In this document: positions 1 to 64,000 of the stretch, in pieces
Layout of the letters: the number at the start of each line of letters is the position of its first letter
Numbering within the stretch: the stretch's first letter is position 1
Origin: Candidatus Latescibacterota bacterium
Lineage (GTDB): Bacteria; Latescibacterota; UBA2968; UBA8231
Length of the DNA: 64,000 nt
Assembly (NCBI GenBank): GCA_965219385.1
Contig: CBDCNM010000002.1
Coordinates: 1,296,936-1,360,935 of the forward strand
Direction of reading: 5' to 3'
Translations under genes and position numbers: made by a program
The notes under the pieces: generated by a model
What the model was told of the DNA's origin: nothing
Seen by the model: the letters and a program-made list of their open reading frames with translations, nothing else
Database searches by the model: none

Positions 1-70
1 CTCCATCAGGGCCGAGAACAGACTGAAAAGAACGAAGAGGACTAATATTAGTTGTTCCATTTAACCCTGC

Positions 71-1057
71 TTACGAGCGGTCGTTGTCGTCCGCGGAAGC
101 GTCCGAGATCGAATCCCGCATCCCGGTATCCGCCTGGATATTGCGCATCCGGTAGTAGTCCATGATCCCCAGGTTGCCGCTGCGGAAGGCCTCGGCCATG
201 GCCCGCGGCACCTCGGCCTCGGCCTCCTTGACCCGCGCCGTCATCTCCTCCACCAACGCCGTCATCTCCTGCTCCCGCGCCTGCGCCATGGCCCGCCGCT
301 CCTCGGCCTTGGCCTGCGCGATCTTCAGATCCGCATCCGCCTGGTCCGTCTGCAGCTTGGCGCCGATGTTATCGCCTACGTCCACATCGGCGATGTCGAT
401 CGACAGGATCTCGAAGGCCGTGCCTGAGTCCAGCCCCTTGTCCAGCACCGTCTTGGAAATCACGTCCGGATTCTCCAGCACCTGCTTGTGGGTGTCCGCC
501 GAACCGATCGAGGTCACGATGCCCTCGCCCACCCGGGCGATGATGGTCTCCTCGCCGGCGCCGCCCACCAGCCGGTCGATGTTGGCCCGCACCGTCACCC
601 GGCAGGTGGCCTTGACCTGGATTCCGTCCTTGGCCACCGCCGCGATCAGCGGGGTGTTGATCACCTTGGGGTTGACGCTGACCTTGACCGCGTCGAGCAC
701 GTCTCGGCCGGCCAGATCAATGCTGGCGGAACGCTCGAAGGTGAGGGGGATGTTGGCCTTGTCGGCCGAGATGAGGGCCAGGATCACGGCGTCGACATTG
801 CCGCCGGCCAGGAAGTGGGCTTCCATGCGGTCCAGGTCCACGTCCAGGCCGGCCTTGTTGGCGCTGATCTTGGGCCGCACGATGACCTTGGGCGGTACCT
901 TGCGCAGGCGCATGCCCACCAGATCCTTGAAGATGGCCACCTTGACCCCGGCGAAGTAGGCGCTGATCCACAGCCCTATGGGTACAAAGTAGGTGAACAG
1001 GGCCAGAAAGATGATGATCGCGAAAAGGATCAGCAGGAGAAAAATAACTGAAGGCAT
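71..1057 (-). CDS. floA: Flotillin-like protein FloA (YqfA/UPF0365)
   Basis: N-terminal TM; motifs [48 protein letters not shown]; downstream of nfeD. Confidence 0.95.
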
Positions 1058-1090
1058 GGTTTCACCCTTCTTTTAAAAGTGGAAGAGTCC

Positions 1091-1591
1091 TTATACTCCG
1101 TTTTCACTACAGCGCTGCACCACCACCCGATTCCCCGCCACCTCCAGGACCGCCACCTCCTCACCGGTCTGCACGAAATCCCCTTCGGTGACCACGTCCA
1201 CGATCTCCTGACCGATCTGCACGCGCCCGGCCGGTCGCAAAGGCGTCAGGACTGCACCCCGGGCTCCCACCAGCTTCTCCATACCCGGCCGCGACGAATC
1301 ATAGCCCTGATCCCGGGTGGTCTCGCTCTCCAGCATCAGCCGCTGCCAGACGCGATTGCGCACCAGCAACCACACCATCACCACCGTGCCCGCCAGTCCC
1401 AGGGCACCGACCCCCACGGCGTGGAGCGGGCCCACCTGATAGGCCACGAACACCCCGGTGCACACCGTCAAAAAACCAACGACGCCAAAAATGTTGAACC
1501 CTGGAATGACAAAAATTTCCAGGAGGATCAGCACAAAACCCAAAACCAGCAGACCGAGGGCATAGAGCAACTCCGGACTAAGAAAACTCAT
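1091..1591 (-). CDS. Short NfeD-like membrane protein (TM region plus C-terminal OB fold)
   Basis: Start MSFLSPELL at 1591 overlaps the upstream stop (ATGA); LEIFVIPGF and TPLRPAGRV...VDVVTEG motifs; the longer 508-aa ORF is an artefactual extension. Confidence 0.85.
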   Translation of the reverse strand: MSFLSPELLYALGLLVLGFVLILLEIFVIPGFNIFGVVGFLTVCTGVFVAYQVGPLHAVGVGALGLAGTVVMVWLLVRNRVWQRLMLESETTRDQGYDSSRPGMEKLVGARGAVLTPLRPAGRVQIGQEIVDVVTEGDFVQTGEEVAVLEVAGNRVVVQRCSENGV

Positions 1592-2931
1592 ACCGGCCTC
1601 ACTACCACCCGGCTGCCCCGGGCCTCGACGATCTTGATCCGGGTATGCTCCTCGATGAACTCCCCCTCGGCGATGATGTCCAGCCGCTTGCCCTCGAACG
1701 ATCCCACCCCCACCGGCCGCAAATCGCTCACGGCCACCCCCTCCAGGCCGACCAGTTCCTGGTCTTTTTCCCGCGGCGCCGAAACATACCCCTCGGACGC
1801 CCGGGTTTCGCTCCGCAGGATCAGGCGGTTGAAAGCAGCAAACCTGGGTAGGGCGCGCAGGAAGGCCACGGATAGCACAAAGGCGCCGATCATGGACCCG
1901 GCCAACACCCCCACCTTCTCGGAGATCTCCGCCACGTTCCACAACTCGAAATCCGGACCGGGATCGCCCAGCTGACTCATCAGCAAACTCGCCCCCATCA
2001 GCAGGATGCCGACCAGCCCCACCACCCCGAAGCCCGGAATCACTGCGATTTCCACCACCAGCAGGGCCAGCCCCACCACAAAGATCAACAACTCGCTCCA
2101 CTCGGCCAACCGGACCACCAGGTGGCTGCCGAAGAACAACCCCAGAGCGATCAGGGCCAGGGTGCCCCCCAGACCCCAGCCCGGGGTGCGAACCTCGGCG
2201 ATCAATCCGAACATGGCCACGGCCAGGAGGATGGAGGTGACGATCGGGTGGGTCAGAAAGCGCAGGGTGTGCTCGGCCCAGTTCATCCCGGCGGGCACCA
2301 CTTCGATCCCCGTCAGATCGTAGATCTGCAGCAAATCTTCCAGGGTCTCGGCCGTCTCGTCGGCCATCTGGTAGTGCAGGGCCTGCTCCGTGGTCAGGGT
2401 GGCCGGCCGCCCCACCTCCGGGCTGAAGCCGGGGATGTCGATTTGTTCGTCCACCATGGCCTCGGCCTTCTTGGGGTCTCGGCCGGTGCGCTCGGCCGTG
2501 GCCCGCATCTCGGCCTTGAAATAGGAGATGACCTTGTCGCTGGCCTTGGTCCCCGAAGCGTCCACGGCCGTGGCCGCCCCGATTGACGAGGCCCGGGTCA
2601 TGACGATTTTGTCGCACGCCAGCGAAATCAGGGCTCCGGCCGAAATAGCCCGCTTGTTGACAAAGGCGATGGTCATGGCCTTGGTGTCGAGGATGGCATC
2701 GCGGATCACCGTGGCCGCATCCACCCGGCCGCCAAAGGTGTCGATCTCAAAGACGATCACCTCCACCCCTTGCTCGTCGGCCTCCTCGACCACCCGCTCC
2801 ACAAAGGCGGCAATCCCCGGATCGATCATGCCCTCCAGCTTCATATCCACGTGGTAGAGGGTCCTGGCCTGCACCCCCGCCGGCAACAACACAAGGGCCG
2901 TAAACCATACTGGATAAAACCTTTTCTTCAC
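1588..2931 (-). CDS. nfeD: Long NfeD (ClpP-class protease domain, TM region, OB fold), YqeZ-like
   Basis: Signal peptide, IDTFGGRVDAA, AISAGALISLAC, DLRPVG motifs; classic nfeD-floA context. Confidence 0.9.
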   Translation of the reverse strand: MKKRFYPVWFTALVLLPAGVQARTLYHVDMKLEGMIDPGIAAFVERVVEEADEQGVEVIVFEIDTFGGRVDAATVIRDAILDTKAMTIAFVNKRAISAGALISLACDKIVMTRASSIGAATAVDASGTKASDKVISYFKAEMRATAERTGRDPKKAEAMVDEQIDIPGFSPEVGRPATLTTEQALHYQMADETAETLEDLLQIYDLTGIEVVPAGMNWAEHTLRFLTHPIVTSILLAVAMFGLIAEVRTPGWGLGGTLALIALGLFFGSHLVVRLAEWSELLIFVVGLALLVVEIAVIPGFGVVGLVGILLMGASLLMSQLGDPGPDFELWNVAEISEKVGVLAGSMIGAFVLSVAFLRALPRFAAFNRLILRSETRASEGYVSAPREKDQELVGLEGVAVSDLRPVGVGSFEGKRLDIIAEGEFIEEHTRIKIVEARGSRVVVRPV

Positions 2932-3061
2932 TTCCCTTTACCTCCTGACTCTCCTCATAAGTATAGTACTCCATAAAGATTGCTTTTGTCAATGTCCATT
3001 TGACGCTTCCTGTCAATCGAGCTATTTTCTGCTCGATTGACCAGTTACCGAAAGGAATGGC

Positions 3062-4306
3062 ATGGAGGAAAACAATCCGATGGATCTCCTCCTCAAAGGC
3101 GGCCGCCTCCTCGACCCTGCCAACCACATCGACACCGTGTCCGACATCGGCATCCAGGACGGCAAAATCGCCCGCGTCGAAGCAGATATCCCGGCCAGCC
3201 AGGCCCTCCACACCATCGACGTCAGCGGCCTCCTGGTCACACCCGGCCTCATCGACATGCACCTCCACGCCTACTGGACCCGCCGGCTGGTGCCGGGGGC
3301 CTGGTCCGACTCCCTCCATCCCGACGCCCACTTTCTCAAGGAAGGCGTGACCACCTGCGTCGACACCGGCACTGCCGGCGGGCGGGAACTCGACCACTTC
3401 CGGGAGAGCGTCATCGACCCATCCACCATCCGCGTCCTGGCCTACGTCAACATCGCCGGCGCTGGCATGGGCGCCCCCGAACAGGAGGTCGCCGGCTTCG
3501 ATCCCCAACGCACCGCCCAGGCCGCCACCGTCCACCAGGAGGTGGTGGTGGGCATCAAGAGCGCCCACTACTGGACCAGTCCTTTCGACCAGGACCACCC
3601 GCCTTGGGCCTCGGCGGAAAAGGCCGTGGAGGCCGGGGACTTGTGTGGGATGCCGGTCATGATCGACTTCGCCCAGCGCCTCCCCGAGCGCCCCTACTCC
3701 ACCCTGCTGCTCGAAAAGCTGCGGCCCGGCGATATCCACACCCACGTGTACGCCAAGCACACCCCGGTCCTGGACCAGGACGGCACGGTCTTCGACTACA
3801 TGTACCAGGCGCGCGAGCGCGGCATCCACTTCGACCTGGGCCACGGGGCTGCCAGCTTCTGGTTTCGCAACGGGGCCCGCGCCATTGCCCAGGGTTTTCC
3901 GCCCGACTCCATCAGCACCGATCTGCACCTGGCCAATATCCGCGGCCACGTCAACACCATGCTGGACGTCATGTCCAAGTGCCTGGCCATGGACATGCCA
4001 CTCCAGGAGGTGATCTACCGCTCCACCGTGGCCCCGGCGCAGGCCATCCACCGGCCCGAGTTGGGCACCCTGAGTCCGGGCGCCGAAGCCGATGTGGCCG
4101 TGCTGGAGTTGCGCTCGGGGGCGTTTTCCTTTCGCGACTGCGGCTGGGCCCGGATCGACGGCCGCCAGCGCCTGGAGTGTGTTTTGACCCTGCGCCGGGG
4201 AGAGGTGGTGTGGGACCGCCACGCTCTCACCTGCCCCCACTGGGAAGAGGCCGAACCAGGCTACTGGGAATCTGGAGCCACCCAGCGCCTGTGGCGCCCC
4301 AACTGA
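3062..4306 (+). CDS. Amidohydrolase/deacetylase-family metallohydrolase (dihydroorotase-like)
   Basis: PGLIDMHLH, GVTTCVDTG, FDLGHG, ISTDLH, GAEADVAV motifs. Confidence 0.85.
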   Translation: MEENNPMDLLLKGGRLLDPANHIDTVSDIGIQDGKIARVEADIPASQALHTIDVSGLLVTPGLIDMHLHAYWTRRLVPGAWSDSLHPDAHFLKEGVTTCVDTGTAGGRELDHFRESVIDPSTIRVLAYVNIAGAGMGAPEQEVAGFDPQRTAQAATVHQEVVVGIKSAHYWTSPFDQDHPPWASAEKAVEAGDLCGMPVMIDFAQRLPERPYSTLLLEKLRPGDIHTHVYAKHTPVLDQDGTVFDYMYQARERGIHFDLGHGAASFWFRNGARAIAQGFPPDSISTDLHLANIRGHVNTMLDVMSKCLAMDMPLQEVIYRSTVAPAQAIHRPELGTLSPGAEADVAVLELRSGAFSFRDCGWARIDGRQRLECVLTLRRGEVVWDRHALTCPHWEEAEPGYWESGATQRLWRPN

Positions 4307-4356
4307 GCCGCGGTTTTCCCGTGAAAGAAGCCCCCGCCACTCTCGAGGTTAAAACC

Positions 4357-5334
4357 ATGGACCTGACCTACCGCCCCCGCCGCCTGCGCCGCAGCGCAAG
4401 TATCCGCAGCCTGGTGCGGGAAACCTTCCTCCGCCCCGAAGAATTCATCTACCCTATGTTTGTGATGGACGGCCAGGGGGTGCGCGAGCCCATCGACTCC
4501 ATGCCCGGCCAGCACCGCTTCTCCGTCGACGAACTGGTCCGGGAGTGCGCCCGGCTCGCGCCCCTGGGCATCGGTGCCGTGAACCTCTTCGGCTACTGTG
4601 AGGACAAGGACGACCAGGCCACCCAGGCCTACAACCCCGAGGGCCTGATCCAGCGCGCCGTGGCCGCCCTCAAAGCCGAGCTGCCCGAGCTGTGCGTGCA
4701 GACCGACGTGGCCCTGGACCCCTACACCGAGCACGGCCACGACGGCCTGGTGGTAGACGGCGAAGTGGTCAACGACGAGAGCGTGGAGGTGCTGAGCAAG
4801 ATGGCGGTGTCCCACGCCCGCGCCGGGGTCGACTGGGTGGCCCCCTCGGACATGATGGACGGCCGCGTCGGCGCCATCCGCCGGGCCCTGGACCAGGCCG
4901 GCTACCCCAACGTCGGCATCCTGGCCTATTCCGCCAAGTACGCCTCCTGCTTTTACGGCCCCTTCCGCGGCGCCCTCAAATCCGCCCCCAAAAAGGGCGA
5001 TAAGAAGACCTACCAGATGGACCCGGCCAACCAGCGCGAGGCCCTGCGCGAGATCGCCCTGGACATCGAGGAGGGCGCCGACGTGGTCATGGTAAAGCCG
5101 GCCCTGCCCTACCTGGATGTGATCGCCCGGGCGCGCCGGGAATTCGACGTGCCCATCGCCGCCTACAATGTCTCCGGCGAGTACGGCATGATCCTGGCCG
5201 CAGCCGCAAAGGGCTGGGTGGACCGCGAACGCGCCATATTCGAAGTCCTCACTGCCATCAAGCGGGCCGGCGCCGACATGATCCTGACCTACTTCGCCCC
5301 GGAAGCGGCCCGCCTGCTGCAAGACCTGCAATAA
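4357..5334 (+). CDS. hemB: Porphobilinogen synthase
   Basis: RPRRLR, DVALDPYTEHGHDG, APSDMMDGRV, YSAKYAS.FYGPFR, MVKPALPYLD; ATG at 4357. Confidence 0.97.
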   Translation: MDLTYRPRRLRRSASIRSLVRETFLRPEEFIYPMFVMDGQGVREPIDSMPGQHRFSVDELVRECARLAPLGIGAVNLFGYCEDKDDQATQAYNPEGLIQRAVAALKAELPELCVQTDVALDPYTEHGHDGLVVDGEVVNDESVEVLSKMAVSHARAGVDWVAPSDMMDGRVGAIRRALDQAGYPNVGILAYSAKYASCFYGPFRGALKSAPKKGDKKTYQMDPANQREALREIALDIEEGADVVMVKPALPYLDVIARARREFDVPIAAYNVSGEYGMILAAAAKGWVDRERAIFEVLTAIKRAGADMILTYFAPEAARLLQDLQ

Positions 5335-5350
5335 AGGAAAGGAAATAAAG

Positions 5351-6088
5351 GTGCTGAGCCCGGAACAAAAAAAACACCTGGACCAGCGCGGCTTCGCGCT
5401 CCTAAAGGGGATCCTGTCCCCGGACGAGACCAATGCCCTGCGCGAACGCGCCGTGGCCTTGGCCCGGGAAGAAAAGGCCGCGGGCAGGGGTTTCACCTAC
5501 CTGGACGACAAGGCCCAGCGGGTGTGGAACCTGGTGAACAAGGGCGAGATCTTCGAGCAGGCCATCCAGCGCCCGGAGGTGCTGGGGCCCATGGAGTACC
5601 TCCTGGGAGAGGATCTCACCCTGAGTTCCTTCACGGTCAACATCATCGGTCCGGGCGCCCCGGCCAGCCACCTCCACCTCGACCTGCCCCTGGCCCGCCT
5701 GCCCCTGCCCCGCCCCAGCTTTGCCCTGTGCGCCAACAGCATGTGGATCCTGGACGACTTCACCCTCGAGAATGGAGCCACCTGCTGTGTGTCCGGTAGC
5801 CACCTCCGGCTCGAGGAAATGCCCGAGCCGGAAGGGATCTACCCGGAGGCCTTGCAGATCGAGGCCCCCAGGGGGTCCATCATGATTATGAACGGCGGGG
5901 TGTGGCACTCTTCCGGCGCCAACCGCACCGAGCGCGAGCGCGTGGCCCTGCTCGGGTTTTTCTGCCGTTCCATCCTCAAGCCGCAGCAGGACCACCTGAA
6001 GATCGTCGCGCCGGAAGTGGTTGCCCGCGCCACGCCCAAACTGAAGCAGCTTCTGGGCTGCGACTCCCAGCCCCAAACCCATGCCTGA
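5351..6088 (+). CDS. Phytanoyl-CoA dioxygenase (PhyH) family protein
   Basis: HxD (LHLD), LDDFTLENGAT, GSH, WH..GANRT motifs. Confidence 0.88.
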   Translation: MLSPEQKKHLDQRGFALLKGILSPDETNALRERAVALAREEKAAGRGFTYLDDKAQRVWNLVNKGEIFEQAIQRPEVLGPMEYLLGEDLTLSSFTVNIIGPGAPASHLHLDLPLARLPLPRPSFALCANSMWILDDFTLENGATCCVSGSHLRLEEMPEPEGIYPEALQIEAPRGSIMIMNGGVWHSSGANRTERERVALLGFFCRSILKPQQDHLKIVAPEVVARATPKLKQLLGCDSQPQTHA

Positions 6089-6288
6089 AAAGCATGGGCA
6101 AACACCGGCCGCAAAAAGTAGCACCCACTCAACTCATTGATTCGGTAGTCAGAAAAAGCATTTGTCATCATGTATAATCAAACTTGAATTCAACTCGTAA
6201 GTGCAATCGCTTGGGTAGCTGGCAGAGAAAAGGCCAACTGGTATATTTCCCATGGCCGTTTCAAACGCAGCTCCCGACGGAGGCGCTT

Positions 6289-6402
6289 ATGGGAACGTAT
6301 CACCCGTTGACCGAGTATCAAAGATACCAAATTTACGCCCTGAAGAAAGCCGGGCATGATCAGCAGCGCATCGCCGCAACGCTGGAGGTATCACCCTCGA
6401 CG
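6289..6402 (+). pseudogene. IS30-family transposase N-terminal HTH remnant
   Basis: YHPLTEYQRYQIYALKKAG...IAATLEVSPST resembles IS30 N-termini; similarity ends abruptly. Confidence 0.7.
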
Positions 6403-6800
6403 AGGGCCGCCGGCGCTACTTGGCCGCCTTCAACCAACGGATGCCCCGCGGCACCACCCGGTTCTATCCGGAGGCGGTCCTCTATGACGGGTTGACGCTT
6501 AATATTACTTTGTCGATTAGGAGTGCTGGTCCCATAAATCCCTATTTTTCAGCAGATTACCGAAAGGCTTGAAAGCGATCTGTTTGGGGTAATGCGCTGT
6601 TTCTTCGGACCTTACAGCACAAATCCTGAATCGGACCCACCCGCCACGCATACACCGCTGGGCCTGCTGGCTTGGCCCCCCCTGTGGGCGCTGCTGATGG
6701 GCGAGCACCTCCATCAGATCAACCCCATCCAACGCAAAAACCATGGGCGCCGAGCCATCCGTCTGTTTCGACGGGGCTTAGACCAACTCACACACCAGGC
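6403..6800 (+). pseudogene. Degraded IS4-like transposase remnant
   Basis: C-terminal-like GEHLHQINPIQRKNHGRRAIRLFRRGLDQL; broken frames. Confidence 0.55.
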
Positions 6801-6861
6801 ACGAGACCGACTTAAAGAGACGCAATACTGTGGTCCACTTTTACTGTACTTAGGGCCGGGA

Positions 6862-6962
6862 GTGAAGCTCGAAGACCTTCAGCCTGAGGCCGCGATACGC
6901 GGCATTCTCGCCGACGGCCTCGTCGTGGTCGTATGCAGTGGTTTGGCGCCGAGGCCCTCACG
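6862..6962 (+). pseudogene. N-terminal fragment of an SNF2-type helicase
   Basis: VKLEDLQPEAAIRGILADGLVVVV then QWFGAEAL in another frame; resembles (from memory) the N-terminus of helicases of DUF499/DUF1156 defence loci. Confidence 0.5.
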
Positions 6963-7190
6963 CACGCTGAGGAGAGTTACAGGCTCGCCACCCAGCATAG
7001 CCTGACCGCCTTGGGAGAGCAGGTCAAGTGGATCCGCTTAGACTCCGAAAGGTCACCGGAAACGGATGATCGCGCAAGGCCAAAACATTAGACCGATGTA
7101 AGGCCGTGCCTTGCTCGCGACAATTGGTCTTTGGAATCGGAGCGACTTCAGACGAATTTCCAGTCAATGGCGATTAATCGCCGTGCCTGC

Positions 7191-7261
7191 TGTCATTCTG
7201 ATCGAAGAGAAGAATCCGTCGTGATGACTCGGTTAAGATCCCTCGCTTAGCTTCGGATCAC
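7191..7261. repeat. Degenerate REP-like palindrome
   Basis: tgtcattctgatcgaagagaagaatc ... gatccctcgcttagcttcggatcac, an imperfect inverted pair. Confidence 0.4.
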
Positions 7262-7467
7262 TCGCGCAGAGTCGTGGTCTTTGGTTTTTTGGGGATGAGG
7301 TGAAAAATCGAGTCGTGGTGGCCTATGTCCAAAGCGGCCATCGAGACATGCAAAAATCGGATAGCTGAGAAGTTCGCGGTTCAATGTCGGGAGCCTTGAA
7401 TGAATTGTTTCTCAACTGGATTTCTGCAAGCAACTCTTTGGTGGTCGCAAATGTCGACTTCTTGTAA

Positions 7468-8399
7468 GAGGCCGTCTGAAAACTCTTGATGTAGCCCGTA
7501 TTTGAATCGGCGTACTCATCGGGCCATATTCAGGTTTCACCACAAAATCTGAATAGAAAGGCCCCTATGATGAGTACGCCTGCCGACGAATATGCCACCG
7601 ATCTAACCGATGCGCAATGGCGTCTAATCAAGCCGTTACTACCCGCCTCGACGTGGCCTCCTGGCGGGCCGGGCCGCCCGCGGCGGGATCCACGCCAGAT
7701 CATCAATGGTCTTTTGTATCTGACCAAGACCGGCTGTCCTTGGGCTTTGTTACCCGCGAGTTTGGGGCCGTGGAAAACGGTGTATGACTACTTTCGCCGC
7801 TGGAGCCTACAAGGGGTCTGGCCGCCGATATTGGATCGACTCACCCAGCGGGAACGCCGCCGGCAGGGTCGGCTATTGACCCCGTCGGCCGGCGGGGTCG
7901 ATAGCCAGACCATCAAGACGGCAACCCAAGGAGAAACAATCGGTTATGACGCCGGCAAAAAGATCAAAGGACGCAAACGTCACCTGTGGGTAGATACCTT
8001 GGGATGGATCCGGCCGGTGGAAGTCACCGCCGCCGATGTGGGCGATCGGGACGGCTTGAAGCGGGTGTTGACCCGCTATGTTGCGCCCGGCGTACCTAGG
8101 CTACGTAAGCTGTGGGTCGATGGCGGCTATGCGGGAGCCGATCTCAAAGGGTGGGTAGCCGACTTAAAAAAGACGCATAAGATCGACTTGGAAGTCGTCG
8201 CTAAACAAGGAAATGGATTTACACCGCTCAAACGACGGTGGGTGGTCGAACGAACCTTTGCGTGGTTGATGAACGTTCGTCGGCATGCCCGAGATTATGA
8301 AGTGTTGACCCGCCACAGCGAAGCGTTGATTCAGATCGCCATGATTTACTTGCTACTCAAACGACTCGCTTAGAATAAACATGGTTTTCAGACGGCCTC
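7468..8399 (+). mobile_element. IS5-family insertion sequence
   Basis: Perfect 16-bp terminal IRs GAGGCCGTCTGAAAAC (7468-7483, 8384-8399); TAA target duplication (7465-7467, 8400-8402). Confidence 0.95.
7567..8373 (+). CDS. IS5-family transposase
   Basis: YATDLTDAQW, VDSQTIK, GYDAGKKIKGRKRH, WVDGGY, RWVVERTFAW. Confidence 0.95.
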   Translation: MMSTPADEYATDLTDAQWRLIKPLLPASTWPPGGPGRPRRDPRQIINGLLYLTKTGCPWALLPASLGPWKTVYDYFRRWSLQGVWPPILDRLTQRERRRQGRLLTPSAGGVDSQTIKTATQGETIGYDAGKKIKGRKRHLWVDTLGWIRPVEVTAADVGDRDGLKRVLTRYVAPGVPRLRKLWVDGGYAGADLKGWVADLKKTHKIDLEVVAKQGNGFTPLKRRWVVERTFAWLMNVRRHARDYEVLTRHSEALIQIAMIYLLLKRLA

Positions 8400-9191
8400 T
8401 AAAGATTCTCGCCTGACACCTTCTCTTCTGGCGTCTTATTCTTGCAGGCACCGTTGATGGCACTTTCAAGCAATGTGAGGTTGCCGAGCTGGTGCATTTT
8501 GGTTAGGTAGTCTTCGGTAGTTTCAAATCCACGATTCGGAAAATCAAATGTAGGTTCGCGAGCGAAGATATGTTCGACTTCTGGTTTTAACTCTTGAATC
8601 CGAATTAGTGCCGCCAAGTCGTATCGCGGTTTGCCCTGCTGGTTGAGAATTGCTTCATCCCGCTCGATGAAAATATGTTTGAGAGCTCGGTTGCCGTAAA
8701 CGTCTTGCCCCAATCTCATACGAAATTCAGTGTCGTGCATGAAATTTTTAACAAACTCAAGAAGTTGATTTTTGATTTGCTCCGGTGTAAGCGTTGTGGC
8801 ATCAGGCTTCCGAGAAAGAATAAAGGTTCCGATGTAATGACCCGTGTCAGTATCAATTGCCTCTTGAAGATCTTCAAAGAGGTCGTCGATATTGGATTGT
8901 TTCCAGGCATAATCGCGCTGGTACTTTGGGATGGCAAAGTAGTTTTGAGTAAAATTTTTTCGAGGGTGGTTTTTTCCATAGTTAGCGTCGCTCACTTTAT
9001 ACGGCGTTACTGGTTGTAACGACTGACCTTCTATTCATCAATCTCTGCTTTTCTGGACTTCCTTAGATCAATACTGAGATTTCTCTGAGAAGCGTTTTTA
9101 AAATTCCTCGTGCCGTCTCCTTGCGCGAAAAAAAGAACTTGGGACCGGGTTTGCCGTCCACAGCCCCCTCGGTAACGGAAGGTCGTAGGCG

Positions 9192-9240
9192 CAAAACGCG
9201 AAAGCGCGACCCCTTTTAAACCAAGAGGTCGCGCTCGCGA
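9192..9240 (-). terminator. Probable intrinsic terminator downstream of tmRNA
   Basis: Stem GCGCGACC/GGTCGCGC followed by T-rich bases on the minus strand. Confidence 0.6.
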
Positions 9241-9244
9241 GAAA

Positions 9245-9602
9245 TGGTGGAGGCGGCGGGAATTGAACCCGCGTCCGAAAATGGTTCTGCCCTAATATAC
9301 TACGTGCGTAGTCGATCCTTTAGTCTCATTTTCTACGGCTCCGACCGACAGGATCCGCAGAAAACCAGTTCGGTAAGTTTCGCCGAATTCCCCCGAACAA
9401 AAAAAATCGACTAGCCTGCTAAGCGTGTCACCAGGGCCGACTTCGCAGGCTTCGTCGGCCCCAGTGGACCGCCTAATTAGGCGGCCAGAGCATAACCGTT
9501 ATCAGCGTCGGTTAAATTTAGTTCCCGTGGATTAACGAGGTTGTCGGGGACCTCGGCACGCAATCCTGGCTTCTCCATCCCCGTCGAACCCAGATCGCCC
9601 CC
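9245..9602 (-). ncRNA. ssrA: tmRNA; tag peptide (A)DADNGYALAA encoded at 9509-9477
   Basis: 5' GGGGGCG pairs with 3' CGCCUCC-ACCA including G3.U; T-arm GCGGGTTCAATTCCCGC; internal ORF ending YALAA-TAA; 358 nt. Confidence 0.96.
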
Positions 9603-9722
9603 ACTGGTAGAAGATTGGATACTCAATTGAGAATATAGTCGGCAGACCCCTCCGTGTCAATCGAGACCCGTCTGCCCGAACAGAATTTATCACGGCGGGG
9701 AAGAAGATTGCAATCTTTGAGT

Positions 9723-11591
9723 TTACTCTCTCCTGATCTGCGCCACATCCCGCACCGCCCCCTGCGCCGCACTGGTGGTCAGGGCCGCGTACGCCTGCAG
9801 AGCCTGCGACACGTAGCGCCTGCGCTTCAAGGGTTGGTACGGGTCCGGCCCCAGCCCCTCTATGCGCTGCCGCCTTTGCGCCAGCTCCGCAGTTGTAACC
9901 AGCACGTCGATCTTCCGACCGGGGATGTCGATCCGCACCGCGTCCCCCTCCTCGATCAGGGCGATGGCCCCGCCCTCGGCCGCCTCGGGCGAGACGTGGC
10001 CGATGGACAGACCGCTGGTGCCGCCGCTGAAACGCCCGTCCGTCAACAAAGCACAGGTCTTGCCCAGATGCTTGGACTTGATGTAGGAAGTCGGGTAGAG
10101 CATCTCCTGCATGCCCGGCCCGCCCTTGGGCCCCTCGTAGCGGATCACCACCACATCCCCTTCCCGCACCCGATCTCCCAGGATGCCCTCGCAGGCCGCC
10201 TCCTGGGACTCGAAGACCCGGGCCGGTCCCTCAAAGCCCCAGATGGACTCGTCCACCCCCGCGGTCTTCACGATGCAGCCCTCCTCGGCGATGTTGCCGT
10301 AGAGCACGGCCAGCCCTCCGTCCCTGGAGTAGGCGTGCTCCAGCGAGCGGATGCAGCCGTTTTCCGGATCCAGGTCGGGCTCGTCGTAGTACTGGTCTTG
10401 CGAGAAGGCATCCTTGGTGCGCACATTGCCCGGGGCCGCCATGCAGCGCTTGCGGGCGAACTCGGTCAGCTTGTCCATGTCGCCGCGGATGTGGTTCTTC
10501 TCGATCATCTCGCCCAGGGTATCCCCGGTGACCGTGCGCGCTTCCGGGTGGATCTTGCCCTCCTTCAGCAACTCGCCCAGGATGCTCGGGATACCGCCGG
10601 CCCGGGCCACGTCCTCCACGTGGAACTGCTCGGTGGAGGGCGCCACCTTGCAGATGCAGGGCACCTCTTGCGACAGCCGGTCGATGTCGGCCATCTTGAA
10701 GTCCACCCCGGCCTCCTGGGCCATGGCCAGCAGGTGAAGCACGGTATTGGTTGAGCCGCCCATGGCAATGTCCAGGGTTATGGCGTTTTCAAAGGCCTCG
10801 AAGGTGGCGATGCTGCGCGGCAGCACCGAGGAGTCCCCCTCCAGGTAGTAGGCCCTGGCCATGGCCACGATGCGGCGGGCCGCCTGCTCGAACAACTGCC
10901 AGCGCAGCACGTGGGTGGCCAGGACCGTGCCGTTGCCCGGCAGGGCCAGGCCGATGGCCTCGTTGAGGCAGTTCATGCTGTTGGCCGTGAACATCCCCGA
11001 ACAGGAACCGCAGGTTGGACAGGCCGAGGCCTCCATCTTTTCCACGGTCGCGTCGCTTATGCTGGGGTCGCCGGCCGCGATCATCGGGTTGATCAAATCC
11101 AGCTTGGTCTGGGCGCCGGCGATTTTGGCCTTGCCCGCTTCCATGGGACCGCCCGAGACGAAGATGGTCGGGATGTTGAGCCGCAGCGCCGCCAGCAGCA
11201 TGCCCGGAGTGATCTTGTCGCAGTTGGAGATGCAGATCAAGGCATCGGCCTTGTGTCCCTGGACCATGTACTCGACGCTGTCGGCGATCAACTCGCGGCT
11301 GGGCAGGGAGTAGAGCATGCCGTCGTGGCCCATGGCAATGCCGTCGTCCACGGCAATGGTGTTGAACTCCACCCCGTAGCCGCCAAAACCGTCAATCACC
11401 TCCTTGACCTTCTGGCCGATCGGGTGCAGGTGCACGTGGCCCGGCACGAACTGAGTAAAGGAATTGGCGATGGCGATGATGGGCTTCTCAAAGTCCTCGG
11501 TCTTCATCCCCGTGGCTCGCCACAAGGCCCGGGCCCCGGCCATGCGTCGGCCCTGGGTGGTTGCGCTGCTGCGGAATCCTCTGTGCTGCAT
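9723..11591 (-). CDS. ilvD: Dihydroxy-acid dehydratase
   Basis: [50 protein letters not shown]; start at 11591 after AAGGAG. Confidence 0.97.
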
Positions 11592-11607
11592 GAAGGTTTC
11601 TCCTTTG

Positions 11608-13746
11608 TTAAAACGCCTGACCAATGGAAAAATAGATCCTGTAATCCTGCCTTCGGTCAAATCCATCGTTGAACGCCAGGTCCAGGCGGAAGGGAATACC
11701 GATGGTGTAGCGCAGACCCAGGCCGTAACCATCCACCATACCCCTCCATTTCACCTCCTGGGTACGGCGCCACACCTGGGCTCGATCCCAGAACAACACC
11801 AGGCCGAAATCCCGGTAGCGCAAACGCAACTCGTTGCGCAGGTTGATCCCGGTGCGTCCCCCGTCCACCGCCAGGATGGCGTTGCGCTTCACCCCTCTCA
11901 CGCTTCCATCGCCGCCCAATTCCTTCCAGTAGGCCCGGGGCAGGGCGCGATCCTGGCGCAGGGAAGCAATCTGTACCAGCCGCACGGCCTGAGCCCAGAC
12001 CAGGTGCTTGCCGAGCGGCCGGTAGTGCCGCACCTCGAATTCCCCGTCGAGAATCCGCGTCTCCTGGCCACCCAGCTGGATGGCGTAGAGTCCTTCCAGC
12101 CGTAGATAGCTCCCCCGCGACGGCGCGATCTGGTTGTCGCGGGTATCGCGCTCGATCCCCAGTTCAAAATTCAGCGCCCTGGATTTTTCGGTCAGAATTT
12201 CTTTCCAGACCTCGTCCAGGGGAATTTGCCCGTCGCTGTAGTCCACGGATGGTATTTCGTCCAAGCCCTTGCTTTCTCCAGAATCGTCGTCCGGAAAAGG
12301 ATCGTCTGGAAAAGGATCGTCCGGAAAAGGATCGTCCGGAAAAGGATCCTCACCCTCCACCGGCTCGCCCCCGTCCTGAAACGCCTCGCTTGGTGGAGTA
12401 GTATAGGTGATATGGTCGCCCATAGCGCGGGTGGCGGAACGAGTCCAGGCCACTGAAAAATCCGCTGAGTACGTCGTGGCTGTGCCGCGCTCCCAGCTCC
12501 TGGCCAGGGTGCTGTCGAGCTTCCACAGACGCTCGATCGAAGCAAAGTCGTACTCGGCCTTTAAAAGATAATCAATGGCAGTCGCCTCACCCCCGAACAA
12601 CAGCAGATTCTCCACCACTGTATCGTTGGTCGTCAGCAACTCGAACTGCAGGGAATCGGCGGGATTGGCGAATCTCTGGGTATTGCCCCACTCTTCGGTG
12701 AGCCCGGCGAGCAGGGTCAGGTCGGCGTCCGAGTCGAGCAGGCCGCGCTCGGACAAATAAAGGGTAGCGCCCTGCACCGGCTGGCCCAGGCTGGCGTCGA
12801 GTCCCAGGCGAATGCCCCGGCCCAGCCAGTTGCTGTGCTGCACATTGCCGGCGATTCTGGGCTCGGTATTGTTGAGCAGGAAATTGGCTCCGAGGTGGAT
12901 GTACTTCTTTTCCTGCAGACGGATCTCCACCGGCTGCAGGCTGTCCGTCCGCATGGCGGCGGGCGTGCTCAGGGTGACGGAACGGAAAAGATCGGTGTGG
13001 GCCAGGTTGCTGCGACTGCGGCGCAACTCCTCGGGATCGTAGAGATCCCCCTCCTCAAAGCTCAGGTAGCGCCGCACCAGCTCAGGCCTGGTATGCAACT
13101 GGTCCTCTTTTTCTCCCCGGCTGCCCACGATGGATATGCGCCCTAAGTACATCCGCTGTCCGGGATCGATGTGGTAGACCACCGAAGCGGTGCCGGCGAC
13201 GGGGTCCAGTTCGAGTTGGTGGGCTGCCTTTGCATGGGCGTAGCCCTGGCGATTCAAGAGGGTCTGCAACTCGCGCTCCCCCTGCACCAGCTCGCCGTAG
13301 CGAAACGGCTGGCCCGGAAGGAGTTTCAGCTGTTGCCACAGCGCCGTGGTATCGGATGCCACCGCCAGATCCAGCCGCACATCCGCTACCGTCCACTGTT
13401 CCTTGCTGTCGATCTTGAAGAATATGTGCAGCCTTCCTTTCTCGTCCATCTCCAGCTTTTTGCCGAGGATCTCCATCCCCATGTAGCCTTCGCTGCGGTA
13501 GAGGTTTTCCAGGATGCGGAGATCATTGAGGAAGAGGCGGCGCTGGAAGACCTGGCCCTCCCTGGTCTGCATGGCGGCCCTCAGCTTTTTGTTCAGGATG
13601 CGTTTGCTGGGGATGTGGTTGAAGTGGATGCGGTAGACTTTATGCTCCTCGGCATCCGCCTCCCGCGGCGACACCAGGCGCTTCTCTCCCTGGGCAAAGG
13701 CCACCCCCACCCACAAAAACATGGCCAAGCAAGTCAGAAGCCGCAT
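11608..13746 (-). CDS. Omp85/TamA-like outer-membrane protein (POTRA domains plus barrel)
   Basis: Signal peptide, POTRA-like repeats, GGDGSVRG loop motif, C-terminal YFSIGQAF; start overlaps the tamB stop (TGATG). Confidence 0.85.
12287..12346. repeat. 4 x 15-bp in-frame tandem repeat encoding (PDDPF)n
   Basis: TCGTC(C/T)GGAAAAGGA repeated four times. Confidence 0.92.
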
Positions 13747-16700
13747 CAGAAGTCCTTCTTGATCCCCACCCCCAGGCCGTAGCGATTCTTCTCGCTCTGC
13801 GCCGTGCCGGTCAGGGTCAGGTAGGAGCGCAACCGGTGCTCGATGCGGAACTCGCCCAGCGACGGATCCTTGGTGACGGCCTCGTAGCGCACCCACAAAG
13901 GCAGGGGGAACTTGAAGTACTTGCCCAGGTGCACCGAGGGTTCCCCCGCGGTTTCGAGGAGGGTGCCCGAGGGCAGGAGCTGGAATTCGTCCAGTCCGAT
14001 CTTCTTGACCTGGCGGCTCAATAGCAACCGTCCGGCCGTGCTGTAGAGCGCCCCTCTGTTTTCGTGTTCCAACAAGACAGCCGAGTCTCCGTAAAAGCCA
14101 AAGGCCACCAGCTTGAGCAGGTCGTTATATTCCAGCGTCGGCGGTTCGGAAGTGAACCGGGGCACCACCTCCCGAAGCGGGCCCTCCAGCGCCAGGCTGA
14201 TTTCGTACTCCTCGCCCTCGAATTGCGGGTCAATGGGCTTGACGGTGGTTACAGCGCCCAGATCCAGCTCCGGGTTGAGCAGCAGGGGATCGTAGGTTAA
14301 ATCCAGCAGGGAATAGGTCGGCACCAGGCGATCCAGGTTGATCCGCCCCTGGTGGAAATCGAACTCGCTGTTGAGCAGAAAAACCTTGCCTTCGATGATC
14401 CGCATTTCGCCCTGGAACAGCGGTTTGTAGAAGGTGCCGTAGACCCTGGTATTGCCCTCCAGGTCCAGGTCGGTGAGTTCGTTCTCCACGTGCATGGCGC
14501 GGATGTCCACTTCGACATCCAGCTCCATGGTCTCCAGAAATTCGTCCGGCACCGCCGGGGGCGGCGGTGGCAGGGGCGGGGCGTTCAGATCGATCAGGGG
14601 CAGGTCCACCAGGGCCCTGTCCAGGACTACCCGGCCCGCCAGCAGAGAGCCGGACGCGGTGCTGCGCATGCTCAGATCCATATCGGTCCGGGGCGCATCG
14701 AAGATATCGTCGTAGTTGTAGGGCAAATCATCGGCCTTCAGGCGCACCTCGTAGACCAGTTCGTCCAGGGCCTGCAGCTCCACAAAGCCGGAGACTTCGA
14801 GCCGGCCCTTGCCCTTCAACGGCTGGCCGATGAAGTCCCTGAACTCGCCTCGCCTCCCGGCGAATTCCAGCCGCCCCGAGGGAAAGCCGTACCCGGGCGT
14901 AACCTCAAACAGGGCAAACGCCAGGTCCGCGACATCGGCCCGTCCCTGGACCTCTACTTCCTGGTCGAAACCCCGCAACTCCAGATCCACACTGAGGGTG
15001 CCGTCGATGTCTTCCAGCTCCGGCAACAGATCCAGGAGAAGCAGCAGACTCAGGCCTTCGGAATAGGCTCGCAGGGTGCCCTCCTCCCAGCCGATTTCCC
15101 TCCTTCTCAGGTCCCAGGGCAGCCGTCCCCGCACCTGCAATTCGTCGCCGATCAGGGTGGACCAGTCCAGTTCCAGGATCCCTTCCGTGGCGGTGCCGTG
15201 GAAGCGGCCCTCCACCTCGCCCAGATCGGTCAGAGAAGCATTCAGATCCACGTCCAGCAGGGGATCGGTTCGGGTGCCGCGGAGGCGGGCCTGCAGGTCG
15301 AACTTGCCTTGCGGCAGGTCCCCCGCGCCCAGGTTTTCCAGCACCAGCAGATCCAGTTCCCGCAGATCCAGTTGCAGCTGGGAAGGTCGGGAGGCCGCCA
15401 TCTGGCCTTCCAGCTCGAGGGTGCCGCCCGGGCGAAAGGCCCTGGCTTCCGGGTCGTAGACCTCCACCGCAAAACCCAGGTCGCTCATTTTCACCTGGTC
15501 GCCCTCCCGGCGGATCCGCCCTCCCGGCGGCAGCTCCAGGCGCAGCCCCTGCTTTTCCACCTGTAGCTGGCGGAACTCGAGCTGACCGTTCAGATCGGCC
15601 CACCGCAGGGAATCGGCCATCAGCAGGGCCAGGGGCACCGAGAAAGCGCCTTCGAATCCCACAACTCCGCGGGCAGAATCTGCCAGCAGGTGGGAAAGCG
15701 GCGCCTGCAGATCCAGCTGGCGGGCAACCACCCTCAGTTCCGCTTCTCCGGCGGGCGGCGTGGTCCGGCCTTGCAGCACGGGCGCCAGCGGCAGGGTCAG
15801 GTCCAGTTCCGCTTGCGGCACCTGCTCCTGCTCCAGGATCGCCTTCAGGGACAAGGTGTCGCTCAAATTCAGGTGGATCCGCAGATCGCCGAAGGTCTGG
15901 CCGGCCAGGGCGATCCGGTGCAGCTCCACGCGGCTGTGGACCAGGGGTTGGTCCAGGGTGCCCCCTACTTCCAGCCAGGCCCGCCCCCCACCTTGCAGGT
16001 CCGGGGCCAGCCGCTGCAGTTCCAGCGCCGCGATCTCGACGACCACATCCAGGCTGTCGGCGCGGGTGCTCCCCTTGATCTGTACTCCCCCCAGAGGCGT
16101 GTGCAGGTGCAGCCGCTCTACAATGGCCTGCTGCTGGCTGTAGCGCACCCGCACCGGTCCATCTCCACGCAGCCCCCACACGCCCTGGCGCAGCGCCAGG
16201 TGCTCCAGAGCCACATCCGCCTCCAGGGCTTCGGGCCGGTCGAGGCGGCCGCGGCAATCGAGGGTTCCGGATAACACTACCTGGGCCCCTGAATCCACCC
16301 CTGCGCTCTCCGGAGAGATGCGCTGAAATACCGCCTGGTCCAGCCGGACCTGGGCTCGGAAGTGTTTGAGGGTGTCCAGGAAGGCTTGCGCGGCAAACCC
16401 CTGGCCCTCGAGATGGTAGGTAGCGCGCTGCCCCTGGTATTCCAGGCGCACCTGCACAGGGCCGGTGTGCCAGTCCCTGTAGGCTGCCCCCGCCAGTTCG
16501 AATTGGGCGGAGACCTGTGCGGCCTCAGGGCTCAGGCCACCACGGCCCTGCACCTGTCCCTGGAGGGTGCCCTCCAAGTCTGGCAGCAGACGCCCCAGGG
16601 CCAGCGGGGCCACTCCGCTCACCAGGGAATCGATTTCGCCCTCGGCCAGGTCCAGGCGCAGGCGCAGAAACGCCTGATCCTCTTCCAGGGTCAGCGCCGC

Positions 16701-18107
16701 TTCCAGGAAGCGCTGCTCCCGCAGGTGCAAGTCCACGATCAGGGGGCCGAATTCGCGGTCCCCCCAAGGCAGGTGCGCCGTCTCCAGGCGCAACGCCAGG
16801 GAGTCTCTTTCGATCCTCCCCGTCACCTGCACCGGGTCCACCTCCCGGCCTACCATGGGCCCTGGTTCCACCACCCCCTCTACGGCCAGATCGCAGACCC
16901 CTTGTGGATCGAAAAAACCCGTGGCCTGTACATGCCCCAGGCTCGAGCGCAGGGTGGCCCTCAGGCTTTGATCGGGGCGCAGGGCCGCGCTCAGGTCAAC
17001 GTCGAAAGGTCCACCCGGCAGCCCCAGCTGTTGCAGCTGCAGCGCCAGATCCGCACTGTAGCGCTGGGCGCCCAGGTGCAATCCGGCCCGGCAGGTCCCC
17101 CGCGCCACACCGCCTGTGGCATCCCCGGATATCGGGCTCAGATCCAGGCCCTCGAACCTCAAATCCGCGACCAGGCTGTCGGTCGTCGGCAGGTAGGTTG
17201 CCCGGCCCCGCACCTGCCCTCCCAGCAGATCCAGATTCAGGGTGTCCACCACGACCCGATCCGGTTCCAACCCGACGCGCCCCCTCAGACGCATCCCGCC
17301 CCACTCCACCTGCGTCGCCTGACCCTCGATTTCCACCTCCAGGCTCAGGGGCTGCAGGCCGCCCCGCACCTTTAAACCCACCTGCCCCTGCACGGCCTCT
17401 TCCCCGGTGTGCAGGTGCGCCCGGGCATCCAGCGCCGCCGGCAGGCCCGCGACCAGGTCCAGGCGACCCCTGCCCTGCAACTCGGCCTCGAAGGTATCGG
17501 CGCGGCCGGAAAAACGGAGTTCCTTCAAGGACACCCGGCGCGGTTCCAGTTCCAACCGGCTCCGCAGGCCGCCCGCGGCCCATTTCTGGCCCTGGCGCCA
17601 GACCGCCCAGTGCGGCAGGGACACCAGCAGCCCGCCCAGGCTGTCCCCCATTGCTTCGTAGCGCAGGTCCAGGTCCTCTACCAGCACCTCGAAGCCATCC
17701 GCCTGGACGAGGCGCCCGCGGCCCTGGCCGACCCGGAGCGCGGGCAGAAACTCCACGGGCAGGGAGGGCGCCAGGGCCGAATCCACCGGGGCGGCCTCGT
17801 CCGCTTTTGCCCCCAGGTGCAGGCGGAAATCGGGCCGGACCACTTCTACCGCATAGGAGAGCACGGAAAGATCCAGGCGTTCGAGCGCCAGCTCGGTTCC
17901 CGGCTGGTGGAGGCGGACCTGGTGGAACGAGGCCGTCCCCAGGAGCCGGCCGCTGGTGCCCTCGATTTCAAGGCGCCAGCCATACGCCGGGGTCAGCCGG
18001 GTGCACAGACCACCCAGGATCCAGGGGCCGGCTGGCGTGGCCAGGAACACCACTACCAGCATCGCAAGACTACCCAGGACAGGATATAGGATGCGACGGG
18101 AAGCCAT
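13746..18107 (-). CDS. tamB: TamB/DUF490 translocation-assembly protein
   Basis: 1453 aa, N-terminal TM anchor, beta-rich repeats, TamB-like C-terminus; adjacent to an Omp85 gene. Confidence 0.8.
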   Translation of the reverse strand: MASRRILYPVLGSLAMLVVVFLATPAGPWILGGLCTRLTPAYGWRLEIEGTSGRLLGTASFHQVRLHQPGTELALERLDLSVLSYAVEVVRPDFRLHLGAKADEAAPVDSALAPSLPVEFLPALRVGQGRGRLVQADGFEVLVEDLDLRYEAMGDSLGGLLVSLPHWAVWRQGQKWAAGGLRSRLELEPRRVSLKELRFSGRADTFEAELQGRGRLDLVAGLPAALDARAHLHTGEEAVQGQVGLKVRGGLQPLSLEVEIEGQATQVEWGGMRLRGRVGLEPDRVVVDTLNLDLLGGQVRGRATYLPTTDSLVADLRFEGLDLSPISGDATGGVARGTCRAGLHLGAQRYSADLALQLQQLGLPGGPFDVDLSAALRPDQSLRATLRSSLGHVQATGFFDPQGVCDLAVEGVVEPGPMVGREVDPVQVTGRIERDSLALRLETAHLPWGDREFGPLIVDLHLREQRFLEAALTLEEDQAFLRLRLDLAEGEIDSLVSGVAPLALGRLLPDLEGTLQGQVQGRGGLSPEAAQVSAQFELAGAAYRDWHTGPVQVRLEYQGQRATYHLEGQGFAAQAFLDTLKHFRAQVRLDQAVFQRISPESAGVDSGAQVVLSGTLDCRGRLDRPEALEADVALEHLALRQGVWGLRGDGPVRVRYSQQQAIVERLHLHTPLGGVQIKGSTRADSLDVVVEIAALELQRLAPDLQGGGRAWLEVGGTLDQPLVHSRVELHRIALAGQTFGDLRIHLNLSDTLSLKAILEQEQVPQAELDLTLPLAPVLQGRTTPPAGEAELRVVARQLDLQAPLSHLLADSARGVVGFEGAFSVPLALLMADSLRWADLNGQLEFRQLQVEKQGLRLELPPGGRIRREGDQVKMSDLGFAVEVYDPEARAFRPGGTLELEGQMAASRPSQLQLDLRELDLLVLENLGAGDLPQGKFDLQARLRGTRTDPLLDVDLNASLTDLGEVEGRFHGTATEGILELDWSTLIGDELQVRGRLPWDLRRREIGWEEGTLRAYSEGLSLLLLLDLLPELEDIDGTLSVDLELRGFDQEVEVQGRADVADLAFALFEVTPGYGFPSGRLEFAGRRGEFRDFIGQPLKGKGRLEVSGFVELQALDELVYEVRLKADDLPYNYDDIFDAPRTDMDLSMRSTASGSLLAGRVVLDRALVDLPLIDLNAPPLPPPPPAVPDEFLETMELDVEVDIRAMHVENELTDLDLEGNTRVYGTFYKPLFQGEMRIIEGKVFLLNSEFDFHQGRINLDRLVPTYSLLDLTYDPLLLNPELDLGAVTTVKPIDPQFEGEEYEISLALEGPLREVVPRFTSEPPTLEYNDLLKLVAFGFYGDSAVLLEHENRGALYSTAGRLLLSRQVKKIGLDEFQLLPSGTLLETAGEPSVHLGKYFKFPLPLWVRYEAVTKDPSLGEFRIEHRLRSYLTLTGTAQSEKNRYGLGVGIKKDF

Positions 18108-18118
18108 CTTCCGCTTTG

Positions 18119-18949
18119 CTACTCGAGCTTTTTCAAATTTTTGGATGTCTGGAATACAGCGTCTGGAAGCGGGGAATAGGAAAGGGATTTAACGGTGCGG
18201 GTCAACTGGTAGACCTGCTTTTCTTCCTTGCCGCTGGGTTTGACGTAGACCTTGAGGACCGACTGCATGGAGAAGCCTTCGAGGGCCTTCATTTCGTCCA
18301 CCAGTCTTTCGTAGTCTTCTATCCTGTCCCGGAGCTGCTCCAGTCCACCGCCGATGAGGGAGGGATAGGACGTCTCCCGGGCTTGCGCTTCCCGAAACTT
18401 CTGGATGTCCTGGTAGCCTGGAAAGTCTTTGGCGACCCAGGCCTGGTAGAGGTAGCGGTTTTCCCGCTGGATCTTGTTGGAATTGGGCTGGTAGTAGCGG
18501 GCGCGCATATCGGCGGCCACGCGGTGGCACAGGATGCCCTCGATGCGGGTGGTGTCGGGCATGGGCTTGACCCTGAACTTGATAACAGGCTCGTAGGGAT
18601 TGATATTGGAGGCGGATTTGGCCGCCACGGGTTTGGCCGCCGGCAGTTTTTCCTGGACATAGGTCCGGGCTAGATGATCGATTTTGTACACCTGGGCCTG
18701 GTCCAACCGCAGGATGGTGCTGGAGTCGAGGAGTTGCCCCTGCTTTTCCAGAGTCTGGGCCATCTTCTTGTCGGCCTCTATCCGGCGGTGGACCTTCTGG
18801 CGCTTGCCCTTGATGTAGACCTTGTTGACCGTCTTCTGGGGCTTTGTCTGGCCCACCGCGAAACTGGAGACCTCCTCTATGTAGTGGACATCGGCCCGTC
18901 CCACCGCGGCATGGCTTAAGGCCAGCATCAATACCATCCGCAAAATCAT
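18119..18949 (-). CDS. Putative exported protein (DUF4412-like); start may instead be 19138
   Basis: Signal-like MILRMVLMLALSHAAVGRA; IEGILCH..., AWVAKDFPG pattern; GGAGG precedes the alternative ATG at 19138. Confidence 0.65.
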   Translation of the reverse strand: MILRMVLMLALSHAAVGRADVHYIEEVSSFAVGQTKPQKTVNKVYIKGKRQKVHRRIEADKKMAQTLEKQGQLLDSSTILRLDQAQVYKIDHLARTYVQEKLPAAKPVAAKSASNINPYEPVIKFRVKPMPDTTRIEGILCHRVAADMRARYYQPNSNKIQRENRYLYQAWVAKDFPGYQDIQKFREAQARETSYPSLIGGGLEQLRDRIEDYERLVDEMKALEGFSMQSVLKVYVKPSGKEEKQVYQLTRTVKSLSYSPLPDAVFQTSKNLKKLE

Positions 18950-19188
18950 CTTTCCACCCGATACCTTCACAAGATCCGACAGTAGTCCCGCGGTAAGCCC
19001 ACCTCGATCTTGGGATGGCGCCAAAAGCTGCGAACATCCTGCGGGGAAACCCATCCCGCGGGCAACGAGATGCTTCTGTGCGGGCCCTCCTCCAGCAAGG
19101 GCCCGTCCACCCCCGGCCGACTGCCGCACACTGCTCATGATCGTCCTCCGAATTTGCTCGCACCGCTGTGTGTATTTGTACGTTACTA

Positions 19189-19392
19189 TCAGTACTTCAC
19201 GGAATCGGCAGGCGGGGCCGTGCGGGGATGGTGCCTCTGGCGTTTTATGAGGCCCAAGGCGCTCTTGCCCCGCTCCCCCTTCCTGCTGCTACACCTGCTT
19301 GCAACCCCCACCACCCTCCATAAAACGCCGCCGGCAACATCCCCGCACGGCCTTGAGGTCCAGATAGCTACGGGCATTTCGTGAAGTATTGA
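19189..19392. ncRNA. Candidate structured rod-like RNA or element (6S-like geometry, unproven)
   Basis: Three nested stems: 19189-19205/19376-19392, 19216-19235/19333-19352, 19239-19252/19315-19329. Confidence 0.45.
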
Positions 19393-19535
19393 CTATATAA
19401 GCATATACCCGGTTCCCTTGCAAGCGGGCAAGTGATTATTTTATTGGCCAGGGTTTTCACTTTTTTCTGATCTGTGTATATTTTTCCAAAGTTTAATACC
19501 CGTTAACCTCGTCGAGCCATCCGGAGGATACTTCA

Positions 19536-20225
19536 ATGCCTTTTTTCTTTTTTGACTCTACCATGATCCTGTTGATTCCCTGCGGGATCCTGGCCCTGTA
19601 CGCCCAGTACAAGGTGCGCAATACCTACAAAAAGTTCAGCCAGGTGGCTGCGGCTGCCGGCCTTTCCGGGGCCGAGACGGCGCGCCGGATCCTGGCCCAG
19701 AACAGGGTCCACGACGTGGCCGTCGAAGAGGTGCCCGGCACCCTGTCGGACCACTACGACCCCCGCGACAAGGTGGTGCGGCTGTCCACGGATATCTACC
19801 ACGGCCACCACCTGGCCGGCCTGGCCGTGGCCGCCCACGAAGTCGGCCACGCCCTGCAACATGCCGGCGGTTATTTCCCCCTGCATGTGCGCCACACCAT
19901 TCTGCCGGTGGCCAACCTGGGTTCGACCCTGGCCTTTCCGCTCTTCCTGGCCGGCATGTTTTTCAGCGTTCCCAGCCTGATGGATATAGGCATCCTGTTC
20001 TTTGCCGCGGCAGTGGCTTTCTCAGTCATCACCCTGCCGGTGGAGTTCAACGCCAGTTCCCGGGCCCTGACCTTGCTGGCGGAGGGGCGCTTCCTCGCTC
20101 CGCGAGAAAGCCGTCTGGCCCGCAAGGTCCTCAATGCCGCGGCCCTGACCTATGTGGCGGCTACGGCCATGGCCCTGATGCAGCTGATACGGCTGCTGAT
20201 TCTGCGCGGTAGTTCGGACGAATAA
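19536..20225 (+). CDS. YugP-like neutral zinc metallopeptidase
   Basis: LSDHYDPRDK, AAHEVGHALQH, TLPVEFNASSRA, AAALTYVA. Confidence 0.93.
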   Translation: MPFFFFDSTMILLIPCGILALYAQYKVRNTYKKFSQVAAAAGLSGAETARRILAQNRVHDVAVEEVPGTLSDHYDPRDKVVRLSTDIYHGHHLAGLAVAAHEVGHALQHAGGYFPLHVRHTILPVANLGSTLAFPLFLAGMFFSVPSLMDIGILFFAAAVAFSVITLPVEFNASSRALTLLAEGRFLAPRESRLARKVLNAAALTYVAATAMALMQLIRLLILRGSSDE

Positions 20226-20406
20226 AACCACCTGTTGAAGGATTTACGGAACCTTGATTTCGACTTCGTCAAAATCCCAGTTAACCGCTTCCTTTACAAC
20301 AACTTACGGCTTAACCGATCACAAGTGCCTAATGCTGCCAGTCCGCTTTACTTTGGGTGACTAATACTGCGGACGGAGAAAGAGTCATGACCCAATCCTT
20401 CGAGAC

Positions 20407-20485
20407 TAACGTTATGCCGGTTTGCGAACCCGCGCAGCGGGTTGCCCGAAGGGCCGAATGGCCCGAAGCCGGGGGCACGATGTTA
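20407..20485 (-). repeat. attC-like site a (distal end)
   Basis: TAACGTT..GCGAACC..TGTTA, 79 bp. Confidence 0.88.
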
Positions 20486-20530
20486 TTGGATGTGCTAGCC
20501 GGGTTTGGATGCCACCAGGAAGCGCCGGTT

Positions 20531-21118
20531 TCATCCTGATGGCGGGAATATTCTGTAGACCAGCAACTCCAGGGTTGTTCCATCCGCCTTCTTCTGGGCC
20601 TCTCTCCCGAAGACTTCACCACCGAGAGCCTCCGGTATCCTTATGCTGGCTTGGTTGCGTCGATCAACTGGGTAGGTCAGGTATTTGTAAGCCAGATTAC
20701 TATCAGCCCACCGCTTTAAACCAACGATGGCTTCCTTGCCGTAACCATTTCCGTGCGCTCCCCTCTTGATCCATATTCCCAGTTCCGGCGTTTCGGGTCT
20801 CCCCTCTCCGTGAAGGCCGCAACAGCCAAGGAATTCTCCTGAATCACGTCGTGCAACGACTGCCTGATAGTTGTCTCCCGCCTTCATCCTCTCAACTGCG
20901 GCGTCGATGAAGGTGAATGTATCATCGATGATCTCACTTGGGCAGGGAGCCATGTACCGTGTGATTTCCGACGTAAACTCTCTGAATATGTCCTCGGCAT
21001 GTATGCGGGAGATTGAAGATAGTCTGAGTCTTTGGGTAGCTATCTCCAACGTCAGCCAGTCAATGTCCTGGCCCTGCTTTGCAGTGAATGTACTGGACTC
21101 GTTGCACGACATTGTCAT
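20531..21118 (-). CDS. Cassette: RimJ/RimL-type GNAT acetyltransferase
   Basis: TQRLRL, FLGCCGL, ELGIWI..HGNGYGKEA, N.ASIRIPEALG; start approximate. Confidence 0.85.
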   Translation of the reverse strand: MTMSCNESSTFTAKQGQDIDWLTLEIATQRLRLSSISRIHAEDIFREFTSEITRYMAPCPSEIIDDTFTFIDAAVERMKAGDNYQAVVARRDSGEFLGCCGLHGEGRPETPELGIWIKRGAHGNGYGKEAIVGLKRWADSNLAYKYLTYPVDRRNQASIRIPEALGGEVFGREAQKKADGTTLELLVYRIFPPSG

Positions 21119-21690
21119 TGCTGACTCCGAAATCCTCCAAATGGGCGCCCTGGGCTTCTTGACTGGCATGTCCAATAACGTCTTCCGGTTTGCGAACCCG
21201 GAGTGAAACGGAGAGTTGCCCGATAGGGCCAAGCAGCGTATGCCGCGCGGCGCAAAACCGCTGTGTTATGAGATGTGTGTCCCGAAATTCCCTCTATAGC
21301 GGAAACAGACGGAAATTTAAATCTGCTCTGTGCCTTGTTATTGGTTTCTTTCGAGAAGAGGCCGGCGCGTCTTAGAATGATTACAATCCCAATCCAGCCA
21401 ACTAACATGCATATTACTGCGAAGAGCAAAATTGAGAGTCGTATCGGACCCGGATCAGCAGCAAGAGTCGGAATGACCGGCCATAATCCTGGAAGCACTA
21501 GCAATCCGACGAATAGGGGGAGTAGGAGGATTTTGCTCTGCACCAGAACTACAATCCCAACTGAGATGCATATTGCTGCCGAGAGTATAATCAAGATCCC
21601 TGTCGGACTCAGATCTGCAGCAAAACCCAGCAAGCCAATCCCTACGTTTGACGCAAGCAATAAGACGAACAAAGAGACCTTACTCGGCAT
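21115..21690 (-). CDS. Cassette: hypothetical four-TM membrane protein (ORF reads through site b)
   Basis: Four hydrophobic segments; AGGAG upstream. Confidence 0.6.
   Translation of the reverse strand: MPSKVSLFVLLLASNVGIGLLGFAADLSPTGILIILSAAICISVGIVVLVQSKILLLPLFVGLLVLPGLWPVIPTLAADPGPIRLSILLFAVICMLVGWIGIVIILRRAGLFSKETNNKAQSRFKFPSVSAIEGISGHTSHNTAVLRRAAYAAWPYRATLRFTPGSQTGRRYWTCQSRSPGRPFGGFRSQQ
21176..21268 (-). repeat. attC-like site b
   Basis: TAACGTC-CGGTTTGCG..CGCAAAACCG-TGTTA, 93 bp. Confidence 0.88.
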
Positions 21691-21759
21691 GGGGATTCTC
21701 CTTAGTTGAGAGGTTCCGATTCCAAACGGAGTGGCTAGCTTTTTGCTTCACATGTCCTC

Positions 21760-21842
21760 TAACGTTTTCCGGTTTGCGAACCCCGAAGGGGTTTCCCGCA
21801 GGGCCAAGGCGCGTAGCGCCGTAGCGCAACACCGATGTGTTA
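21760..21842 (-). repeat. attC-like site c
   Basis: TAACGTT..GCGAACCCCGAAGGGG..TGTTA, 83 bp. Confidence 0.88.
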
Positions 21843-21877
21843 GCCGCCGGCCAGCGAACAGAACGTTATTCTTGTCT

Positions 21878-22277
21878 TTACCAACCGAAACTTTCAAAAA
21901 ACTGGCCTTTCTGATAGTTTTCGAGTGCCTGCCTGACATAAGGCACCATATTGGCGGGTAAATCGTGGATAGAATGCCAAGATAGGTCATCACATTTGTC
22001 TGGCTCGGCGTTCACGATGTCTCCGCTCCATCTGGAGACGGAAAGGAAGAATGACACCCGTTCATCCTCAGCCTTCCGGTGCATAACACCGACCACTTCG
22101 ATGTCCGAGGGCTGAATCTCAATACCTGCCTCCTCCTTCGCTTCCCTGATCGCCGCTGCCTTGACCTCCTCTTTGCCATCGATGTGCCCAGCAATCACGC
22201 TGTAGTTGCCATCCTCATATCCAGTATCGAAGCGTCTCAATAGCAGGATTTCATTGTTGTTGTTGGTTAGAAAAACA
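21878..22277 (-). pseudogene. Cassette: NUDIX hydrolase, 5' end truncated by ISL3
   Basis: Nudix box GHIDGKEEVKAAAIREAKEEAG, NAEPDKC; frame runs into the ISL3 IR. Confidence 0.85.
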
Positions 22278-23717
22278 GGCTCGTCAGTAGAATTCGTGGG
22301 TGAATTGTGGCTCGGGTAAATCGCCAAGCTGATGGAATGAAGCGATTTGGAGTGCCTTGAAGGTGCGGCATCCGAATGCTTTTCTCACGGTCAGATTCCA
22401 TTTCAGGTTCAAGCCCTCGACCATGGCGTTGTTGAACTGCTTTTTGGCCCTGAACCAATTGAGGATGAGCTCTCGATGACGGCGTAGCCTCTTGGCGATG
22501 TCTTTCATCGGTTCGATCTTGCTTCTCATCGTGCGGAAACACCAGCGGTTGAGGAATTTCTCAGCCCAGGCAGGGTAGGTGTAGTTCCAGAAGCGCTGGA
22601 AGTCCTCCTTGAGCAGGTAGGCTCTGACCGTCCGCAGGTTCATCTTCACTAGCTCGGACCGCTTCAAAGCCTGGGGGTCGCTGAGGTTCTCCTTGCGCTT
22701 CAGGAAGCACCAGCGGCTCTTGCTCAGGACGGGATCTTGGCCCTGTTCTTTGAGTCGGCGGGCCTCTTCGGCACGGACTTTGTCGAGGGCCTTGCTGAAG
22801 GGCTGCATGAGGTGAAAGCGGTCGAGAACGTGTACCGCCGCCGGCCGCCGCTGGTCAATGACGGTGAGGTAGGCTTTCCAGATATCAGAGCAGATGACGG
22901 CAATCGGGCCGAGGAAGCTCCTCGGCTCCTGCTCGCCGGCCGCTTCTTGCTTGCGCTGGTGCTCTTGCTCCAGTTCGGTAAAGCCGTCGTCCAGGGTCTT
23001 TATCGTCCGCTTTTCGCCCCTCCACAACAGGCGGCGGTGGTGAGTGTCGATCTGGTACAGCAAGGTCAGATAATGATGGCCTTTGCGATACTGGATTTCA
23101 TCCACGCCGAGGGCCGTGACCCGGTCGAGGCGGCGATGAGCGAGCCCCTATTCCACGACGTACTGGACGGAACGGTAGACTGGGTCCCAACGGGTCCGGA
23201 AGGAGCGCGCCCCCTCGATCCACGACCGCTTCTTGGCCCACGGTGCCAGGAAGCAGCGGTAGAGGTCGGTCAGGGGGTGCTTGCCCGTGCTCCAGGGGAC
23301 CTTCTCGACGACCACCCGGCCGCAGGCTTTGCAGGCCACCCGGCGCATGCGATACACCAGAAAGACCGGGAACCCCCAGAGCGGAACAAACTCGAACAGC
23401 CGTGCCTCGGTGGCCGTGTCATAGGTGGGGGACAACGGACCGCAGCCGCTGCACTCCGCCCTGGCGTTCTTTCGGGGCCTGAGGCTCACCATGATCCTGC
23501 CGTGTTCGTCAAAATGACCCCCCTCAAACACAAACCGCTTGAACTTCGTGCATCGGTTCAGTACTGTGATCAGGCGCATCATTCCCTCCAAAGTAGGTCG
23601 GGATCGGTATTGATGGACCGTCCCAACATACCGGGAATGATGCGCCGGTGCTATCCTCGGCCTCCTCTATGCCGTCGGCGAGCCGGCTCTTTCACCCACA
23701 GATTCTCCGGAGGAGCC
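22278..23717 (-). mobile_element. ISL3-family IS; transposase (22284-23591) broken by an in-frame TAG at 23148-23150
   Basis: 27-bp imperfect IRs starting GGCTC (22278-22304, 23691-23717; 22/27 match); GVDEI, CSDIW, LDRFH, EGLN motifs; no target duplication. Confidence 0.88.
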
Positions 23718-23792
23718 ATTATTTCTATTCGCAGGCTTGCAACAGTTCCAGAAGGTTGCGCCATACTCAGAACATTTCACAGGAGGAACTAA

Positions 23793-24038
<246 letters not shown>

Positions 24039-24093
24039 TGAAAGCTCGACAAGAGTAAGAGTTGATTGAATGAATTGGATTGGAGGAATAGGA

Positions 24094-24570
24094 ATGAAAC
24101 TACGACACCTGATGGGGATGTTAATGCTTTTGGCGATGACAGCCGCTCGCTCAGAACAGCAAGAAAACGCGACGGCACCAAAAACCGCCGCAACCGAGAC
24201 GGTGTACCTGAATGGCCGAATCTATACACAGGACAAAGATCTGCCTTGGGCCCAGTCAATCATCACGATAGGTGACAAAATCGTTTTTGTCGGCTCTACC
24301 CAGGATGCCTTGCAATACGCCGCCGGAGACAGCAGGCGCGTGGACTTGAAGGGGCAATTCGTGATACCAGGTATAATTGACGCACACACACCCCCCGGCT
24401 TGATTAGCATGTCGGGTGACCTGTCTGGGATAGATGCAGCCGCTGGAGAGAACGAAAAGCCTTCAAGACCGATAGGATGCCATCCAAGCCAAAGGAGGCG
24501 ACGCTAGCTTGGTTACAGCAGTACGCAGACGATCACCCGTTTGATCTCATGATCTTACAGGGGACCTGGA
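24094..24570 (+). pseudogene. N-terminal fragment of a YtcJ-like amidohydrolase
   Basis: Signal peptide, YLNGRIYT, IVFVGS, DLKGQFVIPGIIDAH; frameshifted and truncated. Confidence 0.7.
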
Positions 24571-24678
24571 AGGATTTCGGCGCGTTTCAGAGGTCAACCT
24601 GGTACTTCTGCCACCCGTCAGTCCTCCGTAGCAGCGCTACTGCGGAGGACTGACGCCCGAACATGCGCTATTACCTGA

Positions 24679-26928
<2,250 letters not shown>

Positions 26929-27198
26929 TCTCAGAATGTTGCGGTACGGGTCGTAGGCGCTGTAGAACGGCGCGTAGTAGTGGTCGTGCAGCGCCGTGCG
27001 GTTGTTGGTCCAGAACAGCTCGTCTTCGGGCAGGTTGAGCGCGTCCGTCAGGCTCATGGCGCCCAAGTAGCCGTAGCGGCGGCAGTACTCCTCGTGCATG
27101 GGGACGGCGAAGCGGTGCAGGTCGGCTAGGGCTTCGTCGTAAGTGATGGAGTAAACCCAGCGCTTGCCGTATTTCCATGGACAGATGCTCAGACTCAT
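26929..27198 (-). pseudogene. Fragment of a polysaccharide-deacetylase-like gene
   Basis: WKYGKRWVYSITYDE resembles a NodB-type N-terminal motif; short and running into katG. Confidence 0.4.
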
Positions 27199-27220
27199 GG
27201 CTGCTCATCTTTCATCTTAT

Positions 27221-27240
27221 AGAGCCTGGGCACGGTGTTA
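27221..27240 (-). repeat. Half attC-like site (right arm only)
   Basis: GCCTGGGCACGGTGTTA matches the right arms of sites g and l; left arm absent. Confidence 0.6.
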
Positions 27241-27304
27241 AGCGATTTCACGAGTACGCGAGTTGGTCCCGACCATGTCCTCCGACACGAGTTAGACGAA
27301 ATGC

Positions 27305-28099
27305 TCATGCCATCTCTGCCACCATCCACTGCATGGGCCGCCGCCGCATGACCCGTTTAAACGGGAGATTTCCGGGTTCAGCAAGGAAGCAGAGAATCTC
27401 ACCGGATGTGGAGGGCAGCATCATTGCCACATGGAGGCCGTCGCGCCAGGTGCACGGCCATTTCGGGGCGCCTATCACAACGAGGTCGCAGTTGGACTGT
27501 ACATGGCCATCGCAGATGAGCGGTTGCATCGTCGTGACAAACGAGATGTGTGATGGCCCGTCAGTGGTATCCTCGGCCAGACCGAACAGTTGGCGGACTC
27601 CTACCTGAACCGAGTGTCCCCGCCGGACATGCTCTTTCAGTTCCTCCAAATCGCCGTGTACGCGATTGCCATCGGCATCGTGTTCGTAGACCGTACGCCA
27701 GCGGTCGCAGATAAACCACCGATATATCCCGTACGGGTAGGCCTGGCTCTCATCCACGCGCACATCACGCCACATCCACTTCACGTGGCAGAAGGTTCCG
27801 GAATCGTCGTATTTGAAGATGCTGATGTATGGTTGCTGTATGGCTTGGCCGCGGTGTACATAGCTATGGTGGTGGCTCATGAGTCCTGCAAACGCGCCAC
27901 CCCCACCGGCATAAGTCTGCTGGAAATAAAGCGTTTCCTCGTACAGATCTGTGGTCATGTAAAGCCTGAGATCTGCGCCTCGGCGTACCGCTGCCGCCAA
28001 CTCGGACACCGCGCCATGGGATGAGGTCAGGTCCGTCTGCTGTTCAAGGGCAAGCGTCCAGTTGTGTCCCATTGTGCGTGTTTCCTTTCGCAGTGACAT
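27305..28099 (-). CDS. Probable cassette: hypothetical protein with two similar halves
   Basis: 264-aa ORF; GAVSELAAAVRRGADLRL and GDLEELKEHVRRGHSVQV are internally similar. Confidence 0.7.
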   Translation of the reverse strand: MSLRKETRTMGHNWTLALEQQTDLTSSHGAVSELAAAVRRGADLRLYMTTDLYEETLYFQQTYAGGGGAFAGLMSHHHSYVHRGQAIQQPYISIFKYDDSGTFCHVKWMWRDVRVDESQAYPYGIYRWFICDRWRTVYEHDADGNRVHGDLEELKEHVRRGHSVQVGVRQLFGLAEDTTDGPSHISFVTTMQPLICDGHVQSNCDLVVIGAPKWPCTWRDGLHVAMMLPSTSGEILCFLAEPGNLPFKRVMRRRPMQWMVAEMA

Positions 28100-28371
28100 G
28101 TCTAACTAATGAGTGGTGCATAGTCGCAAGCGCAACGAGCGGCCAGATCTAGCGAGGCGCTCACGCCGCCGGCTGTTCTTCGATGCCGTCGAGGATGATG
28201 TCGAGCTGGTCCTCGGGGTGGGTTTCGCGGCCTATAGGTTGATCTCTTTACGAGATGTATTTACGTTGATGAAACGGAGGTACCTCGAGTGTGTGTGCAT
28301 CCGGTCGACGAACCATTGGCGCGGGGCAGCTCGCACCGCGTGCTCCAGTCTCTCTGACTTCAGACACTGAA

Positions 28372-28519
28372 TTCTTCCAGTGCCGCAGCCAAACTCGAGG
28401 ACCGGTCCACCATACTCATTGGCTAGATCGAGGTAGAAGTCCACGTCCACCAGATCGTCTTTGACGCTGTATGCGGCGTCGTAATGCTTCGCTCCCGGAC
28501 TGTAGGAATCATCAATCAT
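28372..28519 (-). pseudogene. Cassette: truncated class I SAM methyltransferase
   Basis: DVDFYLDLA..GGPVLEFGCGTGRI then similarity is lost. Confidence 0.7.
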
Positions 28520-28561
28520 GGTTTGTTGTCCATCGTACTGTTAGAGTCAATCCATTTCAGG

Positions 28562-28652
28562 TAGGGTTCGCCGGTTTGCGAACCCCGAACTTGTCGAAGA
28601 GTTGCCGGAGGCTAAGCCGCCAAATGCGCCACAGAGTAACACCAACGTGTTA
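28562..28652 (-). repeat. attC-like site e (left core mutated to TAGG)
   Basis: CCGGTTTGCGAACCCCG..GTGTTA. Confidence 0.75.
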
Positions 28653-28662
28653 GGCATTGCGG

Positions 28663-29217
28663 CTATTTGTCAAATGGTAAGTACAGACTGCACCGGCACC
28701 CCAGGGCCTCCAGCCCTTTCTCATAGATCTCCTCGCACAGAGCGGCTTTTCCATCCATGTACGACTGGCGGTCATTGTCGTGCTCTTCAGCGAGTTGCCA
28801 TTTCAGGTTACTGAGTCTACGAGCATATTCGGGACTTAGTCTGAGGAAATCCCTGAAGACAAGATGCCGTTTCAAGGCTTCACCATACTTGTCACAAACG
28901 TACGTATGGTGGGCGGGTAAAGATTCTTTCAGTCCGCTATCCGACAGATCAAAAGCATCTCTTCCGGGAATACCCAGGTCACCTTCATGGAAATATCCGA
29001 TCTCTGCAAGCCGATCCTTCGTACTCTCGAAATCCTGTGGCTCAGTGACAATGTCAACGTCAATGATTGGCTTGGCGGTCATTCCGGCAACAGATGTGCT
29101 ACCGACATGCTCGAGGCTGCAATACCTTCCTGACAAAACAGAGTCAAAACGGTGTCGTAATTCTTCAAACCATGAGGGCCAGGTCGGATCATAGTGCTTT
29201 ACCAACGTAACTGACAT
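28663..29217 (-). CDS. Cassette: GrpB/UPF0157 family protein
   Basis: YDPTWP, EHVGSTSV.G..AKPIIDVD, HLVFRDFLR, Y..LK, Y..GK. Confidence 0.92.
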   Translation of the reverse strand: MSVTLVKHYDPTWPSWFEELRHRFDSVLSGRYCSLEHVGSTSVAGMTAKPIIDVDIVTEPQDFESTKDRLAEIGYFHEGDLGIPGRDAFDLSDSGLKESLPAHHTYVCDKYGEALKRHLVFRDFLRLSPEYARRLSNLKWQLAEEHDNDRQSYMDGKAALCEEIYEKGLEALGCRCSLYLPFDK

Positions 29218-29240
29218 GATTCAATTGACCGCGTTGCGCC

Positions 29241-29306
29241 TAACGTTCTGTGGGTTAATGAACTGGCGTAGCCGCCTGAAGGCGGCGCAGCATTAACCCG
29301 CTGTTA
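29241..29306 (-). repeat. attC-like site f (shortest, 66 bp)
   Basis: TAAC..GGGTTAATG..CATTAACCC..GTTA. Confidence 0.85.
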
Positions 29307-29335
29307 TCGGTCGTGGAAGCTCCGTGGCTGGTCGC

Positions 29336-29601
29336 CTACAGACGGGAAATGAGCTCCTCGTAACTAGCATGAGAGCCGATCCAGAACCAGACGATCAGTC
29401 TGCTCGCACACCCATGGCGCGGTAATCTCGTGTGATTCGGACAGCGTAGATCGGTCTCGTAGGGTGTATCTTCTTGAATCGCAAGCTCGGATGGTTCGGA
29501 TTTACCCGAAAACGGGCGTAAGCAACGGCGGCCTGAACTTGGACGTACTGGGGAAGGTCGCGTAGCGCTTCCCGAAAACGATGGGTTGTCCGGGATATCA
29601 T
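29336..29601 (-). pseudogene. Cassette: RelE/ParE-like toxin, frameshifted near 29400
   Basis: NPNHPSLRFKK..YAVRI..YRAMG, then IVWFWIGSHASYE in another frame. Confidence 0.8.
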
Positions 29602-29816
29602 GAGCCATGGGATTCAAACGGCTCAGTCCTGCCTGCGCGGTATTGAGCAAGAGCCTCATCCGCAAGGCTAGACAACTGCTCTGCTGTCGAGTCAAATGCA
29701 CGCTCCCACTGGCGCTCTGACTCTAGCTCCGCCATCAAAACGGCCGCAATCGCGTCTTGCTCATCATTCGAGAGCTTCTTGATTTCCGCAATCGCCTTTT
29801 CCAGAAGTTGAGTCAT
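29598..29816 (-). CDS. Cassette: putative antitoxin
   Basis: Acidic 72-aa MTQLLEKAI...LADEAL; ATGA overlap with the toxin. Confidence 0.78.
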   Translation of the reverse strand: MTQLLEKAIAEIKKLSNDEQDAIAAVLMAELESERQWERAFDSTAEQLSSLADEALAQYRAGRTEPFESHGS

Positions 29817-29920
29817 CAGAGTCCTCCAAATCAGGTTTACAACAGACTGGTCGGTTTCGACCAACTTAGAGTAATATACGGCAGTTCCACACGAAAGTCT
29901 TCGTCAGATTCCATGACCGC

Positions 29921-29993
29921 TAACGTTCAGGGCCTCCGAACCGCGTAGCGGTTGCGCAAAGGGCGCAAGCCCGAAGCCGGGAGCACGGTGTTA
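29921..29993 (-). repeat. attC-like site g
   Basis: TAACGTT..CGAACCGCGTAGCGGTT..GTGTTA, 73 bp. Confidence 0.88.
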
Positions 29994-30013
29994 GCTGAAG
30001 TTGATCTGTCTAG

Positions 30014-30628
30014 CTAATCAACGAGATGCTCCTTGATGGAGTCGAACCACTCCCCAAACGGTTCCTGCAATTTGGGATCTTCGGTCAACGGATGCCACAT
30101 TAGGACAAACTTGTGGTGATCAGAAAAGACTTCCCACTCAAGCTCATCACTTGCTGCGCAACTTAAGTGATAGTGCTTACGCTCAACAGTGGTCGTCAGA
30201 GCATCTTGTGGTATCCAGCCAGTTATTTGAAACGAGGTCCTATCCGAACCGAGTAACTCTTTTTCCACATAATCGATTTGTACAAAACCGTTTTCAGTCT
30301 CTCGGGTGTCAACGCGAATACCTCTTCGAATCGTGACCCAATCGAAACTGCCAGTGTCTGGTCGAGAGTATACAGTGGAAGTCTTCTGGATGACGGCTGT
30401 GTTGGGAGGTAGCTTCTCCCGTTCCGACAAAAGTTCCGCGACAACATTCAATGCGGCTAGACCAGTTTCCTCACGGGCCTCCCGGAGTGCCGCGGCGACA
30501 AAGGATTCTCCCTTTTCCACTGTCCCGGCAGGTATTTGATTTCCGGCGTAGGGGTGCTTTAGTAGGAGAAAGTGCTTTCGACCGTCCAAGCTACGCGTTA
30601 TAAAACAAGTGACCTTTCCCAGCGACAT
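30014..30628 (-). CDS. Cassette: NUDIX-domain protein
   Basis: PAGTVEKGES...AALREAREETGL. Confidence 0.85.
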   Translation of the reverse strand: MSLGKVTCFITRSLDGRKHFLLLKHPYAGNQIPAGTVEKGESFVAAALREAREETGLAALNVVAELLSEREKLPPNTAVIQKTSTVYSRPDTGSFDWVTIRRGIRVDTRETENGFVQIDYVEKELLGSDRTSFQITGWIPQDALTTTVERKHYHLSCAASDELEWEVFSDHHKFVLMWHPLTEDPKLQEPFGEWFDSIKEHLVD

Positions 30629-30665
30629 ATCACATTATTCTCTGCATTCCTGATTCAATTTCAGC

Positions 30666-30744
30666 TAACGTTCTCCGGTGTGCGAACCGGCGTAGCCGGT
30701 TTAGGCGAAGGCCGTTTAGGCCGTAGCCGCACACCCACATGTTA
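30666..30744 (-). repeat. attC-like site h
   Basis: TAACGTT..GGTGTGCG..CGCACACC..TGTTA, 79 bp. Confidence 0.88.
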
Positions 30745-30891
30745 CAAGATGTGTAATCCTCATCGTGTTGGCCAGGAAGGCCAGCACGGTGACGGCGTCC
30801 ATTTCCTGAATATAGTGAAATCTCAAGAGGATATGCTCACAGACACGACCAAAGCCAGCAACCGAGCAGTTTCCTTACTGGGACTGCTTCT

Positions 30892-31649
30892 TCATCGCAT
30901 GCGCTGGAATACAAAAAAGTCCACAGGCTCATAGACGGGCTTGTCAGGCGGTTGTTGGGCCACCCACTGCTTTAGCCTTTCCAGCCCAGCATAGCATGCC
31001 GTATCGCTGATCAAGATCAACGACGACAGACCACGCTGAGATAGCTTGGCATAATATTCTTGATACGAAGACGCAAAGTATTGGTAGACGGTCTGTTGAG
31101 CAATGAGGGTAAAACCTTGGCTGGAGACGAGGTCCACGACCTCCTGGCGGGAAGGGAGCCGTGCCTCGTCCATTTGCCGAGCCTCAGGAAAACAGGGTGC
31201 CCACTCGATTTCCATCTCGTTTTCCCTAGTTCCATTGCGGATCGCCAGGCAGCCGGATGGACTGAGCACACGCTGTATCTGTCGTATAGCCTCCACAGGA
31301 GTATCCAAATGGTGGAAAACTTGGCACATCCAAACTAGATCGGCTACGTTGTCACCAAGAGGGATATGCTCCGCTGAACCGCGCACCCAGTATACGTGCT
31401 TATATTCTCTTGCCTTGCCTTTATCCAGCATGGCATCTGACGGGTCTACTGCCGTCACAGGACAGTGGAAGGTAGTTTGCAATGATGGAATAAAACGGCC
31501 GGTCCCACAGCCTAGATCCAGTATGCTCTGAACAGAACGGAAAGGGAGCAACTGCTTCAGTACATCCACAGTTCGGATGTCTCCTCAGGCAATGCCCGCG
31601 CAGAGTCAAAGCGATTGGCTGCATCTTGGCTGCTATATGCTGAGGACAT
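30892..31649 (-). pseudogene. Cassette: class I SAM methyltransferase, frameshift near 31565
   Basis: GAGGA + ATG at 31649 gives MSSAYSS..RFDSARALPEETSELWM then TGA; continues in another frame as VLKQLL..LDLGCGTGRF. Confidence 0.75.
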
Positions 31650-31716
31650 GATTCCTCGTGCACTAATTTCCAATTAGCGGCCAGGGATGGCTGCTTCTAT
31701 GGATTGCATTTTCTTG

Positions 31717-31793
31717 TAAAGTTTTCGCCGTGTCCGAACCGCGAAGCGGTTGCCGAAGGGCCGAATGGCCCGCAACTGGGCACGGACGTGTTA
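31717..31793 (-). repeat. attC-like site i (core TAAA)
   Basis: CCGTGTCCGAACCGCGAAGCGGTT..GGGCACGG..GTGTTA. Confidence 0.82.
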
Positions 31794-31822
31794 AATGAAG
31801 TTTGCCCCAAAATGCCGGTAGT

Positions 31823-32572
31823 TCATGATGCCTCTTTGCGCGCAAGAGCAATCAGCCGCTTTGAACTAGTCCCATACGCACTCCCATCCAAATCCCCATA
31901 TAGTTGCATATTACTAAACCCAACTCGCAAGAGACGATCCTTCAGTTCCTGGCCAGAGTACAACGTGTGGTGAAACTTGAACGATCTTACCTGCTCATCC
32001 CGGATCAGGAGCCACTCGTTTCGAATCCTTGTCCAATCATCGAAGATCTCGCGACGTTGAACGAGCAATGTCCCGTCGGGATGCACCTCCGAGGAGGTCG
32101 CGGCAAATACCTTGGCCAACCACTCTTTACCCATCAGATCCATTACGAGGACTCCCCCAGGTCTGAGGCTCTCGTAAATATTGCTGAGCACTCGCAGATC
32201 CTCGTCCTTGTCATCGAAATAGCCGAAGGACGTAAACATGTTGAGCACCAAGTCGTACGATGAGGACCGCACAAAACGACGCATGTCATCCTGCACAAAC
32301 TCAACGTCTAATTTCCGCTCGCTTGCCCGCGCCGCAGCTTTTTGCAGTAGGAACGCGGTAGAATCAACTCCCGTTACGGAAAACCCTCGCTCGGCCAGGA
32401 CCGTGGAATGTCGGCCGGGGCCGCAACACAGATCTAAGATATGTGTCCCGCTGAACTCCACCAGCGAAAGAATCTTGTCGATTTCCTCCTCGGCAGATTC
32501 AAATCGCTCTTTTGGGAACATATAGGGATACATATCCGTCCAGAAGTCTTCGTTTTCAAACCATTCGGACAT
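31823..32572 (-). CDS. Cassette: class I SAM methyltransferase
   Basis: ILDLCCGPGRHS, DMR, NMFTSFGYF, LRPGG. Confidence 0.92.
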   Translation of the reverse strand: MSEWFENEDFWTDMYPYMFPKERFESAEEEIDKILSLVEFSGTHILDLCCGPGRHSTVLAERGFSVTGVDSTAFLLQKAAARASERKLDVEFVQDDMRRFVRSSSYDLVLNMFTSFGYFDDKDEDLRVLSNIYESLRPGGVLVMDLMGKEWLAKVFAATSSEVHPDGTLLVQRREIFDDWTRIRNEWLLIRDEQVRSFKFHHTLYSGQELKDRLLRVGFSNMQLYGDLDGSAYGTSSKRLIALARKEAS

Positions 32573-32627
32573 AGAACTCCAGCGTCACGTTTCGAGAAGC
32601 GTCGGGCCCCAATAGGCAAATTTCGTT

Positions 32628-32709
32628 TAACGTTCTCAGCACCCACGAACCTGGCGAAGCCAGGTTGGGCGTAGGCCCGAAAGCCCCGGAGCCGTGGGTG
32701 CACGTGTTA
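32628..32709 (-). repeat. attC-like site j
   Basis: TAACGTT..GCACCCACG..CGTGGGTGC..GTGTTA, 82 bp. Confidence 0.88.
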
Positions 32710-32772
32710 GGCGCCGTGCTGTTCCCGTCACCCAGGAGGGAACAGAGGAGCGGACATCGGTATTCCTGTCTC

Positions 32773-33723
32773 CTACATGAGATAGCGAAGCGCATCCTTG
32801 GCCCGCTGCAACTTGGTTGTATCATCAACCAGACAAGCCAGCCTGTAGAAGCCATAGAGCGTTTTAATCCGGTGAGTAAGCCTTGCGCGATCCCTCCTCA
32901 GGGTGCCGGATTCCCAATAGACGGGGGTGCAGGGATCTTCTTCAGCCGGCTCTTCGGTCCCCAGTTCGTCCTCGACATTCGGTAGGGATCTCCACAGGCG
33001 AACATGACGATGGTGGGCCTCAAGTCCTTTCTGCGCCAGGTCAACGTAGCCACACTCAGACAGATCGATCAGCGAAGCGGCATGGTTGATAATGTGCCAC
33101 AATCCCCCGAATCCCTGTCTCCGTTCGGCAGCTGTCTCAAGGAGCTCATCCAACACTGCTTCGATCATGCCCTCCAGATTGGAATACGGTCGAAAATCCG
33201 GATGTTCCGGCAACGCGATCATGTCTCCGTCGATCCGACCTTTTTCCCTCCCGTAGTAACCGCTGCCAGCTGATGCTTGGTCAAAGCCCCCGATCAATCT
33301 GCATATGCCATCAATGATAGACGATGTTGCGTGCTGGGGGTACTCCTGGAGCGCCCGAATGGACAGAGAGGCGAAGATCACGTTGTGACCTGAGGAGCGT
33401 GTTCCTCCGATGTTCCTGGATAGGACCTGGGCGATGCGGTCAATCTGATCTACCTGCGTGTCTTCGTCTGGGTAGGGCACAAACAGGTCCGATGTTGTGA
33501 TGGATCCACCCTCGCCTGGGTCAAATGCCGACTCTCCCTTGAGGACACGATCCAGTTCCTTCTCTATACCTGCATGAACCTTCCTGTCTAGTTCACGGTG
33601 TTCCTCACTGAAGAGACAGCCAGCGACAAGGGTAGCGCCCAAATGTCCCGTCATGGTATCCACAAGGTGAGCTCGGCTTAGTCCCCACAGCCCCTTTTCC
33701 AGATACTCAGGTCTAACCGCCAT
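32773..33723 (-). CDS. Cassette: hypothetical His-motif protein
   Basis: 316-aa ORF with GGAGA RBS; GHLGA, SGHNVIF, WHIINHAA, THRIK. Confidence 0.75.
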   Translation of the reverse strand: MAVRPEYLEKGLWGLSRAHLVDTMTGHLGATLVAGCLFSEEHRELDRKVHAGIEKELDRVLKGESAFDPGEGGSITTSDLFVPYPDEDTQVDQIDRIAQVLSRNIGGTRSSGHNVIFASLSIRALQEYPQHATSSIIDGICRLIGGFDQASAGSGYYGREKGRIDGDMIALPEHPDFRPYSNLEGMIEAVLDELLETAAERRQGFGGLWHIINHAASLIDLSECGYVDLAQKGLEAHHRHVRLWRSLPNVEDELGTEEPAEEDPCTPVYWESGTLRRDRARLTHRIKTLYGFYRLACLVDDTTKLQRAKDALRYLM

Positions 33724-33817
33724 ATATCTTCTCCACGCCTTGACGGAGTTAGTCAGGCAACTCCCATATGGCTTTCCGTCGCACTGCGAACAACATGGCG
33801 CCTTGTACCTTCAATAA

Positions 33818-33995
33818 TGGGCTTTAAAGACTTGCCGTCATCTCGGACTAGTGGACAAATTAGACGTACTCTGGATGAGGCCGATGACGCCTGAAGGTAG
33901 CGATCTTGTAGGTTAGATGGGCCCCCCGCCTTCTTTGCCCATACCGAGGAGTATCTGAGCCCATTGAGGCTGTATCTACAAGGTCGGTAAGCAAG
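33818..33995 (+). ncRNA. Predicted IS110 bridge RNA (ends approximate)
   Basis: LTG ATGACGCCT 33884-33892, RTG GTTAG 33912-33916, LDG GAGTATCT 33949-33956, RDG TACAAG 33977-33982, in the expected order within stem-bounded loops. Confidence 0.8.
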
Positions 33996-34044
33996 GGTCC
34001 AAGGTCAGGGGACCAGAGTCTACAATATAACCCAAGGAGTAGTC

Positions 34045-35040
34045 ATGCACCAATCCCGTCCCGTCGGCATCGATGTGAGCGCCCGCACCTTGGAGGTAGC
34101 CCTGGCGGGCCCGAACCCAAGCCGAGCGAGCGCCACGTTTGACAACACCCCCGCTGGCCATCGTCGGTTGATCCAATGGATCACCAAACGCGGTCAATCG
34201 GCCCGGGTGGGCCTGGAAGCGACCGGGGTCTATAGCTTAGAGATAGCCTTAGCCCTGCATCGTCATCCCCGTACCGAGGGGATGGTGGTCAATCCTAAAG
34301 CCATCAAAAACTATGCCGGCGCTCGCCTACAGCGGGCCAAGACCGACCCGGTCGATGCGCAGGTCCTCCTGGATTTTGTCCAGCGTATGGACTTTGTCCC
34401 CTGGCAGCCGCCCACTCAGGCGGTACTGCAGTTGCAGGCGATCACCCGGCGCATGACCCAGTTGAAGGTCGAAGTCAACCGCGAAACCAATCGCTTACAC
34501 GCCGAGGGATATCGTGTCAGCTCCACCAACTTGATTGAGCGTGATATCCAGGTCCATATCCGCCACATGCAGCGCCGGATCCAGCGTTTGGAAGAAGAGG
34601 GTATGGCACTCGTCCTATCGGTGGTCGAGCTGAGTGAAAAATTTCACCATCTGCTCTCCATCCCGGGCATTGCCCAAGCTAGTGCACTGCGGCTGATCGC
34701 TGAGTTGGCCGTATTGCCGGCCGATATGAAAGCGCCCCAATGGGTAGCGCAGGCCGGGTTGGATCCGCGACCCTATGAATCGGGTAACTCCATCCATCCG
34801 CCGCGACGCATCACCAAAGCCGGTAATAAGTATCTGCGCGCCGCCTTATATATGCCCGCCCTGGTGGCCATTCGCCATCAACCCCAGGTCAAAGCCTTTT
34901 ATGACAAGCCCATCGCCGCCGGCAAAAAGCCGCTACAGGCCATTGTCGCCGTGATGCGAAAACTGGTGCATGCTATTTGGGGCGTGTGGACCTACAACCA
35001 GGATTTCGACGGACAGAAATTTTATAAAATGGCCGCATAA
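34045..35040 (+). CDS. IS110 recombinase/transposase
   Basis: DEDD residues in GIDVS, LEATG, KTDPVDA; ESG serine; GNKYLRAALY, AVMRKL. Confidence 0.95.
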   Translation: MHQSRPVGIDVSARTLEVALAGPNPSRASATFDNTPAGHRRLIQWITKRGQSARVGLEATGVYSLEIALALHRHPRTEGMVVNPKAIKNYAGARLQRAKTDPVDAQVLLDFVQRMDFVPWQPPTQAVLQLQAITRRMTQLKVEVNRETNRLHAEGYRVSSTNLIERDIQVHIRHMQRRIQRLEEEGMALVLSVVELSEKFHHLLSIPGIAQASALRLIAELAVLPADMKAPQWVAQAGLDPRPYESGNSIHPPRRITKAGNKYLRAALYMPALVAIRHQPQVKAFYDKPIAAGKKPLQAIVAVMRKLVHAIWGVWTYNQDFDGQKFYKMAA

Positions 35041-35065
35041 GACCCTTGACTTTTAAGAGAGTATC

Positions 35066-35141
35066 TAACGTCTCAGTGCCCCCCGAACCGCGCAGCGGTT
35101 GGGCGAAGGCCCTTGTGGCCTGAGCCGGGGGCACGGTGTTA
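35066..35141 (-). repeat. attC-like site l (IS110 target)
   Basis: TAACGTC..GTGCCCCC-CGAACCGCGCAGCGGTT..GGGGGCAC-GGTGTTA. Confidence 0.88.
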
Positions 35142-35179
35142 GACGAAGGGCATTCCCGAATATCGACCTACGCCTTGGC

Positions 35180-35578
35180 CTAAACGAAAACTGAGGGTGA
35201 AACGCCAAATCGCTTGGACAAAGCACGTATCTGCCGAACGTTCAACTCCCGCCTCCCACACAGAATCTCTGAAACCACTCCTTGTGAACCCACCTCCGGC
35301 AAATCCGTCTGCCTCAATTCATGCTCCTCCATGAGAAATCGAAGGGATTCCGCTCCCTCCGTCTTGGGCATGGGATGGTGTTGTTCTTCCCAAGCATGGA
35401 CAACGGCGCCCAGCGTATCGAGCAGAGAATAAAGTGGATGCTGCTCATCCGTGCCCACTTCATCAACCAAGCTGTTGAGGCGCTCCAAGGCCAAATCGTA
35501 TTCCTGCTCGTTCTGAATCTTGAGTAGGGCACTCACTTGCGTCCATGATCGCTGAAGCTGTGGCGTAATGACACTCAT
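35180..35578 (-). CDS. higA: Cassette: HigA antitoxin (HTH)
   Basis: LRFLMEEHEL.Q.DLPEVGSQGVVSEIL.G.RELN..QI..LS.RF. Confidence 0.9.
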   Translation of the reverse strand: MSVITPQLQRSWTQVSALLKIQNEQEYDLALERLNSLVDEVGTDEQHPLYSLLDTLGAVVHAWEEQHHPMPKTEGAESLRFLMEEHELRQTDLPEVGSQGVVSEILCGRRELNVRQIRALSKRFGVSPSVFV

Positions 35579-35862
35579 GTGGTCCATCCTCCACGGTCGT
35601 AGGCTTGATGTGTAAGCACATGACGGATGTATACTTTGCCCCGATTGAAGTGAATAGAGACAATCAGGCGGTACTTGTTGCCGGCGATGTTAAACACGAC
35701 GAATTCTCCGACTTTATCGGCCGATGGAAAAGTGTGGCGCAAGGCCGCGAAACTGCTAAACTGAGTCTGCTGCATGATTTTGAACCAGCGACTCAGTGCC
35801 TTCTTACTGTCGGGATGCTGCGTCCAAAACACCCGGAGGGCTTTCCGTGAGATGACGTGCAT
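35575..35862 (-). CDS. higB: Cassette: HigB toxin
   Basis: MHVISRKAL, TFPSADKVG, VFNIAGNKYRLI, VLTH..YD; ATGA overlap with higA. Confidence 0.92.
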   Translation of the reverse strand: MHVISRKALRVFWTQHPDSKKALSRWFKIMQQTQFSSFAALRHTFPSADKVGEFVVFNIAGNKYRLIVSIHFNRGKVYIRHVLTHQAYDRGGWTT

Positions 35863-35871
35863 ATAGACAAA

Positions 35872-35897
35872 ATATCGCAAATTGCGATATATCGCAA
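35872..35897. promoter_or_regulatory. Probable HigA operator (overlapping palindromes)
   Basis: ATATCGCAA-A-TTGCGATAT overlapping TTGCGATATATCGCAA, just upstream of higB. Confidence 0.7.
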
Positions 35898-35953
35898 CTC
35901 TCCTCTGCTCCGCTGCCCATTGACCCGACCGAACGCCCTTACTGCCTTTCGGC

Positions 35954-36045
35954 TAACGTTCTTGTGTTTACGAACCCGAGCGAATGCGAGGGGTTGCCCG
36001 GCAGGGCCAAGGAGCGAGGCGACGCAGCGCAACACCGTGCTGTTA
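35954..36045 (-). repeat. attC-like site m
   Basis: TAACGTT..CGAACCC..GCAACACCGTGCTGTTA, 92 bp. Confidence 0.85.
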
Positions 36046-36079
36046 TGGGCCGTGGCACGCAATGGCCTTCATTGAAGGT

Positions 36080-36313
36080 TCAGGAGGTGGTAGGCGAAAC
36101 GTCTCTAACGTGTAAGATCTCACCCGCCAAGGGAGGACGTATTGATGAATCTTCCAGGGTCAGAACCGCGATCGTGGTGCCCTGAGTATCCACGAACTCT
36201 ACCTCCGATGCCTCGTCGTCCGCGTATCTATGCACCACCGTGCCCACATCCCCAGCCACCAGACCGTGCTCTACGATAGACTCCTCAAGAACCACCAGAT
36301 CCAATTCAGTCAT
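36080..36313 (-). CDS. Cassette: DUF4926 family protein
   Basis: ELDLVVL..GL.AGDVGTVV...EVEFVD..G.TIAVLTL. Confidence 0.85.
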   Translation of the reverse strand: MTELDLVVLEESIVEHGLVAGDVGTVVHRYADDEASEVEFVDTQGTTIAVLTLEDSSIRPPLAGEILHVRDVSPTTS

Positions 36314-36327
36314 TTCATCCTCCTTGA

Positions 36328-36661
36328 TCAGGCTGGATAGGCTGTCACCAGACGAGGCCGAGCGGAGCCAGGTTCAACAATCCAGACCGTCCGTATCCGA
36401 ACACTCGACCCTGATGGGGTTTTCACACGACCATCCACAACATACTTGGTACCATGGTGTGTCTGCATAACTTCGAAGACCTGCTCATTGCGCGCGATGG
36501 GATGCTAAATCAGCTTCCAGAACAGAGGGATCCTCTTGTCGATACCCAACACCACGGAAGAATCTCGCCTTTGCTCGACCTACGGCATGTACATCGGAAA
36601 GCAGATATTGCTCGACTTTCTCGGTTGGTATCGCCGCATTTTTTCCGTTAGGCAACTTCAT
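36328..36661 (-). pseudogene. Cassette: DUF6883-like putative toxin, frameshifted near 36500
   Basis: MKLPN...K...YLL...H..G..KARFF, then GTKYVVDG..TPSG....RTVWI......PRLVTAYPA in another frame. Confidence 0.72.
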
Positions 36662-36688
36662 AGAATCCAATTCTTATACCATGGCACA

Positions 36689-36781
36689 TAACGTTATGTC
36701 GGTTTGCGAACCCCGAGCTTGTCGAGGGGTTGCCGCAGGCCAAGCCGCCCACAGGGCAGCGCAGCGCAAAACGATGTGTTA
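36689..36781 (-). repeat. attC-like site n
   Basis: TAACGTT..GGTTTGCGAACCCC..CGCAAAACGATGTGTTA, 93 bp. Confidence 0.88.
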
Positions 36782-36819
36782 TGTGCTGTGCCTTGCTCCC
36801 TGTGGGGGTGATATCAATC

Positions 36820-37611
36820 CTAGATAGCTATGCACGTTATGGTATCGTGTGCTCGTCCAGTACAGTCACAGTGCACATATTCAATGCCATCGATTACTAT
36901 TCGCCGATTCCTTGGATACCTCTGGATTAAATCACCGCCTCGGTAGAACCGTCCGTCATATCGCCGAAATAGTACAGTTCGCCCACCGGTCTCAACGAAC
37001 GCCTCTACCAATTCTCCGCCGTTCGGCTCTGAAAGATCTACATCCAATACTCGGAGACAGTGGTGCGTGTTGCCGCCGATTGTTACATCGTATACGCCTG
37101 CTCCAATGCCCTCCCCGGCGGCGGTCTTGTACGAACCGTCATGTTGACGCCTGTAGCGACCGTCATCGAAGAGTCTGCGACTTGACGGTTCGCCCCAGTC
37201 GTCTTCGAATCCGGCATCGGTGCTTGAGTAGAACACCTTCGTATTGTCCTCGTTCTTGATTACGCCAAGCCATCTTACCTCGTCATCGTCGATTACGCCG
37301 TACATATACCCGGGGTCGAATTCGACAGACCAGTGGCAACAATTAGACCATTGATCCAGCCGAATCTCAATGCAGTCCGAGTCATGGAGCCTCGCGCGGC
37401 CCGTAGCGGCCATTTCCGTAACAGCAACAAGCTCTCGCGTCAGCGAATCATAGGCTGCCCAAGTGGTCCTTTCGCCAAGTGTTGGGACGGCAAACCACCA
37501 CTGCAACTCCAGGCAATCAATCTCATCGATTCTCTCTGAGCTCTCGACGATTCTGATGTCCGGTCGCGTAAGCGGGAACGGATGAGTGGCGCTTCCATCG
37601 GTTGTGCACAT
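36820..37611 (-). CDS. Cassette: hypothetical protein
   Basis: ORF with GGAGG RBS, bounded by sites n and o. Confidence 0.7.
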   Translation of the reverse strand: MCTTDGSATHPFPLTRPDIRIVESSERIDEIDCLELQWWFAVPTLGERTTWAAYDSLTRELVAVTEMAATGRARLHDSDCIEIRLDQWSNCCHWSVEFDPGYMYGVIDDDEVRWLGVIKNEDNTKVFYSSTDAGFEDDWGEPSSRRLFDDGRYRRQHDGSYKTAAGEGIGAGVYDVTIGGNTHHCLRVLDVDLSEPNGGELVEAFVETGGRTVLFRRYDGRFYRGGDLIQRYPRNRRIVIDGIEYVHCDCTGRAHDTITCIAI

Positions 37612-37712
37612 CACTTCGCCTCCTCCAGTCCGGGCAGGACTACGAAAATCCAGTAATACCGTGTGAGTGACCCGAAATTGACCTGACAGGTAATAACCTA
37701 GGGCATGGCACA

Positions 37713-37790
37713 TAACGTTTTCCGGTTTGCGAACCCCGAAGGGGTTGCCCGATAGGGCCGTATGGCCCGTAGCCGGGCACGGGCGTGTTA
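37713..37790 (-). repeat. attC-like site o
   Basis: TAACGTTTTCCGGTTTGCGAACCCCGAAGGGGTT..GTGTTA; contains the stop codon of the upstream gene. Confidence 0.88.
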
Positions 37791-38672
37791 GCGGAAGTCG
37801 CCCCCCGGGTTGTCACTCATTCTTCTGATCTCCCTAAGATACTCTGTGACATTCCGATCAAGCTCAAGAGGATAGGCGCAGCCTAAATGTTCTCCAACCT
37901 TGGATGCCAGCCTCCCGAACACTTCGGCTGTTTTGAACATAGCGTTCCAGTTCTCTTCAAGGTCAGCCCCCGCGAATGTCGCCTCGATATCCGACCAAAG
38001 GTCGGATTCCACCTGTTTCTTGAACCATCTGCCAAAGGCACCCGGATTGGACTTCCAGCTGTTCTGCATACCAATGTACCAGGCGATCGCAGTTCTCAGA
38101 TAGTGATGATGTAGAGAGTCGTCAAGCATATACTTGGCAAAGAATAACTCGTCCCGGAATAGGTACTTGGCTACGTAAGTTATGTTCCACCAGAAGTGGT
38201 GAACAAGCTCCTCGTATTCCCCTTCAGTTGGCTGTTTTGTCAAATACTGAGTGTAGGTCGGCGATACTGCTCCTTCGGCAAGGCCATCCTTGTCGAGAAG
38301 GACTTGATAGCCCATGTCGTTCGTATAGCCTCCATGTTCTCTGCTATCCTCTTCCATGGCTTCCGACAACATGATGTGGAAATCGATCCTTGGGACGTCC
38401 TTGAATATCACAAGGCGCCAAACGTCGTTCTCGTCCCCAATAACAGGTTTATAGGGTTCGCGGACTAAGACTTCCCCAAATATCCTTAGCCACTCGTCCC
38501 CCTCCAGGAAAGGCTGCAGGTCTTCCACAAATAGTTCGATGTCGTAGTCAGACAACGTGTCAATAGGAACGCTGGGATTTGCACGAGTACTAGTAAGGAT
38601 TACTGCTCGAACGTTCTCGTTCCCCTTGGCCCACTCCGTCACTTCTTTCGCCATGTTCTTCGTGGTATTCAT
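37788..38672 (-). CDS. Cassette: aminoglycoside 6-adenylyltransferase (AadK/ANT(6)) family protein
   Basis: VRAVILTSTRAN..D.LSDYDIE, RIDF, VLLDKDG, FWW...YVAK.L.RDEL. Confidence 0.85.
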   Translation of the reverse strand: MNTTKNMAKEVTEWAKGNENVRAVILTSTRANPSVPIDTLSDYDIELFVEDLQPFLEGDEWLRIFGEVLVREPYKPVIGDENDVWRLVIFKDVPRIDFHIMLSEAMEEDSREHGGYTNDMGYQVLLDKDGLAEGAVSPTYTQYLTKQPTEGEYEELVHHFWWNITYVAKYLFRDELFFAKYMLDDSLHHHYLRTAIAWYIGMQNSWKSNPGAFGRWFKKQVESDLWSDIEATFAGADLEENWNAMFKTAEVFGRLASKVGEHLGCAYPLELDRNVTEYLREIRRMSDNPGGDFR

Positions 38673-38712
38673 CGAGTCCTATTAGGATTCAACAGCGTCC
38701 GATATCGAGCGA

Positions 38713-38780
38713 TTTCCGCTAACTGCTTTTAGCCGCCGTGCTCATTCTCTCATAAGACGCCATATGGTGAGGCGTTAGCG
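38713..38780 (-). other. Atypical internal junction (attI-like core or aberrant short attC)
   Basis: TAACTGCTT identical to the attI core; left flank matches the right flank of site o at 14/15. Confidence 0.6.
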
Positions 38781-38790
38781 TCAGGTTCAT

Positions 38791-39303
38791 TCAAAGGACC
38801 ATACCGTACCGGATCTCTCGCAGTTCAAAACCCTCTCGCTTTTCAGTCTTCGTTAAACCCTCGGTTTTGAATCCGAATTTCTCGTAGAAGGATCTGGCTC
38901 TTTGATTGGTTTCCAAAACCCAGACTTTTACGGAGCCAAAGCCATCTCTCTCCAGGGCTGTCAAAGCGTTTTCTATCAGTGTTCTGCCGATTCCGCGATT
39001 CCAGAAATCTTCCAATACGTAGATCGAATATACCTCTCCAGTCAGGAGTCTGTTTTCCTCTTCACCTCGGAGAGGACCAAAGCTCGAGAATCCAACGATT
39101 CTCACTTCATCTTCTGCTACCAGAACACTACGCATCTGATCCTTCAGAATTTGAGTCCACGCCAGCTCCCGTTTCGCAACCGACAGCCCTTCGAGATACG
39201 AATCAGGAATCTGTCCTCGATAAGTGGCCTGCCAGGAACGAACATGGACTTCAGCGATACCCCTCACATCATCGGAATGGGCACTTCTGAATATTCTGGA
39301 CAC
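38791..39303 (-). CDS. Cassette: GNAT acetyltransferase
   Basis: HVRSWQATY.G, GEVYSIYV, GIGRTL, WVLETNQRARSFYEKFGF. Confidence 0.92.
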   Translation of the reverse strand: MSRIFRSAHSDDVRGIAEVHVRSWQATYRGQIPDSYLEGLSVAKRELAWTQILKDQMRSVLVAEDEVRIVGFSSFGPLRGEEENRLLTGEVYSIYVLEDFWNRGIGRTLIENALTALERDGFGSVKVWVLETNQRARSFYEKFGFKTEGLTKTEKREGFELREIRYGMVL

Positions 39304-39360
39304 AAAAAGCTATCTCCTAAATCGGCCGGCGCCTTCTCTCGTGCTGACTTGCATGACCGA

Positions 39361-39454
39361 TAACGTTCATCCGTTACCGAACCCCCGGAGCGTAGCGAAG
39401 GGGGTTGCCCGCAGGGCCAAGGCGCGTATGCGCCGCAGCGGGAACGGGGTGTTA
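39361..39454 (-). repeat. attC-like site p
   Basis: TAACGTT..CCGTTACCGAACCCC..GGGAACGGGGTGTTA, 94 bp. Confidence 0.88.
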
Positions 39455-39531
39455 AAGGACGTGGGATACTATCTCCCCTCAAGGTGTATCTTGAAACCAA
39501 ATTCCTATAACTGTCCCAATTCATGCGCTTG

Positions 39532-40308
39532 TTAGCGCTGTTGCGTACATTCTGGTATATCGATCAGCAACATGCCTTCTTCTTTTAAAGGATATTCAAC
39601 CAGAATGTCACCTGATTTTGAGACAAATAAAGCACCACCGAAGTAACCGCCCATTTCGTCGTCTGTCAACTGATTGACCAACATCATATTGACGCCGGCC
39701 TCTCGCGCTCGCCCGGCATAAAGGTACTTTTCCTGTCTATGCCACATAGCCATATCGGCCACATCTTCATCAAAACTGCGAGCCATAGGAAACAACAACC
39801 AGTCTGGATTTAATGCTTTCACACGAGATAAGCAGGTATTATTGAATAGATCGCCACAAAGCAAAAAGGCAGCGGTTCCAATCGGTGTAGAGGCGATTGG
39901 CACCTCGTCTCCCTGGGCATAAATCGGAAAAGGACAAGGCCGATTATGCCAGTGATGCCAACACGGATCGATACGACGATATCGCATACGAATGACACCA
40001 TCAGGACCAATTAGAATAGCCGTGTCATAGAGGCGATCCTCATTTCGTTCAAAAAGCCCCGTTGCCAGCCATATTCGGCATCTGGCTGCAAGCTGGCAAA
40101 GTGCCTCTGAAGCAGCTCTGGGAATAGATTGACCAAGAGACAGATCATAATCGGGGTTCCCGGTGTTCACTAATCCTGTAATCGCTGCTTCGGAAAAAAC
40201 AACCATCTCTGCATTAACATTTGCGGCATCCTCAGTCATTTGCATCAAGCCGGAGAGAGTATCCTGCCGATTTAATTTTACTTGGGGGACACCAAGAGCC
40301 ACTTTCAC
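39532..40308 (-). CDS. Cassette: carbon-nitrogen hydrolase (nitrilase superfamily)
   Basis: VVFSEAAITG, LYDTAILIGPDG, YRR, LLCGD; catalytic Lys position appears to be Arg. Confidence 0.85.
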   Translation of the reverse strand: MKVALGVPQVKLNRQDTLSGLMQMTEDAANVNAEMVVFSEAAITGLVNTGNPDYDLSLGQSIPRAASEALCQLAARCRIWLATGLFERNEDRLYDTAILIGPDGVIRMRYRRIDPCWHHWHNRPCPFPIYAQGDEVPIASTPIGTAAFLLCGDLFNNTCLSRVKALNPDWLLFPMARSFDEDVADMAMWHRQEKYLYAGRAREAGVNMMLVNQLTDDEMGGYFGGALFVSKSGDILVEYPLKEEGMLLIDIPECTQQR

Positions 40309-40434
40309 GCTATATGGTTCCTCTTAAGCTTGAACAGCCCAAACTCATTATTAAACTGCGAAAATTCAGTATCTCTCTTTTAAATTTGGAGGCATACTGA
40401 ATAGATATCTGTCTCACCTTCATCCCATGTCCTG

Positions 40435-40511
40435 TAACGTTTCGCCGTGCTCGAACCGCGAAGCGGTTGGGCGAAGGGCCGTATGGCCCGTAGCCGGGCA
40501 CGGTCGTGTTA
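40435..40511 (-). repeat. attC-like site q
   Basis: TAACGTT..CCGTGCTCGAACCGCGAAGCGGTT..CGGGCACGG..GTGTTA. Confidence 0.88.
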
Positions 40512-40523
40512 AGAGAAGTGCGT

Positions 40524-41234
40524 TCAATCCAATCGTTCGAGGACGGGCTTTAGATCAAGCAAAGATCGGATAACAAGTCCCGAACTCACATCCACGTGAC
40601 CGATTCGGTCGATGAGCACGGAAATCATATTCGCTCGTCTCGCACCCATAATGTCCCACCTTGGATTATCTCCGACAAACAGGCATTCCTCTGGTTTGCA
40701 TCCAAAATGATCCAATGCCCGGCGAAACATAGGTTGGGCGGGCTTCCGCCACCCTACATCCGAACAAAAGATAGCCACCTCGCATCGCGTCGAAAGGCCA
40801 TGTCGCCGCAGTTCTTCAAACCAGGGCTCGCTCGGTGAACCCCAAGGACAGTTCGACAGGATTCCTACGCGGCAGCCATCCGCCAGATGCGCATCTAGAG
40901 CCGGAAGGGTGTCTTCATAGATCTTGGCAATAGAAAGGATTGGCGTGAGGAAGGCACGACAGATCGGCAGCCACTCTTCCTCCGAAACGCAAGGTGCGAC
41001 CGCAAAGATACGACCAAGCCTCTTGTGGAGTGGGCGAACGCGACTGTTTTTGGCTTCGTAGTTCTCAGTCGCGACACCGCGCTCGATCTCAGAATCCGAA
41101 GGCAAATCGTGTCCCGAACGCTCCAGTGCCTCTTTGGCTGCGTGAATTCCTGCCCGCAGCAAAGGAGGAAACTCTTCCCTGCGATAGTACTGGACAAGGG
41201 TGTCGCCAAGGTCAAACAGAAGAACTGGTCTCAA
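40524..41234 (-). CDS. Cassette: HAD-family hydrolase
   Basis: FDLGDTL, ILSN, GWRKP, FVGDNPRWDI.GA. Confidence 0.9.
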   Translation of the reverse strand: MRPVLLFDLGDTLVQYYRREEFPPLLRAGIHAAKEALERSGHDLPSDSEIERGVATENYEAKNSRVRPLHKRLGRIFAVAPCVSEEEWLPICRAFLTPILSIAKIYEDTLPALDAHLADGCRVGILSNCPWGSPSEPWFEELRRHGLSTRCEVAIFCSDVGWRKPAQPMFRRALDHFGCKPEECLFVGDNPRWDIMGARRANMISVLIDRIGHVDVSSGLVIRSLLDLKPVLERLD

Positions 41235-41271
41235 ACCTGAAACTCCTACTCGTCTCTTAAAGCATTTCGCT

Positions 41272-41356
41272 TAACGTCTCGCCGGTTTGCGAACCCGCGA
41301 AGCGGTTGCCGAAGGCCAAGGCGGCGTAGCCGCCGCAGCGCAACACCGTGCTGTTA
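41272..41356 (-). repeat. attC-like site r
   Basis: TAACGTC..CGGTTTGCGAACC..CGCAACACCG..TGTTA, 85 bp. Confidence 0.88.
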
Positions 41357-41453
41357 CACGATTGCGGCTCTGCAACGCACGAAATAAACACGCAAACGCC
41401 TATGATGGCTGGGCGATTGCCTTGGCAATCAAGAGTGTCGGTACAATTCTCTC

Positions 41454-42164
41454 TCAACACCTCTCCACCGATTTTGCTACAGAACCAAGCGGTTCAGAGA
41501 TCTCGGCAAGTTGGAATCCACTTCTGATCAAGGTATTGAAGTACGTTGAAAGCGTTCGGTGGTGGCTGCCAAGCGTGCCACACATCCCGATTCCATCGGA
41601 GTACCATTTGCCTTCAAGGCCATACCGTGAAACACGCAATGCCTTGAAATTTCCCGCTTCGTCCAACTCCTCCTGTGGATTCTCTGCATTGAACGGAGTG
41701 AAAAAGCACGGATGTAGAATTGTGAAGATGAACTTGCCATTGTCGAGAAGTATCCGACGGACATTGAACAATGTTGCCGTTAGGTCAGGGATATCCATGA
41801 GTGTCATGTTGCAAATAACAGCATCCATGCTGGCGTCGGACACCTGATTCAGCGATTGTGCATCGTCCAGGACATACGTGATGCCGTGGTCATCAGAATG
41901 CTCCTTTGCATGCCGCAACAGCATCTGTGAAATGTCCACACCTGTAACGAGAGCGCCCCGACTCGCTAGGATGCGAGACAGATACCCTTCACCGCATCCC
42001 AAGTCACATACACTGATTCCTTGGACATCGCCCAGCATAGTCAGCATGATTTCTACCGAGGGCTGGATACGCCTATCCCTATCCGGAACATTCCTATCCA
42101 GCCAGTTGAGATAGAAATCACCTGCCTTGTCATATTCAGATTCTGTCAACTCATCGATGCGCAT
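41454..42164 (-). CDS. Cassette: class I SAM methyltransferase
   Basis: DLGCGEGYLSR, GVDIS, LMDIPDL, HPCF, HRTLSTY. Confidence 0.9.
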   Translation of the reverse strand: MRIDELTESEYDKAGDFYLNWLDRNVPDRDRRIQPSVEIMLTMLGDVQGISVCDLGCGEGYLSRILASRGALVTGVDISQMLLRHAKEHSDDHGITYVLDDAQSLNQVSDASMDAVICNMTLMDIPDLTATLFNVRRILLDNGKFIFTILHPCFFTPFNAENPQEELDEAGNFKALRVSRYGLEGKWYSDGIGMCGTLGSHHRTLSTYFNTLIRSGFQLAEISEPLGSVAKSVERC

Positions 42165-42227
42165 AGTCTCACTCCCGTTGGGGCATGGGATCTAAGAATG
42201 ATGCAAACCCGTCACGCCGCTTTCGTG

Positions 42228-42310
42228 TAACGTTACTGCGGGCTGCGAACTTGCCGCAGGCAAGTTAGGTCGGAGGCCCGAAAGGGCCGGAGCCGTAGCC
42301 CGACGTGTTA
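42228..42310 (-). repeat. attC-like site s (first cassette)
   Basis: TAACGTT..CGGGCTGCG..CGTAGCCCG..GTGTTA, 83 bp. Confidence 0.88.
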
Positions 42311-42337
42311 CCTGCCGTTAGCCTCTCCGAGTGCGGA

Positions 42338-43030
42338 TCACTTCACGTCCTTGAATCTGTAGAGAGGGCGTGGAGCATTTCTATTTAGGTCGATTCCAGG
42401 AGCCCCAACGGACTCCCAACCAGAGGTGCAGACTGGCACTCTCACGTCTGTTGGCGGTTCCCATTCGGGCCAAGGATCACAGAACGGCAACTCCCCGGAC
42501 TCCATGGCCTGAATTGCCTTCCGCCCTTCCTTATAGAAGCTCTCCGTTTCCTCTGGCAGGTATACGCCTGTCTCCAGTCGGTCTGATATTCCCACCTCAT
42601 CCTTCCAGTGCCACGTGAAATCTGGTCGTACAATGACATCGAGGGCATTGTCAGTCGTATCGAATCCAATCTCAGTTCGCTGAAACGACGACTCAAGGTC
42701 GATCTTCCACCCCTTGAATCTCCCATCGGGCCAATTGAAATGATCCTCGTAGTATGAGGGGACACCTGTCCCAGCATCAAAGAACAGCAGGACGGCGTGA
42801 GCTCGCCCAGGAAACATGAACCGCAGTACGTTCATCCTGCTTGTCCAGGGGTTCAACCGCGCTCGGGCAAGTCGATCGAAACGTTCGACAATAGTGCCCG
42901 CCGGCTGGCACAGAATCACAAGATCACTCTTATCGCAGATCACAACGTGTGGGCGGCCCCACGAAATCCAATCGTGGTGGCCCACATAACGGTGAATAAC
43001 CAGGTCATTTGGTTGCCAATGATCACACAT
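42338..43030 (-). CDS. First cassette: DUF402-family protein
   Basis: GWKIDLE.....GFDTTDNALDVIVRPD..W.WKDE. Confidence 0.75.
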   Translation of the reverse strand: MCDHWQPNDLVIHRYVGHHDWISWGRPHVVICDKSDLVILCQPAGTIVERFDRLARARLNPWTSRMNVLRFMFPGRAHAVLLFFDAGTGVPSYYEDHFNWPDGRFKGWKIDLESSFQRTEIGFDTTDNALDVIVRPDFTWHWKDEVGISDRLETGVYLPEETESFYKEGRKAIQAMESGELPFCDPWPEWEPPTDVRVPVCTSGWESVGAPGIDLNRNAPRPLYRFKDVK

Positions 43031-43092
43031 GATCCGATCCTACGTGATATTCACAGAATTTGGCATCGCCTGGTTATCGTGTTTTTGGGCAA

Positions 43093-43132
43093 TAGCAGGT
43101 AACTGCTTGTACCCGAACAATTGGTTCGGGTA
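43093..43132 (-). other. attI-like site (core TAAC 43100-43103) with adjacent palindrome
   Basis: T-AGCAGG-TAAC complements the right flank of site s (11/13) but has no attC body; overlaps TACCCGAAC-AATTG-GTTCGGGTA. Confidence 0.78.
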
Positions 43133-43162
43133 ATGGCCGCTACGTGTCACTTATCTGAAACA

Positions 43163-43191
43163 AAGGTACGTATTTGTGTAAACAGTCGCAA
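43163..43191 (-). promoter_or_regulatory. Candidate cassette promoter (Pc-like)
   Basis: TTGCGA-N17-TACCTT on the minus strand, ~60 bp upstream of attI and facing the array. Confidence 0.4.
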
Positions 43192-43287
43192 CCAATACCG
43201 CGAGGCTGGGATATCCTGCGTAATCCTTTGCGGCAGTTTGAGATAGCACGGTTCTCCTGAGGTCAGCGCACCTGGCATGAATTTTTC

Positions 43288-43319
43288 TGGTAAGGGATAC
43301 ACTGTGGTAAGGGATACAC
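43288..43319. repeat. Direct repeat TGGTAAGGGATACAC x2 (17-bp period) upstream of the recombinase
   Basis: Identical copies at 43288-43302 and 43305-43319. Confidence 0.85.
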
Positions 43320-43344
43320 CTGTTTGCTTGGGAGAAAATGCGCC

Positions 43345-44231
43345 ATGCGGCGATATCGAAGACACCCGGATCTGACGAATGATGAGCTGATTACCCTCAA
43401 CCGGGTCGAGTCGGAGCTGAAGCTGAGGGGGTACGCCAGGAAAACGCAGAAATCCTACATGGGATGCTGCCGCCGTTTCCTGCAATGGAAACGGCGCTAT
43501 CGCGGTGACCGGCAGGCCGAAGTGAGATCGCATCTGGAGGAGCTCGTCGACCAGGGCGTGAGCCGCTCCGCCTTCAACATCGCATACAGTGCTCTGCGCT
43601 TTCTCTACGGGGAAGTCCTGAAGCAGCCGGCCCCCCTAAAAGGACTGCGAAGGCCACGGGGCGGCCGGCCGCTGCCGGTGATTCTGGGCCAGCGGGAAGT
43701 GCTGCGGCTGCTCGATGCGCTCGGCAATCCGAAACACCGGGTCCTCTTTGCCCTGCTGTATGCCGGGGGGCTGCGAGTGGGCGAGGTCGTGCGTCTCAAG
43801 GTGAGCGACATCGACAGCGAACGCATGTTGATCCGGGTGCAACAAGGCAAGGGGCGAAAGGATCGGTATACCTTGCTTCCCAAGGCGATTCTGGAGGATC
43901 TTCGGTCCTACTGGAAGGCGTACCGGCCGTCGACGTGGCTGTTCCCCGGGGCGCGGGCCGGCCGGCATCTCACGGAACGGACTGTGCAGAAGGTGTTCTC
44001 CCGGGCTGTGGCCGCTGCGGGCATCCGGAAGCGGGTAACGGTCCACACGCTGAGACACAGCTTTGCAACGCACCTGCTGGAGGGGGGCACCGATCTCGCT
44101 ACATACAGGAACTCCTCGGGCACACGAGCTCGAGATCGACGGAAATCTACACGCATGTGAGGCGGAAGGATCTCGTGCGGATCAAGAGTCCACTCGACGC
44201 GTTGTTGGACCACACCGGTCGATCTGGTTAG
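43345..44231 (+). pseudogene. Integron-integrase-like tyrosine recombinase lacking the IntI I2 insertion; 1-nt frameshift at ~44097
   Basis: SAM_4-like N-terminus, LP.IL, LLYAGGLR, GKGRKDR, HTLRHSFATHLLE; RYIQELLGH...TEIYTHV...SPLD lies in another frame ending 44231. Confidence 0.88.
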
Positions 44232-44402
44232 ATTGGACACACTCTTCACCCTTTTCAAGACAATTAGGCAACGTACGGCGTCTAATCCGCCCAAAATAAG
44301 AGGTGTTGGAAGCATCGCAAGCGGTATAGACACTCCCGTCTCCGAATTGTATGTTCTTTAGGATGAATGCGCCCAATGAGATTCAACCCAGGAGTGTCTA
44401 TT

Positions 44403-45986
44403 ATGCTGGTGGGTTACGTCAGTGATGAACGCTATATCGCCCTTGCGGATGTGGCGCTGGAATTCAAGAATGAAACGGGAGTGACACAGGCTCGATCCAG
44501 CGCCTCCGGTGCGGTTTACGCCGAGTTGGAACCGGGCCCCTACCAGGTGATTCTGGCAAAGGATGGATTTGGTTCCAAGATCGTGCAGATGGAGGTGAAG
44601 GAGGACGAGCCCTATCAGTTTCGGCTCCTATCAGACTGTTTGCTGGGATATATGTGGCCGAAGTGTTTGAGAGCCGGCGAGGAGGCGGAGTTCCGGGTGC
44701 ACGCCCATGAGGCGTTTAAACTGGAACTGTGGCGCTATGGACTCGAGAAGGAATTGATAAAACCCATCGGCTGGTACGATGAACACGGGCCCAGGGCAAC
44801 GCTACAGATCAGCCCGGATGGAGATTATTGTCAAACCGGAGTCCAGTGGAACAAATTTGGCTATTCAAGCCCGCACCACAAGCAGTTCGTCGAAGCGCCT
44901 GAGCGTTCGGGTTTGTACTATTTACACGCAAAGACGGAATCCGGTCTGTTCTTCTCGTTTCCCTGGGTGGTCGCCCCTGGTGCACCGAGCGCCGGTATCG
45001 CCGTGCTCGCTTCGAATATAAACTGGAGTTGCTACAACAATTTTGGGGGCCGCAGCAATTACATTCACCCCGATCGAATGCCGCCCACACCCACGATCAA
45101 TGCCCGTCTGGAGCTGAAGCGCTACACCGACCCCGAACACATCAATTACGACGCTGATGAGTATTTGCCTCTATCCTTCGACCGGCCCGAACCCATAAAC
45201 CACGTTCCCGAAGAGGTAGAGGTGACCGACCCGATCGAGGGCCGGGCGCCCAACCACATTGCCCCGGCCGAGTGGCGGCTTCTGGGATGGTTGGAACGCG
45301 AGGGGTTTTCTTATGATTTGTGGTCCGAGACGCAGCTGCATTTGGGCGATCTCAAACTGGACGACTACAAACTACTGATCCTGGGCCCTCATCCCGAGTA
45401 CTGGTCCAGCAAGATGTATTACGAGCTCAAAGACTGGGTGTTCAACCGGGGCGGCCGGCTGCTGTACCTGGGTGGCAATGGCCTGAATTGCGAGGTGGAG
45501 TTCCTCGACGAGGCGACGATGGTGGTACACAATGGCAATCGCCAGCAGCAGCGGGACAAAGGTTTCGAGAGCCGTTTTCACATGCGGCAAGAATCCGAGG
45601 CCAACCTGCTGGGGGTGGTCTTTACGGAATCCGGCATTATGACGGCCGCACCCTACAAGGTAAAAGATGCCGACCACTGGGCGTTTGTGGGCACTGGTTT
45701 GAGGAAGGGGGATTTGTTCGGTAGCGAGTGTCTGCACATGCGCATACCCGGTGGCGCCTCCGGTCATGAGACCGACAAGATTTCGGCGGAATTTTCACCC
45801 GGGAACCTGCAGCTGCTGGCCAAGGGAACCAATGCCGACGAAGGGGGTGCAGAGATGGTGGTGCACGAGCCAGGTGGGGGAGGTGCTGTTTTTTCCACGG
45901 GGTCCATCACCTACATCAGCTCACTCCTGGTTAGCGATGAGGTCTCGAGGGTGACCGCAAATGTGGTGCGCAGATTCCTGACCTGA
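44403..45986 (+). CDS. N,N-dimethylformamidase large-subunit-like protein
   Basis: YNNFGGRSNY, LSFDRP, HPEYWS, YLGGNG, GHETDK, GAVFSTGSI. Confidence 0.75.
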   Translation: MLVGYVSDERYIALADVALEFKNETGVTQARSSASGAVYAELEPGPYQVILAKDGFGSKIVQMEVKEDEPYQFRLLSDCLLGYMWPKCLRAGEEAEFRVHAHEAFKLELWRYGLEKELIKPIGWYDEHGPRATLQISPDGDYCQTGVQWNKFGYSSPHHKQFVEAPERSGLYYLHAKTESGLFFSFPWVVAPGAPSAGIAVLASNINWSCYNNFGGRSNYIHPDRMPPTPTINARLELKRYTDPEHINYDADEYLPLSFDRPEPINHVPEEVEVTDPIEGRAPNHIAPAEWRLLGWLEREGFSYDLWSETQLHLGDLKLDDYKLLILGPHPEYWSSKMYYELKDWVFNRGGRLLYLGGNGLNCEVEFLDEATMVVHNGNRQQQRDKGFESRFHMRQESEANLLGVVFTESGIMTAAPYKVKDADHWAFVGTGLRKGDLFGSECLHMRIPGGASGHETDKISAEFSPGNLQLLAKGTNADEGGAEMVVHEPGGGGAVFSTGSITYISSLLVSDEVSRVTANVVRRFLT

Positions 45987-46007
45987 TGAGAGGGCAGGAG
46001 GTGTAGA

Positions 46008-46439
46008 TCAAGTGCGCTCCGCGACCACGGCCAGTATCTGTGCTTCAGCCGCCAGCTCTTCTCCGACCCAGGCTTTGCCCGCCAGCTTGCACGAAGTGCC
46101 GCGCTGTTTGAGGACCGTCAATTCCAGGCGCAACTGATCTCCGGGAACCACCGGTCTTCTGAACCTCGCCCCATCAATCCCGGCAAAAAGCGGTACTTTA
46201 GTAGCAGGATCCTCCACCCCTTCGAGCATCATCACAGCACCGGCCTGGGCCAGCGCTTCCAAAATCAGCACGCCCGGCATAACTGGATAATCTGGAAAAT
46301 GTCCCTGAAAAAAAGGCTCATTGGCCGTCACGTTTTTGATCCCTACAATGCGCTGACCGGGCACCAGCTCCAGGACGCGATCCAGAAGAAGAAAGGGATA
46401 GCGGTGGGGCAGCCGGGTTTTAATGGCTTTTAGATCCAT
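46008..46439 (-). CDS. fabZ: 3-hydroxyacyl-ACP dehydratase
   Basis: [34 protein letters not shown]. Confidence 0.96.
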
Positions 46440-46462
46440 GGATCCAGAACTCTCCACGCCGA

Positions 46463-47023
46463 TTATCTCCTTTTCCCGGCTTCCTCGCTTTCTTCTTTCA
46501 GACGCTTCAACAACTTGTCCGTCAGATCATGTCGTTCATCGGCGTAGACAATGGCGCCACTTCCTGCAACGTCGAAGATAAAATCATAGCCATCTTCCTC
46601 TGCTATGGCCTTCAGCGCCGCATTGATCTTCTCGAAAATGGGCTCCGAGAGCTGAATATTTTTCTTCATCAATTCACCCTCGGGGCCAAATTTTTGCTTG
46701 CGGAATTCATCCAGTCCCATGACCTGCTGTTCGAACTCTTTCTGAAGCTGGGCCTTGCGGACTTCGCTCATGAGGAGTTCCTGCTTGAGGAAGTCTTCCT
46801 GGTACTTCAGCAGTTTGCTCTCGCGGTCGCTCACTTCGCGCCTGTACTCCTGCTCCAGCTGTTCGAGCTGACGCCTCACTTGCCTGAGTTCGGGCATTTG
46901 CTCCTTGAGAACTTCCGAATCAATGTACCCCAGTTTCACGTCCGCCAGGACCATTTCAGCCTGGAAGACCAGCCCCAGACAAATTGCCAGGAACAGAACA
47001 GACCGTTTCAAACGGCTTCTCAT
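46463..47023 (-). CDS. skp: OmpH/Skp periplasmic chaperone
   Basis: Signal peptide, KLGYID, coiled coil, GYDFIFD, DLTD; follows bamA. Confidence 0.9.
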
Positions 47024-47036
47024 GGTTTTTCCTTCT

Positions 47037-49361
47037 CTAATAGATCTGTGGACCGAACTGGAAATGGGTGATCCAGCCAGCCGGCTGACCGTCTACCTTC
47101 TCGCGGTCAAAGCCATAACCAAAGTCAAAACCAATCATGCCGAGCATGGGTGCCATGACCCGGAAACCCAGTCCAACCGAGCGCCGCAAATCCCCCACCG
47201 AGCGCTTGGGGCGCAGAGGATTCAGGGCGCTTAAATCGGCCCAGGCATTGCCGGCGTCGGCAAAGAGCAGGCCGTATATCTGCTGTTCGACCACGGGGAA
47301 ACGGTATTCGAGGTTTAATACCATCATCGAGGTTCCACCGTGAGGAAACCCGGTTATCGGCGGTTCCCGGGGCCCGAGCGAGCGATCGGTATAACCGCGC
47401 ACCTGACCATCCCACCAATCCACCCCACCAGGAGAAAACCGGTCCCAGGTGGAAATACTGCGGTCGTCGAAAGCGGAGAATCCATCGATAAACGCAACCT
47501 TGGACTCGGCACTGATGACGAATTTCCACCAACTTGGACGGTAGTAATTGAAGGTCACCTCGTGGCGGTGAAAATCCACGTTGCCGCCCGCCAGAGCGGT
47601 GGCAATTTCCGGCCTGTAGGTAAACAGGGTGCCCCTGCTGGGAAACTGGGGAAAATCCCGGGCATCCCGCTGGTAGTAGAGATTAAAACTGCTGGTGGTG
47701 ACCGGGCGCAAGCGGCTCTCGTCGTATTCCTCGGCAATGTTGGAGTAGTTTACTTCTTCAAGCTTGTAGCCTGCCGAGAGGGAGGAGTACGCCGGTTTTT
47801 TCAAGCGCCGTCCGATCCGCACGTTTATTGAATTTCTCTGAGTATCGTAGAATTTGACCCTCCGACTGCCGTAGTAGTTGTAGTTTTCCAGGCTGAGGAT
47901 GGATACCCGAGACGACAGGCTGGTAGGTGTATTGAGCAGCCAGGGCTCGGTGAAACCAACCACAAACTGTTTGAGCCGGGTACCGAATTCCCACCTAAAA
48001 TCCAGGTGCTGCCCGGTCCCGCGCAGGTTGGGTATCTGCAGACCGAGCTGTCCCTGGAGTCTGTAGCGGTCGCTGTACCCGGCTCCCATCATGGCCTGCC
48101 CCGTGCGCCGTTCCTCCACCTGAAAGATGAGGTCTACGAAACGTTCGTCCGGGTTTGAACTGAACTGGGGCTGGATCTGTACATCCTTGAAGAAGTTCAG
48201 CATGTGGAGGCGCCGCTGGCTTTCCTGGGCCAGACTCTGCTGGTAGATATCTCCGGGCCGCAGCTCCAGTTCCCGACGGATTACGTGCTCGCGCGTCCGG
48301 GTATTGCCCGCGATATTGATCCGCCTGATCTTGGAAGGGTGTCCCTCGAAGATTTGAAAACGCACATCCACAAAATCTCCGCGCAGTTCTTCCTGGGGCA
48401 GTACCTGGATGTCGAGATACCCCTTCTCGTAATAGGCAGATTTGACCAGCCAGGCCAGTTCCTGACCCGAAAACTTGTAGACCTCGCCTTCTTTGACCTC
48501 CAGCTTGTCGGCCAGAATTGCATTGTCGAAAAGGGTATTGCCATCCCAGCCGACCTCGCCCATAAAATACTGGTCGCCTTCATCCATTGCGATATCGATA
48601 AAAAGGTTGTGTTTGCTCTCGTCATAGTACACGCTGTCGCCCACAATAAAGGCCTGCTGATATCCCTTGCTCTTGTAAAAAGCCAGGATTTTTTCCTTGT
48701 CTTCCTGGTAGGTCTCGGCCTTGAACTCGCCCTTGCGCCACCAGCGTTTTTCATTGGTCCCCATCTGTTTTTTTATTTCGCCGGGTTTGAAGGCCTGAGT
48801 ATTCAGGATGCGAATCTGCTTGATTTTGACCTTCTCGCCCTCTTTGATATCGTACTGCAGGAATACCTTGCCTGATTCCTCCGCTTCGAAGCGCTTGCCC
48901 TTGACCTGGGCCCGCAAATAACCCTTGTCTTTGTACAGATCGAGAATCTTTTGCTCACCCCGTGTCACATCTGTAGAAGTGATCAGGACGCCATCGGTCA
49001 GCACCAGCGCCTCTTTCATCTCCTTTTCTTTGAGGTGCTTGTGTCCTTTGAAGCGAATCCCTTCCAGGGCGGGGGCTTCCTCTACTTCGATGATCAATTT
49101 GACCCCCCTCGGCGCCTCGTCAGCATAGATCCGGATATCTTCAAATACACCCAGGTTCCACAGGTCGTGTATGGCCGTCTGGACATTCTCCATGGAGAGT
49201 TCAACGCCGGGCACCAGCCCTATATTAGACAGGATGAGCGAGTCTGCCACCCTCCTCAACTCGCCCTTGACCTCGACCTCCACAACTTCCTGAGCCCTGA
49301 CCGTGCCATGCAGCACCAGGCCGAACACGGCCACCCAGAACAAACCTAGAACATCTCTCAT
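47037..49361 (-). CDS. bamA: Outer-membrane assembly factor BamA
   Basis: POTRA repeats, GNTRT.EHVIRREL, VRGY, bamA-skp-fabZ context. Confidence 0.93.
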   Translation of the reverse strand: MRDVLGLFWVAVFGLVLHGTVRAQEVVEVEVKGELRRVADSLILSNIGLVPGVELSMENVQTAIHDLWNLGVFEDIRIYADEAPRGVKLIIEVEEAPALEGIRFKGHKHLKEKEMKEALVLTDGVLITSTDVTRGEQKILDLYKDKGYLRAQVKGKRFEAEESGKVFLQYDIKEGEKVKIKQIRILNTQAFKPGEIKKQMGTNEKRWWRKGEFKAETYQEDKEKILAFYKSKGYQQAFIVGDSVYYDESKHNLFIDIAMDEGDQYFMGEVGWDGNTLFDNAILADKLEVKEGEVYKFSGQELAWLVKSAYYEKGYLDIQVLPQEELRGDFVDVRFQIFEGHPSKIRRINIAGNTRTREHVIRRELELRPGDIYQQSLAQESQRRLHMLNFFKDVQIQPQFSSNPDERFVDLIFQVEERRTGQAMMGAGYSDRYRLQGQLGLQIPNLRGTGQHLDFRWEFGTRLKQFVVGFTEPWLLNTPTSLSSRVSILSLENYNYYGSRRVKFYDTQRNSINVRIGRRLKKPAYSSLSAGYKLEEVNYSNIAEEYDESRLRPVTTSSFNLYYQRDARDFPQFPSRGTLFTYRPEIATALAGGNVDFHRHEVTFNYYRPSWWKFVISAESKVAFIDGFSAFDDRSISTWDRFSPGGVDWWDGQVRGYTDRSLGPREPPITGFPHGGTSMMVLNLEYRFPVVEQQIYGLLFADAGNAWADLSALNPLRPKRSVGDLRRSVGLGFRVMAPMLGMIGFDFGYGFDREKVDGQPAGWITHFQFGPQIY

Positions 49362-49429
49362 AAAAAACTTCCCTTAGAAGCTGGCCACGCGAAGGCCAGC
49401 GGGGGTTTTGAGACAGCTTCACAAAATCC

Positions 49430-49474
49430 AAAAAACCGCTTTACCTAGCCTGATCCGAGTAGATAAAGCGGTTG
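49430..49474 (-). terminator. Probable intrinsic terminator after clpC
   Basis: AACCGCTTTA/TAAAGCGGTT stem followed by a T-run on the minus strand. Confidence 0.65.
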
Positions 49475-49502
49475 GTATTTCCACCGATTACAGCCAGGCG
49501 TT

Positions 49503-51965
49503 TTATCCAGTAACTTCCTTCTTTTTATCATCCACGACTTCTCTGGCTTCCCGCTCCTCTTCGAAAACCAGAATCTCGCCCTTTTTGGTAACCCGTATGC
49601 GGCTACCTTCTAAAAATCTGCCCTGCAGAATCTCTTCGGCCAGAGGATCCTCGAGGAGTTTCTGAATGGTGCGCTTGAGATAGCGAGCACCATAGGTCTG
49701 ATCAAAACCCTTTTCGGCGAGCAGACTTTTGGCACCCTGGGTAATGCGCACCTGAATATCCCGGTACTCGAGCCGCTCTTTGAATTCCTTTAGTTCGATA
49801 TTGATGATGCTGGCGATCTCTTCCTTGCCCAGTTGGTAAAAAATAATGGTATCGTCAACGCGGTTGAGGAATTCGGGATTGAAGGTCTTTTTCAGAGCAT
49901 CGTTGATCTTGGCCTCCATCAACTCCTGCATGGTCTCTGCATCGGATTTCTGAAAGCCCAGCACCCCACCTGTGCCCACTTCGCGACTGCCGACATTGGA
50001 AGTCATGATCAGCACGGTATTGCGAAAATCCACTTTGCGCCCGGTGCTGTCCGTCAAACGCCCATCGTCGAGGATCTGCAAAAGGATGTTGAAGACATCG
50101 TGGTGGGCCTTTTCTATTTCATCGAGCAGGATCACGGAATAAGGCCGGCGCCTCACCTTCTCGGTAAGTTGTCCCCCTTCGTCAAAACCAACATAGCCCG
50201 GAGGCGCTCCGATCAGGCGTGAAACAGCAAATTTTTCCATGTACTCGGACATATCGACGGTGACCAGAGCCTCTTCATCGTCGAAGAGGAACTGGGCGAG
50301 TTTCGCCGCCAGGTAGGTCTTCCCCACACCCGTCGGACCCAGAAAGATAAAGGATCCGATAGGCCGTTTGGGATCCTGCAGCCCGGCCCGACTGCGGCGA
50401 ATAGCGCGCGAGATGGACGCAATCGCCTTTTCCTGACCCACCACGCTCTTGCTGAGTTCCCCTTCCATACTCAGCAGACGATCGGTCTCGCTCTTGGCCA
50501 GACGCATGACCGGAATTCCCGTCATACCGGAGATGACTTCGGCGATATCATCTTCATCCACTTCTACCATCTCGTCGCGCACTTCTTCTTCCCAGGCCTT
50601 TCGTTTTTGATGCAGCTTTTCTCCCAAGCTGGTGGCTTCGTCTCGCAGACGGGCTGCTTCCTCGAAATCCTGTTTCTTGGCTGCCTCATTCTTCTTGCGA
50701 TTGATCTCTTGAATCTCGGATTCCAGCTTGCCGATCTCTTCAGGAGGGCTCAAACGGGCCAGGTGGACCCTGGAACCGGTCTCGTCGATTACATCAATGG
50801 CTTTGTCGGGCAAATAGCGATCGCTGATATAGCGATCCGCCTGACGGACGGCAAATGCCACCACCTCATCTGCGAACTTGACGTGATGATGGCTCTCGTA
50901 GCTGGAACGCAACCCCTTCACAATTTCGATGGTATCTTCCACCGAGGGTGGATCCACCATAATGGACTGGAAACGCCGTTCCAGGGCTCCATCTTTTTCG
51001 ATGTACTTGCGGTACTCGTCCAGGGTAGTGGCGCCAATACACTGAAGTTCGCCCCGGGAAAGGGCTGGTTTGAACATATTGGATGCATCCAGAGTCCCCT
51101 CGGCACTGCCGGCGCCTACGATGGTATGGAGCTCGTCGATGAAGATGATGACATCGGGATTTTGCTGGAGTTCGTTCATCACGGCCTTGATCCGCTCTTC
51201 GAACTGCCCGCGGTACTTGGTGCCGGCCACCACCCCACCCATATCCAGGGTTACCAGACGCCGATCCGTCAAAATCTGCGGCACCCGCTTTTCGATAATG
51301 CACTGGGCCAGACCTTCGACGATGGCGGTTTTGCCCACCCCGGGATCGCCGATCAGGATCGGGTTGTTCTTCTTGCGGCGGCTGAGTATCTGGGTTACCC
51401 GCTCAATCTCCTTCTGACGTCCGATCACCGGATCCAGCTTGCCTTCGCGAGCCAACTGCGTCAGATCGCGACCGAAGTGGTCCAGGAAAGGGGTCTTGCT
51501 TTTCTTTCCCTTCTCCTTGCGGCCGGTGGATTTGCCCTCCAGTACCGCCAGGGTCTCATCCAAGGCGGTCTTGTAGTCCACCCCGAAAGAGGCGAGGATC
51601 TGAGCAGCCACTCCCTCCTTGTCTCTCAACAAAGCCAGCAATAGATGCTCGATATCCACGGACTGGGTTTTCATTTCTTTGGCTTCATCGGCCGCCACTT
51701 CAAGGATATGCTTGGCACGCGTCGTAAAGGGCACCTCGCCAATGGTCATGGTGCCGCCAGAAGTAGCCACAGAGTCCTCTATGGACTGTCTGACGGTTTC
51801 CAGGTTCAGGCCCAGATTGGTCAGAATGGTAACCGCCTTGCCTTTGGCGTCTTTGATAATACCCAGCAACAGGTGTTCCGTCCCGATGCAGTTATGCCCC
51901 AGACGTGCCGACTCTTCACGAGCCAGCTGCATTACCCGTTTAACCCCATCTGTAAAGCTATGCAT
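49503..51965 (-). CDS. clpC: ATP-dependent Clp protease ATP-binding subunit ClpC
   Basis: Clp-N repeats, two Walker A motifs ([16 protein letters not shown]), UVR middle domain. Confidence 0.96.
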
Positions 51966-52075
51966 GTTATAATCCTCCTAAGCCCTATCGACGCCTGCAG
52001 GCAGACTATAATTCACCAAGGAAAAAAATTCCAACCTCTCTGGTTTTTTGAAACTACCAAAACCGCTCAATCTTG

Positions 52076-53155
52076 TCAAGGCAAATCCCCCTGTCCTTGT
52101 GAGGTCTGTTCGGCCATGCGCTGGCGTACCAAGCTTGCCCGTCTCACATCTCGTTCTTCGGGTTTCAGAATCTGTCCCGTCTCAACCCGCAAATGAGAAG
52201 GTTGAGTGATGATCATCAAGTGATTCATAAAACTCGAAGACACATTTTTGATCATTGACAGAGTATATCCCAGCCGCACAGCCGAAAGGAGATTCATAAA
52301 TTCCCGACTGCTCAGGACACGGGCATTGGCTAGAAGGGCATAAGCCCGCCAGACCTTGTCTTCTACTTGAGAACGCGCATCCACCAGCAAAGTTTCCTGA
52401 GCGTTCCGCTCGCACTCAATGAGTTCCCTAGTCAGGCGGGTCAAATCCCGGACAATCTCCTCTTCCGAGCGCCCTAAAGTGGTCTGATTGGATATCTGGA
52501 ACAGGTTTCCCGCAGCATTTGTTCCCTCGCCATAAAAACCCCGCACCGTGAACGACATCTGCGTCAATCCGCGCAGCACGCGCTCCATGTCCTCGGTCAG
52601 CACCAGGGCGGGCAGATGAATCAGCACGGACAACCGCAACCCCGTACCCGTATTGGTCGGACAGGCGGTCAGGAAACCCCATTTTTCAGCGTGGGCATAG
52701 TCCAGACCGGCCCCTATTTCATCGTCCAGGGCATTGACTTGGGCCCAGGCTTCCTCGGCTCTCAAACCGGGCAGGATAGCCTGAAGTCGCAGGTGATCTT
52801 CCTCGTTGATCATCACGCTGAGCAATTCATCCTGATTGAACAATACTCCTTGCTGGCCTTTGCTTTCCGCCAGCGCCGGACTGATCAAGTGACGCTCTAC
52901 CAGCAGGCGACGTTCATCGGTCTCCAGTGCATTCATCTTGAAGAAGACCGCATTGTGCATATGGATGCTGCGCTGGGCAGCCGTCAATACTTGCTCGATG
53001 ACCTTTTCCTGATCCTCCTCGGTCACTTTGTGAGCAAAGGGACAGGAGGACAGATTGCGGGCCAATCGGGTGCGACAGCTTATAACCATCCCCTCGACAT
53101 CGTCCGCCCCACTCAACCAGTGGGCTGAATTGTGCACCAGGTCCTTCAGATTCAT
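52076..53155 (-). CDS. mcsB: Protein arginine kinase
   Basis: RLARN, LVERHLIS, NEEDHLRLQ, LTACPTNTGTGLR, FQISNQ.TLG. Confidence 0.95.
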   Translation of the reverse strand: MNLKDLVHNSAHWLSGADDVEGMVISCRTRLARNLSSCPFAHKVTEEDQEKVIEQVLTAAQRSIHMHNAVFFKMNALETDERRLLVERHLISPALAESKGQQGVLFNQDELLSVMINEEDHLRLQAILPGLRAEEAWAQVNALDDEIGAGLDYAHAEKWGFLTACPTNTGTGLRLSVLIHLPALVLTEDMERVLRGLTQMSFTVRGFYGEGTNAAGNLFQISNQTTLGRSEEEIVRDLTRLTRELIECERNAQETLLVDARSQVEDKVWRAYALLANARVLSSREFMNLLSAVRLGYTLSMIKNVSSSFMNHLMIITQPSHLRVETGQILKPEERDVRRASLVRQRMAEQTSQGQGDLP

Positions 53156-53162
53156 CTCGGCT

Positions 53163-53663
53163 TTAATCGGCAGTGGCCTTTTTTTCGAGTTGAATGACGC
53201 GGTCTCGAAGTTGTGCGGCCCGCTCGAAAGCTTCTTCGGCAACCGCCGTTTCGATATCTTGACGCAACTGTGCGATTTCTTCAGCCGGCAGCAACAACTC
53301 CCGCGGTTCGATCCGCCCCTTGCCCTGGTGACGGACAGAGCCGTGAATCCGTTTCAATAGCCGTTCCAGTTGTTCCTCGAAGGCGGTATAGCACCCTTTA
53401 CAGCCGAATCGGCCCGCTTTCCTGAACTCTTCGTAGGTCATGCCGCACTCCGCGCATTGAGCACTTGAAGCTTCCTCCGCCGCGGCGAGATTCAGTTCCA
53501 CAACCACCTTTTTGCCCGACATGGCAGGTCCCGCTCCCTTTGTTGGGGTATCCTCATCCTTGGAGGCGCAAAAGCTACACAAATGCACGGTTTTCTTCTT
53601 ATTCTCCACGATGTGAGTATAGCTGATAGTGGCTTCGTATTTATGGCACGATTCGCAAATCAT
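53163..53663 (-). CDS. mcsA: McsA (CxxC motifs plus UVR domain)
   Basis: CESC, LCSFC, CAECG, GRFGCKGCY, FERAAQLRD. Confidence 0.93.
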   Translation of the reverse strand: MICESCHKYEATISYTHIVENKKKTVHLCSFCASKDEDTPTKGAGPAMSGKKVVVELNLAAAEEASSAQCAECGMTYEEFRKAGRFGCKGCYTAFEEQLERLLKRIHGSVRHQGKGRIEPRELLLPAEEIAQLRQDIETAVAEEAFERAAQLRDRVIQLEKKATAD

Positions 53664-53689
53664 AATGTAGGTGTATTTGCAGTCGCTTC

Positions 53690-54373
53690 TCACCGCAGAC
53701 ACAGCTCGCCTGCTTCGAGATGACCGGTGCGGTCCATGCTCTCGGCCAGGGTCTGGTCGTGCGTCATGATGACAAAAGCCTGACGATAGGCTCGGGATAG
53801 TTCGCTCAGCAGCATGTGCAGAGTCCGGCTGGAGGCTGTGTCCAGGTTTCCCGAGGGCTCATCGGCCAGCACCACCAGAGGCCTCATGATCAGGGCCCGC
53901 ACCACAGCCACGCGCTGACATTCGCCTCCGGACAACTCTCCAGGCCGGTGGTGGAGCCGCTTTTCCAGCCCCACCCGCCGCAGCAGTTCAATCGCCTCCG
54001 ATTCAACCTCGGGGGTGTGATTCGCACCGATCATCGCCGGCAGCATGACGTTTTCGAGGGCGGTAAACTCCGGCAAAAGGTGGTGGAACTGAAAGACAAA
54101 CCCGATATGTTGGTTGCGAAACCGGGCCAGCTCTGCCTCGGGAAGATTCAGCACATCCTCTGAGTGGATATGCAGTTCTCCTTCTGTAGGCCGGTCTAAG
54201 GTCCCCAGAATGTGCAACAAGGTGCTCTTACCCACCCCCGAGGCCCCGGTGATGGCGAGCACCTCTCCAGGCGCAACCTCTAGATCCACGCCCTTGAGGA
54301 CCTCTAGCTCCTCTTTACCCATTCTGAAGACCTTGCGCACACCCCGGGCCTGGACAACAGCTTCCCCAGACAA
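53690..54373 (-). CDS. lolD: Lipoprotein-releasing ABC ATPase
   Basis: GASGVGKSTLLH, GFVFQFHHLLPEF, LSGGE, ADEPSGNLD. Confidence 0.92.
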   Translation of the reverse strand: MSGEAVVQARGVRKVFRMGKEELEVLKGVDLEVAPGEVLAITGASGVGKSTLLHILGTLDRPTEGELHIHSEDVLNLPEAELARFRNQHIGFVFQFHHLLPEFTALENVMLPAMIGANHTPEVESEAIELLRRVGLEKRLHHRPGELSGGECQRVAVVRALIMRPLVVLADEPSGNLDTASSRTLHMLLSELSRAYRQAFVIMTHDQTLAESMDRTGHLEAGELCLR

Positions 54374-54383
54374 GTGCCCTCCT

Positions 54384-55646
54384 TCACATAATATACCTGA
54401 TTGCCTCTACAGGCATCAATGAAGCTGCTTTGCGCGCCGGATAGATCGAAGCCAGCAAACAGATGCCCAGGCTCACCAGGGAAACCAGCGCAAAGTCCAC
54501 AGCCTGCATATCAACCGGCAGAGAACTGATGATGTAGATATCCCCGGGTATGGAGATCAACTCAAAGTGCTGCTGTAAAAGGCACACGACGAGACCGATG
54601 CCACAGCCGAGGACCGTGCCCACCACACCGATGACCAGACCCTGGTACATGAAAATCCGACGGATGCCTTTTTCCGTGGACCCCATGGTCCTCAGTATGC
54701 CAATCTCGGGGGTCTTAATCAGGATCGACATGACCAGGATCGACATGATGTTGAAAGCGGCCACCACGATGATGAGGCTGAGGGCGATGAAAACGACCCA
54801 CTTTTCAAGCTCCATCCAGCGAAACAACTCCGGGAAGAGCCCGGTCCAATCGCTAATGCTGTAGGGATAGCCCAGCTCCCCATCCAGTTCCTCCCCGACC
54901 TGCACGGCCAGATCGACATCCTGCACCCGTATGTGAATACTGGTCACACCTTCTCCGAAACCCAGAATGCGCTGTGCATCCTGCAGAGAAATAAAAACGA
55001 GGCTGTCGTCGTAGTGGTACATCCCGCTCTCAAAGGTATCGGTGACGATAAAGGCCCAGACCTTGGGGGTAAATCCTCTGAACATGGCCTCTTCAAGATC
55101 CATATTCTGCACGGTCATCAACCAGACCTCATCCCCGGGCCCCACCCTCAGCCTGTGGGCCAGTTGCTCTCCCAGGATGATGCCGGGGTACTTCCGCTCG
55201 GGCAAAGCTCCCAGCAACAGCATCTTTTCCCGGTCGTACACCAGGTGTTCCGGAAGATCGCACACTGTCCCGAAATTCTCCGGGTCAATGCCCCATAGAC
55301 GAATCCCATCCGGTTCCTTATTGCCGGTCTTAGGAGTGATGACTACCTTGCTTTCTACGACCGGGGCAGCGGCTTCAACACCTGGAAAGCCCTTTAGCTT
55401 CTCCAGAATCGCGCCATAATCCTGCAGGACCTCTCCGTAGTACTTGCGGATGGTCACGTGCGCGTTCATCCCGATCAGACGGTTTTTGACCTCGCCCGAA
55501 AACCCATTGGTCACCGATAGCATGATGATCAGGGCCGCCACCCCGAGGATCACGCCGCCGGCCGCTATATAAGCGATGAGGGAGATAAAACCGCTCGTCT
55601 GCTTGGAGCGCAAATAGCGCCTGGCAATGAATAATTCGTACGACAC
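54384..55646 (-). CDS. Lipoprotein-releasing permease LolC/E
   Basis: IARRYL, GVAALIIMLSVTNGF, VAAFNI, EIGILRTMG, YPARKAA...PVEAIRY. Confidence 0.92.
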   Translation of the reverse strand: MSYELFIARRYLRSKQTSGFISLIAYIAAGGVILGVAALIIMLSVTNGFSGEVKNRLIGMNAHVTIRKYYGEVLQDYGAILEKLKGFPGVEAAAPVVESKVVITPKTGNKEPDGIRLWGIDPENFGTVCDLPEHLVYDREKMLLLGALPERKYPGIILGEQLAHRLRVGPGDEVWLMTVQNMDLEEAMFRGFTPKVWAFIVTDTFESGMYHYDDSLVFISLQDAQRILGFGEGVTSIHIRVQDVDLAVQVGEELDGELGYPYSISDWTGLFPELFRWMELEKWVVFIALSLIIVVAAFNIMSILVMSILIKTPEIGILRTMGSTEKGIRRIFMYQGLVIGVVGTVLGCGIGLVVCLLQQHFELISIPGDIYIISSLPVDMQAVDFALVSLVSLGICLLASIYPARKAASLMPVEAIRYIM

Positions 55647-55650
55647 TGGA

Positions 55651-56749
55651 TCAGCCCGTCTTTTCCCGAGTCAGAAAGGCCTTGATGAAGCCATCGATAG
55701 CTCCATCCATAACCGCCTGGACATTGCCGGTTTCGTGTTCTGTGCGGTGATCTTTGACCAGGTTGTAGGGATGAAAGACATAGGAGCGGATCTGGCTGCC
55801 GAATTCGATGCTCTTCTTGGTGCTCTCAATGGCATCGAGTTTCTCCTGCTCTGCCTGTTTGTAGTGCTGATAGAGCCGGGCGGCTAGAACCTTGAGGGCC
55901 GTGGATCTGTTTTTCATCTGGGAACGCTCGTTCTGGCACTGCACCGTGATACCCGTAGGCAGGTGAGTGATGCGGACCGCTGACTCGGTCTTGTTCACGT
56001 GCTGTCCGCCGGCCCCACTCGACCGGTACACATCGATTTGCAGATCCTCATCTTTCAAATCCACCTCCACGTCGTTGTCGACCTCGGGATAGACAAAGAC
56101 CGAAGCAAAAGAGGTATGCCGTCGACTACTGGAATCGAAGGGAGAGATGCGCACCAGACGGTGGACCCCTATTTCCGCCTTTAAATGGCCATGGGCGTAC
56201 TCTCCTTTGACCTCTATGGTAACCCCTTTAATCCCCGCTTCTTCCCCGGCCTGGATATCCATGATCTCGCTCTGGAAACCACTGCGTTCGATCCAGCGGA
56301 GATACATGCGCATCAGCATTTCCGCCCAATCAGCGGCCTCGGTACCGCCAGCCCCCGAATGGATTTCGAGGATGGCATCCTTGGGATCGTCCTCGTCGCT
56401 CAGCATGGTGCGAAACTCCAGCTCGTCGATCCTGGAGGCCAATCCCTCGACCTCGCTCTCAAATTCTGCCAGGGCGTCCTGGTCGCCCTCCTCAGCGGCC
56501 ATTTCGTGTAACTCGGACAGATCGTCGAGTTGTTGTTTCAGAGCCTCCCAGGCCTCTATCGAGACCTTCAGCAGGCGGGCCTGGCGCGCCACCTTCTCGG
56601 CCTGGAGCCGATTGTTCCAGAAGCCGGCACCGGTCATCTGCTCTTCCAGGCACTCCAGTTCTCGTCTCTTGCCATCCAGGTCAAAGATAACCTCCCAACC
56701 GTTCGAGGCACTTCTGACAGCTCAGTAGATTATCCTCACGTGAAGCCAT
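55651..56749 (-). CDS. prfB: Peptide chain release factor 2 with programmed +1 frameshift
   Basis: ATG at 56749; GGGAGGT-TAT-CTT-TGA-C slip site at 56680-56696; SPF and GGQ motifs. Confidence 0.95.
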
Positions 56750-57271
56750 CTATTCATCTCCTTTTTTGGGTTCGCTATAACGATCGAACAACAGGCGGAT
56801 TGCCTCGCGGTTCTCGGGTATTTCGAACAACAATTCTCCCTCGAAGGCGTCTCCCCTGTCCATGTAGAACTCGTCGGACCGATCGATAAACAGCGGAGAG
56901 CGGGAAAGCGGGTAATAGCGTTTGGCCTGGTCGTCCACCAGTTTGAAGCAGCGTGGCACAACGGGATAACCGATCTTCATACGGGCTTCCATGACAATCT
57001 TTATCAGCACGAATTTATGCCCTGCTGACGGTTTCCCGTAAAAAAAATACATGTACCTGACCCCCCTTTCCGGCACTTCCCACACCACGGGATGCTTGAG
57101 CCGGTCCAGCCAAGCGGGCATCTCCTGCAGCCTCTTGAGCGATCCTCCGGTAACCCGCATCATCTCGATTCCCGCATAGACCAGTACAACCCCTACAGAG
57201 GCCAAAAGCACCACGCGCCTTATTTGCCGCAGGAGCGCCTGCTCCCTTTTCTTTGGCACCGACCTCAACAT
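56750..57271 (-). CDS. Membrane-anchored hypothetical protein (DUF4352-like)
   Basis: N-terminal TM; FKLVDDQ..Y, GELLFEIP pattern. Confidence 0.6.
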   Translation of the reverse strand: MLRSVPKKREQALLRQIRRVVLLASVGVVLVYAGIEMMRVTGGSLKRLQEMPAWLDRLKHPVVWEVPERGVRYMYFFYGKPSAGHKFVLIKIVMEARMKIGYPVVPRCFKLVDDQAKRYYPLSRSPLFIDRSDEFYMDRGDAFEGELLFEIPENREAIRLLFDRYSEPKKGDE

Positions 57272-57284
57272 CTCCTTCTTCTCC

Positions 57285-59339
57285 TCAGCGCAAAATGGCG
57301 ATCTTGCCCGACCGCGTGAAGGTAGAAGCAGTCAACCGGTAGAAATAGAGCCCATTGGCGATTTTCTCGGGAATATCCCAGCGCAACGCCTGTTTGGACG
57401 GACTGTAATCGCCGGCCTCCAGTTCGGCCACCAGGCGACCGGCCAGGTCGAAGACCTGCAGGGCCACCTCCGCTTCGTCCTGAGTACCCAGATGCAGCGG
57501 GAAATACACCTCGCGCATGGTCGCCGGACTGGGGAAAGACTCTCGCCGCACCACCCAGGTGATGCTGTATTCCACCCTCAATTCGCGGATTGTATTATCT
57601 GAGTTGGGCGCAGAAGTGGATGCCACGACCGAGATGCTGGTGCGGCCGGCTGTTTTATCTCCTTCAGCGTCAAAGGTAACCAGAGCCATGCCTTCCGAAT
57701 CCGTGGTCGAATCCGTGGTCAGGCTGGCGCCGGCGACAAGCTCCACAGCCCCTCCGTCACCAATCAGGAAGACCGACTCGGCACCATTGTTGGTGATATC
57801 CCACACAATTATCTGGCCTGTACCTGCCGCGCCCCTGTTATCGCTAAAACGTACGGAAAAGGGGACCTCACCCGTACTGCCGTTGCCGACATGGCCATCC
57901 CCCATTGCTGAGAAATCGAGGCTGAAATCCACGGCAGAGTCTGCAAGCAGGAGCGGCTCGATCACCAAACCACTCGCTCGCAGGCCATGGACCAAACCCC
58001 ACCCATAGACCGTATCTTCCCCAGCTTCCCCCAGATCCGTGGCGGTCGCCCGCAATTTATCCAGCATTTGTTCAGGATCCCAGGAGGGATGAATCTGGAG
58101 CAGCAAAGCGCATACCCCACTCACCAGCGGCGCGGCAAACGAGGTCCCGTCCATGCGGGTATAGTCTCCCCTGCGGATATGGGGTACCGGGACCTCCTGT
58201 CCTGGCGCCACCACATCCGGCTTGATGCGCCCATCCGCGGTGGGCCCCCGCGAACTGAAGCTGGCAATCTTCAGCCGCCGATCCACCGCCCCCACTGCAA
58301 TCACTCCAGGAGCATCCGCCGGCACTGTAATATACGGCCAGTCCCAATTGTTCCCCTGGTTGCCGGCCGACAGTACCACGATAATGCCCCGGCGCACGGC
58401 CATCCCTGCTGCGATGCTGGTCAGCGCGGTCTCACCATCCAGATCCTCAAAAGCATAACCGCTGTCGTCGTCCCAGGTGGTGTACCCCAGCGAACTGCTG
58501 ACGATATCGGCTCCCAGGCTGTCGGCCCATTCCAGGCCGGCGATCCAGCGGTCTTCCTCAATGGGCAGTTCAGCGCCGTTGTCCTCGGTTTTGGCCAGGA
58601 TGTACTCGGCCTCTGGTGTAACCCCGGCCAAACCCTCTGGATCGTCGGCAACCAGCAACGACAGCACCCGAGCACCGTGGATATTCTGGTTCGAAACCGT
58701 TTCATCGCCGGTGACGGGCTGGTTGGCTTCGTCGGTGACCACATCGTCGCCATTGACAAAGTCGCGCGCAGCCACCACCTGAAAATGCGAAAACGCCTTG
58801 TGGTCCAGGTAGTGAAAGCCATTATCGAGCAGCGCAATCCGCACGCCCTTTCCCTTGTAGCCCTGGTTGTGCAGCCCTGTTACCCCGATTATTTCCAGGT
58901 GCTCAGGGAACGGGCCTTCCTGAACGGAGATTTTGGACGCGGTCGAATCGTCTGCGGGCTCCCGGGGTGCGGACGGACGGCGCAATCTGCGCACGGGTCT
59001 AAGGTGGCGTACAAAATCCATCTCTCCGAGCCGATCCTGCTGGGCGCGATTGGCGCGGACACTGACCGCATTGAACCACCTGGAATAATTCCGCACGGCC
59101 AGACCGGTTTCCTCAACCTGCACGATGTAGTCTGGATCTAGAGGCAAGTCCAACACCTCACCCACCTCTCCGTCCTCCCTTTCGCCCCAGTCGATGCGTC
59201 CTCCCATCCCATCCGGTTTATCCCGCAAGAAAACCCAGACATCTTCTCCGGATGGGAGCGCTTCTGCCTCTGTTAACGAGTAAACCATCAACGGCGCCAG
59301 TACTGCAAACAGACCGGCGCTCGACGCTCGGTCAATCAT
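57285..59339 (-). CDS. Secreted S8 subtilisin-like protease with Ig-like insert and FlgD/T9SS-like tail
   Basis: IALLDNGF, HG, AGN, GTSFAAPLVSG; tail VFDLAGRLV...NGLYFYRL. Confidence 0.9.
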   Translation of the reverse strand: MIDRASSAGLFAVLAPLMVYSLTEAEALPSGEDVWVFLRDKPDGMGGRIDWGEREDGEVGEVLDLPLDPDYIVQVEETGLAVRNYSRWFNAVSVRANRAQQDRLGEMDFVRHLRPVRRLRRPSAPREPADDSTASKISVQEGPFPEHLEIIGVTGLHNQGYKGKGVRIALLDNGFHYLDHKAFSHFQVVAARDFVNGDDVVTDEANQPVTGDETVSNQNIHGARVLSLLVADDPEGLAGVTPEAEYILAKTEDNGAELPIEEDRWIAGLEWADSLGADIVSSSLGYTTWDDDSGYAFEDLDGETALTSIAAGMAVRRGIIVVLSAGNQGNNWDWPYITVPADAPGVIAVGAVDRRLKIASFSSRGPTADGRIKPDVVAPGQEVPVPHIRRGDYTRMDGTSFAAPLVSGVCALLLQIHPSWDPEQMLDKLRATATDLGEAGEDTVYGWGLVHGLRASGLVIEPLLLADSAVDFSLDFSAMGDGHVGNGSTGEVPFSVRFSDNRGAAGTGQIIVWDITNNGAESVFLIGDGGAVELVAGASLTTDSTTDSEGMALVTFDAEGDKTAGRTSISVVASTSAPNSDNTIRELRVEYSITWVVRRESFPSPATMREVYFPLHLGTQDEAEVALQVFDLAGRLVAELEAGDYSPSKQALRWDIPEKIANGLYFYRLTASTFTRSGKIAILR

Positions 59340-60009
59340 CCTGAAGACCCGGACCCCTTCTATCTATTATATCCGCACCCTCTGGAAACTCGAAGCTAAA
59401 AAGAGACTCATCCAGTTTCTTGTTGGTCCTGTGGTCCTTGAGGATATAGGTGGTGATATTGTCATTCACTTCTACTTGCTCTGCTTTTAACAAGTGCCAG
59501 CGCTTGCGGTCCACCCAGATCTTCATCTGAGCGATATGCGCACTTGCCGCGCGTGGTTTCAGGCTCAGCATATAGCAGGAACGACCTTCCAACTCCACTT
59601 CTTCTACCGCCAGTGCTACATAGCTTTCAGTGTAATCCAGCAGGATTTCCCACGGGGTTTTCAGTTCTCCCTCGTACGCGCTGACGACCACCTGCTCATT
59701 CCGCTTGTTGTACGCCCAGATCATCTCACCTCCGGCAACCACTAGATCGCCATCCTCCAGTTCCAAACGGAACTGGTTGGGCTTGCGGGTATAGATTTTT
59801 CCCTTGCGGCTCTGCTTCTTATTGTCGAGCAAGGCCCAGTAGAACTGCTTTTCAAATTTGGCGGAAAAGGTCTTGTACCCCGCGAAGTTCTTCCGCATTT
59901 TGGCAATGACTTCACTGCCCGTAATACCCTCGGCCGGCAGCGGGCAATGAACCCAGAGGAGCCCGACCAGGATACCCGCCCGGACGCATCTATTCAGATA
60001 AGTATTCAT
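59332..60009 (-). CDS. lolA: Outer-membrane lipoprotein carrier LolA family
   Basis: FSAKFEKQ, KPNQFRLE, IWAYN...EQV, FSFEFPEGADIID; downstream of ftsK. Confidence 0.85.
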   Translation of the reverse strand: MNTYLNRCVRAGILVGLLWVHCPLPAEGITGSEVIAKMRKNFAGYKTFSAKFEKQFYWALLDNKKQSRKGKIYTRKPNQFRLELEDGDLVVAGGEMIWAYNKRNEQVVVSAYEGELKTPWEILLDYTESYVALAVEEVELEGRSCYMLSLKPRAASAHIAQMKIWVDRKRWHLLKAEQVEVNDNITTYILKDHRTNKKLDESLFSFEFPEGADIIDRRGPGLQDD

Positions 60010-62366
60010 TGATCACTCTCTGCTTCGCCAGCCATGGCAGCCTCTTCCCCCCCTTCTACCGCCACCAGGATCTGACGCGGCTTGGCGCCTTTGGCCGATC
60101 CCACTATGCCGGCATTCTCCAGTTCATCCATCAGGCGCGCCGCACGCGAATACCCTACCTTCATGCGCCGCTGGAGGAACGACGTCGAGGCCTGCCGATG
60201 TTCAATGACCAGCTGCCTGGCTTCGTCGAACAACTCATCCTGCGCGTCCTGATTTGATCTAATATCCGCATGATCCGCAAGGACCGCAACCTCCTCGGCC
60301 TCGTAGTTGGTGGATGAGATGGCCTCCACCAATTTCTCTGTTTCTTCTCCGGAAATGTAGGCACCGTGGATGCGGATCGGCTCCCCCTGCCCCCCCGGCA
60401 AAAACAGCATATCTCCACGTCCCAACAAACGCTCGGCTCCATTAAAATCCAGAATTGTGCGAGAATCCGTTTTCGAGGCGACCTGAAAAGCAATGCGCGA
60501 GGGGAAATTTGCCTTGATCACGCCGGTGATGACATTCACCGAAGGTCTCTGTGTCGCCAGGATGATGTGGATCCCCACCGCGCGCGATTTTTGCGCCAGG
60601 CTCATCAGCGAGGTTTCTACATCGGCCGGTGCGGTCAGCATCAGGTCGGCGAATTCGTCTATGACCGCCACGATATACGGCATGGGCCTTTCCGGCTCGA
60701 TACCATCTTCCAGATCCTCCTGCTCCACCTGCACCACCTTGCGATTGTAGTCGGCCAGGTTGCGCACCCCGAGTCTGGCCAGTTTCTGGTAGCGCGCTTC
60801 CATTTCGGCCGTGGTCCACTTCAAGGCTTCAGAGGCCTTCTTGGGCTCGGTGATAACCGGCGCAAGGAGGTGGGGGATATCGTTGTACATGGTCAACTCG
60901 ACCACCTTTGGATCAACCATGATAAAGCGGACCTCTTCGGGTGTGGACTTGAAGAGAATACCGGAAATCAGGCTGTTGATGCACACGCTCTTCCCCGCTC
61001 CGGTGGCGCCGGCTACCAGCAGATGCGGCATCTTGGCCAGGTCCGCCACATAGGGCTCGCCCGAAATGGTCTTGCCCAGGGCCATGGTCAGTTTGGGCTC
61101 GGACTTGCGGAAAGCCCCGGACTCAAGAATTTCACTCAGATAGACTGTTTCGTGCTGCTGATTGGCAATTTCGACCCCCACCACGGACTTGCCCGGCACT
61201 GGAGCCTGGATGCGGATCCCATTGGCACTCATGACCCGGGCCAGATCATCCGAAAGAGTCACGATGCGGTTTACCTTGACGCCGGAAGCAGGCTCTACCT
61301 CGTAGCGGGTCACGACCGGACCGGGGCTCACCTCCACCACCTTGCCCGCTACATCGAAGTTGCCCAGAGCGTCCTCGAGAAGACGGGCGTTCTCCAGCAG
61401 GCTCTCCTTGTCAACGCCGCCCCGTCCGTCGGGGGGGGGGCCCAACAGCCCTATCAATGGAAGTTTGTACTTATCCCTAAATGGCTTTTTACCGCTTTTT
61501 CCAGCCACGTCCCCCCCTCCATCCGAAGCCGCTGACTTGTCCACCCGGGCAATGGCGTTCGGCGGCTCTGATTGGGGTGTGGACATTTCCGGCCTTCCGC
61601 TCTCTACTTCAGGGGTCAGGCTGGCCAACTCTCGTGCGTCAGGAGCTTCTGAAACCTGAACCGGCTCTTCTACCTTCCCTACCGAAGGCCGACCCCTGAC
61701 CGCCGCCAAGGTTTCCGTCTTATTTTCAATGTCGTCTACTCCTTTTTCTGCCAACCTCTTCTTCCGCTTGATCCCGTGATTGGCGAACCAGCCCGGTACG
61801 CGTCCCATCCATCTCATTCCCCGGGCTCCGCGCCGGAGTCCACTCACACCCAGACGAGGATCTACGTCCGTGGTCAAAATTGCAGCCGCAATAAAAAGCG
61901 CCCCAAGGAGAACCGCGGACCCGATGCGCCCCCCGTAGGGGATGAGAATCCCATTGCTTACCTGGATGCCCAGCCACCCTCCAAGCTTAAATGCCGTGTA
62001 GGATGAATAGAGCGGTAAACCAGCCCCGATGCTGAAAATCAGCGCCATGCTCAACAAGCCCGCACTGCGGTATACCGCGGCCAGTATCGGCTGCTGCCGC
62101 AATCGGTTCCAGCCCCAGAGCAAAGCCAGAACCGGCAGCACATAGGCCGCGTACCCTGCCCCCGTGAAGGTGCTGTAAGATATATAAGCTCCGAGGTACC
62201 CGCCCCAGTTGAGAAGTTCGGCGGGCGAGCGGTTTGAATTGGGAAAATCGCGCACCGAATGAGACACCAGGCTGATGACCAGGAAAATACCCCATGCCAC
62301 CAGTAGTACACCACAGGCCTGAGCACCTTTCCCTCTGCCAATGAATCTATCCAATAACTCTCTCAT
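60006..62366 (-). CDS. ftsK: DNA translocase FtsK
   Basis: 4TM N-domain, PHLLVAGATGAGKSV, LATQRPSV, gamma domain LQRRMKVGYSRAARLMD. Confidence 0.96.
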   Translation of the reverse strand: MRELLDRFIGRGKGAQACGVLLVAWGIFLVISLVSHSVRDFPNSNRSPAELLNWGGYLGAYISYSTFTGAGYAAYVLPVLALLWGWNRLRQQPILAAVYRSAGLLSMALIFSIGAGLPLYSSYTAFKLGGWLGIQVSNGILIPYGGRIGSAVLLGALFIAAAILTTDVDPRLGVSGLRRGARGMRWMGRVPGWFANHGIKRKKRLAEKGVDDIENKTETLAAVRGRPSVGKVEEPVQVSEAPDARELASLTPEVESGRPEMSTPQSEPPNAIARVDKSAASDGGGDVAGKSGKKPFRDKYKLPLIGLLGPPPDGRGGVDKESLLENARLLEDALGNFDVAGKVVEVSPGPVVTRYEVEPASGVKVNRIVTLSDDLARVMSANGIRIQAPVPGKSVVGVEIANQQHETVYLSEILESGAFRKSEPKLTMALGKTISGEPYVADLAKMPHLLVAGATGAGKSVCINSLISGILFKSTPEEVRFIMVDPKVVELTMYNDIPHLLAPVITEPKKASEALKWTTAEMEARYQKLARLGVRNLADYNRKVVQVEQEDLEDGIEPERPMPYIVAVIDEFADLMLTAPADVETSLMSLAQKSRAVGIHIILATQRPSVNVITGVIKANFPSRIAFQVASKTDSRTILDFNGAERLLGRGDMLFLPGGQGEPIRIHGAYISGEETEKLVEAISSTNYEAEEVAVLADHADIRSNQDAQDELFDEARQLVIEHRQASTSFLQRRMKVGYSRAARLMDELENAGIVGSAKGAKPRQILVAVEGGEEAAMAGEAESDQ

Positions 62367-62487
62367 ACCAACCCCATTATTCCGGAAGTACCAAAGGGGA
62401 AAGGACAATTTGGATAACGTGGGGATTTTCGTATCGTATGGACTCTAAGGAGAAGAGAGTCCCCTGGGAAAGATTGACTGTCCTGTG

Positions 62488-63348
62488 CTATGGGGCGCGT
62501 CGCACCACTACTTTTTTCATCTGTGAAACCCGGCCCGCCGCACTTGCTGATACATAGACGATATACATACCCGCGGAAACAAAACGGCCCTCCCGATCCT
62601 GCCCATCCCATTCTATTTTTCCGCTGGGCCCCACAGAAGAGTCCTTCATCAATTCCCGGATGAGATGACCCTCGATATCGTAAATCCACAGATTCACCAA
62701 GGCCGGGGCAGCCGGCAATCTGTAGCTGAGCACTAGCCGGTGTGAAAACGGGTTCGGTTCGGCCCTTAATTCGATGCGTTCACCCCCGAACCGACGCTGT
62801 TCGTACACGCTGTTGAGGCGGCCGGGAGTGCCGCCTTCGACGAGCGCTTTTCCCCAGTTGTCGGACTTTGCAGCTTCCTTCAGATCGATTTTTTCCCAGG
62901 AAAATCCCGGCCGCGTCACCGGCTGGTAGCGCAAGACTTCCACCGTATCCCCTCCGGCATTGCACAGGATTACAGCTCCTTCCCTGCTATTGGGCCAGCC
63001 AGTGCGGCCAAAGGCCCTGTCCTGGATAGTGAGCAAAACCACAGCTTCGTGCAGGTCCTCCTCATAGGCTGTCGAGTGGTCGAAGTAGCTGCGATCCAGC
63101 ACCAGGGCAAACTGTCCGGGCCGCAGGGCCAGACCTGCTCCTTTGTCCACCAGCGAATCGAGTTCTTCTTCGTCGCCCAAACGCCAGCCGTCCAGGATCA
63201 CTGTTTCAACCTCACTGGTATTGACCAGTTCTACGTACTCGTCGTGGTGATCTAGGCCAAGGGGGTTGTACATCACTTCACTGAGCACCACCCGGGCTTG
63301 AACCGGACCGAGCAAGCCCATGAACACTACAATCAGTACGGCATACAT
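62488..63348 (-). CDS. Secreted lamin-tail-domain protein with FlgD-like Ig tail
   Basis: LSEVMYNP, EYVELVN, GTPGRLNS, PNPFS, WDGQD..GRFVSAGMY. Confidence 0.8.
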   Translation of the reverse strand: MYAVLIVVFMGLLGPVQARVVLSEVMYNPLGLDHHDEYVELVNTSEVETVILDGWRLGDEEELDSLVDKGAGLALRPGQFALVLDRSYFDHSTAYEEDLHEAVVLLTIQDRAFGRTGWPNSREGAVILCNAGGDTVEVLRYQPVTRPGFSWEKIDLKEAAKSDNWGKALVEGGTPGRLNSVYEQRRFGGERIELRAEPNPFSHRLVLSYRLPAAPALVNLWIYDIEGHLIRELMKDSSVGPSGKIEWDGQDREGRFVSAGMYIVYVSASAAGRVSQMKKVVVRRAP

Positions 63349-64000
63349 CAGATCATCCCACAACGTTTGCGCACAAACCATTCCAGGCCCAACAGCAGAA
63401 CCACTACCCCGACGAGCCATTGCTGGCTCCACAGCGAGAAGACGCTCGCCTGCTCTACCAGGCGCTTCTGCAAGGCCAGCAACTCCAGGATCTCACGCCA
63501 TTCGTCCAGGTCGCGATAGCGGCCTCCGCTGACCCGGGCCATCTCGCCCAACACTACCTTGTTGGCTCGCACGTCAACGGATTCAATGCTGTGCTGTTCA
63601 ACGATAAACCGGCCCTCGTCTTTACCGATGAGGGTATCTCCTGCATAAGCCACGGTTGTGTAATGATAGTCGCCGGGAGCCAGGCCCGTCCAGGTGCCCT
63701 GATAATGCCCTCCTCCCTGATCCTGAAGTTGGAATTCCAGATCTTCTCCGTCCACCATGACCTGTACGGTGGCAGCGCTCTGCGGACGCAGAAGTTCGTC
63801 GAAGACCTGGCCGGCAAAGACGACCTCCTCTCCTGCGCGATAGATATGCTGTTCCGTCGATACCCGCACGCGACCCGCTGGTGTCTGGATAGCCAGCCAC
63901 TTGACAGCATTCCGCCAGAAATTCCGGATGGTCTGCGGCCGTCCTCCAACTCCACTGCTCAGTAAATCGAGACGCCAGAAGGTAGCCGACAAAGCTGCTA
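63348..64000 (-). CDS. Partial (C-terminal) membrane protein of the vWA/GATase1-like class
   Basis: FWRNAVKWL, LGEMARVSGGRY, C-terminal TM and EWFVRKRCGM; runs off the window. Confidence 0.7.
   Translation of the reverse strand, partial: AALSATFWRLDLLSSGVGGRPQTIRNFWRNAVKWLAIQTPAGRVRVSTEQHIYRAGEEVVFAGQVFDELLRPQSAATVQVMVDGEDLEFQLQDQGGGHYQGTWTGLAPGDYHYTTVAYAGDTLIGKDEGRFIVEQHSIESVDVRANKVVLGEMARVSGGRYRDLDEWREILELLALQKRLVEQASVFSLWSQQWLVGVVVLLLGLEWFVRKRCGMI

Follow-up and report, generated by a model that had tools for sequence, protein, structure and literature searches.

An insertion, I2, serves to define integron integrases and is also invoked to explain how they recombine single-stranded hairpins. 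Can gene cassettes be collected in an integron-type array by a tyrosine recombinase that does not have it? The question is raised by a locus of a Candidatus Latescibacterota bacterium (genome G000, 94% completeness; contig CBDCNM010000002.1), where a divergent cassette array stands beside a short recombinase gene in a 64,000-nucleotide stretch of DNA, referred to here as the window. A sequence-only reading had proposed that this locus represents a distinct class of cassette-shuffling system. The proposal is supported by our analysis, as the three refutation tests that could be run (the score of the enzyme as an IntI, the association of its homologues with arrays and the presence of a canonical IntI elsewhere) failed to refute it.

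A cassette array with a conserved attI

Seventeen full attC-like sites, the number originally counted, lie between 20404 and 42313, but only 15 have intact TAAC...GTTA boxes, the R' box being decayed in the other two (28559 and 31714). A generic hairpin detector found 12 hairpins in 20400-43100, where 12 Markov-resampled copies gave 0-2 apiece, and an Rfam scan returned tmRNA only. The cassettes are co-oriented on the minus strand as first described, but number about 18 rather than 20 and are interrupted by ISL3, katG (on the plus strand) and IS110.

Reading outwards from the recombinase, with sites and cassettes all on the minus strand, the array opens with a DUF402/FomD-like gene (42338..43030) and a site at 42225..42313. 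These are followed by genes for a SAM methyltransferase (41454..42164; site 41269..41359), a HAD hydrolase (40524..41234; site 40432..40514), a carbon-nitrogen hydrolase (39532..40308; site 39358..39457), whose cassette also comes first after an orphan attI at another place in this genome, and a GNAT (38791..39303). The next junction (38717..38780, listed as 38717..38734), initially taken for a site, is not a full attC; here an R' box and attI-like spacer have fused with the R'' belonging to the GNAT cassette, and a full attC occupies the matching position in a related genome, G056. Beyond it lie an ANT(6)-like nucleotidyltransferase gene (37788..38672; site 37710..37793), a 297-aa ORF without family match (36820..37713; site 36686..36784), a two-gene cassette comprising a split upstream ORF and DUF4926 (36080..36670; site 35951..36048) and a HigB-type toxin-antitoxin cassette (35180..35880). 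The R' box of the following site (35063..35144) is broken by an IS110-family element (33804..35066, plus strand; transposase 34045-35040).

The array continues with a 316-aa gene without family match (32773..33723; site 32625..32712), whose cassette is 98% identical in G056, a SAM methyltransferase gene (31823..32572; decayed-R' site 31714..31796) also found in G056 and in a second array of its own genome, a further SAM methyltransferase gene (30892..31569; site 30663..30747), a NUDIX gene (30014..30628; site 29918..29996), a two-gene cassette without family match that resembles a toxin-antitoxin pair by eye (29336..29864; site 29238..29309) and a GrpB gene (28663..29217; decayed-R' site 28559..28655). 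A non-cassette interruption (22278..28550) contains ISL3 (~22278-23718), katG (24691-26928, plus strand), a 264-aa ORF, fragments, a 293-bp duplicate of the katG 5' end and half an attC near 27236. The last cassettes carry a NUDIX gene (21878..22327; site 21757..21845) that overlaps the end of ISL3, a hydrophobic ORF without family match (21115..21690) that runs through its own attC (21173..21271), and a GNAT gene (20531..21232), whose listed start probably lies upstream of the true one, followed by the final site (20404..20488). Pfam and NCBIfam bear out the cargo first listed (two GNATs, three methyltransferases, two NUDIX proteins, GrpB, HAD, nitrilase and, among the toxin-antitoxin pairs claimed, the HigB-type pair), with the ANT(6)-like product falling below the curated NCBIfam cut-offs.

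At the recombinase end the array is bounded by an attI (43097..43133, minus strand), consisting of an R box, GTTACCT, followed by a conserved 9-bp inverted repeat (~43111-43133) that shows compensatory changes. The G|TT crossover lies within the R box (43097-43103), beside the recombinase and about 245 bp from its gene. The attI-like junction originally placed at 43100 is upheld, since conservation across eight aligned upstream regions begins exactly at TAAC at this point (~43100). Conserved non-coding DNA separates attI from the start of the recombinase gene (43134..43344) and presumably holds divergent promoters; a sigma-70 scan of 43000-43700 for a Pc promoter gave no match. SOS control through the attI palindrome CGAAC-N5-GTTCG was considered and rejected: the palindrome is absent upstream of lexA and of both recA genes and only three of its six genomic copies are located at attI copies, so it is not regarded here as a LexA box. 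Together, the 17 hairpins, the conserved attI and the divergent tyrosine recombinase confirm that this is a real cassette platform.

Cassette movement has left clear traces. The two ends of cassettes are complementary at 36 of 45 bases in 15 units (the fused junction at 38717 being left out), as predicted for circular intermediates, compared with 15 of 51 when ends at the same site are compared; the permutation mean was 12.1, and 36 was reached in 0 of 100000 permutations. In relatives the match extends to 108 of 123 bases in 41 units. Whole cassettes recur in other arrays cut at the crossover, with their ends at TAAC; four are 92-98% identical in G056, where they occur in a different order, and every mapped crossover falls in R'. 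These sequence comparisons show that the cassettes are mobile as units, with cuts at G|TT, that they were once circular and enter at the attI beside the recombinase, and that they are reshuffled and exchanged between genomes. Joints hinting at other cassette orders were also seen; their sides are only about 30 letters long and they are not counted as evidence.

A recombinase without I2

The recombinase gene (43345..44231, plus strand) carries a one-base frameshift near 44095-44100, which places the region of the catalytic Tyr in a different frame. The frameshift is present in the DNA: contigs from four runs in three studies span the region without a gap, which rules out an assembly error. The copy in the window is a pseudogene, although the catalytic R, K, HxxR, H and Y, conserved in 62 relatives, are all still encoded, split over two frames. 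By our reading, only four of the nine copies in the window clade are intact.

Compared with six IntI proteins, 40-44 residues of the IntI insertion, which is located near patch III, are missing. As first noted, nothing is inserted before the WLFP motif, and the second IntI block, after WLFP, is missing as well; the distance from the catalytic-Lys motif to HxxRHSF is 73 residues in the short recombinase and 113-117 in IntI. Likewise, in the predicted structure of a relative (P0005), helix H180-193 is followed by H211-225 with no additional helix in between. Nor does the protein score as a normal IntI with I2: positions ~180-235 of the TIGR02249 profile are unmatched, and scores against it reach 180.8 for the broken copy and 198.8-240.8 for 12 of 12 full-length relatives (227-241 bits for intact ones), below the cut-off of 265. 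The cut-offs of the XerC and XerD models (TIGR02224/TIGR02225) are not reached either, consistent with a placement outside the Xer clade. No IS91 transposase adjoins the gene in the window, where the downstream gene is DMFA2_C-like.

We consider it quite probable, on the evidence of the sites and genes described here, that the locus is a sedentary platform of the integron type, operated by a tyrosine recombinase without the I2 insertion. Since its own recombinase copy is a pseudogene, the array in the window would either be frozen or depend on an enzyme acting in trans, such as a second short recombinase of the same genome (G000:C1:888232); other tyrosine recombinases are also present in G000. 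It is conceivable that single-strand recombination requires a substitute for I2, such as a HARP-like module acting in trans or a host factor, and longer relatives do have an N-terminal extension with weak HARP matches in three of five long proteins (E 0.02-0.04). This is nevertheless unlikely, as the proteins of the window clade (293-314 aa) have neither the extension nor upstream room for one, yet are associated with arrays of up to 20 sites.

Hairpin shape and proposed strand use

The sites resemble canonical attC in having R''/R' cores, an L stem and a variable terminal structure. Most lack, however, a mark of canonical attC, namely an extrahelical base in the L'' box with a T 6-8 nt further on. 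An unbroken L stem at an offset of +2 to +4 was found in 51 of 83 sites compared with 0 of 32 detections beside canonical IntI, a 3-4 nt bulge in 67/83 compared with 3/28, and a G.T wobble in 79/83 compared with 12/28. Conversely, a bulge at position 8-9 is present in only 7/83 window-type sites (12/28 beside canonical IntI) and at positions 15-17 in none (13/28); those seven, with the bulge at position 9, retain a canonical placement and speak against a complete separation of the two shapes. A reading in which the sites have no extrahelical base whatever was dropped, as a single variable bulge occurs at position 4, within the spacer, in 39/83. A strict-rule search of the genome for canonical-type attC, for which no positive control was run, gave 0 matches, and looser rules gave 220 noisy matches with no convincing array.

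We suggest that the recombinase would bind each site as a folded bottom strand. Its cues would be the R box together with the G.T wobble and a bulge of 3-4 nt that would offset the L stem; these would replace the extrahelical bases docked by I2. A single strand would then be exchanged at the R box and the junction resolved by replication. A point against this explanation is that I2 is reportedly what prevents exchange of the second strand (PMC7790495, PMC4792948), and another blocker would have to take its place here. The short enzyme might instead act on the cassettes in the manner of XerC/D, with double-stranded sites and two rounds of strand exchange, and the hairpins might be incidental, for example RNA signals. 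I2 is missing, archaeal XerA is the nearest structure to the model (4a8e, Z 23.8, rmsd 10.5, 257 aligned) and IntI1 is described as still recombining attI x attI by a double-strand route (PMC4792948), all of which would suit such a mode. It is rendered quite improbable by the sites themselves: the TAAC/GTTA cores are the only part common to the partners, spacers differing among sites and from attI; the L-stem arms covary (67% paired, compared with 48% with the arms swapped); CGNAG mini-hairpin words are biased to the bottom strand by 204 to 22; and the mapped crossovers are all in R'.

Association of short recombinases with arrays

The expectation that homologues head similar arrays is borne out for the close clade, in which divergent arrays of 4-20 sites were found at six of eight loci with an HMM built from the window only; as a control, this HMM gave 0 matches in 80 mixed loci. 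Among 16 further, more distant homologues, seven have HMM sites, six have none and three are at contig ends. XerC/D loci have no arrays. IS91 partners were identified for short relatives in 39 of the 74 downstream ORFs scanned. The recombinases recovered by wider scans of related loci were for the most part of the Xer, IntI and IS91 types and lay on short contigs; they serve as controls and are a poor test of association. Searches of a phage collection gave one match, and plasmids gave 487 records, all below 60% identity.

Could a canonical IntI elsewhere have built or served the arrays, with the short recombinase as a bystander? The window gene is broken, canonical IntI is encoded in 11 of 61 related genomes, four of which (G008, G021, G023 and G029) also have a short recombinase, and IntI1 is reported to cope with missing extrahelical bases at the cost of a 6-fold drop (PMC2727003). 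Against this, no canonical IntI above the cut-off was found in G000 or in the seven other genomes with the window clade. Sites at loci with canonical IntI, including some from the same family, are of the classical form, and 18 regions around canonical IntI gave 0 sites with the window-type HMM. The exact site pattern occurs in 0/7 genomes with canonical IntI only and in 7/7 multi-site genomes with the short recombinase; six of the 16 genomes with the pattern have no short-recombinase match and contain one site apiece. With the conserved attI also lying so close to the short gene, a bystander role is highly improbable.

Phylogenetic placement

In a tree from which the I2 columns were dropped, IntI forms one clade of 14 rows (support 100/99; L027 was assigned to IntI by insertion length) and XerC/D a separate clade (100/100). 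The recombinase clade of the window is outside the monophyletic IntI clade; in the comparison proposed by the sequence-only reading it falls with IS91-associated and other short recombinases, in a separate clade supported at 99/96. The enzyme can hardly be a canonical IntI from which I2 was recently lost, despite a best NCBIfam score to the integron integrase model and a best solved sequence match to IntI4, given this separation and the rejection by the AU test of a union with same-family IntI (p-AU 0.0003, the sole alternative tested). An ancient loss of I2 at the base of the entire short clade is possible.

Relation to known systems

The closest parallel is with sedentary chromosomal integrons (V. 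cholerae IntI4, 2a3v; 38% identity to the short recombinase model, Z 20.5, rmsd 3.9, 251 aligned), which share the divergent recombinase-attI-array layout, the G|TT crossover, chimeric R boxes, bottom-strand hairpins, toxin-antitoxin cassettes, attC-targeting IS elements and orphan arrays. The window system differs in its lack of I2, its 3-4 nt bulge, the absence of an L-box extrahelical base from most sites, the inverted repeat in attI and a recombinase outside the IntI clade.

The protein family is already known, as the integron-like tyrosine recombinases, including those associated with IS91 (Smyshlyaev et al., 10.1101/542381; PMC8138268). The latter belong to the same subgroup, without I2 and with the same 73-residue spacing, but precede a Y2 transposase, whereas the recombinase of the window heads a cassette array. 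XerC/XerD and archaeal XerA (NF040815) have no insertion either; XerA is the top structural match and some longer relatives of the window recombinase pass the NF040815 cut-off, but XerC/D are set apart by their own clade and their lack of arrays.

In the portions of the literature available to us, only rAID-1 of the Bacteroidales (Ross et al., bioRxiv 10.1101/471110) was found as a partial precedent. There, too, a XerD-like tyrosine recombinase heads a gene array, and the intergenic repeats are called 'reminiscent of' integrons. Compared by description only, rAID-1 has co-oriented, low-GC genes downstream and immunity cargo, and is defined by GC content and by >44% identity to BF9343_RS08045, whereas the array in the window is upstream and divergent.

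Implications for the origin of integrons

A recombinase without I2 and a matching hairpin shape point to a second, overlooked route of gene capture. More tentatively, and with somewhat less than even confidence, this may be a second widespread integron class, in which folded single-stranded attC sites would be processed through a bulge-and-wobble code without I2 or an added domain. Such a class would descend from the I2-less stock that also gave rise to the IS91 recombinases, so that cassette capture would have arisen before or apart from I2, and the minimal enzyme would represent, in a form still living, the intermediate that the evolutionary history of integrons lacks.

The survey of Cury et al. 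2016 judged recombinases without the domain near attC not to be IntI (PMC4889954). Our results suggest that integron surveys undercount gene-capture platforms: G000 alone has 42 sites of the window type in 12 clusters. Among the cargo are GNATs and an ANT(6)-like gene, with putative functions. The origin of I2 and attC has been presented as a chicken-and-egg problem (Escudero et al., PMC4792948), and a natural pair of enzyme and site without I2 and its docked bases makes this question testable with intact genes.

The short recombinase

Comparison of sequences indicates that the window holds an integron-type cassette platform, whose tyrosine recombinase (43345-44231, plus strand) lacks I2, the insertion helix specific to IntI, and whose sites have a different, matching shape. 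Against TIGR02249, only positions 2-179 and 235-315 were matched by the recombinase, and 12 full-length relatives score 199-241 bits where the cut-off is 265, so that they do not behave as the normal IntI that the sequence-only reading had named as the outcome telling against it. The catalytic lysine motif is separated from HxxRHSF by 73 residues. Two Xer proteins have 79-80 residues there and six IntI proteins have 113-117, which bears out the proposed absence of the insertion. A structure model of an intact relative, P0005 (pLDDT 83.6), has no extra helix at the I2 location; the structures that it matches best are XerA (4a8e; Z 23.8, rmsd 10.5, 257 aligned) and IntI4 (2a3v; Z 20.5, rmsd 3.9, 251 aligned).

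The gene carries a one-base frameshift near 44095-44100, which is spanned gaplessly by contigs from four runs in three studies and yields the same shortened protein in a second assembly, although one of these sources may be the window's own. Five of the nine copies in the window clade (short recombinases without I2 close to that of the window) look broken (G002, G010, G018, G026 and the window); those other than the window's could be assembly errors. The same genome (G000) encodes a second short recombinase at C1:888232, which is 49% identical and full-length, with changes at some near-invariant positions. It is followed by co-oriented downstream cassettes and two sites of its own, of the same type (L010:2122-5500, equivalent to G000:C1:888121 onwards), and this opposite layout with a common site type suggests one cassette pool shared by both layouts. 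Longer relatives (P0022, P0035 and P0052) possess an N-terminal extension of approximately 90 residues with weak HARP matches; its absence from the window clade implies that this domain is not required in cis. Two full-length recA genes are present in G000, approximately 36 kb apart (C2:1271112 and C2:1234667).

The cassette array

The interval 20404-42313 contains seventeen attC-like sites, each 72-100 bp long. The number of sites originally proposed therefore stands, but TAAC...GTTA is intact in only 15 of them, the outer core R' having decayed in two. An untrained generic hairpin detector found 12 sites across 20400-43100, whereas 12 Markov copies gave 0-2 each. The sites delimit approximately 18 minus-strand cassettes, mostly containing a single gene, and GC content across 28550-43100 is 0.53, versus 0.64 and 0.56 in the flanks. 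A candidate attC at 38717-38780 was rejected as a fusion; at 38717-38734 an attI-like spacer is joined directly to a cassette R'' box, as if recombination had deleted a whole attC.

The array is interrupted at 22278-28550 by ISL3, katG and fragments. Within the katG region (23718-26928), a 293-bp copy of the katG 5' end, 95% identical, lies 1003 bp upstream, and the two flank a fragment of another gene. A 264-residue open reading frame without a family match (27305-28112) does not end at clear attC sites; in both G015 and G026, a stretch 90% identical to its DNA lies at a distance of 12-14 kb from the recombinase. An IS110-family element (33804-35066) is inserted in the R' box of the site at 35063; each end of the element carries a CT dinucleotide, and G056 has the empty site (L112 near 8617). 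Its transposase passes the IS110 model and the longer non-coding part is upstream; another array (G000:C2:756681-756784) contains a 108-bp copy of the left end of the element. Targeting of attC by IS1111 elements is already known (PMC11187229). Elsewhere in the window, a tmRNA gene (9245-9602) lies within a stretch of lower GC (about 7000-10000), possibly an island.

Shape of the sites

When folded as the bottom strand, 79 of 83 window-type sites have a G.T pair after the R box and 67 have a bulge or asymmetric loop in the R' arm, compared with 12 and 3 of 28 sites beside canonical IntI, a comparison set that consists of detector output and includes some false sites. An unbroken L stem (the inner paired arms) with an offset of +2 to +4 is found in 51/83 sites and in 34/57 from the untrained detector, but in none of 32 canonical detections. 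The L-stem arms covary (67% paired versus 48% with arms swapped; 0/5000), and a variable single bulge is common at position 4 (39/83 sites). CGNAG words number 204 on the bottom strand and 22 on the top; words of this type form stable DNA mini-hairpins. A single bulge at positions 8-9 occurs in 7/83 sites and a T at 15-17 in none, whereas the canonical attC sites seen here show such features, in agreement with Bouvier et al. (PMC2727003). Since I2 is absent from the enzyme and the bases it contacts are absent from the site, both halves of the same contact appear to be missing.

Cassette mobility and attI

If circles are cut at G|TT, the leading R' of a cassette should pair with the trailing R'' of that cassette, rather than with the R'' that now shares its site. 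This was the case for 36 of the 45 variable bases in 15 undamaged units, eight of which pair perfectly, compared with 15/51 within the same site; permutations gave a mean of 12.1 and 0/100000 reached 36. The GNAT unit (fused site), the 316-residue unit (IS110) and the interrupted stretch were left out. Relatives behave similarly, with 108/123 bases pairing across 41 cassettes and 47 within sites. The nitrilase cassette has a 93% identical copy, with both ends at TAAC, lying first behind an orphan attI (G000:C2:4422799), and four window cassettes have 92-98% identical copies in changed order in G056, from another family, where most alignment ends fall at the crossover.

An attI-like junction at 43100 beside a divergent recombinase had also been proposed, and in eight aligned upstream regions similarity indeed begins at the TAAC there and extends toward the recombinase, the cassette side being unrelated. 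The attI R box (43097-43103) is the exact complement of the R'' of the first cassette. It adjoins an inverted repeat of 9 bp, in which 93% of cells are paired and seven double changes occur, a level matched by 0/500 shuffles, a control inflated by the relatedness of the sequences. This repeat (43111-43133), which has the word CGAAC in common with attC sites, may be an extra recombinase site, a regulator site or a hairpin. Two further attI copies without a recombinase (G000, C1:488388 and C2:4422802) each head a short array; the array at C1:488388 apparently shares its opening cassette with the G026 integron. The other attI type seems to have an orphan copy as well, at the head of the array at G000:C2:1619384-1621124.

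Association of recombinase and array

A recombinase homologue (E<=1e-30) was found in 16 of 61 related genomes. Using an HMM trained on the window sites alone, divergent upstream arrays (4, 5, 5, 6, 15 and 20 sites) were detected at six of eight loci with a 72-85% identical recombinase, in answer to the suggested check of whether homologues head similar arrays; of the other two, the gene of one is partial and its sites are more distant, and the other sits at the end of a contig. Nine other loci (36-57% identity) comprise four with co-oriented downstream sites (1-13), three at contig edges and two with none. Among 16 further loci outside the training set, taken from 21 places not previously used, HMM sites were found in seven, none in six, and three are at contig ends. 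This lineage-bound HMM found no sites in 80 mixed loci when trained on the window, nor, when retrained, in 18 regions around the relatives' canonical IntI.

A canonical IntI acting from elsewhere had also been envisaged. None was detected in G000 (94% complete), and of the 11/61 genomes with one above the cut-off none is among the eight carrying the window clade. The exact site pattern occurs in 16/61 genomes, including none of the seven with canonical IntI only; all seven multi-site genomes also have a short recombinase, and six genomes with neither match have a single occurrence, counts that are descriptions and not tests, as kin are not independent. According to the generic detector, a few same-offset sites also follow short recombinases of Bacillota, of a deltaproteobacterium and on metagenome contigs, which by itself is thin evidence. 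Seven window-type sites were seen at L246 (G090:C1:1439000-1458999), at a distance of 3-9 kb from a short recombinase that is present in multiple copies and precedes a 395-residue open reading frame; this is probably an IS91 element situated close to an array.

Origin, mechanism and significance

Phylogenetic analysis (62 of 177 rows, LG+G4, sparsely filled columns including I2 dropped; FastTree on all rows) placed IntI in one clade (100/99) and Xer in a separate clade (100/100). The window clade (100/99) falls within a group (99/96) containing other short recombinases, a Bacteroidota-like group and IS91 partners. Joining it to IntI of the same family was rejected (p-AU 0.0003). The deep branches of the tree are weak, so that relative to IntI the window clade may represent a sister group, early loss or a separate origin.

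As read from DNA comparisons, the logic of the platform is established in its unit boundaries, crossover position, attI, shuffling, enzyme-array linkage and site shape. The enzyme would quite probably recombine folded bottom strands at the R box, with the junction then resolved by replication. According to Bouvier et al. (PMC2727003), the central spacer bulge becomes essential without extrahelical bases and still sets polarity, which offers a plausible route for a mechanism based on an enlarged bulge; our guess is that this bulge would bend the site and stop the L-box subunits from cutting.

The role and origin of I2 are treated in PMC7790495 and PMC4792948, and archaeal IntI retain the domain, according to 10.1101/2022.02.06.479319. 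The protein subgroup of the window recombinase was already known: PMC8138268 and 10.1101/542381 describe an integron-like subgroup lacking the insertion in IS91 and IS3 partners. rAID-1 (10.1101/471110) counts as a partial precedent for the platform. No description of integrons without I2 was found in the literature covered, mostly outside subscription journals, including PMC9024848, PMC9892861 and PMC7370490. Cury et al. (PMC4889954) reported 21 recombinases of this kind near attC and judged them not to be IntI. The present finding runs counter to this published conclusion and brings the question of how I2 and attC arose within reach of tests with intact genes.

Follow-up and report, generated by a model that had tools for sequence, protein, structure and literature searches.

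An integron-like cassette array with an I2-less integrase and a near-invariant T·G pair at arm position 11 in Candidatus Latescibacterota

The 64,000-nt stretch analysed here, hereafter the window, comes from Candidatus Latescibacterota bacterium (assembly GCA_965219385.1, contig CBDCNM010000002.1, positions 1,296,936-1,360,935 of the forward strand). It holds a cassette array at 20482..43103 on the minus strand, in which each cassette carries a single gene and most are 0.5-1 kb long, an attI site at 43086..43118 and, on the plus strand at 43345..44231, a gene for an IntI-like tyrosine recombinase without I2. As in canonical integrons, the cassettes are separated by attC hairpins with an AAC/GTT core, and they enter at attI, which adjoins the integrase. 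The cassette genes lie on the minus strand and the integrase is divergent from them, so that plus is the bottom strand, as originally predicted. The cargo comprises GNAT, NUDIX, GrpB, HAD and CN-hydrolase proteins, SAM methyltransferases, a member of the aminoglycoside adenylyltransferase family and unknowns. Searches against Rfam gave no credible match in the window between 19000 and 45000 (one chance hit, E 0.65) and none on the att sites of 7 loci; a DUF805 hit in locus L173 falls within a cassette.

The attC-like sites were all placed on the bottom (plus) strand, the most distal one traced being site a (20407..20485). Alignment and folding delimit sites b (21176..21268), g (29921..29993), h (30666..30744), j (32628..32709), m (35954..36045), n (36689..36781), o (37713..37790), q (39361..39454) and r (40435..40511). 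Others are altered: the cassette to the right of site c (21760..21842) is split by an ISL3 transposase and a catalase-peroxidase block, the left core of site e (28562..28652) is degraded to TAGG, site f (29241..29306) is short, and the core of site i (31717..31793) is degraded to TAAA. Site l (35066..35141) has its own left arm at 33707-33717 (k), with an IS110-family element in between (33713..35069, plus strand; transposase 34045-35040) that interrupts site k/l at its CTAAC core and whose ends were placed from the repeated CTAAC, the genome holding no second full copy by which to fix them. The open reading frame at 34045, considered as a candidate array integrase, was rejected as the IS110 transposase. 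Site p (38720..38777) is atypical in that it lacks an attC fold, and because its first 9 bases are those of attI and are followed by a TTA-N3-G arm, it looks like a secondary site of attI type. Site s (41272..41356) and site t (42228..42310) complete the series; the end arm of the latter begins at 42307 and its cognate start arm ends at 43103.

Next to this array, the integrase is frameshifted near 44092-44100, which puts the catalytic His and Tyr in another frame; contigs from two studies span this region (43920-44500) free of gaps. The residues R-K-H-R-H-Y are seen in aligned homologues, and the frameshift of the window copy lies ahead of the last His and Tyr. The protein scores 180.8 bits against TIGR02249, for which the cut-off is 265, and nothing in the genome, which is 94% complete, exceeds that cut-off. 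I2 is absent, as gaps of 31 and 10 columns in an alignment with 7 IntI sequences, and about 41 residues are missing relative to IntI in 18/18 short integrases aligned. The truncated frame also misses the XerC and XerD family cut-offs (133 vs 335 and 132 vs 330 bits), and a quick tree places the protein apart from the two Xer-like proteins of the genome. This tree also groups the 20 proteins linked to arrays on one side of a weakly supported branch (76), with IntI (100) and 7 I2-less proteins for which no array was detected (97) lying separately. For an intact homologue, PDB 2a3v is the best match by fold. A second integrase copy lies in the same genome (G000:C1:888232), and the window array, its own integrase being broken, may be inactive or served by that copy.

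The attI site consists of an R (crossover) arm ending in TAA at 43102, a 6-bp spacer (43103-43108) and an inverted L arm (43109-43118); we take its arms to resemble dif arms. In related strains, different first cassettes branch off at 43100, as loose contig ends. Numbering arm positions from the G of GTTA as 1, the L arm reads GAA over positions 8-10, followed by C at 11. Arrays start at an attI adjoining a short integrase in 18 loci, and with attI positions chosen by eye, the R arm has A at position 11 in 17/18 of them. The L-arm GAA is in register in 14/18 candidates, with C or T at position 11 in 14/14, and the same proportion of loci (14/18) shows a pair of inverted arms flanking a 6-bp spacer, the dif-type arrangement. 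The 4/18 without the L-arm register include the attI of the genome's second copy; one out-of-register candidate has A11 and a 7-bp spacer. Furthermore, two arm-like sequences adjoin attI on the plus strand (43124..43161), one repeating the L arm in inverted orientation (43124-43132) and the other a near-consensus arm (43151-43160). Both also occur in loci L001-L003, and to judge by their sequence they are possible accessory binding sites.

The original prediction held that the two ends of each cassette are complementary well beyond the 7-bp R box, and the eight match ratios quoted for it (15/19, 14/16, 14/15, 15/17, 14/15, 15/17, 14/16 and 11/13) were reproduced by alignment. We compared Watson-Crick pairing of cognate ends with 20,000 permuted end pairings for 17 cassettes of the window, leaving aside row 27293/28104, which is out of register. 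Positions 5-7 were paired in 40/51 cases (permuted mean 14.3, maximum 30), positions 8-10 in 36/51 (mean 26.8, p 0.001) and positions 12-17 in 69/102 (mean 38.3, maximum 61), and shuffled pairings thus do not match as well as the true ones. No signal was found at positions 19-24 (19/102, permuted mean 24.8), which indicates a stem of about 16-17 bp. As the partner of an end arm, the cognate start was strictly the best of all starts for 12/17 cassettes, tied for 1 and beaten for 4. Pairs b/c and e/f are weak, as had been noticed, and so are h/i, j/k and p/q, making five of the 17 cassettes. The extended pairing is therefore real, but pairing past the R box is not in itself new, since cognate ends of canonical cassettes pair over 9-11 nt according to the available text of PMC2727003.

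Within this stem, position 11 stands apart. The left-end rule, T-N6-TAA, holds as a T seven bases before TAA in 18/19 ends, the sole exception (35066) being the end of the IS110 insertion, and the right-end rule, GTTA-N6-G, as a G at position 11 in 17/18 ends, the exception being site s (41353), which has T. In the bottom-strand fold, 16/17 window cassettes consequently carry T·G at this position. The proposal that the wobble forms only in the excised circle proved wrong: as neither T11 nor G11 varies, the pair persists in the chimeric sites of the array. Only the variable positions of the stem are specific to the circle. No circle junctions were recognised among the contigs of four runs, and contigs cannot show their absence.

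To compare loci, an inner-stem detector that ignores the arms past position 4 was applied alike to I2-less and true-IntI loci, giving rows from 18/77 and 25/82 loci, respectively. As it requires YAAC/GTTR and misses sites (in the window it recovers 11 out of some 17), some rows in both groups are non-cognate; before counting, 9 canonical rows of L098 in the wrong register were dropped and 3 rows were re-oriented by locus majority. With these limits, T·G at position 11 was found in 65/75 I2-less cassettes (17/18 loci), a sample mostly of Bacillota kin, and in 4/59 canonical ones (4/25 loci). Median stem length was 18 beside I2-less integrases and 10 beside true IntI. Positions 12-17 were paired at 81% in I2-less cassettes against a within-locus permutation mean of 45%, and at 25% against 25% in canonical ones. 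Canonical cassettes thus share neither the T·G bias nor the outer stem. A profile built from the inner sites of the window gave T·G in 7/11 pairs elsewhere in the genome, 3/11 pairs being plainly non-cognate, and in 9/18 pairs from four Latescibacterota loci. For Flavobacteriaceae (rows from 7/83 loci), T·G occurs in 10/12 rows with a stem of 14 bp; neither G8 nor the stem outside position 14 is conserved there, and the GAA part of the code therefore does not hold everywhere. A pattern count over 31 related genomes gave controls exceeding the signal, and a first de novo detector, circular in that it scored the arms themselves and prone to false chains, served for leads only.

The sites differ from canonical attC inside the arms as well. 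An inner YGA[AC] word lies at offset 15-17 in 16/17 window sites and 98/110 I2-less sites, while only 9/93 canonical sites have it at any offset, and the inner attC arm shares its GAA(C) word with the L arm of attI. In predicted folds, a single-base bulge in the 3' arm is present in 76/93 canonical sites, at positions 13-14 and 19-21, as against 13/110 I2-less sites and 6/16 window sites; those of the window are scattered, and no conserved extrahelical bases were found among its attC sites. Circle junctions assembled in silico fold more stably than array sites in 14/15 cases, in keeping with the original proposal, and the bottom strand more stably than the top in 13/15. The wobble contributes only about 0.8 kcal/mol to this gap between strands. 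We therefore rejected folding stability as its role; the wobble would have to act through protein recognition.

From these sequence comparisons, we consider that the array belongs to an integron variant with an I2-less recombinase, in which position 11 would mark the arm and the strand to be cut, a reading to which we give a probability of about 0.6. The recombinase would read Xer-like arms (TTA-N3-GAA) by sequence, whether they lie in attI as double-stranded DNA or in attC as its folded bottom strand, and position 11 would direct where it cuts. The strand cut at TAA^C would in each case bear T11, in an A:T pair in attI and in T·G in attC. The cassette end would have G rather than A because G pairs with T in the bottom fold, yet in the top fold it leaves C11 mismatched with A (C·A); owing to this mismatch the top strand would go unused and cassettes would be inserted one way round. 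With C or T at position 11 of the L arms and an asymmetric spacer in folded attC, a second exchange would be improbable, and the junction would be left for replication to resolve. Thanks to the variable stem positions, the excised circle may have a fully duplex arm with which to integrate, and its release after excision may be favoured as well. The base read could be the T on the cut strand or the purine opposite; the sequence is compatible with either. The lack of I2 and of extrahelical bases agrees with the original proposal that T·G replaces I2-based recognition as a determinant of recognition or directionality, and the replacement itself is what we infer.

The wobble might instead be a structural mark, the distortion at positions 10-11 being bound as a stand-in for an extrahelical feature and strand choice coming from the asymmetric spacer and the inner GAAC loop. 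Position 10 is paired in only 51% of the 75 I2-less cassettes (mostly as A opposite T on the end arm), two cassettes (L003 7566 and L004 12187) have a one-base shift near 10-11 past which pairing resumes, and the spacer of folded sites is longer on the cut strand. However, attI must be cut by the same enzyme and has a plain A:T at position 11, and the difference between R and L arms at that position in double-stranded DNA points to base reading, which makes this alternative unlikely.

Lower still do we rate the explanation that the complementarity is a footprint of fold-back synthesis, one end copied from the other, with the wobble a frozen by-product that plays no part in recombination. Arms do vary between cassettes and match within each, the cognate pairing of canonical cassettes would fit as well (PMC2727003, available text), and no series of homologous cassettes was found for a test by compensatory changes. 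Yet copying yields A:T rather than a T·G past which pairing resumes; the position and identity of the pair are common to Latescibacterota, Bacillota, Bacteroidota and one Dehalococcoidia cassette; and the attI arms obey the same rule at position 11.

It is very improbable that these are ordinary attC sites served in trans by a canonical IntI, with the short recombinase a bystander: the sites have the GTT/AAC core and the hairpin form of integrons and are laid out in a like array, and the adjoining integrase gene is broken, but the genome has no TIGR02249 match above cut-off, I2 would find no extrahelical bases to bind, the arm signature tracks the integrase type across loci, and in the 18 loci the array begins next to the short integrase. 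Finally, an origin of A11 as the A of a start codon, with the wobble due to RNA-level folding nearby, was rejected by a frame test, since ATG at 11-13, present in 8/15 window cassettes examined and 10/75 others, opens the cassette gene in just 1/15 and 1/75, and the G11 of the far end would be left unexplained.

Returning to the I2-less integron variant, we put at a little below even odds the reading that such arrays form a second integron class in Latescibacterota, Bacillota and Bacteroidota, in which strand and orientation are set without I2 or extrahelical bases by a one-position code within the Xer-like arms, namely a T on the strand to be cut that a G holds by wobble pairing. In integrons, strand choice is attributed to the I2 domain, which reads extrahelical bases (PMC2727003 and PMC4792948, in the portions available), and a system without I2 therefore needs another answer; the position-11 code would be a precise one, testable by single-base changes. 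If true, these arrays would represent, in living bacteria, the intermediate linking Xer/CTX-type with IntI/attC recombination that is sought by the I2 chicken-and-egg question. They can be searched for by a signature (cassettes that start with GTT-N7-A and end with C-N7-AAC, 14-18 bp being paired), and an I2-based integrase profile scores them below cut-off, also in Gram-positive bacteria, a group in which integrons are considered rare. End matching furthermore tells intact cassettes from chimeric ones. Neither I2-less cassette arrays nor the fixed wobble with its outer stem were found described in the literature searched, where subscription journals are largely absent; pairing beyond 7 bp is known already.

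With canonical integrons (IntI1, VchIntIA/VCR), the system shares an integrase beside attI, single-gene cassettes, a GTT/AAC core, hairpin sites, cognate ends that pair in the circle and 2a3v as top fold match. It differs in its I2-less enzyme, the lack of extrahelical bases, a stem of 14-18 rather than about 10 bp, the fixed T·G at position 11, the conserved arm word GAA and the asymmetric spacer. I2-less arrays are also common in Bacillota, unlike integrons, of which IntegronFinder 2.0 reported one complete case there, as far as the available text of PMC9024848 goes. Close IntI homologues from IS91 and IS3 without the IntI insertion have been described (10.1101/542381, as available in part); that subgroup of integron-like tyrosine recombinases is tied to IS elements, and the one described here to cassette arrays. 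CTX-phi offers a folded single strand without extrahelical bases that is recombined by I2-less enzymes (PMC4792948, accessible portion). As in XerCD/dif, attI here is built as arm, 6 bp and arm. Unlike XerCD/dif and CTX-phi, the I2-less system has a single dedicated recombinase, accompanied by a cassette array of its own, rather than hijacked host XerCD, and long branched terminal structures.

The minus-strand array of single-gene cassettes, from ~20.4 to 43.1 kb, had been noted to carry cassette-specific complementary ends with a fixed T·G pair, and both features were recovered. All eight end-match ratios originally quoted were reproduced (counting the G of GTTA as position 1), and when the bottom strand is folded, position 11 is T·G in 16/17 cassettes of the clean set, which leaves out one mis-registered row. 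Between cognate ends, 69/102 cells are paired at positions 12-17 (permutation mean 38.3, maximum 61, 20,000 permutations), and positions 19-24 of these 17 cassettes show no cognate pairing beyond permutations. Pairing is weak in five cassettes, named by their flanking att sites: b/c, e/f, h/i, j/k (beside an IS110 element) and p/q (at the atypical site p). The T·G pattern was seen again in 7/11 pairs elsewhere in the genome and 9/18 pairs in relatives. At two comparison loci (L003:7566-8331 and L004:12187-13355), a one-base shift at positions 10-12 precedes a further 11-12 bp of stem.

Canonical cassettes were compared using 77 loci around relatives lacking I2, the IntI-specific insertion, and 82 loci around canonical IntI, with a single detector for both groups that was given the YAAC/GTTR motifs and the inner stem only. 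The 75 I2-less cassettes, from 18 loci, have a median stem of 18 and T·G in 65, many of these rows being related Bacillota and hence not independent; positions 12-17 are 81% paired, versus 45% in within-locus permutations. For the 59 IntI cassettes, from 25 loci, the median stem is 10, T·G occurs in 4, and positions 12-17 are 25% paired, the same as permutation, so the original observation withstood this control. The IntI count excludes 9 wrong-register rows from L098, a canonical-IntI array in Aquabacterium whose sites carry, 12 bases inward of the true core, another GTT word that misled the detector. Pairing past 7 bp does occur in canonical cassettes, with positions 8-10 at 73%, and a passage of Bouvier et al. 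gives "9-11 consecutive complementary nt" for them (PMC2727003). A third set of 83 loci yielded 15 rows from 7 loci, and T·G occurs in 11 of these rows. Flavobacteriaceae account for 12 of the 15; among these, 10 have T·G, the stem extends to just 14 bp and G8 is not conserved. What stays constant between phyla is therefore a T·G at position 11 plus at least 3 pairs beyond. Collectively, the end complementarity and the wobble are real, well above chance, and specific to the I2-less class.

A start-codon origin of position 11 was excluded, an ATG at 11-13 opening the gene in 1/15 and 1/75 cassettes. Circle junctions fold on average ~6.5 kcal/mol better than array sites, and the bottom strand folds better than the top in 13/15. 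With a Watson-Crick pair at position 11, the lead of the bottom fold over the top shrinks only slightly, from 3.8 to 3.0 kcal/mol, and conservation is therefore unexplained by stability alone; a purely structural mark at positions 10-11 is an alternative reading of it. The stem and wobble had been expected to form in the excised circle only, which holds for the variable positions and fails for T·G: T11 stands at every cassette start and G11 at every cassette end, so that chimeric array sites retain the wobble and also, in the majority of lineages, the pair at G8. The long complementarity and the wobble could also, less probably, be a by-product of cassette making.

The favoured reading is recognition of the arms by sequence, on which attI and the attC interior bear. 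The site ahead of the first cassette was picked by eye in 18 loci, and in 14/18 an inverted arm is followed by 6 bp of spacer, the last base a G, and then by the crossover arm. Position 11 of the crossover arm is A in 17/18, and all 14 L arms that are in register read GAA at 8-10 and carry C (12) or T (2) at position 11. The attC interior repeats the L-arm word as YGA[AC], its G 15-17 bases past the cut, in 16/17 window and 98/110 other I2-less sites, against 9/93 canonical sites at any offset tested. Single-base bulges are predicted in the 3' arm of 76/93 canonical sites, at known positions, and of 13/110 I2-less and 6/16 window sites, at scattered positions. No Rfam family covers the sites; an Rfam DUF805 motif lies just within a cassette start of a Flavobacteriaceae I2-less array (L173:15744-15810).

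We infer that the enzyme reads the arms by sequence in both attI and attC, with T11 on the cut strand both of attI and of attC in its bottom fold. G would be the sole partner that still pairs with T in the bottom fold while taking T off the top-fold arm, and position 11 could thus set strand and orientation without I2. The L-arm pyrimidine at 11, together with the asymmetry of the spacer, would make a second exchange difficult and leave the junction for replication to resolve, as described for IntI and CTX-phi (PMC4792948).

The divergent tyrosine recombinase heading the array at 43345 has its closest relatives (77-88% identity) in Candidatus Latescibacterota genomes. Its best-scoring profile is the integron integrase, yet at 180.8 bits against a cut-off of 265, and an alignment that includes 7 canonical IntI sequences shows ~41 residues missing at the I2 location in this protein and in 17 relatives. 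The predicted model of an intact homologue from locus L001 (pLDDT 82) matches VchIntIA 2a3v first, then XerA. A quick tree, from which the sequence of events cannot be read, places 20 array-linked I2-less proteins together to one side of a weakly supported branch (76), separate from IntI (100). The window gene has a frameshift near 44092-44100, a stretch spanned gap-free by contigs of two studies, one possibly the source sample; a second copy, at C1:888232 of the same genome, has a 323-codon open frame. IntI acting in trans is an unlikely alternative, and a profile search found no match passing the IntI cut-off anywhere in this genome. The integrases of L009, L017, L020, L021, L025, L029, L035, L072, L073 and L077 begin with some 80-100 additional residues, a domain containing a W..P motif, and their arrays are downstream, not divergent; by alignment, the integrases of Latescibacterota, L011 and L015 lack this domain.

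Contigs of other strains depart from the window at TAAC in attI (43100) and in sites n, r and s, and the cassettes on one contig are joined in a different order; this supports cassette shuffling at such sites. The contigs examined showed no circle junction, though contigs cannot exclude one. Beyond a cassette gene of the streptomycin adenylyltransferase family (37788-38672, PF04439) lies site p (38713-38777), attI-like rather than attC-like, with the same first 9 bases as attI and then TTA-N3-G; it is apparently a secondary, attI-like site within the array that took up a cassette. The IS110-family element (33713-35069) interrupts an att site precisely at its CTAAC core, parting arm k from site l, and its non-coding end has a partial copy at C2:756681-756784, near further att sites. 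At 22284-27250 the array is broken up by an ISL3 transposase and by a gene for catalase-peroxidase (plus strand, 24691-26928; start partially duplicated near 23793-24020). Two arm-like words, at 27291 and 28104, fall outside the rule: one is a GTTA on the plus strand whose position 11 is A, the start-arm signature on the wrong strand, and the other a TAAC with neither T at -7 nor a hairpin after it. Outside the window, contigs C1 and C2 hold ~25 more att-like sites in some ten small clusters, one of them following the second integrase copy (C1:888232-891500).

We found no description of the I2-less array system or its T·G wobble in the literature searched, mainly open-access; the end code is directly testable through single-base changes. 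IntegronFinder 2.0 counts one complete integron in Firmicutes (PMC9024848), whereas here I2-less integrases are followed by arrays of 7-14 chained cassettes in several Bacillota. The system works like a canonical integron but lacks both I2 and the extrahelical bases that define one, and is therefore a variant of the integron rather than a member.

Follow-up and report, generated by a model that had tools for sequence, protein, structure and literature searches.

The 17 well-formed hairpin sites between 20404 and 42313 of the window, which is the whole 64,000-nucleotide stretch of Candidatus Latescibacterota DNA that we analysed, are probably best explained as the boundaries of a cassette array headed by an attI site and a tyrosine recombinase without the I2 insertion; the bottom-strand fold of each site is predicted to mimic double-stranded attI and is likely read by sequence, not by extrahelical bases. 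Strand use and the stacking of branches are the parts of this model that we infer. The array is likely to represent a second kind of integron that has been overlooked. We propose tentatively, with confidence a little short of even, that this is a second and widespread class of integron, Bacillota included, whose enzyme never gained the I2 helix and whose folded single-stranded sites imitate double-stranded attI, a bulge resetting the spacing and a stacked junction branch completing the CG|AAC arm. The novelty lies in the core geometry, branching and bottom-strand GNA loops being already known from attC.

The array, its attI site and the adjoining recombinase

The main elements of the locus, other than the cassette sites, are as follows.

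43097 to 43130, plus strand: attI, with core TAAC at 43100-43103, CG-AAC and an inverted repeat at 43112-43130
43345 to 44231, plus strand: IntI-related tyrosine recombinase that lacks the I2 insertion, with a frameshift near 44097, ahead of the catalytic tyrosine
20531 to 43030, minus strand: cassette genes (GNAT acetyltransferases, NUDIX, GrpB, methyltransferases, HigB toxin-antitoxin, streptomycin adenylyltransferase family, CN hydrolase, HAD hydrolase and unknowns)
34045 to 35040, plus strand: IS110 family transposase, inserted beside site 35063
22284 to 26928, no strand assigned: non-cassette interruption, holding an ISL3 transposase plus a gene of catalase-peroxidase type and its partial duplicate of 293 bp

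Several traits of classical integrons are present: attI adjoins the integrase gene, cassettes enter at the AAC core, and the cassettes are co-oriented, carry single genes and have complementary core flanks. Cassette boundaries fall at the AA|C core. The right flank of each site, set against the next core rightward, is complementary at 52 of 68 positions; permutation gave a mean of 29 and reached 52 in 0 of 100,000 trials. Because the cassette genes lie on the minus strand and the site flanks are complementary to the cores, the plus strand is taken as the bottom strand. One cassette is duplicated in the genome and ends exactly at two cores, the first at a second attI, and contigs of three runs link another cassette to the attI at 43100 (32582 to 43100) through joints at attI whose sides are shorter than 30 letters; many other joints connect look-alike sites and were left out. 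A read joint from 40434 to 43100 was considered as strain shuffling and rejected, since the cassette copy at the second attI accounts for it.

The attI site places the G of its CG-AAC at 43115, the 12th base past the core, and its conservation with four relatives begins at the core; the genome holds two further copies. The motif TAAC-N10-CG-AAC was present in related loci of lineages extending from Latescibacterota to Bacillota, 22 of 44 in all, and at distance 13 in 3 of the 44, with none on control strands, the motif having been derived from the same loci in which it was counted and these having been hand-picked from 77. The inverted repeat, sought as a LexA box, was not found upstream of lexA in the genome.

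The recombinase carries Pfam domains PF00589 and PF13495, and the solved structure nearest to it is VchIntIA (PDB 2a3v), against which query residues 187-206 span residues 178-239, about 42 residues being absent; alignment to IntI1 leaves gaps of 31 and 10 residues. In 67 of 69 non-IntI rows the distance from Lys to His is 64-67, whereas all 15 IntI rows have 105-106. The protein scores below the TIGR02249 cut-off and far under those for XerC and XerD. An initial annotation had assumed IntI as the enzyme acting on the sites, an assumption abandoned here: the adjoining recombinase is without the IntI insertion, and no IntI exceeds the family cut-off in this genome (94% complete). In a quick tree the array-bearing enzymes group with a value of 87, unstarred, and two other recombinases of the genome fall outside the group. 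The frameshift is spanned gap-free by contigs of runs X1, X3 and X4. The recombinases of relatives are intact, with the full R-K-H-R-H-Y set in the relative L001, for whose enzyme a single-sequence structure model was unusable (pLDDT 45.7). Since the window enzyme is broken, the array has probably either become frozen or depends in trans on an intact paralogue at C1:888232. A plasmid search with the window enzyme ranked rhizobial recombinases top.

In other phyla, as in four close relatives, attI and an array adjoin an enzyme without I2, and nine Bacillota loci bear arrays next to such an enzyme; 61 of 77 related loci were without an array of at least two sites, and 23 of the 77 are shorter than 10 kb. 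Firmicutes yielded no complete integron in a published survey (PMC4889954).

Branches and core geometry of the cassette sites

The 17 sites, together with one degenerate boundary, are listed in order.

20404 to 20488, plus strand: hybrid cassette site, type-B left half and type-A right half, junction within a common GGGCC
21173 to 21271, plus strand: type B cassette site, 4-way junction, unpaired A at position 16, R' spacer 7
21757 to 21845, plus strand: type B cassette site, three C-GNA-G hairpins, unpaired C at position 16, R' spacer 7
28559 to 28655, plus strand: type B cassette site, core decayed (TAGG)
29238 to 29309, plus strand: short cassette site without an extrahelical base, first branch decayed
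29918 to 29996, plus strand: type A cassette site, 3-way junction, L stem weak
30663 to 30747, plus strand: type A cassette site
31714 to 31796, plus strand: type A cassette site, core TAAA
32625 to 32712, plus strand: type A cassette site
35063 to 35144, plus strand: type A cassette site, IS110 abutting its left side
35951 to 36048, plus strand: type B cassette site, decayed in part
36686 to 36784, plus strand: type B cassette site
37710 to 37793, plus strand: hybrid cassette site, type-B left half and type-A right half
38717 to 38780, plus strand: degenerate cassette boundary, outside the 17, left flank matching the R'' flank of site 37710-37793
39358 to 39457, plus strand: type B cassette site; its cassette, 39361-40438, has a 93% genomic copy ending at the second attI
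40432 to 40514, plus strand: type A cassette site
41269 to 41359, plus strand: type B cassette site, unpaired C at position 16, R' spacer 8
42225 to 42313, plus strand: type A cassette site of the first cassette, right flank complementary at 4 of 4 positions to the attI flank

A further candidate at 39508 was dropped, as it falls within the duplicated cassette.

The pattern TAACGT...GAAC...TGTTA described in the initial annotation was borne out, TAACGT opening 15 of the 17 sites (28562 has TAGG and 31717 TAAA) and TGTTA closing all 17, so that the R'' and R' boxes carry TAAC in 15 and GTTA in 17; the spacing to GAAC is 13 nt in one site, 14 in eight and 15 in eight. The stems and hairpins that it quoted were all found in the sequence, and the compensation that it saw in the inner stem amounts to both-side changes at 8 of 11 pairs in type A and 5 of 11 in type B. 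The covariation score was matched by 0 of 500 shuffles in each type, in alignments that combined window sites with those of relatives (17 and 18 sites) and took their structure from one member, so that slide controls are biased in its favour. Hybrids of the kind that it suspected are real at two places, 20407 and 37713, where a type-B left half meets a type-A right half and no register fits well. Two or three hairpins are predicted in the interiors of 16 of the 17 sites, and the reading of them as cassette sites with predicted multi-way junctions on the bottom strand is supported.

The claim that most interiors hold several GNA hairpins, all read on the plus strand, survived in its strand and not in its number: perfect C-GNA-G hairpins with stems of at least 3 bp number 20 on the plus strand and 0 on the minus strand, and at least two per site occur in only 3 of 17. 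A perfect hairpin is present in 15 of the 17 sites, the other branches being closed by loops of 4-7 nt, and in 1,000 dinucleotide shuffles the count averaged 0.9 and never exceeded 4. Nor do branching and GNA loops set these sites apart from attC, as had been supposed; C-GNA-G hairpins occur in 9 of the 13 class 1 controls, with 12 on the bottom strand and 0 on the top, and ordinary attC sites have been described with branching in their terminal structures and with a GAA loop on the bottom strand (PMC2727003; PMC5027507). A terminal structure that varies, branches at times and has purine-rich bottom-strand loops is a classical attC trait that is present here. GNA hairpins number 11 across 30 sites of other phyla, and we regard the core geometry and the first branch as the common feature of the system, the GNA branches being lineage specific. 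The bottom strand was predicted to be lower in energy in only 12 of 17 sites, by a mean of 1.3 kcal/mol, under folding parameters that give GNA no bonus; free minimum-energy folding under these parameters closed the R box in some sites only and was not used to decide geometry. Rfam contained no family for the sites, and tmRNA was its sole match in the window.

The core geometry is where the sites depart from attC. The standard register (spacers of 5-6 nt, a 7-bp L box and an extrahelical base at position 16), tested with a hand-written grammar and fetched class 1 controls, fits 0 of 17 sites against 13 of 13 controls. The initial annotation had staked its reading on sites that the standard attC model would not align and on conserved branches, and with none of the 17 fitted and the branches conserved and covarying it was not refuted. 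When the register was left free, all good fits required an R' spacer of 7-9 (13 of 17 sites in the window, 19 of 27 in relatives and 27 of 30 in other phyla), compared with 5-6 in every one of the 13 class 1 sites used as controls. Position 16 holds an unpaired A or C in 5 of 17 window sites, yet with a spacer of 7-9, and some window sites to that extent resemble variant attC; the second extrahelical T at 23/24 is found in 5 of 17, within the junction linker, against 13 of 13 controls. The first pair is G.T in all 17, and the R' arm has extra unpaired bases.

Counted along the unfolded left arm, the G lies at 14-16 nt. Predicted folding sets CG|A about 12 bp from the core, matching attI: the G occupies paired column 12 in 22 of the 25 sites parsed from other phyla (5 of 30 were unparsed, the GA anchor being absent, 4 of them from one Bacteroidota locus) and column 12-13 in 26 of 27 sites of close relatives. 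The partner position ranges over 11-14 in the window, and only 26 of 37 genome sites fall in columns 12-13, several of these sites being mis-parsed or hybrid. A first hairpin of at least 6 bp begins flush with the stem in 12 of 17 window sites, 22 of 27 in relatives and 21 of 25 in other phyla, where chance would give 1.0, 1.4 and 3.0. A flexible score for the new geometry returned 80 matches against 6 in shuffles, so arrays are detected; it also passes 10 of 13 class 1 sites and does not discriminate between the two.

A model of recognition and its alternatives

We suggest that, proceeding from the core, the fold would comprise the R box, the G.T wobble and then two to four extra unpaired bases in the R' arm, after which the stem would bring CG to about 12 bp from the core and the first hairpin (AAC...GTT here) would start with no unpaired base. 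Stacked on the stem, this hairpin may offer the second monomer a CG|AAC arm that runs on unbroken, as it does in attI, the remaining one or two hairpins departing where the opposite strand is interrupted. Being stable on the bottom strand only, C-GNA-G loops would favour bottom-strand folding; the spacer bulge would bend the site and block second strand exchange, and resolution would be left to replication, as in integrons. A precedent is the CTX phage site, described in the part of the account cited here as a mimic of double-stranded DNA, with no extrahelical bases, for XerCD, enzymes without I2 (PMC4792948).

It is also conceivable, if unlikely, that in the same I2-less system the branches are folding filler and the enzyme reads the R box and a 12-bp stem, the first hairpin and AAC lying outside the binding arm. 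Loss of the branched interior of VCR barely alters recombination (PMC2727003), which counts against a role for branches; the GNA bias is common to class 1 attC, the stem runs on as a rod in some Bacillota sites, and the three bases past CG vary in other phyla (ACG in 9, AAG in 8 and AAC in 2 of 25). Against the filler reading, the flush start of the helix is far above chance in all three site sets, and AAC, the same as in the cognate attI, is present at all 17 window sites and at 25 of the 27 related ones.

Ordinary double-stranded recombination through the TAAC and CGAAC arms, with hairpins that serve the cassette RNA through UNCG-type loops, processing or termination, appears highly improbable. 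Both arms are conserved in sequence, like Xer-type sites, and 8 C-UNCG-G RNA hairpins can be drawn on the top strand, as against 20 triloop hairpins on the bottom; however, the arms in duplex form are a variable 14-16 nt apart compared with 12 in attI, a distance that folding alone restores, the L stem covaries over the whole site, and more than half of the hairpins are unable to form a UNCG loop closed by C-G. Least probable of all, and very much so, is a variant attC served by canonical IntI in trans or since lost, with the short recombinase a bystander: an IntI-family match in 9 of 63 same-family genomes, the unpaired base at position 16, the broken local enzyme and a genome short of full completeness speak for it, but the IntI cut-off goes unexceeded in this genome, attI and array adjoin the I2-less enzyme in the relatives and other phyla, and in another genome of the family, one that has canonical IntI, the sites bear bulges, with 0 GNA hairpins in 8 sites.

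Significance and relation to known systems

The I2 insertion has been taken as the defining and enabling part of integron integrases in the portions of two sources cited here (10.1101/2022.02.06.479319; PMC8138268), the latter calling the insertion essential, and its origin has been framed, in the cited part of another, as a chicken-and-egg problem with attC (PMC4792948). Our literature search, largely of open-access main texts, found no paper on cassette arrays without I2 and no naming of GNA triloops in attC as such. A cassette system without I2, with an explicit rule matching site to attI, renders the question of I2 origin testable by a standard conjugation assay. If the proposal is true, such integrons would be a living model of the step that preceded the evolution of I2 and extrahelical bases, and a class of platform for gene capture would be escaping tools based on IntI and standard attC; the streptomycin adenylyltransferase family gene in the array suggests that such platforms may matter for resistance surveillance.

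Like classical integrons (IntI1 with attCaadA7-type sites; VchIntIA with VCR), the system has an integrase, attI and an array of single-gene cassettes, an AAC/GTT core with the crossover signature, a G following AAC, interiors that branch and GNA loops on the bottom strand; unlike them, it has no I2, no standard L-box register and no G at position 16, its R' spacer is 7-9, and a CG-AAC motif is common to attI and the folded site. The "Integron-like" subgroup of tyrosine recombinases is presented, in the cited portion of its description, with no cassette arrays or sites for insertion-less members (PMC8138268). With CTX phage attP and XerCD the present system shares, as far as the cited account extends, a folded single strand that mimics double-stranded DNA and enzymes without I2 (PMC4792948), whereas the element described here encodes a single recombinase of its own, and its cassette array has a core of the integron type.

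Array layout and cassette sites

Seventeen well-formed repeat sites extend from 20404 to 42313, with short minus-strand genes between them, and the shared motifs proposed in the initial annotation were recovered: TAACGT in 15/17, TGTTA in 17/17, and GAAC 13 to 15 nt on in 17/17. When the right flank of each site was compared with the four bases that precede the following core, 52/68 positions proved complementary, against a mean of 29 in permutations; none of 100,000 permutations reached that count. Such complementarity marks cassettes that were joined at the AAC core and identifies the plus strand as the bottom strand of the sites. The following features accompany the array:

9245-9602 (-), tmRNA gene
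22284-26928, array interruption by ISL3 and a catalase-peroxidase-type gene, the gene with a 293-bp partial duplicate
27220-27240, 28103-28190, 36106, and 38717-38780, remnant or degenerate sites
33947-35065, IS110, adjoining the R' core of site 35063; single copy, with the same 8 bases at its two ends
35180-35862 (-), HigB toxin-antitoxin cassette
37788-38672 (-), streptomycin adenylyltransferase family cassette

In the source genome (G000; contigs C1 and C2), where the window occupies C2:1296936-1360935, more copies of the ISL3 element occur elsewhere, and the IS110 beside site 35063 is a candidate RNA-guided element targeting cassette sites. The remnant site at 28103 carries TAATGAG directly after the core, the first nine bases of the degenerate site at 38720 are identical to those of attI, the landing site beside the recombinase gene, and a 15-nt tandem repeat lies within a gene at 12287-12346.

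Hairpins, branching, and hybrid sites

The restriction of GNA loops to one strand was borne out, with 20 perfect C-GNA-G hairpins on the plus strand and 0 on the minus strand (0.9 in shuffles). Interiors of two or three hairpins, also claimed, are predicted in 16/17 sites, but a C-GNA-G hairpin occurs in 15/17 and at least two in just 3/17. Two designs are predicted, a 3-way junction (type A) and a 4-way junction (type B), each covarying beyond shuffles. Thirteen class 1 attC controls, taken from eight plasmid regions and chosen directly downstream of cassette genes, hold 12 C-GNA-G hairpins on the bottom strand and 0 on the top, in 9/13 sites. Because these controls show the same bias, and because passages of PMC2727003 and PMC5027507 already state branched terminal structures and bottom-strand GAA for attC, the strand-biased hairpins of the window sites are real but not special; branched GNA interiors are present, as proposed, but do not set the sites apart from attC. 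The stability of d(GNA) loops is reported (PMC3201870 and PMC13037366), and a passage of 10.1101/2024.04.09.588808 mentions a role for apical mini-hairpins in initiating attC folding.

Sites 20407 and 37713 are hybrids, with type-B left and type-A right halves joined inside a shared GGGCC; about six further hybrids, recognized by eye elsewhere in G000, have junctions at differing interior points. Homology-driven deletion between adjacent sites would be the simplest cause, and the hybrids are predicted to be inactive.

A 13- or 27-nt piece lies exactly between AA and C of the core at at least 10 dispersed sites (in G000, C1:891530(-), C1:890040(-), C1:1326280(+), C2:762530(-), C2:2450633(-), C2:3378351(+), C2:261822(-), and others), and the core stays usable. 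The piece begins with TGAGGCGG, finishes with CCAA, and has a weak terminal inverted repeat; it may be a miniature IS1111-type scar, which it resembles, or a mini-cassette.

Core geometry, attI, and the folded site

A grammar of the standard attC layout (5-nt and 5- to 6-nt spacers, a 7-bp L box, and an extra base at 16) fits 13/13 class 1 controls and 0/17 window sites. With a free register, 13/17 window sites pair well, every one with an R' spacer (the unpaired stretch on the R' arm) of 7 to 9; the extra base is missing from 8 of these 13, and the other 5 carry A or C at 16. Sites of close relatives behave in the same way (19/27 good fits), as do those of Chloroflexota, Bacillota, and Bacteroidota loci (27/30 good fits, with the extra base in none). 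The core of the window sites is not that of a standard attC; the first pair is G.T in 17/17, the G of which is usual in attC too, according to a passage of PMC2727003.

Between the window and four relatives, conservation begins at TAAC 43100, and the preceding bases vary with the first cassette. Two further copies of this attI occur in G000; cassette 39361-40438 has a 93% copy whose end falls exactly at one of them, and the cassette starting near 32582 is joined to attI in contigs of three runs. The attI pattern is TAAC, ten bases, CG, and AAC or AAT. Among 44 loci, which we picked out of 77 and from which the motif was also derived, the distance is 12 in 22 and 13 in 3, and the opposite strands of the same loci gave no match. 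Its position is upstream in Latescibacterota loci; in Bacillota it lies downstream and is often continued by CGAACTTCG. The attI leads into a perfect inverted repeat whose halves are 5 nt apart (window 43112-43130; G000 C1:488402 and C2:4422774), and the C1 copy has TAAC 12 bases out on the far side of that repeat, which suggests a two-sided site. Two orphan copies (C1:488388 and C2:4422802) head small arrays with no adjoining recombinase gene.

In cassette sites the G of CG stands at 14 to 16 nt on the left arm. After folding, it falls in columns 12 and 13 in 26/27 close-relative sites and 26/37 genome sites and in paired column 12 in 22/25 parsed sites of other phyla (5/30 unparsed); folding thus appears, in these models, to take out the surplus spacing between the core and CG. 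From the very next base, a helix of at least 6 bp begins in 12/17 window, 22/27 close-relative, and 21/25 other-phylum sites (expected, 1.0, 1.4, and 3.0), and this flush hairpin opens with AAC in 17/17 window sites.

Tyrosine recombinases, as stated in a passage of PMC2095811, have two bound arms of 9 to 13 bp around a 6- to 8-bp overlap. With the core as starting point, the second arm would span approximately positions 6 to 16, that is, the L stem and the opening pairs of the first hairpin. In our proposed model, this hairpin would stack on the L stem and complete a CG|AAC arm resembling the one in attI. The other branches would exit at the break in the opposite strand, and strand and direction would be determined by the spacer bulge together with the GNA loops. 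The CTX phage site with XerCD, as presented in part of PMC4792948, offers a precedent for such a folded site. The main rival explanation retains the same enzyme, lacking I2 (the insertion of IntI integrases), and makes all branches folding aids.

The recombinase and its relation to known integrons

The recombinase gene at 43345 is transcribed divergently from the array, and its closest relatives (77 to 88%) are from Candidatus Latescibacterota genomes. Its best solved-structure match is VchIntIA, from which approximately 42 residues are absent, aligned as two gaps over the I2 region and the hairpin after it. It scores under the IntI cutoff, and the IntI profile found nothing above the cutoff over the G000 genome. 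A frameshift near 44097 is real, since contigs from three studies' runs cross that point without a gap; the gene is intact in two relatives (loci L001 and L003), and a second, intact I2-less gene at C1:888232 has co-oriented cassettes with the same site type. Four relatives lack a short tandem duplication that precedes the gene at window 43290-43322.

Canonical IntI is matched in 9/63 genomes of the same family, and an array of this kind carries sites with bulges and lacks GNA hairpins. At L102:3281-14757, a same-family canonical-IntI array in genome G149, the sites are approximately 120 nt long, with bulged bases mostly one position nearer the core and C instead of G. A quick tree of 86 proteins placed the 15 IntI in one group (100); the 13 array-bearing I2-less rows fell within a weakly supported group of 45 rows (87). 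At least two sites on one strand occur in 16 of 77 related loci, and no such sites were found with the remaining members of the protein family in that set, so not every member of the family belongs to an integron. At L004:12185-14400, a related locus, sites flank the recombinase gene on either side, all on one strand.

Our literature search found no published description of I2-less cassette arrays. Passages of the sources describe an integron-like subgroup in which the insertion is not fully conserved (PMC8138268), no complete integrons in Firmicutes (PMC4889954), and no integrons detected by IntegronFinder in the taxa surveyed (PMC6199540 and PMC11523902). Our verdict is that the initial observation is confirmed, that the branched-GNA interpretation is partly known, and that the underlying system is probably a new, variant form of integron.

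Follow-up and report, generated by a model that had tools for sequence, protein, structure and literature searches.

The window, a stretch of 64,000 nucleotides from a Candidatus Latescibacterota bacterium, carries an IS110-group insertion sequence within an array of integron cassettes, and very probably this element is an IS621-type bridge recombinase whose target loop carries a natural programme for the consensus of integron cassette junctions. Sequence comparison confirms positions 33802-35066 as an IS621-like IS110-group element with a predicted bridge RNA in its left end, and the features on which this reading is based are collected in Table 1.

Table 1. Features of the insertion sequence, its predicted bridge RNA and the surrounding cassette array (window coordinates)
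Feature	Positions	Strand	Remarks
IS110-group insertion sequence, 1,265 bp with both CT cores	33802..35066	+	the genome's sole full copy
Long left end, 243 bp including core	33802..34044	+	starts CT-TGTAC (right donor)
IS110 recombinase, 331 aa	34045..35040	+	D10/E58/D101/D104 and S246-G247 intact
Short right end	35041..35066	+	-35-like TTGACT (35046-35051), left donor AGAGTAT
Left target ATGGCGC	33795..33801	+	first downstream-cassette bases after GTTAG (top strand -)
Predicted bridge RNA, target loop and donor loop	33863..34026	+	consensus fold, pair counts, purpose-built model R1 (window among its training sequences); approximate ends
Left target guide (LTG) ATGACGCCT	33884..33892	+	8/9 match to left target plus core
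Right target guide (RTG) AGGTTAG	33910..33916	+	GTTAG itself at 33912-33916; attC-guided relatives have ACGTTAG
Target-loop handshake guide AT	33917..33918	+	pairs with donor positions 7 and 6
Left donor guide (LDG) GAGTATCT	33949..33956	+	
Right donor guide (RDG) (T)CTACAAG	33975..33982	+	TACAAG at 33977-33982
Donor-loop handshake guide GT	33983..33984	+	pairs with target positions 7 and 6
attC site with the insertion in its R' box	35063..35144	-	R' now GTTAGAT
Downstream-cassette ORF, 316 aa	32773..33723	-	no Pfam match at E<=0.001; the insertion sequence sits in the 5' leader of this cassette
Downstream-cassette attC	32625..32713	-	its R'' GGCGCCTAAC complements the empty junction
Upstream cassette	35180..35880	-	HigB-type toxin and HTH antitoxin
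Integron integrase-like tyrosine recombinase gene	43324..44231	+	frameshift near 44095 in the assembly
Cassette array	28560..42313	-	14 attC profile matches in the span (3 more farther downstream)

The element lies between CT cores at 33802-33803 and 35065-35066, its ends read CT-TGTAC (left) and AGAGTAT-CT (right), and it is flanked by ATGGCGC on the left and AAC on the right; the boundaries and ends given in an earlier note on this DNA could thus be reproduced. The recombinase matches PF01548 (DEDD) and PF02371 at 88 and 73 bits, both over their cut-offs, and NF033542 at 206 bits (cut-off 140). Its residues D10, E58, D101, D104 and S246-G247 are aligned to D11, E60, D102, D105 and S241-G242 of IS621, and its only relatives in the PDB are ISCro4 and IS621. 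A 243-bp left end against a right end of 26 bp and the dinucleotide core CT correspond to the IS110-group layout of a long left end, a short right end and a dinucleotide core, as described in PMC11208160. The likeness to IS621 and ISCro4 (PMC11208160, PMC11208158) covers the DEDD and Tnp serine features of the protein (phmmer E of 3e-39 and 8e-42), the position of the bridge RNA in the long left end, the LTG-RTG-LDG-RDG order and the CT core. Also, the donor of IS621 was called very similar in the earlier note, and indeed 12 of the 14 positions of ACAGTAT-CT-TGTAT, the IS621 donor in the PMC11208160 supplement, are identical; the handshake guides AT and GT are those of wild-type IS621. The differences are that the target in the window is an integron cassette junction and not a REP element, that the protein is distant and that the target core can be AT in the relatives of one genome (G152, see below). 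The computed circle junction reads a -35-like TTGACT, 17 nt and a -10-like TACCTT. No circle joint was found in contigs from four sequencing runs (assembled contigs, not raw reads), and an Rfam search matched no family inside the element.

The attC array around the element is clear and an integrase-like gene heads the cassettes. The R' box of an attC site is split by the insertion (top strand G|TTAG^GCGCCAT), 4 nt beyond the point of integrase crossover, which is G|TT in this box. The downstream R'' GGCGCCTAAC is a 10-nt complement of the rebuilt junction GTTAGGCGCC, and in three of four runs (from two studies, with the source sample possibly among them) a contig joins position 33803, free of the insertion sequence, to another attC end starting AACG; these two independent observations establish the empty target ATGGCGC-CT-AAC that had been read from the sequence earlier. 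A profile made from 13 attC sites of the window has 48 matches in the genome, 45 of them at E<=0.001. Five of the 48 (three with E>0.001, two without a readable R') were left out of the junction set, giving 43 parsed junctions, 37 of them unique and 36 without the occupied one; C2:1994081 is misparsed but included. Against TIGR02249 the integrase-like protein reaches 181 bits, below the cut-off of 265, and its gene is frameshifted: HTLRHSFATHLLEGGTDL carries on in another frame as RYIQELLGH...TEIY, so that the frameshift near 44095, either a real pseudogene or an assembly indel, puts the catalytic tyrosine out of frame. A second integrase, 49% identical, is present in this genome (G000) at C1:888235-888933. 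Many terminal attC sites in its arrays (for example, C1:889948, C1:1325666 and C2:3384305) end in GTTGGGCCGCC and not in GTTA, which suggests a preferred secondary integration site, and identical attC pairs occur repeatedly on C1 and C2. Elsewhere in the window, an attC at about 28560-28660 (-) has its R' end replaced by ..ACCCTAC-CTGAAATG, a possible intron scar, and a tmRNA gene (RF00023) lies at 9245-9602 (-).

The order LTG-RTG-LDG-RDG that had been proposed for the left end is most unlikely to be fortuitous: in 5,000 shuffles that kept the dinucleotides of the left end, all four guides in order never came up; singly, they occurred in 89 (LTG), 1519 (GTTAG), 35 (LDG) and 307 (TACAAG) of the 5,000. 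When 13 related left ends were aligned, the RNAalifold consensus fold showed two internal loops, each closed by stems, and left all four guides unpaired. In this fold 94% of cells pair, as against 29-52% for slid controls, and 10 of the 26 consensus pairs are changed on both sides, far over the slid controls, with the covariation sitting almost wholly in the donor-loop stems. The guides thus stand in stem-closed loops as had been claimed, and the check proposed for it, that they should avoid the paired stems of a consensus fold, was passed. In the window RNA folded alone, part of the LTG pairs with the RTG (mean unpaired probability 0.34 for the LTG and 0.41 for the RTG), and this counts against the loop reading. 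Single-sequence folds of relatives, including those with many copies, likewise partly pair the guides. Over 12 distinct elements the guides match their own targets at 0.75 versus 0.34 for non-cognate ones, and none of 100,000 permutations was as high, kin among the 12 not being independent. The donor-loop handshake base, in the sense of the handshake guides of PMC11208158, pairs with target position 7 in all but one of 14 copies, by Watson-Crick pairing in 10 and by wobble in 3, and in one relative (L010) donor, donor guide and handshake are altered together. A predicted two-loop RNA in which LTG/RTG and LDG/RDG covary with target and donor, the mark of the IS110 group, is therefore found here.

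The spacing T-N6-TAAC, earlier described as conserved, is present in 23 of the 23 other TAAC-bearing junctions of the genome and in 21% of 9,420 genomic NTAAC sites. The LTG matches junctions at 3.33 of 7 positions on average against a background of 1.68 and falls in the top 0.44% of all 16,384 7-mers when these are scored against the 36 other junctions; the left guides of the relatives L104 and L010 fall in the top 0.29% and 0.09%, respectively. Of seven guides taken from relatives that are not at attC, that of L009 ranks at 3% and the other six at 21-91%. On the right side, AACGT occupies positions 10-14 in 31-36 of the 36 junctions. CT-AAC, on the other hand, is present in only 8 of the 36, and among the 1,478 genomic CTAAC sites 21 match the LTG at 5/7, just 2 of these 21 being inside attC matches, which make up about 0.1% of the genome. 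The window guide alone is loose and not exclusive to attC.

Apart from the window element, the genome has only one relic, 95 bp of left end with the same LTG (C2:756681-756775). It adjoins the start of a cassette in another attC cluster and keeps the relative orientation of the window copy. The R'' of the adjoining cassette complements the rebuilt junction, and the site matches the LTG at 4/7. The region around it (C2:751027-762506) has four attC sites and no integrase match nearby, and the relic precedes a toxin-antitoxin-like cassette. Relatives were sought in 101, 76, 168 and 60 genomes and in two collection scans, and those found share 55-89% identity, among them P0002-P0016 at 69-85%; the closest named ones are labelled Latescibacterota (L115, P0017). 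L010 (genome G021, 55% amino acid identity) is inserted at the same R' base as the window copy and has the right guide ACGTTAG, and the same holds for all three full copies of G152 (L151-L153, 57-59%), which lie in three arrays; two of these arrays have an integrase at a distance of no more than 20 kb. Full-length relatives with an attC-type right guide are thus at the same R' base in 4/4 cases, at four other attC sites in two genomes, and together with the window copy (L001) intact copies with such a guide are at attC R' in 5/5; L001, L010 and L151-L153 share the fixed insertion position in attC by which attC-targeting IS1111 elements are recognized. The downstream R'' confirms the rebuilt junctions at three G152 sites, and two of the targets had an AT core, which fits cutting 3' of the core as in IS621.

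No attC profile match, by the profile built from this genome, was found near 48 full-length copies with other guides (18 in G061, 18 of at least 36 in G077, 6 in G068, 2 in G057, and L002, L008, L009 and L071), nor within about 1.5 kb of the relics L163, L188, L191, L192 and L207, which have an attC-type right guide. L104 (1-115 and 855-945), an internally deleted relative of 82% identity, has a perfect attC guide and a non-canonical junction with a one-base core, and lies between an attC hairpin and sequence that resembles the 5' end of a group IIC intron. A large cassette array at L145 (G021 C2:1-20000) has several attC sites preceded by GTTCTCGACCCTAC, presumably resembling the 3' end of a group II intron, and repeated intron-like ORFs. 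The 60 genomes around G152 contained no more close copies, and tblastn against plasmids found no close relative (best 48% identity). A 16-nt junction pattern gave four matches in viral contigs, none with a transposase or a credible attC, and these are attributed to chance. R'' (inverse core) was also considered as a target and matches the LTG at up to 5/7, but no examined copy lies there. Mapping of other copies, which the earlier note had called for, thus bore out its expectation. Its broader claim of an RNA-guided recombinase specialized on cassette junctions is supported by the relic and by the 4/4 relatives, with the provisos that a CT target core is not needed (AT at two of the three G152 sites) and that attC is one of several programmes of the lineage.

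These programmes have been exchanged repeatedly. In a tree of 15 proteins rooted on two Rhodothermales proteins, the attC-guided lineages L001, L010 and L152 need three changes, and a single clade of attC-guided lineages is rejected (AU p=0.002, the group having been named from its targets after a preliminary tree had already been seen). As these lineages do not form one clade, aiming at attC was either repeatedly gained or is old and was repeatedly abandoned, and the spread of ACGTTAG among relics keeps the latter possible. L002, L008 and L071, with guides of the type A(G)AAATA..CT / GTGAG, are inserted about 30 nt upstream of an IS3-type orfA (HTH_Tnp_1 at E 1e-19 for the neighbour of L002, and similar N-termini for those of L008 and L071); these are insertion sequences aimed at another insertion sequence. 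The copies of G061 and G077 represent an expansion in tandem repeats of CTCTTAC/CTCTCGC-type heptamers, with matching guides, and the relatives in G057 lie in palindromic repeats.

For IS621, excision, a junction promoter, RNA-guided synapsis and strand exchange at the core have been described (PMC11208160, PMC11208158). By analogy, the window element would excise as a circle, its joined ends would form a promoter and the left-end RNA would be made. The donor loop would bind the circle junction AGAGTAT-CT-TGTA, and the target loop would bind N7-[C/A]T-AACGT, that is, the bottom strand of the attC R' box and the opening 7 nt of the cassette that follows. Once recombined beside the dinucleotide core, the element would lie in the opposite orientation to the cassette genes, its insertion point being 4 nt downstream of G|TT, the IntI crossover. 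With the insertion point so close behind the crossover, a GTTRRRY box is restored by the donor end: the R' after insertion is GTTAGAT or GTTAGGT in all five intact copies. With the insertion, the bottom strand of the upstream attC has a fold of undiminished stability (-25.9 vs -24.7 kcal/mol). The attC of the circularized next cassette folds worse with the insertion sequence (-24.4 vs -28.5 kcal/mol), with its R box unpaired in the minimum-energy fold, so that riding on the cassette is only plausible. We tentatively propose, as something that is possible though not probable, that the lineage was programmed more than once (or ancestrally, with repeated later departures) to a junction formed only by integron recombination, that the upstream attC stays usable, and that the insertion sequence, as cargo of the next cassette, rides on IntI excision and shuffling and leaves the site uncrippled.

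Other explanations of the location can be weighed against programming of the target loop. An accident, in which short motifs of a 243-nt end match by chance and the element landed in attC by chance, deserves practically no credence; each motif is indeed short, and GTTAG alone turns up in 30% of shuffles, but the reading is refuted by the shuffles with all four guides in order, by the covariation of guides with targets across relatives, and by the register that the full copy, the relic and four relatives share in attC matches despite the small share of the genome that these represent. It is a more serious, yet still unlikely, alternative that the guide is loose and that attC is chosen mainly by DNA structure, with hairpin extrusion opening R', or by purging elsewhere, which would make the element an opportunist and not a specialist. 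The 19 of 21 best genomic LTG plus CTAAC matches that lie outside attC matches speak for it, as do the occupied sites, which fit the LTG at just 4-6 of 7, and the residence of several relatives in repeats or hairpins (the heptamers of G061 and G077, the palindromic repeats of G057). The 7-nt right guide ACGTTAG, however, equals the conserved R' end, the left guides of three separate lineages fit the junction consensus, and a single insertion base is used across all five intact cases.

Compatible with arrival by a programmed target loop is the idea that the window copy is now a decayed passenger, placed by an attC-programmed ancestor and since inactive, and we regard this as quite conceivable, if somewhat less probable than not. 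Its frame is open, the DEDD and serine residues and both ends are intact, and contigs of runs X2 and X3 contain the identical sequence, all of which argue against decay. Signs of decay are private substitutions at conserved residues of the recombinase (G79, D116 and V308, where 56, 55 and 59 of 60 have V, P and L, respectively), an A-C mismatch that breaks the outer pair of the target-loop stem, the right guide AGGTTAG instead of ACGTTAG, the single full copy, and the -10-like TACCTT where most relatives have TATCTT.

RNA-guided attC targeting by a seekRNA is reported for the IS1111 elements ISKpn4, ISPst6 and ISPa25 (PMC11187229), and attC targeting has been seen for ISPa21 (PMC11616780); the earlier statement that the known attC-targeting insertion sequences belong to the IS1111 group thus agrees with PMC11187229 for the three elements. 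Like the window element, these are RNA-guided IS110-family elements inserting at a fixed attC position. They differ in that their RNA lies downstream of the transposase and that they have subterminal inverted repeats, whereas the RNA of the window element is upstream and its right end has 26 bp. The downstream RNA and long right end that define the IS1111-attC group are absent from the window element, and by eye just a 3-bp AAG/CTT pair is seen to flank its donor, where the subterminal inverted repeats of IS1111 elements have 7-17 bp. The insertion register within attC likely differs from the IS1111 position. PMC11208160 lists unnamed orthologues of IS621 in its Supplementary Data 1-2, and among these, target rows of the form ..CTTAAACGCTTTGTTA.. 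(at least 18) or ..CTTGAAGCGTTTGTTA.. (at least 11) resemble attC R' ends. Those rows centre on the top-strand GT (G|TT), unlike the window lineage, which centres on the bottom-strand [C/A]T, 4 nt further, and none of the supplement rows listed matches ACGTTAGAT. In the parts of the PMC11208160 main text considered here, attC appears only in a reference and the natural GT-centred rows are not called attC. These GT-centred rows look like attC R' ends, judging by their letters, and insertion into attC by IS110-group elements is therefore probably latent in public data. Group IIC-attC introns (PMC3001079) are also mobile elements specialized on attC sites, but they are retrohoming ribozymes with a reverse transcriptase, an unrelated chemistry. 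No IS110-group attC specialist is described in the portions covered of the literature searched, which included PMC9229058, PMC11089894, PMC12444791 and 10.64898/2026.08.14.744561. The mechanism itself is known, and the window element reveals no new one; the IS110-group lineage and its landing point seem to be undescribed.

Within a single recombinase lineage, reprogramming of the guides can be read here as a natural series, whose targets are attC junctions, tandem heptamers, palindromic repeats and the start of an IS3-type element. The same series shows co-varying handshake bases and a natural mismatch of the cores, with AT in the target and CT in the donor. Two questions become testable: whether an insertion sequence can parasitize integron arrays and yet spare attC, and whether a degenerate family of sites can be recognized by bridge RNAs. 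The lineage also supplies candidate recombinases that are already aimed at cassette junctions.
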